The notes beneath the pieces were generated by a model. That model had not been told where the DNA came from. It saw only the letters and a program-made list of their open reading frames with translations, and did not search any database. A stretch of 58,193 nucleotides of DNA, filler included, from Sluysia triapertura (lineage: Eukaryota): the NCBI GenBank assembly GCA_046118255.1. It is 4 parts of 4 records of this genome, joined end to end, with 100 filler letters (N's around TTAATTAATTAA, not from the genome) between each part and the next. Parts side by side here need not be neighbours in the genome. Positions count along the whole stretch, not along the records: positions 1 to 14,395 come from JBJNIA010260955.1; positions 14,496 to 26,988 come from JBJNIA010093784.1; positions 27,089 to 38,082 come from JBJNIA010190441.1; 1 more part is not named here. The stretch is one strand, 5' to 3'. Below, one piece after another: positions 1 through 58,193 of the stretch. A program made the position numbers and the translations under genes. Position 1 is the stretch's first letter. Every line of letters starts with the position of its first letter.

Positions 1-2484
1 ATAATAAGTTATTGTAATTTAAGTATATTATAATTTATTTACATTGACGTAAATTATATGTTATCTAGATTACTAAGAGAAATATTATATTTTATTTAGG
101 TTATATTATGTTGGTGTAAAATGTAGTGGATGTTTATGATTGTCTGTGTTAGGGGTTTATGAATGAGCTGAACACTACAAAATGTTCAAAGATTAAAATT
201 ATGGTTAATGATATTAAAGACATTTAATACAATAATAATTAAAATAAAAAATAGAAAAAAGAAACAGAGTGGTTAAGGTTAAAATACCTCGAGCCTCCTG
301 AATACCTTATAAAGTATTTAACAACTTTATAACTATAACGAAACCTTTTAACTTGGAATAAGATAAGTTAAAATAAATAATTAATTAATTAAAATCTTAA
401 AAAACGTAATTAAAAAAATTAATTAACTTAACTTTTGAATGAGGAATTCTATGTTAAAACTGTAATTGTACATGTATGTGTTTTAAAGAGACCTTCCGAT
501 GAAGATAAGGTTTGACCAAGTTCATGCGAGGAAAGTCTCTTCATTGAGCAAAGTCGAATTTTAATTAATTTTTAATTTAAAATGATGATATTTTCATATT
601 TAGTATGATGAAGAGATGATGAGTTGAGTGTGGAGTGATTGCAATGAAATAGGAGAATCCGAAAATGAGGTTGAAATGTTTGTGAAATGGCTTGTTTCGG
701 AATGAGAAAAATAAGCATGAGCAATTGAATTAAATTGCAAAAACCAAAGTTAAATTCATCACCTTAACAATTGTTATTTTAATGTAAGAAGTAATTCATG
801 AAAAAATAGATCTAGTAGAATAGAAGAAATAATTAAGTGTTGATTGTTAATCGAATTTTTATATTCTGCTTGACAGGTTATACATGTAAGTGTCAAATGC
901 ATTATGGTCTGTTTAATCTTTTAAAGAAGTTTCGATGATATTTGTGTAAGAGTAATTTCTGATTGTGAATTTATGAATGATTGGTCGACACAAAAGTATA
1001 AAAGTTACCAAACAAAGAAAACGATGATAAAGAAAAAACATATAAGGGTAATATTTTTTAATTTTAATTTTATTTAAGTTTTTAAATATTTGAATTTAAT
1101 AAGTTTTTCTTTATATATTATTTTGGAATTCGCCCTTTGATATTCGTGTAATATTTTGTAAGTAATTTTAATATGTTTAGGGGATTACTTTTGATTTAAA
1201 TCTAGTTAAGTTATATTTATTGTTTTAGGAATCCCCGTTTGAAGTAACACTGTATCATAAAATTTAAATTGATATTTTTGGGAATTTACCTTTTGTGTCG
1301 TAACTAGATTATGTTGCATAATATCTGAAGATTAAGTTACGTAAAATTGTTTATTTATAGTTAAAAATTAATTTCTATTTGGTAATTACTAAAAATTTTA
1401 TATTGTGGATAAATATTATTTTGTTTGTGATTATTGCGTTTACATTGTGATTATTTAAAATATATTTAAGTCTTATTTTGATTTTTATCATTTGATTACT
1501 ATTAATAAAAAGGAATTTATTATTGTGTAAGAATTTTAAGAATTGCAATTATTATTAATAATATTTTTATAACATTTTAATATAAGACGCTACTCACAAT
1601 ATTAATAATAATAATAGTGAGCGTAGTAAGAATAAAGTGTGTAATATTGATGCAAATGGTTGGTGAATAAAATGATTGGCGATTCAATGCGACTTTATTT
1701 ATTTAATTTTAATTAAATTGTAACGTTGTATGAGGGTTTTGAATCACCACAACGTGGAAGATCAATTTAATAATAAATTTAGTTCAAACAAATAGAGTTG
1801 GCAAATATTCAAGAGATATAGCCCCTTCAAGATGGTCCAAATATTTCCGCATCATGAAAAAGATTTAGATTACAGTATTATTGTTAACAAATTGTTAATA
1901 AGGATTTATGTTATTTTTGTTAGAGTAATAAGTTTTAGTTTTATTTTCTGGGTTGAATAAAATAACTATTATGTCATTTGTTTCATTATTAATTTTTACT
2001 TCAGGTAACTTTTTATAGATCAACAATAATTCAAAATTCTGATTTATCACATTTTGATAAAGTGCCCCAAACTTAGTCAGTTTAACAAATAATTAATGTA
2101 TAAGAAAACTGTTTAATTCATAAATTTCCAAAATAAGTTTACTTTTTAATAGGTTTGTTTGAATATATCATGAAATACATTTTTTTAAAAATAAGTTATC
2201 AACAAACCTCCAATTTTTTAAATAATGAATAACCTTACAATTTATAGATTGACCTATATTTTAGTGTAATTCCTATTCTTAAATTATGCATTTATATTAT
2301 ATATTTTTAAATTTAAATCAATAGATTTTTTTAGTCGATGAAAGTGATTTATAAATTTATTAGTAGACTTTTATTAATCTATTTTAATTTAACTAGTTTT
2401 AAAATAGAATTGTACGATTTATAAAATATATTTAACCTTCATAATAGCTTACTTTTTTTAAGTGATTTTAGTTTTTTTATAACA

Positions 2485-3588
2485 ATGAACAAGTTGAATT
2501 TTTCCAAAGTACTAATTATTTTTCTATTTATTTAAAGTGTAGTATCTTTCTAAAGACAGAGTAAAGAAAGACATTACTGAAACAACGAAAATATACTCAG
2601 ATCTTCATCCGAAAATGGAATTATTTAGTAATATATATATATGTTTATGAAATTTATCTGCTTAGCATTTAATAATGGTGTCCAGCGTAATCTTATAGCA
2701 TTGAGTGGTACAATTAGAGTTTTTTATATTAATCAGACTTATAATATACCAATATGTGTTTATCTTCTAGAAATGTACCCAAATGAAGCTCCAATGTGCT
2801 ATGTTAGACCTACCAGTACTATGGAAATTAAACCTAATAATAATGTCGATTTTCAAGGAAGAGTTACATTACCATATCTAAATGAATGGGCTCCAGTTGG
2901 TCTTCATTTTTCATGTAATCTATCTATTTAGAATAAATCAGATATTTCAAGTTTACTTTCTATCATGCAGATTGAATTTGGTGAACGTTCACCAGTGTTT
3001 TCTAAACAAGTTTACCAACCGCCTCTATATTCAGTTTGTGGTAAGTTTATGTAAATTCAGAAATTAATTTTTCCAGGTTCTCGTATCGGTTCTGGATGGA
3101 ATTCAAGTACTAATGCATCATATCCTTCTACTAATAGCATGTCAAATCCAACAACACAATCATACGTAGCTGGAATAGGAAATCCATACCAATCACAACC
3201 ACGTTATCCGAATCATTGGGGTTCTAATGGTGGAATTAATGACGTTATGAAACTATCATTAATGAGTGCCGTTGAAGATAAAATTTGTCGTAATTTTCGA
3301 GACATTCAATCGCGTATATCTGCTGAGATGGATGCGCTCAAAACAACAAGTAGAGAGTTAGAAAAAGGTTCTGAAAAAATTAAACGATTGATTAATGACA
3401 TAGATATGGAATTGGTATGGTAATTATGTCAATTTATTATCTTTATAGACTACAGTTGATAAAACAAATCGCGATATAATAAGTGAGAAAGAAAATTTGG
3501 AAGATACATTGTTGCAGTGTGAGAAAGAAGATAATGAGTGTGTAAATTTCGATGATTCAGTGGAACCATCTGCTCCTTTGTATAAGCA
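2485..3588 (+). CDS. TSG101: Tumor susceptibility gene 101 / Vps23 (ESCRT-I subunit), exons 1-6; terminal SB-domain exon not found
   Basis: Spliced by eye: exons 2485-2508, 2543-2627, 2666-2895, 2932-3040, 3077-3414, 3449-3588, with GT-AG introns of 34, 38, 36, 36 and 34 nt. The translation has the UEV domain (TFNNGVQRNLIALSGTIRV..TYNIPICVYLLEMYPNEAPMCYVRPTSTMEIK..VDFQGRVTLPYLNEW..FGERSPVFSK), the coiled coil (SLMSAVEDKI..AEMDALKTT..LEKG) and the ..DDSVEPSAPLYKQ motif typical of TSG101. Confidence 0.95.
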
Positions 3589-4142
3589 GTTAGTATTAAT
3601 TGTGACACAAATATAATTGCACAGTTATAAAAATAAGTTGAAGTTTCAATTTCGTTGTTGATTAGGCCAAGTGTGAAATATTGCAATTAAAATATTGTAT
3701 TTGGTAAATATCATTTATATTTAAAAGTTACCGTAAACAAAATTTTGAAAAAATATATAAAAATTATAAATAATTTAATAATAATAATAATAATAGTAAT
3801 AATAATAATAATGTGCTATATGACAGTCTAAAAACTATCTATATTAATAAAATAACAATGGTATTAATAATTTTATTTTTATGGTAACAATAAAATAGTA
3901 ATCATCTTTGAACAATTCTATGGTAATTATGATCTACATTATATTTACTTTATGTGGAAAAGTTTTATCTTGAAAATAATTTAATTTTTATCTCAAGCTA
4001 CAAAAAAAACTATAAATAAACTAGAGATTCGAAAAAACTAGATTCAACAACCACATCGACCAAAGCATTACCCTGCTCTACAGCAATGTTCGGTTTTTTC
4101 TTAACTCTTCAAACAATTATAAAAATGTTAAATTTATATTTT

Positions 4143-4194
4143 GGGTCCGCCTACGTCAAACGATTTACCTATGATGGACGTCTGCGTAGGATTT
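4143..4194. repeat. Dispersed conserved hairpin, copy 1
   Basis: gggtccg-cctacg-t-caaacg-[atttacctatgatgga]-cgtctg-cgtagg-attt; same architecture as the six other copies. Confidence 0.7.
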
Positions 4195-4971
4195 TTAAAG
4201 CTTTGTCAAATGCTAGTGGAAGAATACTATAACTCTTATCTTTTCTTGTTATAAGATTCGATTTATTTTTTATGCGACTCTGTATTGGAAATCTTTATCT
4301 TATAAAATCCTTTTTTGCTTAGTGATCTACTTTGTTAAAATCCTTACGTATTTTTTGTCCTTTCAAAATTAATTTAGTTTAAAATTAGTAATTAATCAAT
4401 TCCTACAATCCTTAATCAGTATTCAAATCTTCTCCTTTTTATCTTTAACAAATTAAAAATATTCCTTGAAGAACTTTTAATCCTTTAAAAATTTTATAAT
4501 CTTTTGTTAATTTAAAATTATAATGAAAAAGAAATCTGAATTCGTAAATTTTTTATTATTAAACAATAATTCAACTTTAATAAAACAACAATATGGACAA
4601 CTTTATAAAAATTCGATTTAGTAATATAGACAATTATAATAATAACTTGATCAAAAATATAAGGCAAAATTTCAATTTATAGACAATGATAAAATTTCGG
4701 TTAAACAATATGAGTAATTTTTTATAAGACAATAAAAATTCAATTTAATATAATTATAACAATAATATGTAATTTATAGGTTTAGTGGATTTTAACTCAG
4801 GAATTACTCGTGAGTTTTTTCTAATATTTGTATGAATGATTTTAAGTTTATTTTAAGACCGTTTATAATCGGGTCTATAACTTACAATGAAAAGCTTACT
4901 AAATCAGTAATAATCCCGAGCAAGATAAGCCAAATTGAAATGATGATCAACAAATTGAGTGGTTCCAAATC

Positions 4972-5113
4972 AATTATACCAATGATCGATTCCAAAATTA
5001 ATTATACCAGTTGAATCGTAATCGAATGTACCAAATTAAGATAAATTATACCAATGATTGATTCCAAATTAATTGTACCAATTGACCGTAATCGAATGTA
5101 CCAAATTAAAATA
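4972..5113. repeat. Tandem duplication, ~70-72 bp unit x2
   Basis: aattataccaatgat(c/t)gattccaaa..gtaatcgaatgtaccaaattaa occurs at 4972-5043 and 5044-5113. Confidence 0.85.
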
Positions 5114-6634
5114 ACCAAAAAACTTTTGTCTCTTTAAGAACTATATCTTTTCACTCGTGTTTTATAAATTAGTGCTATTTAATGTTTTCGTTAGAGCTTT
5201 TATACTCTTTTTAGCTCGTCTGTTTATAAATGTTCAGTAATTATATAATTATTTATTTAGCGTAAATTTCCTTATTCGATTATTATAATTTCCGTAGTTA
5301 AATATGAATTTTTCGAATAAACATCCTTATTTTTTGTAATAATAAAGATAAATTAAATCATCATAATGTAAGTTTCTAAAATAAACATAAAATAAATTTT
5401 CAAATAAACATAAATATTGTTATAATTGTTTATAAAATTATTATATTTTTACAATTAATTATTATTAGTTCATAATTTCAATTAAAATTATTATTATTTA
5501 GAATTAAATTAATATGTTTTTTACAATTACTATTTTCATTATTACTATTTATTTTTCAAATTTACAAGAATTTTACAATTATTATTATACACATAATTTT
5601 ATTTTTCTTCGGATATATTATTTACAGTATGTTTTGCATACTGTTGTTTTCTAGCGTCTTTTATCTTCTAAAGTATATTTATAATTAAGAGTGACTGTCA
5701 AGTTCTAATGAAATATCTCCTTTTACTTGTAGTTTTGCTTCACTTTTCTACGTTAAAACTGATTCAGATTTTTTGTATAATTTCAATAACTTCAGTTCTT
5801 CAAATGTTATCATTTGTGGTAATATACCACGTTTTACAACGTAAGAGCCACAATTTTATGTCAAATAAAAATATTTACTTTTAGTTTCTGAAATCATTTT
5901 GTCAGTTTTATAAACTATTTGAAATTCTGCAATAAGATTACGTTCTAATTTCATTCGTTCTTGGTATGCATTTTCTAAGGTATCATTGTTTTTCGAATAA
6001 GAATTTTCTTGGAATTTAAGGTTTGATTTAGTGCAATAAAATAATAAAATATTTAGTTACAATTTCAACACGATTTATAGAAATAAATAATTTTTGGAGA
6101 AATTCCGTGTTAGTTTAATAATTTATAATTTTATTTTGAAGTGTTTGAACGCTTGTCGGTTAATTTAGAGTTTAGTTGTTAGTGGTATTTTTTCAATATA
6201 CTTTTAAGTGAAAAGTTGAACCACCACAATTATGATAACTATTATTATTATTTTGTTAAAACTATCTCAATATTTGAATAAATTTGTGTCAAATGTCACA
6301 TTTCATTTAAAATCATCTAAAAGAATACATATATTTACAAAAATGCCTTTTTGTATTCAGTAATTTGTCCAATATGAAATGACCAAATGATAGAAATTCA
6401 AAAAATATTTTTAATCAAAACAACATCCATTTAATTTAAACATCGTTTTATAAATAAATTTCATTTTACGTATTATTTTATCAAAATATGAACGAACTAA
6501 ACTCAATTTAAATTTAATGAGCAATTGATCGCCTTACATTTTGAAAGACAAAAATACATGTCCAGTCCGTTTCTGCAGCCCACATTTATTTCAAATGAAT
6601 ATTAACGCTTCTTACCCGTGGGTAGTGTTTTATA

Positions 6635-6664
6635 AGTGACGCATGGATACGTCAAAGAGGTTAA
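6635..6664 (-). mobile_element. piggyBac-like transposon end
   Basis: Reverse complement reads TTAA-CCTCTTTGACGTATCCATGCGTCAC (TTAA target followed by CC-pyrimidine terminus). Confidence 0.4.
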
Positions 6665-6723
6665 CAAGTTAATTATAAGTATAATTATTTTAAATATTAT
6701 TATCAATTTATAATTATAAACAG

Positions 6724-6993
6724 TTTATCCACCAGATGTCAATGTTAATTCGAAATATTCTACAAATGATTATTATTTTTCTTACGATGGAAATATTAAT
6801 AGATCTGAAAGTAAAACTGATTGCCGGAATTGGGTTGATGTTTTAACTACATTTCAAATTACTTACGCGAATTTCTTGTATGCTAATCCGTTTAGAGCAT
6901 TAAATTACTGTCGACAAATCAATGTTAATGAAAAACTTCAGTGTATTACAAATCAAGGAAGTATAGAAACATGTGACATACCAAAATTAATAG
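6724..6993 (+). CDS. Exon encoding a kringle domain (four-cysteine variant)
   Basis: AG acceptor at 6722-6723 and GT donor at 6994, phase 1-1, open frame: ..NDYYFSYDGNINRSESKTDCRNW..RALNYCRQINVNEKLQCITNQGSIETCDIPKLI. This matches the kringle pattern Y.G....T....C..W...NYCR...C......E.CDIP. It is absent from the ORF track because it has no start codon. Confidence 0.8.
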
Positions 6994-8278
6994 GTGTTAA
7001 TTATATTTATTAAAAAACTTCAGTTCATTTATTTATTAATAATATTGTCTTTAGAATTATCTACTATTTTTTTACCTCTACGTACCATGATGCCATTTTT
7101 GATATATTATAAAAAGCCTTTTTAATGAAATTAAAATAACACAATATATTAGATAAATACAAGATATTAAATTAAATCTTTGTTAGGTCTTGTAATTTTG
7201 ATATCAATTATGTTAAATTAGTAGCTGGTATGACTTGCAATAGGACGTTAAATTAGTTCAAATTGAAGCATTAGAGTATAACACGTTAAAAGTATTTTTT
7301 CGATGAATTAGAATAACCAATACAACTCACCTGACAAGAACTGTAACTTCGTTAAATATAGAATTGTCATTGTAAATTTTTAAGTATTTCATCAGTAATA
7401 ATATTATATGAAGTGCTTCAGAAGAATCAGGATTGTGAAGAAGTTTAAGAAGCTTAAATTTCAAGAAGCGAAATTGATGAATCAAAGTTGATGAAGTTGC
7501 GTTACTGGAAATATAAAGTATTGAATCAAGACAAAAGGCTTAGCTTCTTGAGATTTAACTTCTTAATAAGCAATAAATAATTTTATAACTTCGTTTAATA
7601 TAATTAGACACTTTATTAACTCTTAACATTGTTATCTTTAAAAACATTAAGTTCATTGGAATTAGAATATTGAAAGAGCGGTAACGTGATTAAGTAATAA
7701 AAGCCAGATATTCCTTTATTTATCAATAGAAGAATCATCAAATAAACTAGTTTTAACAACATTTTATCATCTCGTTTGGCATACACCGTTTCGTTAATTT
7801 TTTAGGTGAACTTTTTGTGATATGTCGAAATGTTTGGCAGTAATTCCAGGCGAATATGACAATTTTAATGAATCAAAATTAAATAACTTCGAATCTTGAC
7901 AATGAATTAAAGAACAAAACACATGATGGTGTTGAAAATCAATTTTAAAATTTTATGTTTTTATTGCTTTTTGTCTACTCAATGTTTAACTGACGAATCT
8001 CAACAAAAATATCACTCCAATGTCAATTTATTATTACTGTCAACAATTTCTTGTGACCAAATTGAGACCAGTTTAATTCCACAGTCTTTGGTGAACTTTA
8101 GCGCTTTGTTAGAATTATCGAATTTATTTGCATTATTAACAATAATAATGTAATGAAATTACATTAAAGTAACATTAAAATAATTTAAAATAAATTAAAT
8201 TCTTTAACTATAACACAAGAACATCAAGAAACTGAAAAAACTTAAAATTTCGAAAATCGAATTGAAAACAATTCATAA

Positions 8279-8545
8279 ATGTACTCAAAAATAATAGAAA
8301 GAATAAAGCTTACCACATTTAATTGGCCAAGAAAGAAATCCCATAGGATAAGCAAAAACACCATAAACGTGAAAAGACATGAAAATCAAGTTGCTGATAA
8401 CTCCAACGTCAAAAAACTGATCTCAAATTTCAAACATATTAAGGTACCAAATTGTATTTAATATGAAAATATGCTTGAATTAGTTCTAGATATTGTTGAA
8501 CCATTGCCGTAAAATTTCAAAAATGGAAACGATATTCCGAAATGA
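8279..8545 (+). mobile_element. Gypsy-type LTR retrotransposon integrase remnant
   Basis: One frame with stops: KIIERIKLTTFNWP (zinc-binding-region K...RI...F.WP) followed in frame by LELVLDIVEPLP*NFKNGNDI (cf. PF....D..GPLP....GN.Y at the start of the rve core). Confidence 0.55.
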
Positions 8546-9654
8546 AAATAATTTAATAGTCGATTCGTTTGTACGCGACAAGATTGAGTCGCGTGATCAT
8601 ACTCCCTATTTATCTTTAGAATGTCCCAGTAAATGTTGCATATCGATTATCTGTGTGTCTTCTTAGTCTTATGTCAATGTAAAAAAGGACAAATGTTTCC
8701 CTTACCAATTCGAAAATAAAATTCAATAAAATAACATTGAACCTTTTGAATTACTAAAGTATCCTACACTTAAAACTATATGAACTTAAAGAAATCTCTG
8801 GTCTCTTGACCTACGACGTATTAGTGTTAAACTAAACCTCAGTCGTTCTTCTGACCTACTAAAATGTAAAATAATTTAATTCAACATACATTTGGTAGCA
8901 GTAGATCTAAGTAGCACTATTCAGATTATGATCCTAACATATTGTTTTATTTAAAATTGCATTCTAAAATTCTGAATTTAAGTTATTACACAACTTTCAA
9001 ATAACCATCGCTAAGAATCCTGATCATAAAACAATATTTATTTATTCTAACTTGTGTCAACAATATGTTCATAAGATTAAATTTGATGATGCTAAAGCCA
9101 ATTTCATAACTTATGACTATTGTAATCTTATTGCAAACCTTAAAGGTTCCATAAAAGAAATTATTTAATATCTAAGCAATACTATAGTGGTTATTTTTTA
9201 AAATATCTCAGAAACTAGTATTAGCTACTAAGTACGAACTTCTTGCTTCAGGTACAATATCTAAATAAACGAATTTTTTCTATAATTCATATTACTCTTG
9301 GTCGTCAGACCAATTTCTGCCGTTATAACACCTTAAACAATCCACATCCGCCAGATACATCTTCGTGTGTTTTGTAAATTTGTAATTGAAGTGTTATTTG
9401 ACACTTATTTGACATTTCAAATCTCATCTAGAAATATTAGAATCTTAAATCACTTTACGGATAATCAATGCATTTATTATGGCTAAAATTGCAACAAATT
9501 CAGAGATTTTTTCTATCGTATTACAGTAATCACTTTCATAATATAGAAATTTATGATAAGTTTTTGCTTGTATTTGTTATTAATTTCATCATAGTGCTGA
9601 GTAAGTGTTTTATTTACTTTTAACCTTAACCTGGCAAAATAGTTTTAATCTCAT

Positions 9655-9706
9655 GGTCCGTTCACAATCTACGTCTTACGCTCAAAGAGGGCGTAATTGT
9701 AGAAAT
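9655..9706. repeat. Dispersed hairpin, copy 2 (most divergent), ~50 nt past the protease stop
   Basis: ggtccg..tctacg-tc-ttacgctc-[aaaga]-gggcgtaa-t-tgtaga-aat; followed by ataaaagatttt, as in copies 6 and 7. Confidence 0.55.
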
Positions 9707-9756
9707 ACGACGATAACAGTATTCTTAAAATAAAAGATTTTAGCAACTTCGAGGGT

Positions 9757-10065
9757 TTATATATCACACTGTAAACCAAATTGTGATAATACACCCATGC
9801 CTAATATCATATCTTCTGGACATTTTCTCATTACCCAACATTTTATTTGAATTTTGTTTTGTCCGATTTCACGTAATATTTTTAATACTCCTAGAATTCC
9901 AATTTCATCTCCAGTTATTCCTGTTAAATATGAATGTTGTTTAACTAAATTGTTTAATTCCTTAGTAGTTAATAACAATTCACTTATTAATGAGGCAAAA
10001 GCTCCTTTATCAACTAATGCAGATTACATTCTTCCATTAACTCTCATGTCTACCATAGGTCTTCG
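9757..10065 (-). pseudogene. Retropepsin-like (A2 family) aspartic protease domain at the C-terminus of the polyprotein
   Basis: RRPMVDMRVNGRM*SALVDKGAFASLIS..LTGITGDEIGILG..CWVM..DMILGMGVLSQFG: catalytic ALVD(T>K)GA motif (one nucleotide from DTG), flap GITG and C-terminal ILG motif. Confidence 0.85.
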
Positions 10066-10203
10066 TGCACTGTTATAATTATTATTAGCACAAATCATAT
10101 AAATTAGATTTCTTGGAGGTGGTTGATATAAACTTTGTTTTTCTTCTTTGATTGGTTCAATATCTATTGTTTGTAATGCTATTTTTTCAGTTTGTTTTTT
10201 CTA

Positions 10204-12080
10204 TTTCTTTAAAGCATTTAATTGAGCGTGCGCATGATGTAACAAGAACGCTAAATGGAAAACTAAAAATGGAAAACATCCAATTATTAATTTCCACGTA
10301 AAACCTGATATTTTATAAATACCTACAACTGAAAATATTTGAGAGATTACAAGTGCAATAACTTTAATTAATACATATATTCCTATAAAACCTGAAAAAG
10401 CTTGACCTATAACTAAAAAATTTTCCCAAATTTGTTTTAAAGTATTATGTACTCCTTTCTTAAAATGATCGGGTCCTAGTAGTAACTCAAAGTTTATCTT
10501 TCAATCTTTTTCTAGTATTGCTTTATCAACTATGTTAGTAAGTATCTTAGATCTTTTAATTGGGAATAAGATTTCGTGCCAAGCCGCTTCAGTGTCTTCA
10601 TTTGAATAGATTCCTGATCTTGGAATGTTTTAATTTTAATTTTGTTTTCAACTATGTTAATCCTATAATTTCCGGAGTTTTAACTTGACTTCTGTGTGGT
10701 AAAGATATCCAAAGATTATCATCGATTTTATATTCTGGAGAAATCACATTAGAGCAGTGTAGTGTTTTTGGTTTCAATTTATTAGTTGGCATAATAATTC
10801 TAGTAACTGGTTCTAAATAAGTATTTTGATTTTTATACATTACCTGTAATTCATTAGTGCATTCGCTTTCTTGTCTTATTTGCACTTCAACCTTTTTACA
10901 TTTGTATGTATATAGAACTTCACCCATCAGCCTACCAAATACTCCTTCTTCTAACGGACGTAATGGTGCTACTAAATCTGGGTTAGTTATTGCTACAGCT
11001 AATTTCGTTCTTAATATTTCTTTGTTTAATTGACAATCTCTAGATATCAGAGCTTGATAAACTTTTTTTAATGACATAAGTCCTAAATCAATTTTATTGT
11101 TAAAATATGTATTTAATTGTAGATTCTTTGTGTCTATTCCTTTCTTGGCTTGAAGTATTGTCTTTTCTGATAAATATATTCCTTGGTACTTTGTTTTTGT
11201 GATTTCTTGTCCACATCTAATTTCTTCGATACAAATATTAATCCATCTTCTTCTTTGTTTGCCATTAAAATTTTCGGAGTTTTAATTTCATTAAGTCTTT
11301 TTCTTTCCGGTACATCTAAATTAACTTTATAGATTTGTTTTTTATTTATTTCTTATACAGCTAATGCATCTTCGTTTTGATACATAAATCCCGAAATTAA
11401 ATTATATTTAATTTGTTTCAAAGATAATAATGGACACTGGAATTTTTCTAATACATATATTAACATAGATTCACCGGTATCACAACTGGTTTGATCACTC
11501 TTACAAAATGGTCTGGACATCATAGTGCCTTTTTCTAAGTTGAAACTTTCATTAAAAAATTTTAAACTCACTACGTATGTTTCCTGCGCGACGACATTAT
11601 GATAAATTTTTCCTTCTCATTCTATTGACCCTCGCTCACAAGTACCGCCCATTAATACATTACCAGCTGTTCTGACATTATAAATTATTTTCTCATTATT
11701 TTTAATTTTAAGTTTATCTGCTTTATTTAAACTTGTGTATCCAGTTTCGAAAACATTGCGACAATTGTTAGGCGATATTTTAAATGGTTTTAACACATTT
11801 GTTATATGTATTATTGAAGAGTAACTGTGGTGTCCACAACACAAAATAACTACAGATCTTTTACTAAGCATTCTTTAACCAGTGTTGCAACTAGATGTCC
11901 TTCTTCGTAAACATTTAGTATTTTAATATCTTTTATTTTGACTTTATTTGGCCTCGATTCCGGACAATCTTCGGTGTCCAATAAAGAAAATTGGCTACAG
12001 TCAAAAGCTTCTATAGCATTGGTTTTATGAATTCCAAATAATTCCAATAAAACACATTATAAATAACACATTATTTAGTG
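10204..12080 (-). pseudogene. Chuvirus (Jingchuvirales)-like class III fusion glycoprotein / env, decayed
   Basis: Across frameshifts: signal peptide NVLFIMCFIG..TNA; IEAFDCS.QFSLLDTEDCP; KECLVKRSVVILCCGHHSYSS; CRNVFETG; AGNVLMGGTCERG; CDTG; CGQEITKT; YFNNK; YQALISRDCQLNKEIL..AITNPD..GEVLYTYKCKKVEV..CTNELQV..YLEPVTRII..C..P.Y....W; SGIYS..EILFP; TM region IWENFLVIGQAFSGFIGIYVLIK..GFTWKLIIG. This motif order is the one I recognise from chuvirus-type glycoproteins and their endogenous copies. Confidence 0.85.
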
Positions 12081-13756
12081 AAGTTCCAAAATGTGGAAAT
12101 GATTGATTTAAATTTTCTTTATTGTTAATTAATTTTGTTAATTTATTGTTAATTAATTATTAAGCGGTTCGTTTATAGTATCCTTTTCTTCTTTTTCTTT
12201 AATAATATTTTTCCAGCTATCTTGTTTATCAATCAAGGTACTTCATTTCTTATTAACAAAGTTTACAATTTTATCTATCTTTTCTTTGGTTAAGAGTGCA
12301 GCTTTATTGCATTATGTAAGCCATTATTATTTTGTCTTTCTCTATTAATGCCTGCATTAATTTGTTTGTTATTATAGTTTTATATTGACCATTATCAATG
12401 TAGTCGCTTATATCTGTATTTTTATATTTTTCTTCCATCATTTTAATTATCTTATTTAATGTACTTATATATTCTTTTAGTTTCGGTAATAATGTATTAT
12501 ATTTATCGACATTAGAAAACTTATTAGATTATAATACATAAATTATACTTTTGCATTTAATGTTTCTTCTAAAGTTTTATGATTAATTTTTTAAGTCAAT
12601 TACTTTTCTGCGTATTGGGGTTGAGATTATTGTTTCATCATCATTATCTTTATTTTTTCTAGGATTGCTTGGTCTTTTTTTTAAAAGTATTTGTCTCTTT
12701 ATCTTCTGTTATGTGGGTTTTTGTTTACGTCTATTATACAATCAGGTTTCTTCTTTTTTATCATTGGTAATATCAATAATTTTATTTTTATTATTTTCAT
12801 TGTAATTATGTCCATTAATTCTCTTAATAGTGACCGCAGCATTCTTTCTAAATCAACATCATTGTAGTGATTTATTAGTTCATCTAATTTTCTTAAATCG
12901 TGTGGGGGTTAGTATATTTCACTATTACTGCGGAAGTCATTGATGCTTCCTCATGGTTTCCATTCATCGATGGGTAACTGTAATCATTTGTATAATCATT
13001 AGGTGCTAATTTTCTATCATAAAAATATGGATCAACATCAGTTATAGTGGAGTCATTTGATTTAAGTAATTTTATAATGTCTTTTACTGTTGACATTATT
13101 GGGAGTTCCACGGTAATATTCAGGGCATTATTAATAATTATACTTATTTTGATTATTATTTAGGATTATTTTCTCTTTCTTTTTGACCTATTTTTCTTAG
13201 TAATTTTTTTTGCATTAGTCTTATATAAACTATCTTCATTACTTAAAATAGCGAATATTAATTTGATATCATCTCATTTTGCACACTTAGTTCCAAATTC
13301 AATAATTCATTTAAATTTTCATTTAAATCTTTAGAATTTGTAATTTCATTTGCCATATCTGATAAAAATTTTTCAACTTTTTGATCACTTTCTTTAACTT
13401 TTGATTCTGGGGTATCTATCTTTAATTAGCTGATATTATTATTACTGATTCCATATTTTCTATTTCCATTTCTTCCTTGGCACTGTAATACGCATTTTCG
13501 TCACTTATCTCCATTTCTTCTGCTTGTACTCTTCAGCATCAGTTTCTTTGTTAATATTTTCTATGTCTGTTTCTACTTCTTCATCATCACTTAGTTCATT
13601 ATTTGTTTCCGAATTATTTGATTGATTTTTTTCATCATTTATTTCTACTTGATTAATTTCTTCTTCTGTTGAAATTGATTCAGTACTTGGTTCCTCTTCT
13701 ATTTCGTCATTTTTATCTTGTGCTTCAGATTCTGTTTCTTTATCTTACCTTCCCAT
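12081..13756 (-). pseudogene. N-terminal part of the env-protease polyprotein (acidic low-complexity N-terminus plus conserved ~110-aa domain), decayed
   Basis: ATG at 13756, then MGR*DKETESEAQDKNDEIEEEPSTES..LSDDEEVETD. Continues through frameshifts via ORF 12893-13111 to SNKFSNVDKYNTLLPKLKEY..MEEKYKNTDISDYIDNGQ..KKIDKIVNFVNKK..IDKQDSWKNIIKEK, then the glycoprotein signal peptide. Confidence 0.6.
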
Positions 13757-14395
13757 TTATCAATTATTTCTCAACACAAAAATTACACCATAACAAATTT
13801 TACACATATCATTCACAACATTACACCACTCATCATTATAAAATTACAAGCTCCTGGTAAAATTTCTTTTATTTGCATTTTTAATCAAAATATTAAACTC
13901 AATGTTCATTGTCATTTTTATTATCATTATGACGCACTATCCTTTCTCCCGATTTTCAATTTTTATTTTTTTCGCGATTTATCTGTTAAAGCATCTCATA
14001 ATATACAGAGTTTAATGGAAATTAATATAGATGGTATACTAGTATAAAGAAATTGCTTGAGAATATATCAAAATTGCACTTTTATTCGAAACAATAAATG
14101 AATAAGAAAGAATTATTAAAGGAAAAGAATAAATAATTATTTAGAAATTGTATATCGTAGCACTTTAAAGTGACTTTCATTAAAAAGCTAAAATTTACAT
14201 AAAATACAAAAATAGGTTTATTAATCTTATTGCATTTTCAAAATATTAATTCACATGAGATACCATTAAATTTTATTAACTTATAAATTTAAAATAATAT
14301 ACTGCGGAATTTATATGAATCGAATATGTTGTTATTGAGTCACTTGATATATGTTTTTGTTTAAATCAGCTTTTTGGAATTGTGAGAAGTTTTTT

Positions 14396-14495
14396 NNNNN
14401 NNNNNNNNNNNNNNNNNNNNNNNNNNNNNNNNNNNNNNNTTAATTAATTAANNNNNNNNNNNNNNNNNNNNNNNNNNNNNNNNNNNNNNNNNNNN
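14396..14495. other. Artificial contig linker (44 N + TTAATTAATTAA + 44 N)
   Basis: Identical 100-nt construct occurs three times; the 12-mer puts stop codons in all six frames. Confidence 0.95.
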
Positions 14496-14727
14496 TGTCG
14501 AAGCTTAGTATGTTAGAGATGGTTGATATATTATGTGATTTGTTGGTGTATATGAGTTAATGCGGTGTTGTGGTTATCGAATGTTGTTTTATGATGTTTG
14601 TGTTGGTGTATTTGGGAAGTAAAAAATACGATTATTGTGAAGATTGCATTTTGGTTTATAAATATTGATTTATAAATATTTGTTTTGATATTTTGATTGG
14701 GTTTAGAAATGAGTGTTGACCACTACA
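14496..14727 (-). repeat. Solo-LTR-like repeat fragment (strand-skewed, TGTAGTGG..CAAC terminus)
   Basis: GT-rich on +; ends gttgaccactaca; same terminal motif at 165-179, 6215-6228, 15780, 17444, 19264 and 20314. Confidence 0.5.
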
Positions 14728-15410
14728 ATATAAACGATTTTTACAATTTATTCGGAATGTCCAAATGTCCGTAAGTTGTTTATATAAGTTTCACGCTTAG
14801 ATATTTAGCGTTAAAATCTACTCAAACTCATAATTTTTAACCATCCAAGCATTCGCCTGGATTAATTTGATTTTTAAAATCTTGCACTATAGTTCAGGAG
14901 AAATCCTAAATTTTAACAGTTCTTTATATATAAAGATGGGAGTAACTGCAGTCGCATATAATTGACATAATTTGTTTGCAAATTTTCCTATAGACTAAGG
15001 TTTACTTTTTTGATGTAATGGATACGTACGAAGTATTCATCAAACATTTTAGTGCAATAACATAGCAGAGGAAATTTTTGAATTTCATGTATATCATTAG
15101 TACATGAAAGATTATTAAACATATCTCTGCTAGCAGATTTAGGCATTTTTAGTATTTATATTTAATACATTTAATGTGTGTCGGTCCTTGTAGAATCATT
15201 GCACAAAAATACTTTAATTTAATAAGAGTAAAATTTTAAATAATTAAATAATAATTAATAAAAAAAGCAATAATTATAATAAATAATGTAATCATAGATA
15301 TCAATATTATAATAATGATACAGTTATTAGTTTCTACGATGTAGTTGGATTACCGTGTATATTCTAAATTCATCATCATCACTAATAATATTCGTTTGGT
15401 GTACTATGAT

Positions 15411-15650
15411 CAGGACCAGATCTAGGGTTTTTGGCGCCCCGGGCAAAACAAAATTTGGCACCCTTTCTTACAAGAATATACAAGTTTACTGCGATTTAAA
15501 AAAATAGTTTAAAAAGGCGAAAAATCAAAATTACACAAAAAATAACAGTAAAAAATTTAGTTAAAAAATAATATTTAAAAGCGATACAACATATAGAATA
15601 ACATAACGAGCGCGTCTGAAGTTCGAGCGACGAAGGAGCTATTCCTGTTG
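15411..15650 (+). mobile_element. hAT-like non-autonomous DNA transposon end
   Basis: caggaccagatctagggtttttggcgcccgggcaaaac..ggcaccc resembles CAGGGCCGG-type hAT MITE termini; GC-rich island in AT-rich DNA. Confidence 0.45.
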
Positions 15651-15779
15651 CATACGTGTGACATAAGATTTTTTTATAATTCTATTTGTCAAAAATTCAA
15701 TAACAGTTAATTAAATTAATTTTTTTTGAAAAACATTTTGTAAACGGTTTACAATATTAAAATAATTAGCTTGGTGACC

Positions 15780-16290
15780 TGTGGTGAGCTCCACATTTTC
15801 TCATCAAAATCACAAACACATTTCATCACAAATGTACATTTCTTACATAAACAAAATGCTAAACAAATTACTCGATTCATTCAAAAGACAAACATAGTCA
15901 TTGGGTATAATCATTTGTTATGCTTATTGTTATCAAAATTTCTATCACAATAATAATTCTCATAATAATTTAATATTCTCGTAATTATCTGAATATTATC
16001 ACATTACACTAGATAATAATTTTATTATAATTTTAACATAATTGTTATTATAATTTTATTATTGTCAAATTACTTTACATTTTCACACTCTTTTGTTTGT
16101 ATGCATGTGTATATGTATATATGTATGTACGTTTGTATGTATGCTTATTCTTATGCACTTTTCCTTTTACATTTTATCACGATTATTACGTTTATTAAAG
16201 TGTATTTATTACTATATTTACCTGTAACCTTTCTCAGTATAGAATTAGAAAACAACATTAAAAATCAATATCCTCATATGATATTTTGGA
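15780..16290 (+). repeat. Solo-LTR-like interspersed repeat
   Basis: Starts tgtggtgagctccac; 15826-15990 is near-identical to 20341-20510; the (atgt)n block at 16099-16143 is echoed at ~19775-19805. Confidence 0.65.
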
Positions 16291-17689
16291 TATGTAGTTT
16301 TGGTTTGACAGCATTTATACTTCATTTTACAGTAAATTTGTTAACTTTCGAAAAAGCACAATATTCCAGAATTGACAAGTAATGAATAAAGTGAAATTAA
16401 ATAAGGTTCGAATAGTATGACTAATACAACTCGTCAATTTAATTCAATGTCAAAGAAGTATTATCCAGTACTTTACCAATTCAAGCAACTACTTTTGAAA
16501 AAATGATTCTGTCACAATTCCATCAAAAAAGTGTTTATTTTTGTCAAGATCATCCAATCAAACGATAGTATTAGATGCTGTTTAAAAATTATAATATGCT
16601 ATTAAATCAAATACCTAATCAGAATCAGCTCGTCGATCTGAAAATATAAAATAAAAATATATAAAATTAATAATAATTAATTATCACTATTACGTTAAAA
16701 GAATACTCGATAGATAAAAATTATTCAACAGTTATACTGATGAAAATGATGAAGATATGAATACTATATATTAATGCAGGCTTTTCTTTCTAGTTGAGAG
16801 GATTAACTAATTTTAAATATATTCTATATTTTGTATATTGAGCGCAGATTATATAAACCAATAAGATATTTAATGATTATTAGTTTTCATATTGTTGTAC
16901 ATAAAATTGAAAATGTTCTAGATTACATGTTTATGAACAGTTTTATTTTTATTCATCAAAACATGATAATAACATTATTCTATCATCATTTTGTCAAATT
17001 CTTTAGCCATTTCAATAAGAGGGCCTTCGATTGTAGTTTCTTAATGTCGCTATTAAAATTAATACTCAAATGCTTCATTTTATTAAATTTCATTTATTAT
17101 TATAAATCGAAATAAAATTATTCAATTCAAAATAAATTTTACACTAAATATACTTTTTACACAAAAAAGATTTATTATCGGATGAGAGTCGATACAAATG
17201 ATAAATTAGAATTTTAATTTCCAAGAATTATGATTCGTAATAGTATTTACATTATTTATAAAAATAAATTTATTTTATATCTTTTTAACTGCTGATTTAT
17301 GTGAACATCATTAGTAACTGTAGAGTTATATTCAAATACTTTGTTTTTCGTCATAAAATGTAAAACCGATGCTATTTGCTTCGCAAAATATAATATTTGT
17401 CCCTATTTCATTTACATAACTTTGTTTTTGGTTATATTACTGGTGTAGTAGCTCAACCTTTTTACTTAATATTTTATTAACAAGGCAACAAAACATCACA
17501 CATTGCAACAACACAAACCCTAAATCATGTGCACAACTTTTAAACACAAATCTTTTAAACCTTAAAATAACTATTAAATTGTTAACCGACATGTTAATGA
17601 AATTTCTCTAAAATTAAATCAAGTTTTTTCTGAAGCTTTTGTATTAACTTTCCTTTCTTTTATTGCTCTACAAGTTATTTTCAAATCTC

Positions 17690-18200
17690 AAAAGAAATTA
17701 TTTATGTAAAACTGGAATAAGAAATCAAAAATTGTTTATAAAAATTATCATCCGAAATACAATCAATACCAAAAAATCGTTGAAGAAGCGTTTTGAAAAT
17801 ATGGTACGAAATAGTTGTGAAGAATCAGAATTAAATGCCCATTTCAATATCGCAATGAAAAAATTAAGAAATTTAAGGAAATAAGGAATATTCAATTAAT
17901 TTCCATAATAATTAAGATATTAGAAACATGCACATTCTTCATCTAATAGCAAAGTACAAAATTAAGATAAAGTTGGTAATGATATTATTAATGATTTCAT
18001 TGAAATTCAAAACAGGTCAAGGTGCAGTATGTATGTGATGCACTTAGAGAAATTTAAAGAACTAAAAATTTTGTATCAGTAAACATGTTTGTAAAAGATC
18101 ATGGAAAGAAGTTTAAAGAAAAGAATAAAAAGTACATTTATGTAATGTTCGTGGAATGATTCAAAGCGCCTGTCAACATTACAGTTGAAGTTTTTAATCT
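17690..18200 (+). mobile_element. Possible MULE/FAR1-like transposase remnant
   Basis: KRFENMVRNSCEESELNAHFNIAMKKL-type helix, and a broken SWIM-like CN(C)SWNDSKRL(P)CQH near 18140-18180; heavily decayed. Confidence 0.3.
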
Positions 18201-19263
18201 GATGCAAGAAATATAAATGTCTTATCTTAAAAAGTTACTGCAATTAATGCCTTATCAGATTTAAAAAATGATTATGTAATACCATTATTTATTAAATAAA
18301 CTAAACATAATTTGATAAACTATCTCCGATGCTTTAATTAAAGAAATTTGTGATAATGTTTATAATAAAATTAATATAAAGCCATTCATACAAAACACGA
18401 CAATTGTGTAAGAATAAATACGTTATACATAAAGTTTATGCGTTAAATAAATATAATAATCACGCATAATAATAATATCAAATTTAATTCTCGTCAAAAT
18501 GGTATCCAGGCCGTATCATTATATACACAAAAATTTATATGGATGCCAAACCAATAATATACGCATTTTTTTCAGCTACGTTGATGTGTACGTATTTGGC
18601 CAAAAGTAATTGGTCGATTTTTGGGAGGTGATAAAGAAAAGTTGGAACTGCTAAAAATAGAAAGACAAAATTGATATCACAAAAAGGCATTAGTCAAAAA
18701 CAAAATTTAAAGCATTAATAATTAAAATTTTGATTATGAATAAAAATTGCAGTTTAATCCGTTTTGAGAATCTTCGAATCGCGCTATTAATTAAAAATAA
18801 AAGTCTAATTAAGACAAAAATTAATTAATATGAAAGTCTTTATTTCAATTTATTAATGAAAGAAACAAAGAATTTGATAAGATATTTAGTCAATCATTCC
18901 GATAAGCACAACATTTCTTCTAATTTTAGTCTTTATTCACAAATGTATTTCAAAGAATTATCAAAGTGTTTGGATGATAGTACGTATGTTCCAGATAATT
19001 TTATCTCAAAACATGTTCTAGTATTGTCATTATTGGATTAATAAAATATTAATTCAATAAGAGAGCTAGGTTAAAACCTACAAATTAAGTTGTGTTTAAT
19101 ATTGAATGAAAAATTAAAAATAATTAGTGTGTTTGAAACATATATTACAAAACTTACAAAATACGAATTAAACTAATTTAATTAAAAAATAAATGTTAAA
19201 ATACAATAGCATTGCCTTATACAAATAAATTTTGATGATTCATCTGCAGAATGAGTCATAATT

Positions 19264-19915
19264 TCTGTGGTTCAACTTTTCTACTTAAATTTTGTCCACT
19301 AACAAGCAAAACAACACAACAAAAATATCGCATATACAACACTAAACGTTAAATAAGTACATTATCACATAATTATTTAAACAAGCTTAGCATATAAAAT
19401 TTCCAAGACTAAAAATTAATCACAAAGACAATTTCAAATAACAATGAAATTTCTGTAAAATCTAATTTCGATTTTCTTTAAACTTCCATATTCTTTCTGC
19501 AATATATTCTAGTCTCGTACCATCAAAGCGTAAATTGTATAAGCTATTTATCTGTAATGAACTCAAGATCAACTTATAATGATCACAAGCAAATACCAAC
19601 ACAAATCAACACATCTTACATAAACAAATTATTAAGTAAACCACAACATATCGAACTACTTCACAATACGTACAAAACATAAACACAGTCCTAATAATAT
19701 CATAATTGCTTAAATTTCGTCTATTATTATCGTTCCTGCAAGATTTTGTTTTTCTTTATGTAGCGTGAATGTTTCTACATATATACGTATGTACATGTAT
19801 ACCTTATTATTGTTACTAGTGTTTTTATGACTATTATTATTATTTCCACCAATACCACCTATACCTATTTCATTATATTATTCAACATAAATCAAACATT
19901 ACGATATTTCTGAAA
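19264..19915 (+). repeat. Solo-LTR-like interspersed repeat (same family as 15780-16290)
   Basis: Starts tctgtggttcaac, CA-rich body, shared tatgtacatgtat block and similar 3' end. Confidence 0.45.
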
Positions 19916-20313
19916 CAGGAAGAAATGTGCTTTTTTTAAATATTTTAAAAATATCTCCTTCTGAATAACATAAAATAAGCATTCAAATTCGCTTAAAAGA
20001 AATCATTCGTTATAATATTTCGAAAACAGAAAGAACTTTGCCTTTTAAAAATGTTACACTATCTTTAAGTGGTTTAACATATTGTGACATATTGCGCATA
20101 ATTTTAAATAATAATAAATCAATTAATGCTGGGATATGGAAGATACTTTTTAAAAAAAGGGATCAATAACGTTTATGAAACACTTGAATTTATGTTTCAA
20201 AAGTATTCTATTTAAGTTAATAGTAATTATGCTTGTAAACAAATATTTTAGCTGTATTAAATTTTTACACATCCATAAATCAATGTAATTTTTGAATAGA
20301 TGTAATTTAGCGG

Positions 20314-20512
20314 TGCAGTGAACTCAACGTTTAAACAAAAATCACAAATGAACATTTCTTACATAAACAAAATGATAAACAAATTACTCGATTCATTCAA
20401 AACACAAACATAGTCATTGTTTATAATTATCATTTGTTAAGCTTATTGTTATCATAATTTCTATCACAATAATAATTCTCATAATAATTTAATATTCTCG
20501 TAATTATATGAA
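20314..20512 (+). repeat. Second copy of the 15780 repeat (5' part)
   Basis: tgcagtgaactcaac, then ~170 nt near-identical to 15826-15990. Confidence 0.8.
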
Positions 20513-22334
20513 ATTATAATGATTGGGAACAATTAACAATTAGGTTTAAAGTTTGAATATATTTGGTAAAAAATTTATAAATTTCCCTCATTTTTGTGGA
20601 ATATTATAAATGATTTAATTGAACCTAATGAAGCAGATTGAAATAAGGACATATTTAGGTGAAGATTTAATAGAGCAATCAGTCGAGTTAAGAAAAGAAA
20701 TAATTACATTGTAGATATAATCAAACAAGTTAACAAAGAATAAACAAGTGTATAAAGCTGCTGGTGACAGATGATATTGTTTTTCAGAAACTCCTGAATT
20801 ACGAGATAGATTAATTAACAAAAAAACTACAAAAAAATATATTAACCTACAAAACGATATAACAAATTAGAATGTCTTAATGAGTAATTTATAAAGTTTG
20901 CAGCGTGCTTAATAATAAATTGGTTGCAACGGTATTTTAATAAATTTATCAAAAAAGAAGGGAGTCGCTCTAACTCGACCACATTAAGTTTTTATTAACC
21001 CCTTCCCCGTTTATTTATTTTTCAAGTGTGTGGTCGAAAACTGGCTGTTTTTTTATTATTGAAAATGCGGAGACAAAATAATTTTTTTCTAGAAAAACAA
21101 ATAAAACTAGACAAACAAGGTAATAAAACATACAATGTAATATGAAATAATAACAAAAGTAGTGTATAAAGATATTTCCGACGTCGTTTTGTAAATATTA
21201 TGAAGATTACACTTTTTTTCGTTTGATAGTTTTGATCCGTATATATACGGGATTTTATGCTCTGGTCACTTTTAGTTACCACGTAAATATACGGAATAAA
21301 CAGAGAGTGGTTAAAATGCTATTAAATTTATCTTCAGTTTGTCATGTATATACTTTTCAGAGAGGTCATGTTATTCGCAACAGTAATTACAACACAATTT
21401 AAATAGTTTAATGTATGAAAAATCCTTTCAAGTATCGAAATTTAATAAATGTGGAAACTGCAGTGTAACTGCACTTAAGGTGCTTTTTAAATGTGTTCTT
21501 AGGCTTAAGGCTTTTATTATTACTAAGCAAAGTCCCTTGGATATGACTAAGGCATTTATGAATTATATAAAAATTCAACATCGGCTTTATTTAAATAACA
21601 TTTTGAAAATTTGAGGCGAGCACACATCATACGTTAAGTTTTGTTTTATTTTGTTAAGTTTTAATTATTTTATTTCTGAAACATTTTTTCAAAGTATAAA
21701 CAAATACATCAAATAATCATAATTGGAAGTTTTCTTTGGTGTATAATAATAGGTAATTTAATAAGAAATTTATCTTTTAAATATATTTAAAAACAAAATT
21801 TAATAAAATAACACATTTTAATCATTACATGACGTATCACCTTTCATCAAATCAATTTTTATAACCAGTATTGTAGTACGCAAATATAAATTATAAATTT
21901 TCAATCTTAAATTCTAATGGTAATTTTTTTATTTTTACGTAACTTAACAATTGTTGATTATTTTTAACTTTTATTTTGTAAATTTTTTAAATAATTTTTT
22001 AACATTTACAGCGCTGTTCTTATCGCTCGATGACTTTTCTCCAACGTCATCGCCAGTTAGGCCGAATTTATTTTTTGCGCCGGAGGCTTTCTATTATGAA
22101 AGAAAAAATGAACTAAGTTAAAATTTTATTTTCCAACGAACCCCAACAAAAGCAGAATATATAGTTTCGTCTCAACGCATTTTAAATACAAAAAATTAAT
22201 AAAATTAAAAAACAGAACTGTTTTAACTGTTTTTTGTGAAGCTACTTAGATAACTAAGATATTTTGGTTTTGTAAAAGTTAATTATTGCAAATGATTAAA
22301 TTATCATAATTTTTTGAATAAACTTTGATTTTAG

Positions 22335-22638
22335 GTAAATGGTATAGATGTCAGAAACACCTCGGTAGAAAATTTGAAACATTTGTTTATTCAAAATAAA
22401 GATACAGTATTTTTACGGGTATTACATGCTCGTTATTTGGAATCCGAAGATAGTAGCTTGACTGGTATTTACAAGCAATATTCAAGTGATTATCATCCTC
22501 AAAATGCTTCTACTACTTCTACCAGCTCTATTCAGAATTGTCGTTGTCATAGTAATAGACTGGAACACCAACTAATCAACGCTCAGACAAATAATAACAC
22601 ATATAGTATTAATTCTATGAGACATGCATTATCTGTCG
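22335..22638 (+). CDS. Internal exon encoding the C-terminal half of a PDZ domain plus an S/T-rich linker
   Basis: AG at 22333-22334, GTAAG at 22639; VNGIDVRNTSVENLKHLFIQNKDTVFLRV matches the PDZ VNG.DV....E....L.....V.L.V end. Confidence 0.7.
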
Positions 22639-23087
22639 GTAAGTTAATCATTTTTGCAATTTATTATCCCATTCCTTACTGCATGTGTAAAATAAATTAT
22701 CACCTACAAAAATGAATTAAGTGATGCAGAGACGTCCTACAGGATATGTATTAAGATAGTTTGAGTTATTTCACTAATCGTAACGCAAACTCGTAATTCT
22801 ATATGTTTGATTTGAAAATGTTCTTTTTATTTATTAAAACGTCGTTTTAACTTTGCAGGAGTGTTACCTGTCTATTCTACGTATATTGATTTCTCTATTT
22901 TGTTATTTATTGGTTCAAATTTCTTTATCTTTCATGTTTTTTGCTTGAGCTAAATTAAATAATGTAATAACTCATAAAAAAATTAAATTATATTAATAAC
23001 TAAAAATGTATTCATAGTATATTCGTAAATTGAAGATGGCATTGATGGCGTTCCTGGTAGGAGCGTATCATTAAAATGATGCGTGAG

Positions 23088-23560
23088 TTAATCATGGATA
23101 TTCAAACGAACAAAATTTATTAGTATGACTATACCAAGGGCAATAACTAACAAAATTGGAATAACTAATAAGATTACTAACGCCGGATCATTTTTTAGTA
23201 TTTCCAGTATTATCAAGTTCTTTCCGTGACGTTTCAAACCTAAATTAATAATTTTAGTACATACTTCGTGCATGTATCTCACCACATCCCCACAATTCTT
23301 GCCTTTTACTAACTCTATGTATAACGCCATTATATAATCAGAAGTTTTCTCGCCTTTTTGATAGACTAGAGAGAGACATTGATTCAAAATAAAGAATGTT
23401 ATGAAGTACTTCAACTATGTCGAACATCGGTTGTCTAAAGAACATCCAAATGAACCGATATCATTTCTAGTAAAAGGCTTGTTTTATTAGTAAATAAGCA
23501 GTCCGAAGTGGAGCAAACCTGGTTAGGCAGTTGGATATCAATCACAATGAAATTTCCGAT
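23088..23560 (-). pseudogene. Unidentified Cys-containing, C-terminally hydrophobic coding remnant
   Basis: 108-codon open frame ending in a TM-like stretch (ALVILLVIPILLVIALGIVILINF); upstream frame broken by a stop; no recognisable family. Confidence 0.25.
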
Positions 23561-24729
23561 GATTATATATTGAAATTAAAGACACCTTCGGTTTTAATGA
23601 GTGAAATGAGTGAAGAAAATCTTATTTAGAAACTGCTTTCTAAGAAACCTAAATAAAAATTAATTTATAATTGGATACCACTCATTTTGTGGAAAGAACA
23701 AAATTTTAAAAATAGAAAGGCAAGATAGATTATGCGTTTAAAAGAATTTTATGCAAAAAACATTAAAAATGATGTCGAAATTTTTTTGTTTTAATATTAT
23801 TATTATTTTACAGATTTAAAAAATAATTTGGAAATATTTAAAATTTTAAAGTTGAACGATTTTCTGTGTTATAAAATTTGATACTTGCTAAACAAATAAA
23901 TACGTTTCTATACATATGTAATGATGATAGAATTGGTATTAACAAATCAAATAATAAGGTATTTATTAAGTGATCTAGCGTGCCTTATCTGATTCTGATT
24001 CAACACGTTGAAAATATATTCAAATTTAAAAATTCATTTATTAATTAATTTATTTATTAGAATTAATCAAAATTATACACCGCAGTCGCCACACGATTTA
24101 CGTAAACATGCAGTAAATGTAGAAAAGATTCATCTAAATGATAATATTATACCGATCTTAAATTGTTCCCATTTACAAACCTTGAAAATATTTAAAATTG
24201 AAGTTGGAAAGTTAGAGTTACAGAACAGAATAATCAAAGAATCATTTCAAAGTTTATAGGAAGGGAATTCTAATATTATTAGAATTGAAGAAAAGCAGGA
24301 TTAAATGTAATTCCGATAATATATATTATATTAAGAAAAATAATGCATACATCGATGTGTCATATAGATGTGTTTCTGATAATGAAATATTGGGAAGTTT
24401 TCGTTAATTAAAAACTTCTATTAATGCAGAAATTATTCAACCACTGCATCTTTGTAATTATTATTAGTACGTATCACCATGTAAACTACATATTGATGGT
24501 GATGTTTGTGGAATTCGGTATTTCTATTTATTTTGTCGGAATTTCTTTTTTTATTTGGAATTCCAGCATTTTCTTTGGACGAACCTGTGTTTTCCTTATT
24601 TATTTGGCTTCTGTGTATTTTTCATACTCGGAATTCATCATTATCTTGATAAACATTTCCGGACACTAAGTTAAATTTTATTTGTTTCAAAAATATTAAA
24701 CAACATTGCACTATGTGCAACTCAAATTA

Positions 24730-26730
24730 AAGTTGATTCTCCGGTGTCACAATTCTACAGAATGATCGCGATACCATAGTTTCTTTTTCCATACCAAACA
24801 TTCATTAAATGATTTTAGACTTACAATATATGTCTTTTGTGTTATGAAATTTTATAGTTTTCCCTTCGTATTCTATAGATCCTTATTCGCAGGTTCCAAT
24901 ATGGTAAATTATATTTCATTATTTATCCTGAATTAATTGCCCTTATTTAAACGTATATATTCGGTTTTAAAAGCATTTCTACAATAGTTGGGCAATATTT
25001 TAAAAAGTTTTATATATTTGATAACTCTCTTACTGAAGAGTGGCTGTGATGTCCACAATACCGTATTGTCATAGAACTCTTTACTGCACAATCTTTTACT
25101 AGTGTAGCAACTAAATTTCCTTCTTGATAAACTTTAAATTTTTTGTCCTTAATTTGAATTCGGTTTGGTCTAGATTCTGAACAATTAAGAAAATTTTTAC
25201 ACAATTTTGTGTATAGCAAACATATTAATAGTATGATTATGAAAAGCATGTTATTTGTCTGACAACCTAATCTTGGAATTACTATGCTCAATATTATATT
25301 ATTACCAAGTGTATTTGAAAGTGTATTGAATAGTTCGTCGAAATTTTGATTATCTTTTTCTTTTACTATATTTCTTCAACCTCTTTGGTTATCGATCCAT
25401 AGTTTAAGCTTTTTGTCAATAAATTCTATAACTTTATCTATCTTTTCAATTGGTAACAATTTTCCTTTATCGCACTGAAATGTAATATAAGTTTTAAGTT
25501 TTTCGTTGCTTAAACCTACATTAATACGTTTATTTATTATTGGCTATTATCTGTATAATCACTAACGTAATTATTTTTTATATTTTTCCTCCATTTGTTC
25601 CATTATTTTTAACAGTGTAATCTATAATCCTTTAATTTAGGAAGTATTCTCTTATATTTATCAAAATTTGTAAATTTCTCAGACCTTCTATCAGTTGTTT
25701 TATAAAAGAATGTGGAGTAGCACCTAAATCAACTTTATCGTCAGATTTTCATTCAGTTAAATTCTCGATGGATTTATTTTGAATTTGAAAGGTGACAAAA
25801 TTTTAAGTTTTCATTGTGATTTCGTAAATGGTAAAATACAAGTTATTGACGGATCATTTAATTTAGATAACTTCTAATTTAATTTAGATACCTTCTTTAT
25901 CTAACAATGTTACTGGTAAGTGCATCAAAACATCAATTGATCCATTACTTAACACATTAATTTTCATTACCCTTTTCAGTTCCTCATTTCTTTCATTTAA
26001 CAGATTTTAAAAGATCTCTTGCTTTAAGGACTATCTGTTGGGCTGCATACCATGCATAATTATATCTGAATCGAGTAAGTTATCCATATTTCTAGCAATA
26101 TTTTTTTGCCTCTGCCATACTTTTGTCTAAATCCGAAAGGATTTTCTTTACTTCTTTTGTTAAATTTGGTTCAGGTGTATTTAACACCATGTTCGGTGAA
26201 ATGTCTTAGTTGGCTGATATTATTTGGCTCGATTTTATTTGAAACATCAGAGTTAAGTACTACATTTTCACATATCCTCGCACTGATGATTGACTTTATT
26301 TCTTCATCATATAAGCTTATTATTGACATATTTCTTTCTCATTATTTAAGCTCGATTCTTGTTGTTTTTTACTTGGTGTCATCTTAATATTATCTTCTTA
26401 AAATTTCTTAAAATTTTTTCATTTTTTATTTTTCCATTTCTTATACATTCGTAATTGTTTCTACTCGTTTTGATTCCTTATTTTTTCCTTTTTATTACTT
26501 TAAAAAGTTTAGAAAATATTCGCATAGGTAGTTAATATAGGTTTTGTCCTCCTTTTCTTTTCTTCTGGATTTTTTCTTTCGTCGCAGTCCTCATCATCCA
26601 ACTTATTAGATAAAATTCTTGTAGTACTCTTCGTTAATCTGCTTTGTCTTCTTTCGTATCCATTGTTTTTATAATCCACATCACTATATTTGTTGTTTTT
26701 TCTTTGTCTTTCAATATCTATGGTCAATTA
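24730..26730 (-). pseudogene. Second, diverged copy of the glycoprotein polyprotein element (5' half only)
   Basis: SEKFTNFDKYKRILPKLKDY..MEEKYK..SDYTDNSQ..INVGLSNEK..PIEKIDKVIEFIDKKLKLWIDNQ; signal peptide NNMLFIIILLICLL; CSESRPNRIQIKDK..VYQEGNLVATLVKDCAVK..YCGHHSHSS..CRNAFKT..GTCE.GSIE..TMVSRSFC. Collinear with 11500-12540. Confidence 0.85.
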
Positions 26731-26988
26731 AGGAAAATCCAGATAAAACCCTTAAATCTGTGCAAGGGTATGAAGCTAAAATTATAGAATTAGAACAAAA
26801 AAACTTTAGCTAAAGCTTTTATCAACATTACTAACGAAACATCCTCAACAATTCATGTACATGATCAACTTAAAATGTAACAAACAAATAAACTATTTGT
26901 ATCAACTACAAAAGTCGACGGTGCTTTAGAAAAAGCTAAAATATGAATTTCATATCGATTGCACCTCTTAGGCAGCACAATGATTGAA

Positions 26989-27088
26989 NNNNNNNNNNNN
27001 NNNNNNNNNNNNNNNNNNNNNNNNNNNNNNNNTTAATTAATTAANNNNNNNNNNNNNNNNNNNNNNNNNNNNNNNNNNNNNNNNNNNN
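26989..27088. other. Artificial contig linker
   Basis: 44 N + TTAATTAATTAA + 44 N. Confidence 0.95.
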
Positions 27089-27118
27089 TTTTAAAGTTAT
27101 TCACATTTTTCTTCCCAT

Positions 27119-27159
27119 GGGGGGTAAAATTACCCCCCAGGTTGACTGACAAAGGTTAA
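27119..27159 (-). mobile_element. piggyBac-like transposon end
   Basis: Reverse complement TTAA-CCTTTGTCAGTCAACCTGGGGGGTAATTTTACCCCCC, with a subterminal palindrome. Confidence 0.55.
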
Positions 27160-28854
27160 TATTAATAAAAATTAACACAATAAATGATTGTAAATAATTG
27201 CATATGAATGTATAAATAAATTATAATACTAACAAAACAATATTACAAATAAAATTAATAAATATATAGATGAAATTGGCTCTATTATCATTAAAATAAA
27301 ATTATTTAAATGATACTAACCATGCTATAAAATTATTATTATCATTATTATTTCATTATCATGCGAAATTAATTGCAGAAAATTTATTTTAGAATGCTTG
27401 TAAAAATGTATTAGTTGTAGCAGTTCATAAGTGAAACTTAGAATAAGAAATAAATAAACTTTTTGGTACACATATGGATAATTTGTATATAATTGACATT
27501 CAAAGTTTATATATTATTATAGAAAGTATAATTTGTATGTACTATAACTAAATTAAACTTATAAATAGAATATCATAACTATTATGTACGATCATCTTTT
27601 TTTTAATTAAATAAACCTTAGTCTATCAAGTTTTAATTTATTTCTGAGTGCAGGCATTTGAATTTTTAAGTATTTTAATCATTAAGCATTGCACTTTCAT
27701 GCTTAAGGGCGAGTTCAGAACTAATCTCACAATTTAGGGACTAATTATAATACATTTGATTAATTTAGAAATCATCAATCACATTTTAAAGTTAAGCGAT
27801 CATAATGATGTGTCTTTTATAACAATGTCTTTCAAAATCAAAATAAAATCAATACATATAGACATACATTATTATTAATTATTAGTTGTAATAAATAATT
27901 ATTAACTATCACGAATAAATGTTCAATCATGAATAGATTCGAGTTAATTAGCAATTAACTTTACAAAGCACAAATATACATAAATTTCAAAAATCGAGAT
28001 CAATGTCAAAGTTTAAACAAAAAAAAATAACTAACACAAGATTTCCGTTCAATATTCAGTTATACTTGGTTAAAGCTACCAATTCGCTTAGCTTTCTAAT
28101 CACACTTCATTCCATTGATCCACTAACTAGAAGAGATTGGTTAGAAGCTTTAGGTTATATGTTTTTTGGTTTTTAAAAGAGAAAACACTTTACGAGGTTG
28201 TGAATGTTAGAAAGGAGACAATATATGATTATAAAAAGACATTTTATATAAAAGAATCGAGTATCCAAGAGTTTCCATCCTTGTTATATTATTTTATATA
28301 ATTTCATATTCAAGTTGATTTAGGACTTTATTTGGATTTTAATTTTAAATTCAATTGTCATTTAAGAAAAGGCTTTAAGCCGCTTTTTACAGATTACAAT
28401 TTTCAAAAGGTCTTAAGCTTATTTTTAATGGATTGAACTTTCGAAATGTAATTTATAATAGAAATTATCTTTATCCGAGTAAATACATTTAATGTGGAAC
28501 GGGTTTTAAGCCCATATTTCATATTATTATTTTCAAAAATGGAATTTTTAAAAGTATGACAAACATGCATCTTGAACACTCAAATGTATCTCGGCCATTT
28601 CTAATACAACAAATAAGTTACAAAATGCATGGATTGATGAATAAAAATGGATTCCAATTGAAAGCCGCTGTAGAAATATCTGTAGCAACATCGAGGTGGT
28701 TGCTGAATTACGATTTTGAAAATTGTTGATAAATTAAAATAAGATGGCAACTGAATAAATATTGTTTAAAAACAGCTAAAAATTAAAAAGGCTGACAATA
28801 AAACAGCCGCTATAACTAATCTAACGCTACTTTATATACTATTTATCAGCCAAT

Positions 28855-28960
28855 AGGAATCGATGGAATGTTCTCGTACATTATTCAAGAAACTTCAATC
28901 TATTTTTAGAAACGAATTTTCTTTTTTAGAAAATAAGATTCTTTATTGAAAAATAAGATT
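28855..28960 (+). repeat. Interspersed repeat shared with 41830-41900 (LTR U3-like)
   Basis: aatcgatggaatgttct (17 nt identical) and a following cgaattttctttt..gaaaataa occur in both places. Confidence 0.6.
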
Positions 28961-29271
28961 TTTAAATTATTTTAGAAGATTAAGATAGTACTTGTGTTAA
29001 TGTGTGTCGATTTACAACAATATAATATTGTTATCGACATTAGTTTATCATAAAATCGACACACATAAAATTATTCATATATTATTGATTCTTGAATAAT
29101 TTTATTTTGAATTTTATTAATCATTATCTTATTTTTGGACTTATTTGGAAATTTATCAATTTATTTATATCAATAGTGAGTTTTAATTTATTTAAATTAA
29201 ACTTTTATTTTAATAAAATAATTTTTGTTAATTAATTTTGTCTAATAATTAAATTTTAAATTGTTTAAATT

Positions 29272-29985
29272 AACATCCAAGGTTAATAGGTGAAAAAATA
29301 TAAATAGCACTACATTTAACAATAATTTACACAATTTTGTAAACACAATTTTGTAAACATAATTTTGTAATCTCATTTGTTCCACAATTCAATCTTCTCG
29401 CAGTTTTTTGGACAAACAATTTTTCACCTATTGTAAACGTTAGTTTGTTTTGTTTAAGGCAAGATATTTTTTTTATAAAATATCAGTGTAAAATCAACTT
29501 AAATTCTTTAATAATTGACTTTTGTGATCAATGTAAAATCATTTAAAAATCTTAATAAATCGGAATTACAATCAGTAATTTCTGCTACAAGATATTACTA
29601 TTATTATTATTTTATTCTAACCATCATACTTCATAATTTTTCTTTTGATTATAATAAATCTTCTTAAAAAAGTAGCATCGACTTTTGATATAATTAAAAA
29701 GGATAAAATCTTGAATTGAAAAATAATTTAAAGAATCCTTGTTATATGATTTATGTAAAATATAAAGAATCCTTATTATAGGATTTGTGCAAAATAACTT
29801 TTAAATTGATAACATAAGAAACGGTAAGATTAACCTCCAGACGTTAAGATATATATAGTTAGAAAATTGTTAAATTTTCAAGGCTTTAGATATCTTTTTA
29901 TTTACGTAAAATCCAACGGCTGGCCCTCGCTAGTAAGTCCAGTACGTTGGTGAACTCACGACATCACAGTTTTAACTTTTATTAT
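29272..29985. mobile_element. Non-autonomous hairpin-family element (~0.7 kb) containing hairpin copy 3 (29909-29959)
   Basis: One end aacatccaaggttaatagg matches 35749-35768 (reverse complement); acctcca at 29833; hairpin ccaacg-g-ctgg-[15]-ccag-ta-cgttgg-tgaactcac; internal 14-bp x3 and 34-bp x2 repeats. Confidence 0.55.
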
Positions 29986-30134
29986 ACCATTTCTTTAAGT
30001 TAATTCTCAAACTTGAAATGATTTTCGAGAGTTGTAATAACAGCCTAACAATTTTATTAAAAGTAAAAAAACTTAGTAAAGAGGTTAAAATAAAAATATT
30101 ACTAGAAAAAACTGAATAATTGAAAGTTTTGAAC

Positions 30135-30297
30135 NNNNNNNNNNNNNNNNNNNNNNNNNNNNNNNNNNNNNNNNNNNNNNNNNNNNNNNNNNNNNNNNNN
30201 NNNNNNNNNNNNNNNNNNNNNNNNNNNNNNNNNNNNNNNNNNNNNNNNNNNNNNNNNNNNNNNNNNNNNNNNNNNNNNNNNNNNNNNNNNNNNNNNN
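30135..30297. other. Assembly gap (163 N)
   Basis: Run of N. Confidence 0.99.
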
Positions 30298-31543
30298 ATT
30301 ATTAACAATGTTAATTTTTCTGCAAAAACAATAGCATCTGAGAATAACTGTCTTCTTCAGACATTGCTCAAGTATAAAATTTCAGCATTGCAATAAATAA
30401 TAGTTCAATGATTTATAACTGTCTTTAATCATATTATGTATTATTGTTACACTAAATATACAAATATTCTATAAAAACAATTGTCATTGCACAACAGAAA
30501 AATATATAAAATTTATTTTGTATAACAAATTTTAGTAAAAATTATAACTGTAAACTGTATTTACAGTATTTATTAAACTATGAATTTAAAAACATTCATT
30601 AACATTCTTAATTCTTCAAAACCTACCAAACAAAATATTTAATCTTAAACTTAATTGGTTAAAGTTACAGTTCACAATTTATGATGACTCATTTATATCT
30701 TCATTTAATTTTAATTATTCAGTATGTTTTTTTATATCAAATCTATTACTTTAACGTATCCTCAAATGGGTTTAACTATTAAATGTTATAACTTTATGTA
30801 TTTTTGTATATTATCAGTTTGCCTTTTTTATTTGTTTAATTAATTATTTCTTATCCTTAATGATTTAACAATTATTGTTCAATTTAAATTAATATCGCGT
30901 TCACGGTAAACTGTGTAGTTAGATTATTTTACACCTATGCAGTTAAAGATATCGGAGTTCTTTGAAGAAAGAAATTTTTGGAATCAGTATTACATTATTT
31001 AATTTTCCTTTTGGACATTTTAATTGTATCGTTTTGTTTTTATAAGCTTTGCAAAATTGCGTTAATAATATCTTTTCGATAAAATTTTTGAATAGCTCTC
31101 ATTTAATTAAGATAGCTCAATAAAAACTAAGACATTATTGTTAGAAAAAATACTCTATTTTAATTATCTATCATTATAGTGCATAAAATTTTCCTTTGTT
31201 TGTCAAATTGTACACCTTTTGTTCATAGTATACCTTCGTAGTTTGAAGTATTTTTATTCATCAAAATTATATTTACTTTTAGGTTTCCTATAAGAAGAAA
31301 CATCAATAATAATAAATTTATTATTAACAAGTTAATAACATTAAACCACATTTAAGAATAAAATATTAATCGTAAATATATTTATTCATGTCCAGAAGCT
31401 TATTATCGCTCACAATTAATCATTTCTTTAAAAAATATACATAAATATACGTCCAAAAACTTATTATTGACCTCCATTGATATACCTTTTCAAGTGCGAA
31501 GATTTATTTACCTCAATTGAATTTATATACTAAATATTTTTAA

Positions 31544-31595
31544 AAATCCAACGGTCTAGGCATAACCTGGATGCTGGATATGTTGGTGAACTCAC
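31544..31595. repeat. Dispersed hairpin, copy 4
   Basis: aaat-ccaacg-g-tctag-[gcataacctggatg]-ctgga-ta-tgttgg-tgaactcac; acctcca at 31470-31476. Confidence 0.75.
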
Positions 31596-32279
31596 TTAGA
31601 TTCTTTTATTCTGTAAGGACACATATTCTTATTATTATTAAATGTTATTAATATTTATTACTTGTTGCAGTAAATAACTTATTATAATTTTTCGTATTTT
31701 GTGTAAACTGTATCTTCAGAATTTGTCCCTGTTTTAACAAAAATATAATTATTTTTGTTATCATCTCTTATATTTTGTTTTATATTTACTCAAAACTCTA
31801 CGATAATTTTTTATTGCCTCTTGGTAAAATGATATAATTTCATGCTTGATTTATCTTATACAATTTTCACAAATTACTAGATTATTTTACATATATATTT
31901 ATCAAACAATGAAATTATCGTTATTATTATTGGTCAAGATTATTTTTATAACATTATTAATACCATTAGTGCTATTTTTATGCGGAAATCTTTTCAAATT
32001 TTATAAGGGAACTTGAAGAAGCAGTTTTATTTTGTTGAATTTTTCAAAGTTAATCCTGATGGTTCAATGTGACTCACATCTTTAAACTGTCCTTTGTCGG
32101 TGGAGTAATAAGACATATTTTATAAATTAAGACTAATTTTTATTGGCAAGATATTTTTTGAGGTTTATGGGTTTCATTTGTAAAGAATAAAAGTCTTAAT
32201 TATCGAATAACTTATCACTTATTTTATCAAAAAATTAATTTTTAAATAGTTAACTCGCCAATAAATTGTACAATGCTAC

Positions 32280-32330
32280 GAGTTTGCCTACGATCCTAGA
32301 CTTACAAGAAATGGCTAGTCCGTAGAATTT
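32280..32330. repeat. Dispersed hairpin, copy 5 (opposite orientation to copy 4)
   Basis: gagtttg-cctacg-atc-ctag-[acttacaagaaatgg]-ctag-tc-cgtaga-attt; tggaggt at 32430-32436. Confidence 0.75.
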
Positions 32331-33419
32331 TAAATAGATTTAACTTAAAAGAATTAATATTGATCAACTGTATTCAAATATGCAGTTCAACATAAATTTA
32401 ATTCTAATTTGGAATATGAATTTAGTCTGTGGAGGTGCAAATGTGCCTTGAATTAAATTCCTAATCTTCCAAAGTTTCTGTATGGTCTGAAGCGAGGTTA
32501 ATCTGAGTTTAGACTTGATATAATGAATTGGATTTCCGTTTAATTGCGAGTTTATTTGTGAATTATAATTTACATAAGGTTCTGTAAATATTATCCTGAA
32601 AAAATATTCAAGTGATGAAGATTTTGGGGAGTGTTAAAACTATATAAATTAATTAGATTTTATTATTGATCCAATTTAAAGTGATCAAAAAACAAAAATA
32701 TAAATTATTTAATTTAAATGACTTTATTACGATCCGTACTAAAGGGATCAATAAAAAAATTAACAACAGAGTAAATAATAAATTATTATTTATTAATAAT
32801 TTATTAAACAAAGATACAGTCACTTTAAAAAAATAATACAGTTACTTCATATAAACTCTAAAGCTTTATCAGTTTATTGTTAACAAAAATAATCTACAAT
32901 AGCAATAGCCGATTGACAAATAATTTTTGATAAACCGATTTAGAATTTAAATGGAATAATATTTTGACCAAAAACGTCTATCTAGATAATCTATTGTTAT
33001 TCTTATCGGTTAATATTCTACCTATATATTCATTGTGTTCATGTGTTGCTAAGTTGAACAATTATTATTTATTATGCTACTAAATTTAAACAATTATTTT
33101 ATTCATTTTAAATATAAAAATTCTTTGGAATAATAATATTAAGTTTTCTTTTGATTTTTAAACAATAATTTTAATTTTAATAATAATATTTTAAATAATA
33201 ATATTAAATACTGATATATGAAATGATATTCGTTAATATTTAAAATATTTAAATATATAAAATATAATCATCACATCGCATATAAATTATAAAAGCATCA
33301 TAGAATAAAGTCAAGTACATTTTGCTTTTACATGTAACATATACTTGATAACTTGTACAAGACTATTTAAAATTTACTTTACACAATTTCACAAGCACAA
33401 TTTTTAATACAGTTTTCAA

Positions 33420-34200
33420 TATAGTTTTTTGAAAGAACAAATTTTTGTAAATTTTTACGAAGTGGTATTCGATTCCTGCTGAACTTGCTTGATAAATCTT
33501 GGTTTAATAATAATAATAATACGTTAGTTTATTGTATTAAGTCACGGATATACGACATGCATCCACGTAAAATCTTTTTTGTAAATTTATTTTGTAACTA
33601 TTTATCAAAAAAGATCTTATCAAAATAGATCTTTCGCAAAATCGTCATTAAAATATTGTCATTTCAGGAATTAAATCGATTAAATTAATTCCTCGTAAAT
33701 TAGTTATTTTATTACTTTTATATTTCATTTGTAATTTTATTTAGCCATTATTTAACAAATTTTTCTTTTAAGTAATTATTTCTTCATTGATTAATTTTCA
33801 TAGTTTAAATTATAAAATACCCAACAGATTAAAGATTTCAATGATTAGAATTTAACTCTAATCACGTAAAATCATTTTCATAGATCCTTTTCATAGGATC
33901 TACGTAAATTACTCTGTAAATTATTTTTATTTTTCAGTTAAATAACACATTTATAAATTTGATATCAGTAACAGTTTTGCATTAACTTTTATTGAAATAC
34001 CTCCAGAATTAAACTAGATCTTCTAGATTTGTAATTAATAGCCAAGTTATTAAGCAAAAAGTATCCAAGTAAAACCATACACTCTTTAGAAAGTTATTTT
34101 AATCTTCACTTAAAAATCTTTTATCTACAAATCCAACGGCTAGCCTTAACTGGTAAGCCTAGTACGTTGGTGAACTCACATTAAAATCCTACTTTATTCT
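33420..34200 (+). repeat. Left arm of a large inverted repeat, containing hairpin copy 6 (34129-34179)
   Basis: Long collinear matches to the reverse complement of 34634-35310 (e.g. aaaatcattttcatagatccttttcataggatct, ttaaattaattcctcgtaaatta, gaaatacctccagaattaaa). Confidence 0.9.
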
Positions 34201-34209
34201 AAGAATCTT

Positions 34210-34470
34210 CACATATGCATGATGAAACAAATCGTCTAAAAGAACTTTTTCGAGAAGCACAAGACAAGCCTATCAAAAAAAGTATCATTAGATATAATAA
34301 ATCATTAGTAAAATAAATCACTTTTGTGCATACTAAAAATTTAAATTATCCATTTTCTGTTTGATATATTTGGATCTATGATGAACTGAAAGAAAATTAT
34401 GTCGCTTGGTAAATTTAACAATATTTTTGCGAAAATTCAAAACATGAATTAAAAAAATTGGTTAAACTTA
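34210..34470 (+). mobile_element. Possible retrotransposon integrase C-terminal remnant in the inverted-repeat spacer
   Basis: RLKELFREAQDK..RYNK..FSV*YIWIY loosely resembles the Gypsy IN tail (..Y.K.....F.VGD.VW). Confidence 0.25.
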
Positions 34471-34633
34471 GAAAATAATTTCACAATACTTACTAATATA
34501 TTAATTAATATTACTATGAATTTGTAATTAAAAAAGTCGAAATGATTAACAATTCTTTTATACTCTAATTATTAAACGGAGTTTAATTATTCAAATAACA
34601 CAACATTATTTGAGAATTTTAAAAGAGAAGATA

Positions 34634-35768
34634 GAATAAAACAGAATTTTAACGCGAGTCCACAAACGTACTAGGCTTACCAGTTAGGACTAGCCGTTGG
34701 ATTTGTGTATAAAAGATTTTAAAGGTTAGAAAAAATTGTCTGAGGTGTGTGTAGATTTGTTAGGGTATTCTTTACTTAATAACTTGACTATTAATTTCAA
34801 ATTTAATTCTGGAGGTATTTCAAAACTATTAATGATAATAAATTTATAAACATGTTGTTAACTGAAAAATCAGAAAAAATTTATGAAGTATTTTACGAAG
34901 ATCCTATGAAAAGGATCTATGAAAATGATTTTAAGGGATTAGAGTTAAATTCTAATCGTTGAAATCGGTACTCTACTGAAGATTTTATAATTAAAGCTAT
35001 GAAATTTAATAAAGACGAATAATTACTTGAAAAATTTATTAAACAATAGATAAATGAAGTTACAATTGAGAGTATAATAAAATAAATAATTAATTTACGA
35101 GGAATTAATTTAACTCCTGAACCAACACTATTTTAATAAAGAATTTGCGTAAGATCTATTATAAGATCTTTTGAAAAGTAATTACAAAGTAAGTTTAAGT
35201 CTATTTTGCGTGGATATGTGTCCTACATCCGTGACCTAATATAAGAAACTAAAGTATTATCTTGATTAAATCAGAATTTGTCAAAAAACTTTTGTTTTCT
35301 CAAAAGATTATGTTAAATTCGGATTTTACAAAAAAATTAACTATTTGACAAATTCTGCGACTTTTATAGTCGTCTTAGCTGGCCTTGGCCAGATTAAAAC
35401 AAATTATTTAATTAAAAAATTAAAACAAATTATTAAAATTAAATTTAAAATTATTTATATTTAACAATGTAAAAATTGCTTACGTTAAAATTAATTCTTT
35501 TAAATCTAAATAAACGAATTATAAAATTGTCAATAAAATAACAATAAATGAATAAAATTATCAATAAAATCAATAGTAATCACATATAAAAGATCAAAGT
35601 CACTTAACATTGATTTATTATTAAAGATTAAAGTCGTAATCATAAAGTTGTAATCATCATTAATTTACAATTAAAATCTTATACAGAAAAAAGAAATCAT
35701 TTGTTATAAGATATAATGTATTTTTCCTTTTTAATTCCTCTACATAATCCTATTTACCCTTGGATGTT
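34634..35768 (-). mobile_element. Non-autonomous hairpin-family element (~1.1 kb): right arm of the inverted repeat, with hairpin copy 7 (34654-34704)
   Basis: Hairpin, tggaggt at 34810-34816, and far end cctatttacccttggatgtt (35749-35768) shared with 29272-29290. Confidence 0.7.
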
Positions 35769-38082
35769 TTAATGTTTTACAGAAAATGCTGTAATTGTAT
35801 TAAGTGGGCATCTACACCTAATAATACAGTTTTAAGTAGTTTCTGTTTGATAGAAGTTTTATTTGATAAAAAAATTATGGAGATTTTTTGAAATGTGGAA
35901 ATGTATTTGATATTTATTTAGCTAGATTTAAACTGTTACAAAACTTAATAGTTAATCGTTTACCATGTGCCACTGCAACATTTGGTTGTAATAAAAAGGA
36001 TAAACATATCTGTATGTTTAAAAATCCTCAATATCGATAGTTTGTCAGACTTAATTTATATAAATAAAAACGATACATACAATGTAATAAATCATGAAAA
36101 TGCAAAATACATTATTTCGCCGCAATCACTACGTTTAAAACGTAGTAATGTCTGAGATCATCTTAAATTTAACAAATTCGAACGACAGAAACAAAAAAAT
36201 TCAGTTAATAATACTTTAATGAGTCCCAGTAATGTAATTTTTGTGCGTTTGAATTTTGTTTGTTTAATTTAGTTATTTTATTATTTAATACAAAGTTGAT
36301 ACTTTATTTGATTATGTTGTCTGAATATAATTTAATGAAGTTTCGTAAGGCCCTTAAGACAAAAGATATTGTTAACTTTGTTAAAGTTAAAGGTTATTTA
36401 TTCTATAAGAAAAATTATAAAATCTAACAAAATCTTATGTTACGAGTAAAAATAAATATTTTAATTTGATTAAAATTAAAAAATATAGTAAGCCCCCTAC
36501 AAATAATTCCCTAAAATGTGTTATTAAATTCAACTTAAAATAATACATTTTTTGGCATTTTAAAATTCCATCAAAACTTATTTACATCTTATTGTGATTT
36601 ATTTAAAGGTATTTCCTTTAAATAATTAAAATACCTTCTATAATCTTTATTGATTATATTTATTGAGTGAACTTTACAATATAATTTTTTTTGAAAAATA
36701 TCCATTAAAATATCCATTTTAAGACGAATTTAAAATCGTATAAAGTATTATCATTTTTAGCTTGCAGGTAGTTTAAAGCTAGCTTTAAAATTATACATAA
36801 AATTTTTATATTCACATTAAGAAGAAATTCTTAATATTTAAGTTGTATAAACATTACAGTTTTATTATTGTGATATAATACATATTAGTTATGTTAGAGT
36901 TTTATAGTGACTAATTTTTCTTAAACCGTAGAGGAAAGTTTTAAGATATATTAGGAATAATTCAAAACAAAATTGCAATAAAAATATTAAAGTACTTCGG
37001 AAAATTAATTATTTGAATCATAAGACACTTTCGCAAAGGAAAAAAGAAAGTAGGAAGTAAATCTTAGTATAATGATTAATTAAATCCAACAAATTCCTCA
37101 ATATTTATGTGCTTTTGATATAGTATAACATCTATTATATAAGAAACACTTGCAGATTCATTCGATCCTGTCATTAGGTCATGGAAAGTTATGAAGCTTC
37201 TTGTTTACAACATGTTGACGATCTTATTGCTGTATTTGATTTAATCAATATTAGGGATCCTTCATTAGTACATGAAGTTATAGAGTGTCGATCTATTCAA
37301 GACAATCCCCTGGTTACTGCCAAACAATACATGCACTAAATTTAATTTTAGTACATCCATATCTTTCGAACATCAACCTTCTTTATCACATACACACTTC
37401 ATCTAAAAACATAATAAATGATTATTAAAACAAAATAATATGTACACAAAACATAATCAGTCAAATGAACATCAATCTTCACTTGCGCCTGCCAATGACC
37501 AGTCATCAAATTTTCCACCAACAAATGTAAACCTGAATGATAAATCTGAATGCGAAAATACAAACGACCTCGAAGAAGAAATATATGGACTAATCGAACA
37601 ATATATATGAATGAAGAATATTTTGTTTTTAGTGACTATACAATAATCTTAGATTCAGACATTGACATTATGTAATCTCATTATCTTTTAAATTTTTAAT
37701 ACTTACAACATTGTATTGCTTTGCATCTTTATTATTATCATTTTAGTACTTTTAATATTTGTTGCAAATTATTTGGAAATTAAGGACTAATTTAATTAAG
37801 AACTGGATGGAAAAGTTATGTAGTGGCATAAAAAAATATAACGTGGATTTTAATAATAATAAAAATAATATAAATGGTAATAACAGGATAATAATACAAT
37901 GTATAATAACTGCAAAATAATAGTAATTGATATAATAATAAATATGATAACAGCTCATATAAAAATTTGCCAAAAAGTATAATAACTATAATAATTAATT
38001 AAATAATGTAATAGTGGTAGTAATATAAATAATTACAAAAGTACTTACCGCGCGTTTAAAAGACCTTTAATGTAAATTTTTA

Positions 38083-38182
38083 NNNNNNNNNNNNNNNNNN
38101 NNNNNNNNNNNNNNNNNNNNNNNNNNTTAATTAATTAANNNNNNNNNNNNNNNNNNNNNNNNNNNNNNNNNNNNNNNNNNNN
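38083..38182. other. Artificial contig linker
   Basis: 44 N + TTAATTAATTAA + 44 N. Confidence 0.95.
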
Positions 38183-38204
38183 GTACCTATCCTGGTATTG
38201 TTTG

Positions 38205-38258
38205 TAAATACACGGGCCGCATGATTTGCCTCCGCGGGCCGCCACTTTGACACCACTG
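38205..38258 (-). mobile_element. hAT (Charlie/Buster-like) transposon end
   Basis: Reverse complement CAGTGGTGTCAAAGTGGCGGCCCGCGG; the flanking 8-mer tcttaaac has the central TA typical of Buster-group target sites. Confidence 0.7.
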
Positions 38259-39849
38259 TCTTAAACGGATAAATCTCTTTTAAACGCAAAATGTATAGAG
38301 TTAAATTTGGTAAGCCACTAAAATTCAAACACTATCATCAAATTCTGAAACAAACTCAACACTCATCTTATTACCATCCTTGATCATGTATAAATTGTTT
38401 CATCTTAAAGGCTTTCTGAATTTCTTATAAAATAATCAAAATAATTCGTAATTCTATTTTTCTTTTATTGATAAATTTAAATTGAAAAATTATTATTCTA
38501 TAAATTATTCTTTTATAGAACATAATATTAAAAAATTTATTATCATAATTTATACTAATAATATAAATATAATTAATATAATAACGAATCTGATTAATCG
38601 GAAATTAGACTGCAATTTAAAGGAAGACTTCAAGTAAACGAAACGTATTAATTTTTACATGGAATAACTATAAAATTAAATTAACAAATGTCAATAATTA
38701 ATATTTTATTTTATTTTAATTCTTTTATTTTATTGGATGATAATTTTAGAAATTTATAAAAGAATAAATCGTTACCAAATGTTTATTTTTATTCAAAGAA
38801 AGTTTTTTTCATTACAAAGACCATTACTTTCATCTTGATGTACTGATACCTTTAATAGAGAGTATTATGTTTGGGTATTATAATTATAATTATAATTATT
38901 TTTCAAAATTATAATGTTTAAATAGAATTTTATTTCTAAAATAAAATTTAAATTATTTATTTTAATTTAATTATTTGTTTAATTTGTTCTTTACATGTTT
39001 CCTATAAAAACTTAGAAAGGGTTTTTTCAAACTTACAAAAATGCAAGCAAACTTAGTAATGATTAATAAATTTCTTTATTTCATTTCTTACTGACGTTTT
39101 AGACGAAGTTCATTTTTATTTTAAATAAAGAACAACGAAAAGAATTAAATTGTAAACTTCTCAGAAGATAATAGAAATTTTCAACAAAGAAATGCTGAAA
39201 GGTTTGAATTAAATGTTTAATATGAAAATTTTTAAACTAAAAATACATTTACAAATATCAGTGGGTTTCTTCTTAAATTTCTTATCTTCAAAATAAAATC
39301 TGAAAAGGGTAATTGGAAAATTTTCTGGCAAAATATTTTATGAATGTGACAAAACTTACAAAATTAGAAAATGTTAAAGTATACGGTGATAACACAGCTA
39401 GAAAAATTAATTTTTAGATGTTCTATTACGAAAAAAGAAAATTGCCCATTATCTCACTCTATAAATAACTTTATCTTTTTTAAATACTTCATAATTTTCC
39501 ATGATTGATTGTAGATATTTGAAATATTAATTATTATTATTTATAAAAACCTAATTTTTGTTTCTCATCTCTAAAATTTTCTAGTATTAATAATATACAA
39601 ATATAAATAATCATAATAAATTTATATTATGTCCTTGTTTCTTTTGTTAATAAAAATGTCAAAGTAATTTAATACATTGATAATTATTGCCGAATACTAC
39701 AAAATAATAATAATAATTATTATTATTATTAATAGTTAATTATTATTATTTAGCACTACTATATTCTATGAAATAATTTCTCAAAAGTATTTCTGAAATT
39801 TAAAGAACATTGACTTTAAATCCGTTATAATATTCCAGTGATTTGACAT

Positions 39850-40250
39850 TCTGTGATAGCTGATTTTCGATTTTTGAAAAATAAACGGTGCTTGGTTATA
39901 TCTTAAAAACATTCATTTTAGTTTCCATATTTTTATCACTTCCAAAAGATATTCATGTGTAATTTACCATCAAGATGTTATTTAAGATCTCCTTTTTAAT
40001 TATTCCTTCCGATTGATGTAATACTAATTGCATTCTTCGTATGTTTGCAGTTAAACTATTATTATAATTATTAGGTAATAATGCTTGCAAAAGTAATTTT
40101 GTTGAATCTTTATTAATAAATTTTCTAATATTTGATAATCTCTTCAAGAGGTACTAAAACTTTTTGACAATGTAATTAATATTTTCTTACACATTCATTT
40201 TTGAATCCATATATCACATCTGATATTCTGTACTTTTATTTGATTTATTT
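39850..40250 (-). mobile_element. CR1/L2-type LINE reverse-transcriptase C-terminal remnant
   Basis: ..INYIVKK..LKRLSNIRKFINKDSTKLLLQAL..YNNSL..IRRMQ matches the L2/CR1 post-RT pattern (I..IR..L.....KLL..AL....Y.NSL). Confidence 0.6.
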
Positions 40251-40536
40251 ATTATTTAGAAATATGAATTATGACTTTTCTTCAACTTTCAAAATAACAT
40301 ATGTATAACAATAAATTTATCTGCTAATAATACATTATATATTCTGACTGTTAACGATTTATTATTTTAATATAAAACCAACAAAGATAATTATTGAATA
40401 TAATAATGAAATAAGTTTTTATTTTTACATATTGTTTTAAAAATGTTAAGAACTATATAGTTTTATTTTTAATTTTTTTTGATTGTGTTACAATTAATTT
40501 GAAACTCTTTGTTTGTTTAAAATATTTGTATTTTAG

Positions 40537-43500
40537 GTGGATCGAAATGGCTTCGTGCCACCAAAATTGTTTCAGGTTATTTTAATATTTCAAAAAATTA
40601 ATTTTACACATTAAAATCGTAAAAAATTAAAGATTATTAAAAATATATTGTCACTTTCAAATCAAACCGAATCATTTATTCATTGGCCACTTTCTAATTT
40701 CTAAATTTAGCAGAAATTTGCTGACAAATATTAAAGTAAAATGCAAAATTGAAAAATCGTGTGAATAATAGAAGTATTTGATCTTATTGTTAACATTCCG
40801 GTCCAATGTTACATGAAAATTGTACAATGATGTATTAAATAAATATATTTAATGAAAAAATTTACTTTGTTATTTTATGTGTTCAATTGACCTGTATGGT
40901 ATGCATTGAAGGTTAATATTTGTTAGATTTTATTATTAATTATAGTTTTGTAACACTTTTATAAAATAATATATCTTTGGTGTTCATTTTTAAAAGAGAT
41001 TAAGGAATCTTTATTAATATTGTTATTGTTCTTAATTTTTATATTAAACTTTATACTTTACTATAATATTTAACCATTTTAACCATACGCAATACAATAA
41101 AAGCCACAAAAATTATAAATTAAAATAATCAAACTTAGACAAGTTCTATTTAACATTTATGAACCATTATTTTGAACAAAAGGAATTTAAGAAGAACCTT
41201 TTGAGGAAATTTTCACTTGCTGTGGTTTTCTTAAACAGGGTCCGGTTACAGTAAACGTCTTATAGCGCTTCTGTAACTAATAGGTTAAGAATTTTACCAT
41301 ATTTACTTATAAAATCCGTTTAACACGTTCTTAACAAATTTGTTACGAGGGTCTTAATTTTAAATAGCACAATGAATGAAAAACTCAATTAACTTTTGAA
41401 TTAACTAAATGTATGTGTATAAGAGATTATGGTACAAAATAGAAAACAACCAAATAAAACGTATATATTATTTTATGATCTAAATCCTCTTGGGATATTC
41501 GATCTAATTGCTTTCAAAATTTAGTTAGAAAATTTCCTCTCAATATATCGAGGTCCTTACAATATTAGAACTAAAAATTGATTTTTCCTGTATTTTAGGT
41601 TCTTGACTTATAAAAATCAAAATCACCTTAACAATAAAATAAGTTATCCTTTCATGGAACATAAAAATCCTCGTATAATAAATTTGTTCGAAGTCCAATC
41701 CGATCTGTTTAAGAATACAATATATTGTTTCACAATGACGTCGGTTATAAAAAAAACATTTCTATACAAATTGGTTAAAATTACAAATGGCGCTGAATAA
41801 TATAAAATGGCGATTTTCATTAAACTCATGAAATCGATGGAATGTTCTAGATCATTCTATTTAGAGAAGCGAATTTTCTTTTTTGAAAATAAATTTTTTG
41901 GGAAATAAACATTTTTAAGTGTTTTTAGACATTTATAAATAATCTAGAAACATTTTAAAGACTTAAACTAATTCTTATCTATATGACGGGTAAGAAATTT
42001 CTTATTTTAATTTTAGTATTACATAATTTACTGTTATGTTTGACATCATTATCAATAAAATCTTTATAAATAATTTACATGCAATCAGAACTTTTCTGTG
42101 CGATGTTCCATTTTTAATTTCACGAATCCAATGTTATATTATTCATTGAATTTGAATTTGAAACTTTTATTATTATTATATATATATAAATGTAGCATTG
42201 GAATAAAATTTATAGTTAAGCAAATATTAAATTTTAGTAATTGAAACCATTCTGCTGCTGCTACAGCTGTTCAGTGATAATGAATGAATGAGCAAGAAGA
42301 ATATGTAAAATTAATTGGGTAAGGAGGAAGATAAACATAGGTACATGTATTCATACAAAATCGAAATAAAATTGTTATGACATTTTAAAATTGAATGGTG
42401 TAAATACTGAATGAGGATTCATGTGATTAATATGATGTCGTGTGTATAACTTAACAGTTCTAATTATTCTGAATATTTTCACAATATTCCAATAATAAAA
42501 TTATTTTAATGTTTATAAATAATATCAAAAGATAAAATTATTATGTATCAAATGTGTATTAATATTTTTAATACAGGATGGTGAATACGAAGTTGCTAAA
42601 TTGTTAATAACCGATAAAGATGGTCCTGAAAATCGTGATCCGTTTTTATGTCAATTAAAAATATCACACGTGAATCGTGATTTATTCACAAACAATCAAT
42701 TTGATTCTTCAATTGTAACAAAATTAAAAATAAAATTTGAAAAATCTACTCAATCATGTCGAATATTTATTCTAGACAAAGTACCTTTTAAATTAGGTAC
42801 TTATGAATTCAATTTAAGTGTCAATGATCGTTCAAGTAAGCATTTGTTAAATATTATAACTTAATATTAAAAATATTGTACTTGTAACATTAAAATTTAT
42901 ATTTATTCTTTGGTGAAAAAAATCAATTTTTTTATAATTATCTGAAGCTATTTTTGCTTTAATTTCATTATTAAAATTATTAAGTTAAAATAAACTCTGT
43001 TTTATTTTAGAAACTTTTTGAAAACTTAACTTTCAACTATAAAAGACAATTTACCGAAGTATACTGATTAAATTTAAATAGTTGTGAAAGTATTGATTTA
43101 TATTTAGTTGAAAATGACATGCCACAAAATATTTAAAAATTACTGCTCAAAAATTCAAAATTGATACACAAAATTTAAAAGAATTATTAAAAATAATAGT
43201 TAAAAAAGTGTTGCTGTACCTCGAGAAAGAAAACTGAATCTAGGAAGTACATTTTTTCTAATGAAATTATCTTTGTCTGGTTACACGATTTATCTAAAAT
43301 ATACATTTGACTTTTGAAGTTCCTGTCTTAGGAATTTTTTCCATTTTCGTATGCTATAATAATAGCAACAAATAAAAATTGTTTTTTTGAAGAACTCAGA
43401 AATAAAACATTAAAGCATCTTCAAAATTACACTAAAATATTTATTACCCACTACTGTAGCAAAAGTTTGCTTATCAGTTTTTACTTGTAACGAAGAAAGC

Positions 43501-44559
43501 TTTGATAACTATTCTTATAGAAATAATTTCTGGAAGTAGTTATATTAAGCCAAAAGTATTCAATTTTACAAAGTTTAATTTAAAAGAATAAAATCATCAA
43601 ATTTGAAATGCAAGTGTGCTTTATCATCTTCTTGAGTTAGTTTATAACTTAATCAAAAAGCTTATTAAAAGGTATATGAAAAGCCGAAAATGAATTAAAC
43701 AAATATTATACAACATATAAAGATGCAAAATGAAACAAAAACAATTACTAATTCCGAAAAATATTAAAACACGTCATTGTAATTAAGCAAAATTATATAT
43801 TTTATCATTTTTATATATTTTAACAACTGATAATTTCTAGCTTTCCCTTTTAAATTACTTTTTTGATAATTCAAATGCGAATTTAAATTATAATAATTAC
43901 ATTTATCGATTATTTATCGATTATTATTGATTTTATAATATGCAATATTATACTGATAATTTGACTTTATTTACATTTTGATTTTTATTGTTTGTAGATG
44001 CAAATCCACGTTCTCTTTCGACTACAATTCCAATAATCATACACGTTATTCGTCTTGGTAATATCCCCCCTGAGATAGAACCATTACAAATAACTCATGC
44101 ATATTATCATGCTGCTTCCGTTATAACATCAACTGATAAACAGGAGTTAAAATATGTAGACAATAATTGGGCAGCAAACAGTGCTGCTGCTATTATTACT
44201 ATGGTTCCTGTCAGAGATAGGTCGCCACTTTACGATAGATTGCGTTTCGAGATAGTTATAAATACAACTGCACGTCCAAATGATGTATATATTCCTCAGT
44301 TATTCAGTATTGACCCTGTTACTGGTATGATAAAAGCTAAACAGCAATTGGATTCTGGAGAATATTCTCTGGAAGTCAAAGTTACTAATGGAACATTATC
44401 TAATCAACGAGTTATTAGCATAAATGTAAGTTTAAATAAAAATAATTTGATATTTTACAAATATTTGCTGTTTAATTGTGTACAATATGTAAAATGGATT
44501 GTTTGTTTTGTAAAAATATTTAAAATCACTTTTACTTTAAAATACCTTTAAATTTTAAC

Positions 44560-44616
<57 letters not shown>

Positions 44617-47304
44617 TATAGTATAAATTTAAATTAATATTTTTAAAAATATTCCTTTTTGCAGTGAAAATTCTTTTTAAAAAAGTTATCATTTCATTAA
44701 GGTAATTGCTATAACTGAAGACATGGCAGAATCAGCAATAATTATTCGATTATATTCAGTAAATCCTAGAAGATTTCTAAGTGATAAAATCGACAAAAAA
44801 ATGGGAGATTTCTTGAAGAAAACTTTTGACACTAAATTAATATATTTGTTGTCTTTACGTGAATATGACAAATTCAATGATTTTGATGATATGATTGATA
44901 AAGTAAAATCATCACGCCAAAAACGTCAATTAAACAATCTTGATGAATCAATAGAAGTTTTGGTGACAGTTTATGATCAAGAAAATAATCGATTTTTAGA
45001 TAAAACAAATGTTGTCGCGTCATTATGGAAAGTAAGCTCTGAAATGGCTCGAGAGCTCGGAGTCTCGAAAGTAGTTGCTTATGGAGATGTATGTCGAAAT
45101 AATTTGGCAAATAGAAAACAACAATTGGTTTGTGTCAGTGGTGAATGTGTTGCAAAAATCAAAGTAGATGCTAAGAATTATTATAGTACTGTTCAAGTAA
45201 AATTATTTAATTAAATTATTAAAACAAAATTAATTTTTTAATTGTATACAACAACAATAAATGACATTTATCTATTTGTTAAATTTGTGAAAATACAAAG
45301 TTCTAAGACATTTAGTATTATTAATTAACATTTGTAATATTATTTTAACGACCTAAGTAAGTTTTGTTATTATATTAGAAATTCAATATTAGTATTAGTC
45401 TGAAACTTGATAAGTCTGGAAAATTTAATAAAAATCAAAAATTGTATTGTCAAAAAATGGATCCATAAATATCATACTTTTGTTTTATAGCATAATAATT
45501 TGTAGAAATTGAAAAAACTACGAAAGGTACAACTAATATTCATAAATGGCAGTAAATATTCATCAGCTCTTTCTCATCAACTTTCTTGTCGCACGCGATG
45601 TGACCGTTAATCATCTTTAATCATTATTATTTCCATAATTATTAATATTATTAGTAATTGCATTATTAAGAATTACAAATGCTATTAATTTATAATAATT
45701 TTTAATTTTCAATTATTAATTCTATTAATAATTTTTATTATTAATTTAATTTTTGATCTAGATCTGACAGATGATTTCATCTGCAAATCCTTTGGATTCA
45801 ACAACATAACTCGAAAAGATTTTAACAAATATTTTTATCAGAAATATTTGTAGAAAAAAGGCAAAGCTGATTGATAACTAATTGATTTATTCTTCAAAGT
45901 ATACACCCATGTTGGCCATACATTTAGGCGGCAAGTTGTCAGGCCGGTGATATAAAATCCTGACGAACGACAGTCATTGAATTCTTAGAAGACCAGTTTT
46001 AAATGTCAAAATTAAATTGTTTTCCTTTTAAAAATTTATCTAAATTTCGGAAGAAGTGGTAATTTGTAAGTATTGAGAGTGATAAAGAAGTTCTATAGTG
46101 GTTTGTGTAGTATGTGTTCTAGCCGTTGATCAATCTAGGCTGTTTTTCTTTACGTTTTGCATCATTTCGTCCATTTGATTACACTTTATTTCAGCTGTGA
46201 TCGATGAGCCAAGTTTCATGAAATCACAATGGATCGCACCTGCGCTAGACCACCAAACACTCATCAGCTTCTTTAGATGATTATTGTGCTTTGGAATGTG
46301 TGAACGTTTATGATTGTCAGATTGGATCCATTTCTCATCTGAAGTGACAATTCAATCAAAAATTGGACAGATTTGTGTCGAGAAAGCAACATCAAGTAGC
46401 TCCTAATTCTTTTGTTTCTGTTTTTCATTCAGTTCATGTCGAACCTGCTTATCCATTTTGAGATAAATTAGTTAATATTATTTTTTTGCTTTCACACAAC
46501 TCTGAGATTGGTCAGACTCAACGATGAACATAAGTTTGTCAGTATAAACCTTTGATTTTGATTTTAAAGTTTTTAAAGCTTACGATGATGTTTTAAGGAC
46601 AAAAAGAAAAGAGTAAAATATTAAGCTGTTAAAATTGACTATTATTAACTACAAATTTCATCATTGCCAACCTAATATATAACCTTACTCTTAAGAACCA
46701 TAACAAGATGATCATCCATATAAAAATTTTAACAAACCGTTCACTAATAATCAAAACAATCTTTTCCCTTTTTAATAATTCATAATCCATGTTTTCCTAA
46801 GTGTAGTAGAAAATTAAAATCAAAATATCGTGCAAAACTTATAATTAAATAAAAGTAAGCAATATAAAAATGGTATAATCGATAAACTTATTTCTTACAT
46901 TGGACATTAATGATATAATAAAAGTATATACCTTATTAATATTTAGTAAATTTGATTAATTATCCTTATGGTGTTTCTATTGTTTGAAGATTATTATTTA
47001 TTGAATTTATTGAACTTTTATTACATTTTAAAGGGTGGATTTCAAAAAATGTCTGGACCGCGATTTAAATACGAATCTCAATGTAAATGCCATGAACATT
47101 TTGGTGGATCAAATTGTCAACTTCCTTTAAATAAGTGTGCTCATAAACCATGCACCAAGCCTAGAATATGTCGACCAACACCTTCAAATACTCCACGTTA
47201 TCAATGTGAATGTCCACCGTTTAAAACCGGAAGATTTTGTGAGCAAGTTATAAGTAATGTAAAAAATGGCGATTGTCTAGATCATGATTGTGTTAAAGCA
47301 AGAG
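40537..47304 (+). CDS. Fat-type (Fat1-3/kugelei-like) cadherin, internal exons: last cadherin repeats, membrane-proximal domain and EGF repeats
   Basis: Phase-compatible exons 40537-40575 (tentative), 42577-42835, 43998-44425, 44702-45196 and 47034-47304: ITDKDGPENRDPF; FSIDPVTGMIKAKQQLDSGEYSLEVKVTNG; ITEDMAESAIIIRLYSVNPRRFL; RQKR; CVSGECV; CKCHEHFGGSNC..CAHKPC..YQCECPPFKTGRFCE. Confidence 0.85.
44559..44615. repeat. (AAT)n microsatellite in a cadherin intron
   Basis: About 18 perfect AAT units. Confidence 0.95.
45890..46675 (-). mobile_element. mariner transposon remnant in a cadherin intron
   Basis: TIR TA-TTAGGTTGGCAATG at 46675; decayed transposase with QVRHEL (WVPHEL), IVTSDEKW, MSVWWS, ITAE, STARTH (DNARPH) and YHFFRNL motifs. 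Confidence 0.9.
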
Positions 47305-49157
47305 GTATTTTGTTTAATTTCAAAGTATCTAAAAAGTTTAAATTATTTGTTTAAATGCTCATTCATTGACATTTTTAATTAATATACAGTTTTAATTTTT
47401 TAGTCAGCATAAGATAAAAATTGTTTCATTTTGCTAATTTTATTTTACCAAAAATTATAAATAATTATAAATAATTATAAATAATTATATTTGAAAAATG
47501 GAAAGTAAATGATAAAATATTTTCATGTAATAAATAGAAGGTTAAATACCCTTATTTCAAATAGCAAAACAACTTTTAATTTCGTAATTTATCAATGTTT
47601 TAAAAAAATTAATAAAATTCATTTATTCGTAATACTTAGTTTGATTATTTTCGATGATAGAATAAATTTCAAAGTATCGAAAATCAATTTTTTCTCTGTG
47701 TTTAAAAGTTTAAAAAATATTGCCATTTCTGGGAAATTTAATATCAAGAATCTTGTGATTACAGCGAGATTTCTGAATGAAAATAATTACAAGACAGTGG
47801 AAAATATTTAAACAATTTATCATTGCTTCGAAACAATCTTTTTTGTAAGTCATCGATCGTTACAAATGCAATATTCCATTTCTAAAAATTCATTTTTTAT
47901 AATTTGATTAAACATTTTAATTTACAAAACCAGAATTTCAATTTTTACTTCAAGATTAACTGATTATGTATAATACCATTTTCACAGAGATGTTATAATG
48001 TATGGAAATATTTCTCTTTTTCATAGGTATCATAAAGATAAAGATATAATGGAATTTCATATTTATTTGGTATCTGAAAGTCTTAACGTATTTAGATCAG
48101 CTTTACATGCGATAGAAAAGTAACACATTCTTCGTTGTAGTCTTTTAAGTTTTCTATTGCTACTTAAATTTTAATGTGTTTTCCACAAATTTAAATGCTT
48201 AATTTTTAAAATAACTTATAATCAGTAATAAAAAATAATTAAATAAATATTACTGTTGTATTATAATTTAATTAAAATTAATTAAAATATAATTTAGTTG
48301 TAAGAATTTCACATTTCTTATCAAATGTTAATTTACTTTTTTTGATCATCCATTTTTATTGATATTTCTTATATTATAAACTAATTATATTTAACTAATT
48401 AAATAACATTGAATGTAAATTTATATTTCTTCAGAAAACTATGTATTTTCTTTTTAATTATTGTAATTAATTATTTTAATTACGCTATTAAAACTCAATG
48501 TGAAAATCTTTCAATTTTAATCTCTTTTTGGAATTTAAATATAAAGTTTTAGATTTTGTCTCGTTCATGAAATTTTAATTAATAAATTGAAAAATATTAA
48601 GTTGAGAAATAAATAAAAGTAATATGAAAAACAATTTAGTTAGTTATGATATTATTTTTAGATATTTTAAATTGAAAAGCTTTTGTAAATTTTAAGGTCT
48701 TCATATGGTGGTGGTGTTAGATTTTAAAATTTTCATTATAAGTTCATTTAAATTTACTAAGAGTATTACTTCGATCAGGTTAAGAAAATTTCTTATTATC
48801 AGATATTGTTTACAAATTGTTGATTCATTGTTGTAAGATTTATGCTTAAGGCACTTTAAATTCTTTATATTAAACTGTTGAGGGCGATACAAATAATAAA
48901 AAGTTGCAGTAATTTTATTAAAATAAAATCTGAATACATCTACAAACGTTTTCATCATATAAAATAATGTTTCGTTCAAAGTAAGAACCTTACAATGATA
49001 GGATCTTCTCGCGTACCAATTGATTCCACGAAAATCTCTTCCGCACCAGTAGACTTCGTAACACTGTTTTTCATACGTACCACAACAAGCCGGCGTGATG
49101 CCACATGATAGACCACTATTGCTACATCCTTTCCAACATTACATAAACCTTTACCGT

Positions 49158-49492
49158 CATATCTTTCAAAATTACTCAGTCTATCTAGTAAAAAGTGAAG
49201 CAAACAATGATGAAATTCTTCACTATCATATCTTTTAAAATTATTCAGTTTATCTAATAATAAAAAGTGAAGTAAACAATGATGAAATTCTTTGCTATGA
49301 TATCTTTTAAAATTATTCTCTTTATCTAATGATAAAAGGTGAAACAAACAATGATCAAATCCTTTACTGTTATATCTTTTAAAATTATTCTGTTTAACTA
49401 ACAATGAAAAATGAAGCAAACAATGATCACATCCTTTACTATAATGTCTTTTTAAATTATTCAGTTTAACAAAAAGTGAAGCAAACAATAAT
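49158..49492. repeat. 72-bp minisatellite, ~4.7 units, open on the minus strand as a 24-aa repeat
   Basis: (c/t)aaacaat recurs at 49201, 49273, 49345, 49417 and 49482; ORF 48976-49488(-) repeats LNNFKRY.S..FHHCLLHF. Confidence 0.9.
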
Positions 49493-50005
49493 CATGATTC
49501 ACATTGATTAAAACTTAATAACCTTAAATGTTCAACAGTCGATAGTCAGATTTTATTTCGTCATAGCCAATATAATATACTTTTGAATCTTATTCCATAT
49601 ATTTTTATCTTTATATTGCTCATTTTTACTATATTAATTACATTCTATAATATAGATCTAACTATATTTTCATCTGCTTTATCTATTTGTTATTTCCTAT
49701 ATTTATATAAACTGTAGTAAATATTATTATAGATACATCCACCTTAATTAATGTTTTTTCACTTTTTTGGTGTCTTTACTTATCTTGTAAAATTTATTTA
49801 TCGGCTAATTAATTATTATAAACTCTGCTCTTCCTTTTCTTTTATTATATTTTGAGTATAATTATAGATTGTTTTCTTTTTGATTTTCGAAATTTAAATT
49901 ATTGAGAAAGAATTTATTTTATTATTTAGAATTTTTTTAATGTTAGAGTTTAACGTTATTTCTTTACTTTTATTGCATAATTATTTTATATTATAAATTA
50001 TTTAG

Positions 50006-50540
50006 GCAATGCTCAAATTGTACTCCTTCATCAGATGAAGATAAACCGATTGATAAAAATGAAATAGACGTAAATAAACCTCGTCAATTACGAAAATTAA
50101 TTGATAACACACAGATGAGATTTAAACGTAAATTTTCCCTAACTTCGCCAAATTCTAAATCCGTAAATACACGACAAAATACTAGTCAGAATGTTGCCAA
50201 GCGACGAAAAACTGTTTTAAATATTAATAATAAAGTTGATTTGAAATTATCTTCTCACATAATCAGTCGAAATTTAGTAAAAGATGCAAAAAAACGAAAG
50301 ATTCGAAAATCAGAAGCATCTAAAGAAATTTCACAAGATTCTTTAGAAGTTTCAGAGGTTAAAAAGTGTGATCCTTGCGACGATAATTTCGTTGAAAAGG
50401 ACGAAAAATCTAGTTCCTCAAATCCTATTTTGATTAAAATGGAAAATAAGTATTTGAAATTCATGAGCAGCCCTATGAAACAAATGAAACCAACAGTTAA
50501 ACTAGTCAAGTTGGAGAAGTCTATGTTGTTAGACAGTTAG
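50006..50540 (+). CDS. Probable terminal exon of an unidentified nuclear protein (K/R-rich; begins like the end of a PHD finger)
   Basis: AG at 50004-50005; open frame (W)QCSNCTPSSDEDK..KRKFS..KRRK..KKRKIRK..MLLDS* (178 codons). Confidence 0.5.
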
Positions 50541-53161
50541 TGTTAAAAAGAAATTAATTATATAAACGTAAATGTTTATTTATGTAGTACTACATTTGCA
50601 ACTCCTCATTACATCTTGTATTAATATAAAATGAAATCTTAGTGTAATTATTTTTATTTTACAATCATGGTAAATTTTACTTATAAAAAACAAATTTATA
50701 AACATTAGTTTCTTAACAAAGATATGTAAATATATTTTATACTGAAATAGAAAAACAATAGTAATAAAACTGAAAAAAGTAGTTTTAAATAGAAGAATAA
50801 ATATTGTTGAATTAGATTTTTATAGAATTTGCTTAAAATTTATAATTCATAAACATTTTTAAATTTAACGGGCTAACGTAATTCTCCTGTATCAACTAAC
50901 CCTTTACATTCACAATGACTACCCCGATAGGTTCGTCGGCTTTCCATTTTGTTTCTATTATCCAATTATGATTTAATAAATTAAAGTATGTAAGTTTAAG
51001 GAGTTAATAGAAAAGTTGTCCTAGCTAATTTTTAAATTAAATTTAAATTAGTTGTGAATATTCATAAAGTGTAAGTAGCATTTGCAGAAAACAAATTTAA
51101 ACTAAATTTATAAAATAAGTAACTTAATCATTTAATTACGGACGACATATTGATACTTTATTCATTGTTCATTTTTAAAATTAAATTTGGAAAACGAAAT
51201 TTTTTAAACAGGTTAAAATGATAATATGACTAAATATTTATTCCGTACTGTCTGCGATAGAGAAGTTTAAAAGGTTTCGTAGGAATTTGTAAAATGGTTT
51301 ATTAATGCAATTACTAAAAATTCATAATTTTATAATGAAATAATCATTTTGCTTTAGATTTCATTTTGTGTAATATTTTTATGAATATATTTAAATTATT
51401 TATGCAAACACTATAGATTGGTGCAATGACTGAGAACAAATATTTTAGTTCATTAAATGACATGTTGAATATTTTGACTATTTCAAGTGCTTCTTATATA
51501 TTAATTTTTGTGGAAAACAATTTTTTTATTAAAGTTAAAAAAGAACTCTTGTTTAGTTTTAATATTGATGTAAACGATTCAGGCTCATATTTATATTGCA
51601 AACAGGTGATAGTAAAATGTAAATTATATTAATTAATTGTACATTTGTTCCATTTATTTAATTATAATTAATTTTTTTCGTCGCAGTGAAAACGTTATTA
51701 CAATAATTATATAATAGTAATTATTATTATTATAAAATGAATTTTATCTAGAGATTTCGAAATATTACAATTTTTGGAAAAATTTTTAAAATTTCTCACT
51801 TTATAATCTCAAAATGATTGAAGTGTGTAATAGTTTAGATTAAAATAACGAAAAAAATAAACTAAATAACTAAACTATGAATAAACAGTTAGTTTAGTTT
51901 AGTTTAAATTAAGGTATGCAGAAAATTAACATGTTATCTCGATTAATTCTGCTTCTCGAAGATTACCAAGTAATATTTTAAAAGAAAATTTTCTATTTTA
52001 TCAAAATGTTGATAAATATATTGATATACTGTACAGTACAGTTATTCCGAAAATTCGTTTAATGCGAAGTAAATTGCATTGTACGGCGAGTTTTCTGTAA
52101 TTTGTATGGATAATTCTCTGTTTAACTCGACTCAGGTTGATCTCAAGTGTTTATTCAGCAATACAAAATTGAAATTTATGATTTAATAAAATCTGCTATT
52201 TTTTGTCGCCAAAATTAAATGAAACTCGTTTTCAACATTCGTTCTGATTGATTGTTCATTAAGATAACCAACGAGCAATCATAATTTAGCAAGTCTTAAA
52301 TTAATAGTTGGAATTGTCTCACCAATTACTAAAATACCGATAACATTTGTTCAATTAATCTAAAGTCCGAATAATGTAAAGTTCTTTTCTGCATCATTTT
52401 TTAGAACAATGTTGAATACCGGTTGATGAAATGTAAATAAATGAATATCTAAGGAAAAAACTTGCATGATTAAATGAAATTAGACAACTGCAAAAAAATC
52501 AAGACAAAAATGAATGCGAAATTAACCTCTAGAATTTTGATCGAAAGTCAAGTGAAATAACTGCGACATTTAAGTTTATTAGATTCCAAAAAGTTTTGCA
52601 ATGTTAAAATAGTCTATAATTTTGTACATGTTTATTTTAATGCCTTTAGATTTATGTATGATTTAATTTTTAAAACACCGATATTTCCACACGTTTTTTT
52701 ATCTTTATACATAATATTTTCTTACTTTTATTTTGTTTAAATATATTAAAATAATTTAAAATAACATAACACAAACTTATGATGACTTGCTATGCTAATG
52801 CTGATGAATATTAATGGTGATCCATTTATTATTACTATTGAATATTCTATGAGCTAAAACAAATATCTGATGTTTGTGTTTTGAGTTATTGATTGGTTTA
52901 TGATGACAATTTTTGGCAATACATTAGTTATTGAATATATTGCGCATGCAATATGATTTAAAATGACTGTACATCCTTGCTCTGATCCAATCAATTAACG
53001 GATTTTTCGAAACTTAAAATAATAGTGCGTTAATTGGTTTTCCATTATTAATTTTCAATGAAACATTAAGAATTGCCTCATATTTTATTTTTACAATTAA
53101 AATAAAGAGTGACACTTTAAAATGTGAAAAATATTAATTGCAATGCTGTCAATTATTTTAG

Positions 53162-53424
53162 ATAATGAATCAAATTCATCTCCACCAAAACAACAACCAG
53201 TTTCATCATCAACATCGTCTATGTTAACTTCACCTTCATCACATTCGATTACACATATCTTCAAGTCAAAATTTCGTAGTAAAACCAATTCAGATTGTAC
53301 CTCTGCTATTACATCATCAACTGTTATTAAAAATGATGCTGATTCAACTGAAAATAATACTCTTAACTCACAAAATTCATGTAATGAATCCAACATTCGC
53401 AAGTCTAATCGATTTAGAAAACGA
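53162..53424 (+). CDS. Probable S/T-rich internal exon of an unidentified gene
   Basis: AG at 53160-53161; open frame DNESNSSPPKQQPVSSSTSS..RFRKR, then GTTAG. Confidence 0.45.
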
Positions 53425-55198
53425 GTTAGTCTTGTGGTTGTATTTTACTCAATTGAGGTGGTGTCATTAAGCTAAATACTATTTTTTATTTTAGTCTAAT
53501 TTATAGAAACTTAAACTAAAACTTTATAGAATCATGATATCACGTTTAATTGGCTAATGAAATATTACTCAATATTTTATAATTATTATTCGACGATTTC
53601 GCATTGTTATTTTTGAATAAAAATAATTAAGTATTAAAATTTGAAATACATTCTGTTATCATCTATTACATTTACTCCTTTAGAAGTCATAAAAATTTAA
53701 CTTTTCGTACTATTTCTTGACTAGAGGAAAAAATCAGGTAGTCAGATGAAGTGATCTGTGGATTACGAAGAATATGTCCCACGGATCTGAATTAATGATA
53801 ATTATAAAGTTTATAATTCACATTTCTATTTATTTTAGTATCAAAACTTATTTATATGTATATTATAAGATAAAATTGTTCAGACTTTTAACTCCAATAT
53901 ATCAAATCATTAATTTTTTTGAAATTACAGCTACATTTTAATAAGTTTTCATTAATAATTTTTTACATTACGAAGCATAGATAAATATGTACTGATCGAA
54001 TAATTCCGTTTGAATTTAATACAGTTAAATAAGACGTCTAAATAAATCAAAAAACATTTAAAATAAAATATTTATTAAGTTAATTAAAATCATTAAAAAC
54101 AAATGGATTTTTGAATGTCTACAATTCATATTTAAAAGTTAATGAATTTAGAATTAATTATGAGGTTGAAAGAATAGTTTTGCTGAAGATTTCTAGACAA
54201 ACTTAAAAATTAATAGAAATAATTTAACAAAATATTGTTCACGCATTATTAACAACATAAGCCTAGATTTAAATTTCAAAAGTACATCTTTTTATTGTTA
54301 TTAATTTTAGATGATTACGATAATGTTCATATTATAATATGACACTTATTTCAGAAATCTATTTAGGGCTAAGTATGTTTTGAATTTATAGACTTTATAT
54401 TTATAAAGTTTCCGTAGACTAAAATAAGTGCGATATTGTTTGATTCTATCATGTTAATACTTAGTAATGTTTATTTGAAATATTGATGTTACATACTCAA
54501 ATTTGTTGCAACAAATATTCATATAAAACTACAAAATTAGATTTTCCATGTTTAAAAATTTTTATCGAATTGTCAAACAATAGAGAATTTATTGTTTAAT
54601 TATTTTAAATATTGTTTAAAATTTATTGATTTTAAATAAGTATTTTGCAAATATTGTTATACAAAACAAATCTAAAACGTTTTCTGTAATATCCAGCGAT
54701 TGAAAGAGTATTTTACTTTAAAATGGTCAGAAAATTCCAGGACATTTTGTATCTGTAGAAAAGCAATGTCTTATTCTTGTACGCGATTCTAATGTGATGT
54801 TCTAATCAAATTTAGCGTTTTAATCAAACACTGATATGACAATGGAAATTTTATAGAATGACTGAAGATACGAAAACTTATGGCTGAATTGTAAGGTATA
54901 AAGTAACTGGACCTTTCTATGATATTCGCTTAGGAGTATTCGGGTATTATGATGCTTTACAAATAAAGATAAAATAATTAACGAAAGAATGAAAAACTGC
55001 TCAACTTAGAGAAAATGTTTTAATCCTTAATTTTCCAAAGCTAATTTTTTGTTTTATTTACAATTATAATATAAAAAACTTTTGTTGATTGTGTTAAATA
55101 ATTGTAAAATGTTTCATTTTAAATTTTTTGGATATATTTACTATACTTTATATTGTGTTTTGGTATTATACAATAAATTTAATTTTGGATATTTATAG

Positions 55199-55258
55199 CC
55201 CGTTGCATTACTTGATGAAATTGAAGGACCGGAATCGAAGAAACCAAAAAAACCGAAG
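55199..55258 (+). CDS. Probable 60-nt internal exon (PVALLDEIEGPESKKPKKPK)
   Basis: tttatag acceptor, aag|gtaagt donor, GC-richer than flanks. Confidence 0.45.
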
Positions 55259-55398
55259 GTAAGTTGGTTTTCACGTATTTCTGAAAAATATCTAAAGCTA
55301 AAATGCAAGTACCAACCTATCGTTCCTTAAATAGATGTTTTAATATTAATTTATGAATTAGTACATATTAATAAAATTTGTGAACTTACTGCATAAAG

Positions 55399-55445
55399 CA
55401 GAGGATCTCACCCTTTTTGCTACGCTGGCACTCCAAAATGCTTTA
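55399..55445 (+). mobile_element. hAT (Charlie/Buster-like) transposon end, decayed
   Basis: cagaggatctcaccctttt..ggcactcc resembles CAGTGGTTCTCAACCTTTT; the preceding 8-mer gcataaag has a central TA. Confidence 0.45.
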
Positions 55446-57494
55446 AAAATATTATGACACACTTGAAATTATAATTAAAACTACAAAATCAGAAAGCCAA
55501 AATTTTTTGACCTTGGCATTTTATAAACTTTATTGTCTTATTTATGTTTCAAAAGTGTCAAAAAATCACATGGACATACGCATAGTACATATGTTTATTA
55601 GGTTGCATCTATCGAATACCACTGATCTAAATAAATAAATTATTGTTGTGGTGATACGTAAATAGTACATTACAGTTTTTAGATTTGTTTATTATTGCTC
55701 AGAATTTCGTAACTGGCGATTAAAATATATAATAATACTTGAATTTCTCAAACTACTTAACATCCACAGAACTCCATACGTATAATAAAAAACATTTTGC
55801 ACATATAATGATCAAACCTTGGATGGCTTTCGTGTGTAATATAATTCCATCCATTCGAAATATATCTCTGGCCAAAATTTCGAGACCTGCTAATAACAAA
55901 TTCATATTACCGTTCTGAGGTAAAAGTTCAGATATAAGTTTATATCATACAATTCGCACTTTTATTTAAGGTGTAATAAAAATATTTAAATTGTGAAGAT
56001 TTGTTTCAAAGATTGACTTAATTATTTCCTAATGTTTTTTGAGACCCTTAAAGAATTAACATCTATAAATGAGCCGTTTTGAGAATTTTTTTATATAGGT
56101 CGCCTTTTAAGATTAAACCTGGGAGAAGTTACAGTAATGTGAACAAACCATTTTAAAAAAAATAATTATTATTATTATTATTAATGGCATTAACACTGTA
56201 AATGGATTTAGTCACTTATAATTATAAATCATATTAAAAGAATTATTAATTTTAGTCACAAGTATTTGCGTTTTTTAATGCACAAGAAGTTTGAATCTTT
56301 TTATCATAAAATGTACATAATTTTGATATTGAAATAAAAGTAATTTTCGTATCGCCACATTCAGGAATTATTGAAAAAAGCGTTAAAGCAACAGTATCTA
56401 CAAAATAAATATGCCAAATTAAAGGTGATATAGAATTATGTAATGCACAAAATAAGAATCAAATGTTTAAGCCTCGTTAAAAAAACGACTATATTTTGTA
56501 TGCTGCTATTACAGACTTAGAGGAAAATACTTGATAAAACTACTGATACTGGGCTTTTACATAAACAATCATATCAGTACATTCAATAGGTAAGTGAGTA
56601 AATAAGCTTAAAGAAATGATTTAATCAATAGAGAATTTAAATTTGTAAAACCTTATTAGAAAATCCATTAGATAAAATATTTCTCAAATTTATTGTTATG
56701 TGCATTGAAAAAGGAGTCTCACGTTTGATTGGATAAACATAATAATAAAGTTATAAACACTAAAGTTAAAAGTTTGATAAAAGTTTATGATTAGAAATAC
56801 AGTCAAACAGATTGCATGAAAATATGTTTATTAAATATTGTACGATTTCCTACAAAAATGGGTATTGATGCAGTTCGATAATGTAAAATCATTCAGTTCA
56901 ATTCAGCCCAAACGAATAAATCTTTGGGTTGTTTTACTGTATCATCAGATTATCATTTATTCAGATTGAGTGTTTTTTTTCTAACTTTCTAAATCAAGCC
57001 AAATAGTATTTTTTTCCTTCTAAAGTCAAGTTATTATAAATTTGGCCTCTCTATTGGTAAATATAATAGAACATAATGGAAAGATCTTTCAAAGTTTAAA
57101 GGTGAATTTTTTATAAATTTGTTGTTTATTCCAAAATTTAAATATAAAAAAATATTATTTATACTTTTGCATAAATAAATTGCAGTGCATATTTTATTCA
57201 CTAAGATCAAATCCTGCACTAAATCCACATTTAATCCTCTGACAAATACAATTTATTGCATTTAGTGCATTTACTTTACTTTTTAATATTTTGAACTTCA
57301 AATAAAAATAAAAACGCATTTATATTTTTAATTCAGCTCGAGATGCATTTATAAAAATTATCAATTTTTAATTATCAGTATTTAACTCATTAAAGCTTGA
57401 AGTACTACATTATAAGTTAAAATATGTAATGTATAATCCTTTTTTCTTATGATGTGTATTTTTAAGACAAGCAGAAAGCATAAAATGTGAAATA

Positions 57495-57731
57495 CAATGG
57501 ATCCCCGTATAACGCGGCCCCCAATAGCGCGAATTCGTATAACAAGATGATAAAAATGTGACAAACCTTGTATAACGCGCAAACTTACCTCATAAAACGC
57601 ATTAATGAAACTGCTAATTATATTAAACACGATGAATTCGACATCTATCATTATAGTTACGTACCGCCTTATACTGGAGTCCACATGGAACATGAATTCC
57701 TATAACTATCGCGTTATACGGGGATCCTTTG
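57495..57731. mobile_element. Tc1/pogo (Tigger-like) MITE, 237 bp
   Basis: 22-bp TIRs caatggatccccgtataacgcg / cgcgttatacggggatcctttg (1 mismatch), flanked by TA on both sides. Confidence 0.9.
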
Positions 57732-57789
57732 TATTTTAATATCAAAACTAAGATAAAGGCACCGCAGAAAAAATATATGAAAAATTATT

Positions 57790-57830
57790 TTAACCTCTTG
57801 TGCAGTAAACACGAGTCTGACTCGTTTAAC
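57790..57830 (+). mobile_element. piggyBac-like transposon end
   Basis: TTAA-CCTCTTGTGCAG, followed by the subterminal palindrome acgagtctgactcgt. Confidence 0.55.
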
Positions 57831-58193
57831 TTAAATTTGCTATATGAAACAATGTCTTGTTGCATTACATGTTGCTGATTCCTTCGAAAAGTATCGCACA
57901 TTTAACACTATTAATTTTTATTTTTTCACTTTGGTATTTAATAAATATAATTGTTGTTTTGCTGCAGGAAATTTCTTTTAAATAATTATTTCAGGCACAT
58001 AATAATATATTAATTTATATTGCGCTCATATCTACTGCGAAAGTACTCAAAAGCGCTTAAGGTAAATGAATAAATAAAACTACAAGGGATTAATATCCTT
58101 TTAAGAAACGTCTAAATTTGGATAAATAGGCTTTTAAAAGTTAAATAATTGAGACTGTATAATGTTTTTTTTCACTTTAAATGTTTATAATTT

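Follow-up and report, generated by a model that had tools for sequence, protein, structure and literature searches.

Six of seven short hairpins in the AT-rich DNA of the animal Sluysia triapertura examined here (the window, 58,193 nucleotides joined from four contigs of assembly GCA_046118255.1) form a real family with compensatory base changes. Two motifs around them are newly noted here, namely [AT]ATAAA before the hairpin and TGGAGGT after it. The favoured reading, with a probability of roughly 0.45, is that the hairpin and a short primer site mark the R/U5 region of decayed 5' ends of LTR retroelements. Directly observed in its favour are the covariation, the enrichment of the motifs and their order, a 7-mer identical to a published start of the primer binding site (PBS), and the class of the window's env gene. 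The first-pass annotation had proposed a structured cis-acting element of a retro-type element. This idea is also favoured here, but its link to the env-protease open reading frame (ORF) through copy 2 is weak. One of the cases that it had named as refuting it, in which the motif is simply the terminus of an LTR family, is the likeliest explanation here.

All seven stretches claimed in that annotation are present where it placed them, on two of the four joined contigs. The strands given below are those of the proposed reading, opposite to the strand first drawn (copy 1, for example, had been read on the minus strand). Copy 1 lies at 4143..4194 (+; covariance and profile models, hand register), and copy 2, a divergent candidate member, at 9655..9706 (+; HMM, covariance model and spaced pattern). 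Profile search and hand register place copy 3 at 29909..29959 (-), copy 4, with an altered loop motif and the most G-T pairs, at 31544..31595 (-), copy 5 at 32280..32330 (+), copy 6 at 34129..34179 (-), and copy 7 at 34654..34704 (+). Copies that lie in the same orientation are 65-86% alike with unrelated flanks, and the hairpin core is retained where the flanks become unalignable. GC content is 41-53% in the copies versus 21-27% in the flanks. GTAA is present in six of the seven loops, and on the strand opposite to that first drawn a T run follows the stem in six of the seven copies. The description of the copies as dispersed hairpins needs qualification for copies 3, 6 and 7, which are not isolated: copies 6 and 7 lie in inverted arms of about 660 nt, and copy 3 shares their flank. 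Profile searches of the window found no further true copies; a candidate eighth copy at 25811-25867 (21 bits) has no stem, lies inside a second env relic, and was rejected.

The claimed covariation is borne out. In the hand register, two-sided Watson-Crick change occurs in 7 of 11 stem columns, and 74 of 76 stem cells hold standard pairs. When whole 3' arms were swapped between copies, the observed pairing was reached in 2 of 5040 permutations for all seven copies and in 1 of 120 for copies 1-5 alone; this test leans towards structure because the register was picked by eye. When the six copies other than copy 2 were aligned with MAFFT, 85.9% of cells paired whichever strand was read; 1-2 of 500 shuffles paired as well, and in slid controls 17-48% of cells paired. 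Both strands fold about equally well in the hand register and in the MAFFT alignment. Stem wobbles in the hand register favour the strand first drawn (8 G-T and 0 A-C cells), and RNAalifold gives -7.39 with 13 pairs for the opposite strand versus -6.28 with 10 pairs for the strand first drawn. In the reported loop of about 15 nt, three further pairs can close on the opposite strand, seen in RNAalifold as a 3-pair apical stem. The informative strand is probably the one opposite to that first drawn.

Judged by its sequence, copy 2 is probably a distant relative of the other hairpins. It had been expected to score with a model built from the other six, and its failure to do so was set in advance by the first-pass annotation as grounds for refutation. 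It was missed by the sequence HMM and by the six-copy covariance model, where it is absent among 12 matches with E<=3; copies 1 and 4 are weak too in leave-one-out HMMs (E 0.1 and 0.034). A spaced pattern common to copies 2, 3, 5, 6 and 7, relaxed post hoc to admit copy 2, had 0 matches in 500 simulated windows. The GTAA of copy 2, previously assigned to its stem, falls in the loop in a better register, as in the other copies. Copy 2 lies about 35 nt from the end of the gypsy protease similarity, would face against the env-protease ORF on the proposed strand, and is not followed by TGGAGGT. The claim that the hairpin is common to the env-protease element rests on this copy, which fails the leave-one-out tests, and the link is weak because copy 2 is the sole copy beside the ORF and the six-copy models miss it.

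The ORF at 9742..12060 (-) encodes a broken gB-type (Monjiviricetes-like) env (PF24664) followed by a retroviral-type aspartic protease, with many stops and frameshifts. It is 45-50% identical to env-pol polyproteins, and the polyproteins related to the window's env have the layout gag-env-protease-RT-RNaseH-integrase. The gag-env-pol order is reported for nematodes, flatworms and bryozoans in the accessible part of PMC13524379. From its sequence, the ORF is assigned as a broken member of this described GAG-ENV-POL errantivirus class and is not new. A second, more decayed env relic without a hairpin lies at 24596..25683 (-), with 66% DNA identity to the first. No RT, RNase H, integrase or LTRs were found in the window; the ORF stops after the protease, and its 5' part reaches the contig end. 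Searches for relatives based on the env locus in viral and genome collections, and on host exons in protein collections, returned none.

The motif scan placed TGGAGGT at 29833..29839 (-), 69 nt after copy 3; at 31470..31476 (-), 67 nt after copy 4; at 32430..32436 (+), 99 nt after copy 5; at 33999..34005 (-), 123 nt after copy 6; and at 34810..34816 (+), 105 nt after copy 7. A possible decayed version, weak with 5 of the 7 bases, lies at 4286..4292 (+), 91 nt after copy 1. The distance to the hairpin thus spans 67-123 nt, and copies 6 and 7 differ in it as well. With both strands counted, the 58 kb contain ACCTCCA/TGGAGGT 7 times, and 5 of these occurrences lie in the same orientation less than 130 nt from copies 3-7. 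A blind k-mer scan of the flanks, each 300 nt long, ranked it first (4 of 6 lineages; p 1.5e-6, uncorrected for k-mer number). Conservation ends directly after GT, and the following bases differ in every lineage and are AT-rich and donor-like. CA directly precedes the motif in copy 4 only (4 of 5 copies differ), and TAAYT, a Zam-type end, stands 1 nt before it only in copies 6 and 7, at a background of 0.010 per position. [AT]ATAAA occurs 15-25 nt before the tail in six of the seven copies on the strand opposite to that first drawn (p 0.009 for a 55-nt window) and could just as well be a TATA box.

Compared with published tRNA-Gln and tRNA-Ala ends, which are not the host's own, TGGAGGT gives a 7-8 nt match in five of the seven copies; published PBS lengths range from 8 to 18 nt. 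In Supplementary file 1 of PMC13524379, the reverse complement of the PBS ends in ACCTCCA in 11 of 36 nematode elements, or 11 of the 16 with a PBS called, and in 2 of the other 1476 elements; 8 of these 11 nematode rows belong to one genus, and the host here may not be a nematode. In the 11 elements the LTRs are 141-462 nt long and the PBS lies at their edge; the published nematode sites match over 11-12 of 12 nt (PMC13524379, Supplementary file 1). The complement of CCA, which the motif includes, marks the mature tRNA end in the accessible text of PMC3315495, and AATAAA followed by a GT-rich stretch is a conserved LTR pattern in that of PMC3601003.

Copies 6 and 7 belong to an inverted duplication of about 660 nt. 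Its non-coding left arm (33490..34210, -) contains copy 6, TGGAGGT and several small perfect hairpins, and its right arm was aligned at 34627..35291 (+). Beyond the hairpin the arms show 471 matches, 93 mismatches and 66 gap columns. Two small perfect hairpins downstream of the TGGAGGT of copy 6 (33842..33902, no strand) are 93% identical between the arms versus about 82% for the rest (Fisher p 0.013). The hairpin of copies 6 and 7 itself is only slightly better kept than the arms (90% versus about 82%, p 0.24), and in copies 3, 6 and 7 homology continues past both hairpin sides. A decayed ORF in these arms was considered and rejected: mismatches by codon position (23/21/20) show no codon bias, 26 read-through frames have no Pfam match, and there is no viral relative. 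Readings of the motif as F-box (xPPx) or Trp-Arg were dropped for the same lack of coding signal.

Under the favoured reading, which takes the strand opposite to that first drawn, the hairpin would be a conserved structure in the R/U5 region of an LTR. The order would be AATAAA/TATAAA, a GT-rich start, the hairpin, 67-123 nt of U5, TGGAGGT as the first 7 nt of a PBS for tRNA-Gln or tRNA-Ala, and a leader with small hairpins. On this view, Ty3/gypsy elements akin to the GAG-ENV-POL errantivirus relics of the window would have left copies 3-7, and probably copy 1, as decayed 5' ends or as short derivatives without coding sequence. Transcription would run on that opposite strand, with tRNA priming at the motif, and the hairpin would have been kept for a role that it plays either in the 5' leader or in the strong-stop DNA of the minus strand, possibly by aiding priming or first strand transfer or by masking the poly(A) signal at the 5' end. 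The compensatory changes would have accumulated as active subfamilies of the element diverged, and copies 6 and 7 would reflect a later inverted duplication.

Several observations bear on this R/U5 reading. A poly(A) signal and a GT-rich stretch lie upstream of the putative LTR end. No TG..CA or Zam-type short inverted termini with a 3' end abutting the PBS were found, nor, under the models tried on these short contigs (with a gap adjoining copy 3), a second near-identical LTR, a polypurine tract or a target duplication. Searches with phmmer for gag or pol remnants after TGGAGGT, using 10 N-terminal and 5 pol regions, found none. The primer match of only 7-8 nt, compared with 11-12 of 12 nt in the published nematode sites, weighs against this reading. 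A short conserved PBS core has precedent, because the split PBS of Ty3 is not recopied from the tRNA (PMC5371799, accessible text). Five PBS-bearing ends within 5 kb, including two back-to-back pairs, are also odd, and solo LTRs carry no PBS.

The most serious competitor, although itself unlikely, is a set of host genes for small structured RNAs, or of cis-regulatory RNA elements, spread by local inverted duplication. On the strand first drawn, ACCTCCA would then be an upstream promoter element; alternatively, the opposite strand would encode a polymerase III-type RNA of about 55 nt ending in the T run. The core kept amid unalignable flanks, the clustered back-to-back layout, the 8 G-T and 0 A-C stem cells of the strand first drawn, the T run of six copies on the other strand, and the failure to find element ends or coding remnants all suit such genes. 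However, there is no matching Rfam family and no tRNA, the variable motif distance is unlike a fixed promoter element, the hairpin of copies 6 and 7 is barely better kept than the arms, and the exact match to a known PBS start is left unexplained. A further proposal, also unlikely, is that short tRNA-primed retroelements without coding capacity, or domesticated leader modules, make up a family not yet described or, alternatively, that the copies are an undescribed host small-RNA family whose upstream element would be tRNA-end-like. In a tRNA-primed family, the covarying U5 hairpin would work with a 7-nt PBS and fold in minus-strand strong-stop DNA; the G-T bias of that strand would then be accounted for. 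The hairpin tail would base-pair with the T arm of the priming tRNA, to which, in the case of tRNA-Gln, it may be complementary.

The remaining alternatives are less probable. An ssDNA signal at the end of a DNA transposon, either of the rolling-circle (Helentron/HINE-type) or of the long-TIR kind, folding on either strand, is rather improbable. Roughly equal folding of the strands, T runs adjoining the stem, the position of copy 2 where gypsy pol is cut off, like an insertion junction, and the long inverted arms of copies 6 and 7 are consistent with it. Helentrons and HINEs are defined by subterminal inverted repeats of 11-15 bp, with a 3' palindrome and a TT insertion site (PMC4067079, accessible text), but visual inspection of the copy 6/7 unit showed no such repeat pair. 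Homology also extends beyond the hairpin on both sides in copies 3, 6 and 7, target duplications are absent for copy pairs taken as TIR elements and for arm models, no Rep/helicase or fitting transposase adjoins the copies, and the 7-mer stays unexplained. It is slightly more doubtful that the motif is a conserved exon end with a splice donor (TGGAG|GT) and the hairpin the 5' leader of a decayed gene or lncRNA family on the strand opposite to that first drawn. The stop of conservation after GT before AT-rich, donor-like bases, the TATA-like motif before six hairpins, and the short, AT-rich introns of this genome (TSG101 exons) agree with a donor site, but the arms carry no coding signal or Pfam match in the 26 frames and the conserved small hairpins would fall inside the intron. 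A self-cleaving ribozyme or an epsilon-like protein-priming signal is very improbable. Unpaired loop and tail bases are conserved, and the loop end bears some resemblance to twister and twister-sister loops. Against this, no Rfam ribozyme matches at E<=5 or 10, the loop-tail pairings possible in copies 1 and 7 are lost, on visual comparison, in copies 3-6, so that no pseudoknot is conserved, one stem-loop by itself would be too simple for the ribozyme folds known, and TTAC is paired in the apical stem arm in RNAalifold rather than bulged. Spliced-leader RNA genes in which GTAAG would serve as trans-splice donor are hardly credible: GTAA in six loops and the T-rich stretch after the tail would fit, but GT is preceded by G, C, A, T, G and G across copies, the would-be leader differs per copy, and no SL family matches.

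The earlier statement that the hairpin matches no ribozyme or snRNA agrees with Rfam 15, which covers ribozymes, snRNA, snoRNA, SL RNA and miRNA and gave no match at E<=5 for any copy or at E<=10 for copies 3-7. ARAGORN found 0 tRNA, and there is no tRNA or SINE head. Integron attC, frameshift signals, telomerase template, Y/sbRNA, IRE and U1/U7-like RNAs, compared by their consensus features, fail at variable positions. A pattern scan of viral contigs gave 43 matches and no hairpin copy; 42 lie in one codon stretch of a gene that, from its translation, we take to be a T4-like major capsid gene, and 1 lies elsewhere. A second viral-contig pattern including the 7-mer and a scan of prokaryotic genomes gave 0 matches each, and the 14 matches of a metagenome scan (GC 31-59%, best HMM E 0.03) were all judged chance. 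A search of sequencing runs listed a single match and no RNA match. No description of this hairpin was found in the openly accessible literature searched.

Catalogues exist of the coding regions of GAG-ENV-POL errantiviruses, and a conserved LTR RNA structure is not mentioned in the accessible text and supplements of PMC13524379. The hairpin variants with a minimal primer site, if the favoured reading is true, would be a natural test object for the start of reverse transcription and strand transfer in such retrovirus-like elements of invertebrates. If the copies are instead a host RNA family, they would add a new small structured RNA to a lineage without close relatives in the protein collections searched.

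Among known systems, hepadnavirus epsilon, twister and twister-sister presumably share with the window hairpin a bulged stem-loop and short look-alike words; the window hairpin differs in having no Rfam score, no priming bulge and no conserved pseudoknot. The epsilon analogy drawn earlier thus finds no support, as TTAC lies in the apical stem arm, and gypsy pol queries found no polymerase for epsilon-type priming in the window. The ends of Helentron/HINE and DINE-1 elements likewise show a hairpin beside T runs in a non-coding repeat, but the window copies are without the subterminal inverted repeats and sharp ends (PMC4067079, accessible text). The GAG-ENV-POL HSV/gB-type errantiviruses (Chary and Hayashi, PMC13524379; Sacco et al. 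2022, cited therein) likewise place a gB-type env before the protease. In the nearest relatives of the window's ORF, RT, RNase H and integrase follow, whereas the window copies are broken and without pol. Their primer match is 11-12 nt versus 7-8 nt in the window, and the accessible text of PMC13524379 describes no LTR hairpin, its single "hairpin" mention concerning protein. The most-used PBS start of their nematode members is nevertheless the 7-mer found after the window hairpins (PMC13524379). The R/U5 of Metaviridae LTRs (Benachenhou et al., PMC3601003, accessible text) is alike in its AATAAA-type motif, GT-rich stretch, stem-loop conservation, LTR end and PBS, while its TG..CA short inverted repeats are missing in the window copies. 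Ty3 and Drosophila gypsy have a split PBS (PMC5371799, PMC1635307, accessible parts); a second same-strand tRNA-complementary segment is not demonstrated in the window copies, but a short 5' PBS with contacts elsewhere would explain their 7-nt core.

The seven hairpins of about 50 nt reported in the first-pass annotation (copies 1-7, at 4143-4194, 9655-9706, 29909-29959, 31544-31595, 32280-32330, 34129-34179 and 34654-34704) are all present in the window (7/7), and the hairpin is real, covarying and unannotated. A profile built from the seven copies recovers exactly those seven (HMM E-values 1e-14 to 4e-6; next match E 2), with covariance-model scores of 34-70 bits; a further 21-bit covariance-model match lacks the stem and was rejected as a copy. 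With the two stems (6 + 5 pairs) registered by hand, 74/76 stem cells are paired and two-sided changes occur in 7 of the 11 columns. When whole 3' arms were exchanged among copies, the observed pairing was matched in 2 of 5040 permutations, and in 1 of 120 for copies 1-5. In the unedited six-copy alignment 85.9% of cells pair, compared with 78% in shuffles (1-2 of 500 reaching 85.9%) and 17-48% in slid controls. Since it comes from only six or seven sequences, all related, this evidence for covariation is good but falls short of genome scale.

Copy 2 is probably a distant relative of the family. Under the test that the first-pass annotation had itself proposed, a model of the other six copies, it was missed by both the HMM and the covariance model. 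It fits a spaced pattern common to copies 3, 5, 6 and 7, which was widened to let copy 2 in and which occurred in 0/500 simulated windows. Its GTAA, formerly assigned to the stem, lies in the loop in a better register. Regarding the folding strand, the stems in the original orientation contain eight G-T cells and no A-C cells, and five of these eight adjoin the bulge or belong to copy 4, which is decayed. The opposite strand gains three apical pairs, of which one shows a G-U/A-U exchange, and has a marginally better consensus fold; pair counts on the two strands tie in the unedited six-copy alignment.

Flank alignment places ACCTCCA upstream of copies 3-7 in the original orientation. This motif occurs seven times in the window, five of them at these copies, and ranks top in a blind k-mer scan. 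Read on the other strand, TGGAGGT follows the hairpin by 67-123 nt in copies 3-7; copy 1 has a 5/7-base match 91 nt after the hairpin, and no convincing TGGAGGT was found at copy 2. On the same strand, 6/7 copies have [AT]ATAAA 15-25 nt ahead of the tail (p 0.009, 55-nt window). Copies 6 and 7 lie within inverted arms of ~660 nt, about 83% identical at aligned positions. Part of the copy 3 flank is common to both, and the flanks of the remaining copies are unalignable. Small perfect hairpins number 3-4 per arm versus 0.45 per kb across the window, and two of these hairpins exceed the remainder of the arms in conservation (p 0.013).

The env-protease ORF beside copy 2 (9742-12060, minus strand) consists of a gB-type env (PF24664), now broken, with an aspartic protease behind it; similarity stops about 35 nt short of copy 2. 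Its nearest relatives are 45-50% identical and include polyproteins ordered gag, env, protease, RT, RNase H, integrase. The errantivirus survey of Chary and Hayashi (PMC13524379), in its accessible part, describes this GAG-ENV-POL arrangement from nematodes, bryozoans and flatworms. The element is of an already known kind. No remnant of RT or integrase was found in the window, and a second env relic (24596-25683, minus strand) is without a hairpin.

Upstream of env, an 88-aa open stretch (12896-13159, minus strand) has a ubiquitin-like look. It has no Pfam or PDB match; its Atlas features point to ubiquitin/Rad60-SLD clusters (0.86-0.87), which is no more than a lead, and a matching stretch accompanies the second relic near 25970-25911. 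Among the protein relatives, P0004 shows a weak Bcl-2-family match directly before env (residues 9-70; E 0.00096, below cut-off), and a similar stretch was recognised by eye at the P0002 N-terminus. It is possible that such elements have captured host domains and carry them upstream of env. At least two tandem aspartic proteases follow env in P0001, P0002, P0008 and P0151, and P0001 and P0008 end without RT.

The four contigs, joined by spacers (1-14395, 14496-26988, 27089-38082 and 38183-58193; GC of the window about 24%), contain animal genes with short introns, including TSG101-like, kringle and cadherin exons. Host exons used as protein-search queries found no relatives. The TSG101-like gene (2543-3616, plus strand; introns about 30-50 nt) ends some 500 nt before copy 1, and because a word-seeded search gave it no relative, a fast-evolving host lineage is suggested. 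About 700 nt from copy 1, three to four degenerate tandem units of ~50-60 nt (4900-5110) read as a decayed repeat-protein frame on the plus strand. A 72-nt unit is repeated five times at 49117-49545, its minus strand open as a 24-aa repeat. One dispersed repeat lies on two contigs in opposite orientation (8245-8385 and 49752-49895), and another, of about 200 nt, at 15779-15993, 19552-19640 and 20341-20512, two copies being 93-95% identical. By eye, a decayed mariner-type transposase fragment was recognised within the cadherin gene region (46130-46351, minus strand), and, where contig 3 begins, a GC-rich palindrome containing runs of C and of G beside a TTAA (27115-27160) was likened to a piggyBac-type or MITE end.

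Among other explanations, a host small-RNA or regulatory family is unlikely. A DNA-transposon end is still less probable; the Helentron features set out in the accessible part of PMC4067079 were not found in a by-eye comparison of the copy 6/7 unit, nor was a target duplication under pair-as-element or arm models. The reading as a conserved exon with a splice donor at its end is slightly more doubtful again. The arms of copies 6 and 7 are non-coding; their mismatches fall 23/21/20 by codon position, and 26 read-through frames gave no Pfam match. A ribozyme or epsilon-like signal is very improbable; a search of the copies against Rfam gave no match, in keeping with the first reading, which recognised no ribozyme match. 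An SL RNA is the least credible of these. When viral, metagenome and prokaryotic collections were scanned by pattern, the matches were due to chance or there were none. In the viral contigs that match (L001-L043), the hairpin pattern mostly coincides with a run of codons conserved among T4-like major capsid genes, which can mislead scans of this kind. No published description of the hairpin was found in a search that did not reach the figure supplements of PMC13524379 or Sacco et al. 2022, which may describe these LTRs.

The preferred, still tentative reading, with a probability of about 45%, is that the hairpin was once part of the R/U5 region in the LTRs of GAG-ENV-POL-type elements. It is held no higher because expected LTR features are missing and because it is unusual for five PBS-bearing ends to lie within 5 kb as back-to-back pairs. 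The TGGAGGT motif shows no TG..CA ends, no gag behind it and a primer match of 7-8 nt only; neither paired LTRs in the window nor a purine tract was found. Most likely, the copies work like, or derive from, such LTR 5' ends, and they are not filed as family members because several defining LTR features are absent. A function in the 5' leader or in strong-stop DNA may be what kept the hairpin under selection. On this reading the hairpin would add a new structural detail to a retroelement class that is already known; the chance of something more unusual is put at roughly one in five.

The R/U5 reading is favoured because of a published PBS match, the order of elements and a precedent for a short PBS. 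In Supplementary file 1 of PMC13524379, consulted by term search with all 36 nematode rows covered, ACCTCCA forms the end of the PBS reverse complement in 11/36 nematode elements versus 2/1476 others; these 11, labelled tRNA-Gln, tRNA-Ala or other, are not independent, since 8 are from Caenorhabditis. On the other strand, the order of elements at the copies corresponds to the usual R/U5/leader order described in the accessible part of PMC3601003: poly(A)-type signal, GT-rich stretch, hairpin, short spacer, PBS and structured leader. The short PBS has a precedent in Ty3, which has a split PBS that is not recopied from the tRNA, according to the accessible parts of PMC5371799 and PMC1635307.

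Follow-up and report, generated by a model that had tools for sequence, protein, structure and literature searches.

A chuvirus-type fusion glycoprotein in frame with a retropepsin in the Sluysia triapertura assembly: probable dead fragment of a Burro-like Ty3/gypsy retrotransposon

A stretch of 58,193 nucleotides (filler included) from the Sluysia triapertura assembly GCA_046118255.1, here called the window, carries on its minus strand the remains of a gene in which a chuvirus-type fusion glycoprotein (G, or env) is joined to a retropepsin. This raises the question whether the locus belongs to a new kind of enveloped virus or retroelement, as an initial annotation had suggested, or to a known type of element of which only a part is left. 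We favour the second answer: the locus, in which broken ubiquitin-like, Bcl-2-like, fusion glycoprotein and retropepsin regions are found, is with a probability of about 0.86 a dead remnant from the interior of a Burro-like Ty3/gypsy LTR retrotransposon whose gag and reverse transcriptase (RT)-integrase ends have been lost. The window is animal DNA, AT-rich (18-30% GC) and with assembly gaps, and contains host genes broken by introns (UEV/TSG101, kringle, cadherin).

The minus strand from 10620 to 9760 forms a single reading frame interrupted by exactly three stops (10501, 10201 and 10024), just as had been annotated. In this reading, Pfam recognizes a Monjiviricetes fusion glycoprotein (PF24664; residues 2-161, E 1.1e-20) and behind it a gag-asp protease (PF13975; residues 190-280, E 2.6e-7), which bears out the identities proposed for the fusogen and the retropepsin. 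PF24664 is also matched by three pieces further upstream (E 5.8e-34, 3.7e-8 and 1.6e-10), and the four pieces together make up the env region at 10237..12053 (minus strand, like all features described here), in which G is interrupted by three frameshifts (near 11860, 11220 and 10640) and several stops, including two extra ones in 11862-11224. By tblastn, this env is collinear with the relatives P0002-P0005 and L001, the best segment showing 45-53% identity. Judging from PF24664 and from the accounts in PMC13524379 and PMC7642597, G is probably of class III (gB-type). An internal hydrophobic stretch resembling a signal peptide (12034..12090; Kyte-Doolittle peak 1.71) stands where relatives have one, and at the other end a predicted transmembrane (TM) anchor at 10318..10374 (hydropathy 2.44) is followed by a weaker hydrophobic stretch at 10296-10240 (1.98). 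The retropepsin (9760..10059), in frame with env, is interrupted by one stop and has a changed catalytic triplet. A profile of the proteases that adjoin RT in relatives gives it 58.6 bits and a profile of their extra proteases 42.8, so that it fits the RT-adjacent protease best.

What normally lies behind such a protease is seen in the relatives. Among longer proteins, 3 of 458 candidates matched a 209-aa piece of env (45-49% identity), and all three continue from env into a protease within one ORF, the third being cut inside the protease. With the env-protease reading as query there were 143 matches, from which 18 were taken for a domain scan because they were top-scoring or long; env and a retropepsin share one ORF in 12 of these 18, and five of the 12 have an RT as well. 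A single ORF encodes env, proteases, RT, RNase H and integrase in two cluster mates, P0005 (4,844 aa) and P0148 (3,003 aa), and likewise in the metagenome loci L001 (3,426 aa) and L003 (2,693 aa); L001 shares 53% identity with the env piece of the window. In total, nine relatives combine G, protease and RT in this way. Features of Gag precede env in the same ORF in P0019 (Retrotrans_gag) and in P0011 and L003 (a CCHC knuckle each), and across one stop in L002. The pol families of the relatives are RVT_1, RT_RNaseH, Integrase_H2C2 and rve, with no BEL-specific family listed and hence no BEL-type pol, and a profile of the window piece together with five relatives has Ty3-G Gag-Pol as its best match among solved structures (E 4.8e-47). 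The end of env carries one helix of TM strength in all eight relatives examined. The ESM Atlas gave no usable match.

One might suppose that G and protease came together by accident, either because an endogenized chuvirus or mononegavirus glycoprotein gene happens to lie beside an unrelated retrotransposon protease or because the assembly is chimeric. PF24664 is indeed the model of a negative-strand RNA virus family, and solo glycoprotein insertions are described as common in PMC7642597. However, four database proteins (P0008, P0010, P0011 and P0012) match the whole reading from G through TM region and linker to protease in one stretch. In a quick tree of env, comprising those 63 segments out of 79 matches that cover at least 110 query positions each, the window G moreover groups with polyproteins: it falls in a clade of 21 rows (SH-aLRT 99), apart from 42 shorter G rows of 296-738 aa which were outside the domain scan. 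Of the other 20 rows in the clade, 18 are polyproteins or cut forms of them and two are short fragments, likewise outside the scan, and all scanned polyproteins sit in this clade. A chimera is contradicted by a contig of 2,855 nt which spans 6965-9819 without differences and crosses the junction at the end of the protease, which shows that the DNA continuing there is genuine. An accidental neighbourhood is therefore scarcely credible, in agreement with the view taken in the initial annotation.

Upstream of env, the order of domains in the window is ubiquitin-like, Bcl-2-like and signal peptide, then env, TM region and protease. A profile of the ubiquitin-like region of five relatives, one of which (L002) matches Pfam ubiquitin with E 0.0047, has its top match in the whole window at 13252-13058, with a modest E of 0.0034 over 1548 pieces; the decayed ubiquitin/SUMO-like domain at 13058..13252 contains two stops. 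Still further upstream, an acidic low-complexity coding remnant (13260..13756), visible in the six-frame translation, could be assigned to no family and showed no significant match to the N-termini of P0003, P0004 and P0005.

The conserved domain of about 110 aa between these regions and env (12186..12528; broken by a frameshift near 12310 and by one stop) had been taken for a matrix or capsid protein. This identity is rejected, as no capsid profile matches in the window, and the domain is Bcl-2-like instead. The two best window loci of a Bcl-2-like profile, built from five sequences of relatives chosen via a motif noticed by the analyst, are the two halves of the domain, in order; read with an X at the break, the region scores 15.1 bits, a value reached by none of 2000 shuffles. 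The same five-sequence profile matches Bcl-xL and Bcl-2 (E 8e-5) in a part which we take to be BH1-BH2, and in P0018 Pfam places immediately before env a Bcl-2 match that does not reach the curated cut-off (E 0.00096). The domain of L002 gave a predicted model with a pLDDT of 84.5, and in a comparison of this model with 48,161 chains the ranks 1-33 are all of Bcl-2 fold (best match Z 14.0, rmsd 2.6, 134 of 134 residues aligned), the first unrelated row following at Z 6.2. Foldseek against the PDB returned only Bcl-2-family rows for this model, none at E <= 0.001 (best 5.5e-3), and its best E in a viral library was 8.4e-3. An earlier model from three sequences (pLDDT 53) was too poor to decide and weak in Foldseek. 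For the unbroken half of the window region, Bcl-2 was not listed by Pfam and a homolog search confirmed none of 37 candidates; a search with the three-sequence profile recovered only its three inputs among 4066. The confident model thus predicts a complete Bcl-2 fold for the motif of the relatives, while for the window itself the profile and the model of the relative together provide modest support that its domain is Bcl-2-like.

In six frames of the whole window, neither tblastn nor profiles run over 1548 pieces found RT, RNase H, integrase or capsid (the best RT profile match, at an unrelated place, has E 0.07); the initial annotation had been right that no RT or integrase follows the protease. 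It had gone on to interpret the locus as a structural cassette of an enveloped virus or element of a new kind, consisting of a matrix/capsid protein, env, a readthrough stop and a protease of its own, with the polymerase on a separate segment. That G and protease are in frame while the window holds no RT behind them is what one would expect of such a cassette. However, since RT follows the protease in the same ORF of nine relatives, a separate polymerase-coding partner is unnecessary; the domain upstream of env is Bcl-2-like; and two scans of IMG/VR contigs yielded 8 and 69 pattern matches, none of which was confirmed as a relative. The TAG at 10201, behind the TM region, is read otherwise in 55 contigs of a public sequencing run, representing 99.9% of the summed depth. 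The three stops have another reading in 26, 55 and 68 contigs, respectively (>99.7% of depth); they are therefore decay private to the window copy, and programmed readthrough at the TAG is rejected. Nor does the hairpin noted behind the protease stand out: it has a z of -0.99 and is equalled by 33 of 200 shuffles, so that a functional terminal hairpin is rejected as no better than chance. We regard a separate-polymerase cassette as extremely improbable.

The contigs used here come from one public run (X1), which is possibly the source of the window itself, and for this reason they are not independent of it. On 5000-14390 there are 11,934 contig records, 9,301 of them less than 95% alike; this one run contains many diverged copies of the family. 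Although summed depth cannot be read as copy number, it reveals a large and diverged family of repeats. It amounts to 8,269-228,213 in the bins covering 9710-14105 versus 60 and 153 in the adjoining bins, which delimits the whole remnant to 9710..14105, with edges resolved only to about one bin of 314 nt. The homologous repeat reaches beyond the upstream limit at 13756 given by the initial annotation, to about 14100. A second, more decayed copy at 24596..25683 comprises the Bcl-2-like region and the first part of env; it shares 66% DNA identity with the first copy across two blocks, ends inside env, and still matches PF24664 in its env portion (E 7.4e-6), while its score on the Bcl-2-like profile (7.5 bits) is inside the range of shuffles.

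The same depth profile could be read differently. An amplified, naturally RT-less Burro-like subfamily, a non-autonomous deletion derivative keeping only the ubiquitin-like, Bcl-2-like, envelope and protease parts, might be copied in trans by full-length elements and in return provide them, also in trans, with envelope and anti-apoptotic functions; its host might then lie outside the planarian family from which Burro is known. Summed depth is highest over env and protease (82,686-228,213) and drops to 60 immediately beyond the protease, a fraction of only 0.01 of the contig records continues into unlike sequence, and behind the window protease nothing is left of the segment which relatives have in this place (a tblastn tail of 15 codons, to 9712, was not confirmed by profile). 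However, an excess of depth over env and protease is expected from their higher conservation at the 80% threshold, and the listed contigs of the family measure 219-766 nt and need not show what follows. The capsid is missing as well, no LTR was seen to bound the piece, the second copy ends at a different place, inside env, and every scanned relative running well past its proteases either shows RT or ends too early. Such a subfamily is therefore unlikely, if less so than the alternatives considered above. The preferred reading remains that of a truncated element, and the loss of both ends is inferred because relatives at 45-56% identity show the intact form. No LTRs or target-site duplications were found in the window, where the 20 largest repeat families listed include no flanking direct repeat and an assembly gap lies at 14396-14496; L001-L003 show neither LTRs nor target-site duplications on contigs that barely exceed or cut the ORF.

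The closest described system is Burro/GYPSM1 of planarians, reported by Jurka 2007 and Grohme 2018 and described by Arkhipova and Yushenova 2019 (PMC6431247). According to the description there, its gypsy polyprotein has the order Gag, Ubi2/SUMO-like, BCL-2, env, PR, dUTPase-like and RT; env, which has similarity to mononegavirus fusion glycoproteins, is inserted between gag and pol without a change of frame. Decayed fragments occur in a third planarian. BURRO1 is elsewhere characterized as an abundant, piRNA-controlled transposon (PMC8532177). As far as these accounts go, Burro/GYPSM1 shares with the window the ubiquitin/SUMO-like, BCL2-like, mononegavirus-related env and protease domains in one frame, and with the window family its high copy number and the existence of decayed fragments; ankyrin repeats are found both in Burro1 (4,873 aa) and in the relative P0005 (4,844 aa). 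In contrast to Burro, the window copy shows no gag, dUTPase-like domain, RT, RNase H, integrase or LTRs and has many stops and frameshifts. Its domains correspond to the structural half of a Burro element. Burro is further described as a giant of >30 kb from planarians, and of the MATH, BIR and Smc motifs mentioned for Burro none was seen here. In Burro/GYPSM1 the ORF opens with a Gag that has capsid and CCHC knuckles, and the order PR-RT-RNase H-integrase with a gypsy-type RT is a feature of Ty3/gypsy elements (Metaviridae). Because the window yields no capsid match and its copy lacks the latter order, we place this copy as a remnant of the lineage and not as a complete member.

GAG-ENV-POL elements with a gB-type env are also reported from Nematoda, Bryozoa and Platyhelminthes by Chary and Hayashi (PMC13524379, citing Sacco 2022), and as presented there these errantiviruses resemble the window lineage in having env before pol in a Ty3/gypsy element and a gB-type fusogen. 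By eye only, six Platyhelminthes_C1a env rows of that study share motifs with the window clade, as do env rows from planarians in the eLife supplement, and the nematode and bryozoan rows of PMC13524379 appear more distant by eye. The study handles the parts as ORFs, and in its available text the words 'Bcl', 'polyprotein' and 'Burro' do not occur. Anakin of mosquitoes (PMC7642597) is a further retroelement with a chuvirus-type glycoprotein, but by that account its pol is of BEL/Pao type, in contrast to the Ty3/gypsy pol of the window relatives with env in frame ahead of the protease. The proposal of an enveloped retroelement with a non-canonical gene order thus stands, whereas its extension to a new kind of virus or element does not, since the order is published, to judge from PMC6431247 and PMC13524379. 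The initial annotation had itself named a normal RT-RNase H-integrase part following the protease and belonging to an already described family as what would speak against it, and this is what the relatives show. We accordingly count the locus as ordinary: its kind of element is described and its relatives continue into a normal RT.

The window copy itself most likely makes nothing and is inert. An intact element, by contrast, would make one polyprotein, of which Gag and the ubiquitin-like and Bcl-2-like domains would remain in the cytosol, while the internal signal peptide would thread env into the ER and the single TM helix would bring the chain back to the cytosol. With this topology of signal peptide and returning helix, protease, RT and integrase would begin tethered to the tail of env and would then be freed by the protease, and the tethering would couple the packaging of Pol to the budding membrane. 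In the producing cell, the Bcl-2-like domain would likely hold apoptosis in check, and the signal peptide that follows it might serve as its anchor.

As a locus, this dead repeat fragment is of minor importance. The lineage to which it most probably belongs is of interest yet already published, as it combines a fusogen of RNA virus type, fused between gag and pol, with a Bcl-2-like domain. To this, our analysis adds a confident model of the Bcl-2 fold, further relatives from public assemblies, and the argument from topology that Pol may start out tethered to env.

Among the relatives of the window's env-protease remnant, more than one retropepsin-like domain was found per polyprotein in the database proteins P0003, P0005, P0009 and P0011 and in the metagenome locus L001 (L001:2-10282), with three retropepsin motif matches each in L001, P0003 and P0009 and seven in P0005, and part of these domains are located downstream of the integrase. 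Those parts of the account of the planarian giant gypsy element Burro (PMC6431247) that are considered here make no mention of several retropepsin-like domains. In a second metagenome locus, L002, a single in-frame TGA (L002:3058-3060), which may represent either decay or readthrough, separates the gag-ubiquitin-like-Bcl-2-like part from env; its close relative P0003 reads uninterrupted at the matching place.

Elsewhere in the window, host gene exons (2632-3423, 6720-7013 and 42523-47354) encode a TSG101-like UEV domain (E 1.1e-28), a kringle domain (E 1.5e-5) and cadherin and EGF repeats. A long imperfect inverted repeat with several arms, 75-85% complementary, occupies 33680-35113, and related sequence recurs at 29909-29960; its structure resembles that of a DNA transposon of the foldback or MITE type. 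Five copies of a 72-bp unit form a tandem repeat at 49117-49545.

All six full-length relatives examined (L001, at 8927-10282; P0005; P0009; P0013; P0148; and the metagenome locus L003) carry a C-terminal extension past the integrase that contains one signal-like and one TM-like helix. Of these, P0013 bears the database label of a hypothetical protein from a Flavobacteriaceae MAG, although its sequence is that of a full env-pol polyprotein of a retroelement; it likely represents animal DNA binned within a bacterial genome. Sequence searches of the extension against Pfam and PDB gave no match; it may contain a fibronectin-type-III-like motif. With its two helices, the extension is suggestive of a second membrane protein. 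In L001, a separate ORF 3' of the polyprotein (10617-12107) matches RNase T/DEDDh-type exonucleases (PF00929, E 1.4e-5) and is possibly an accessory gene.
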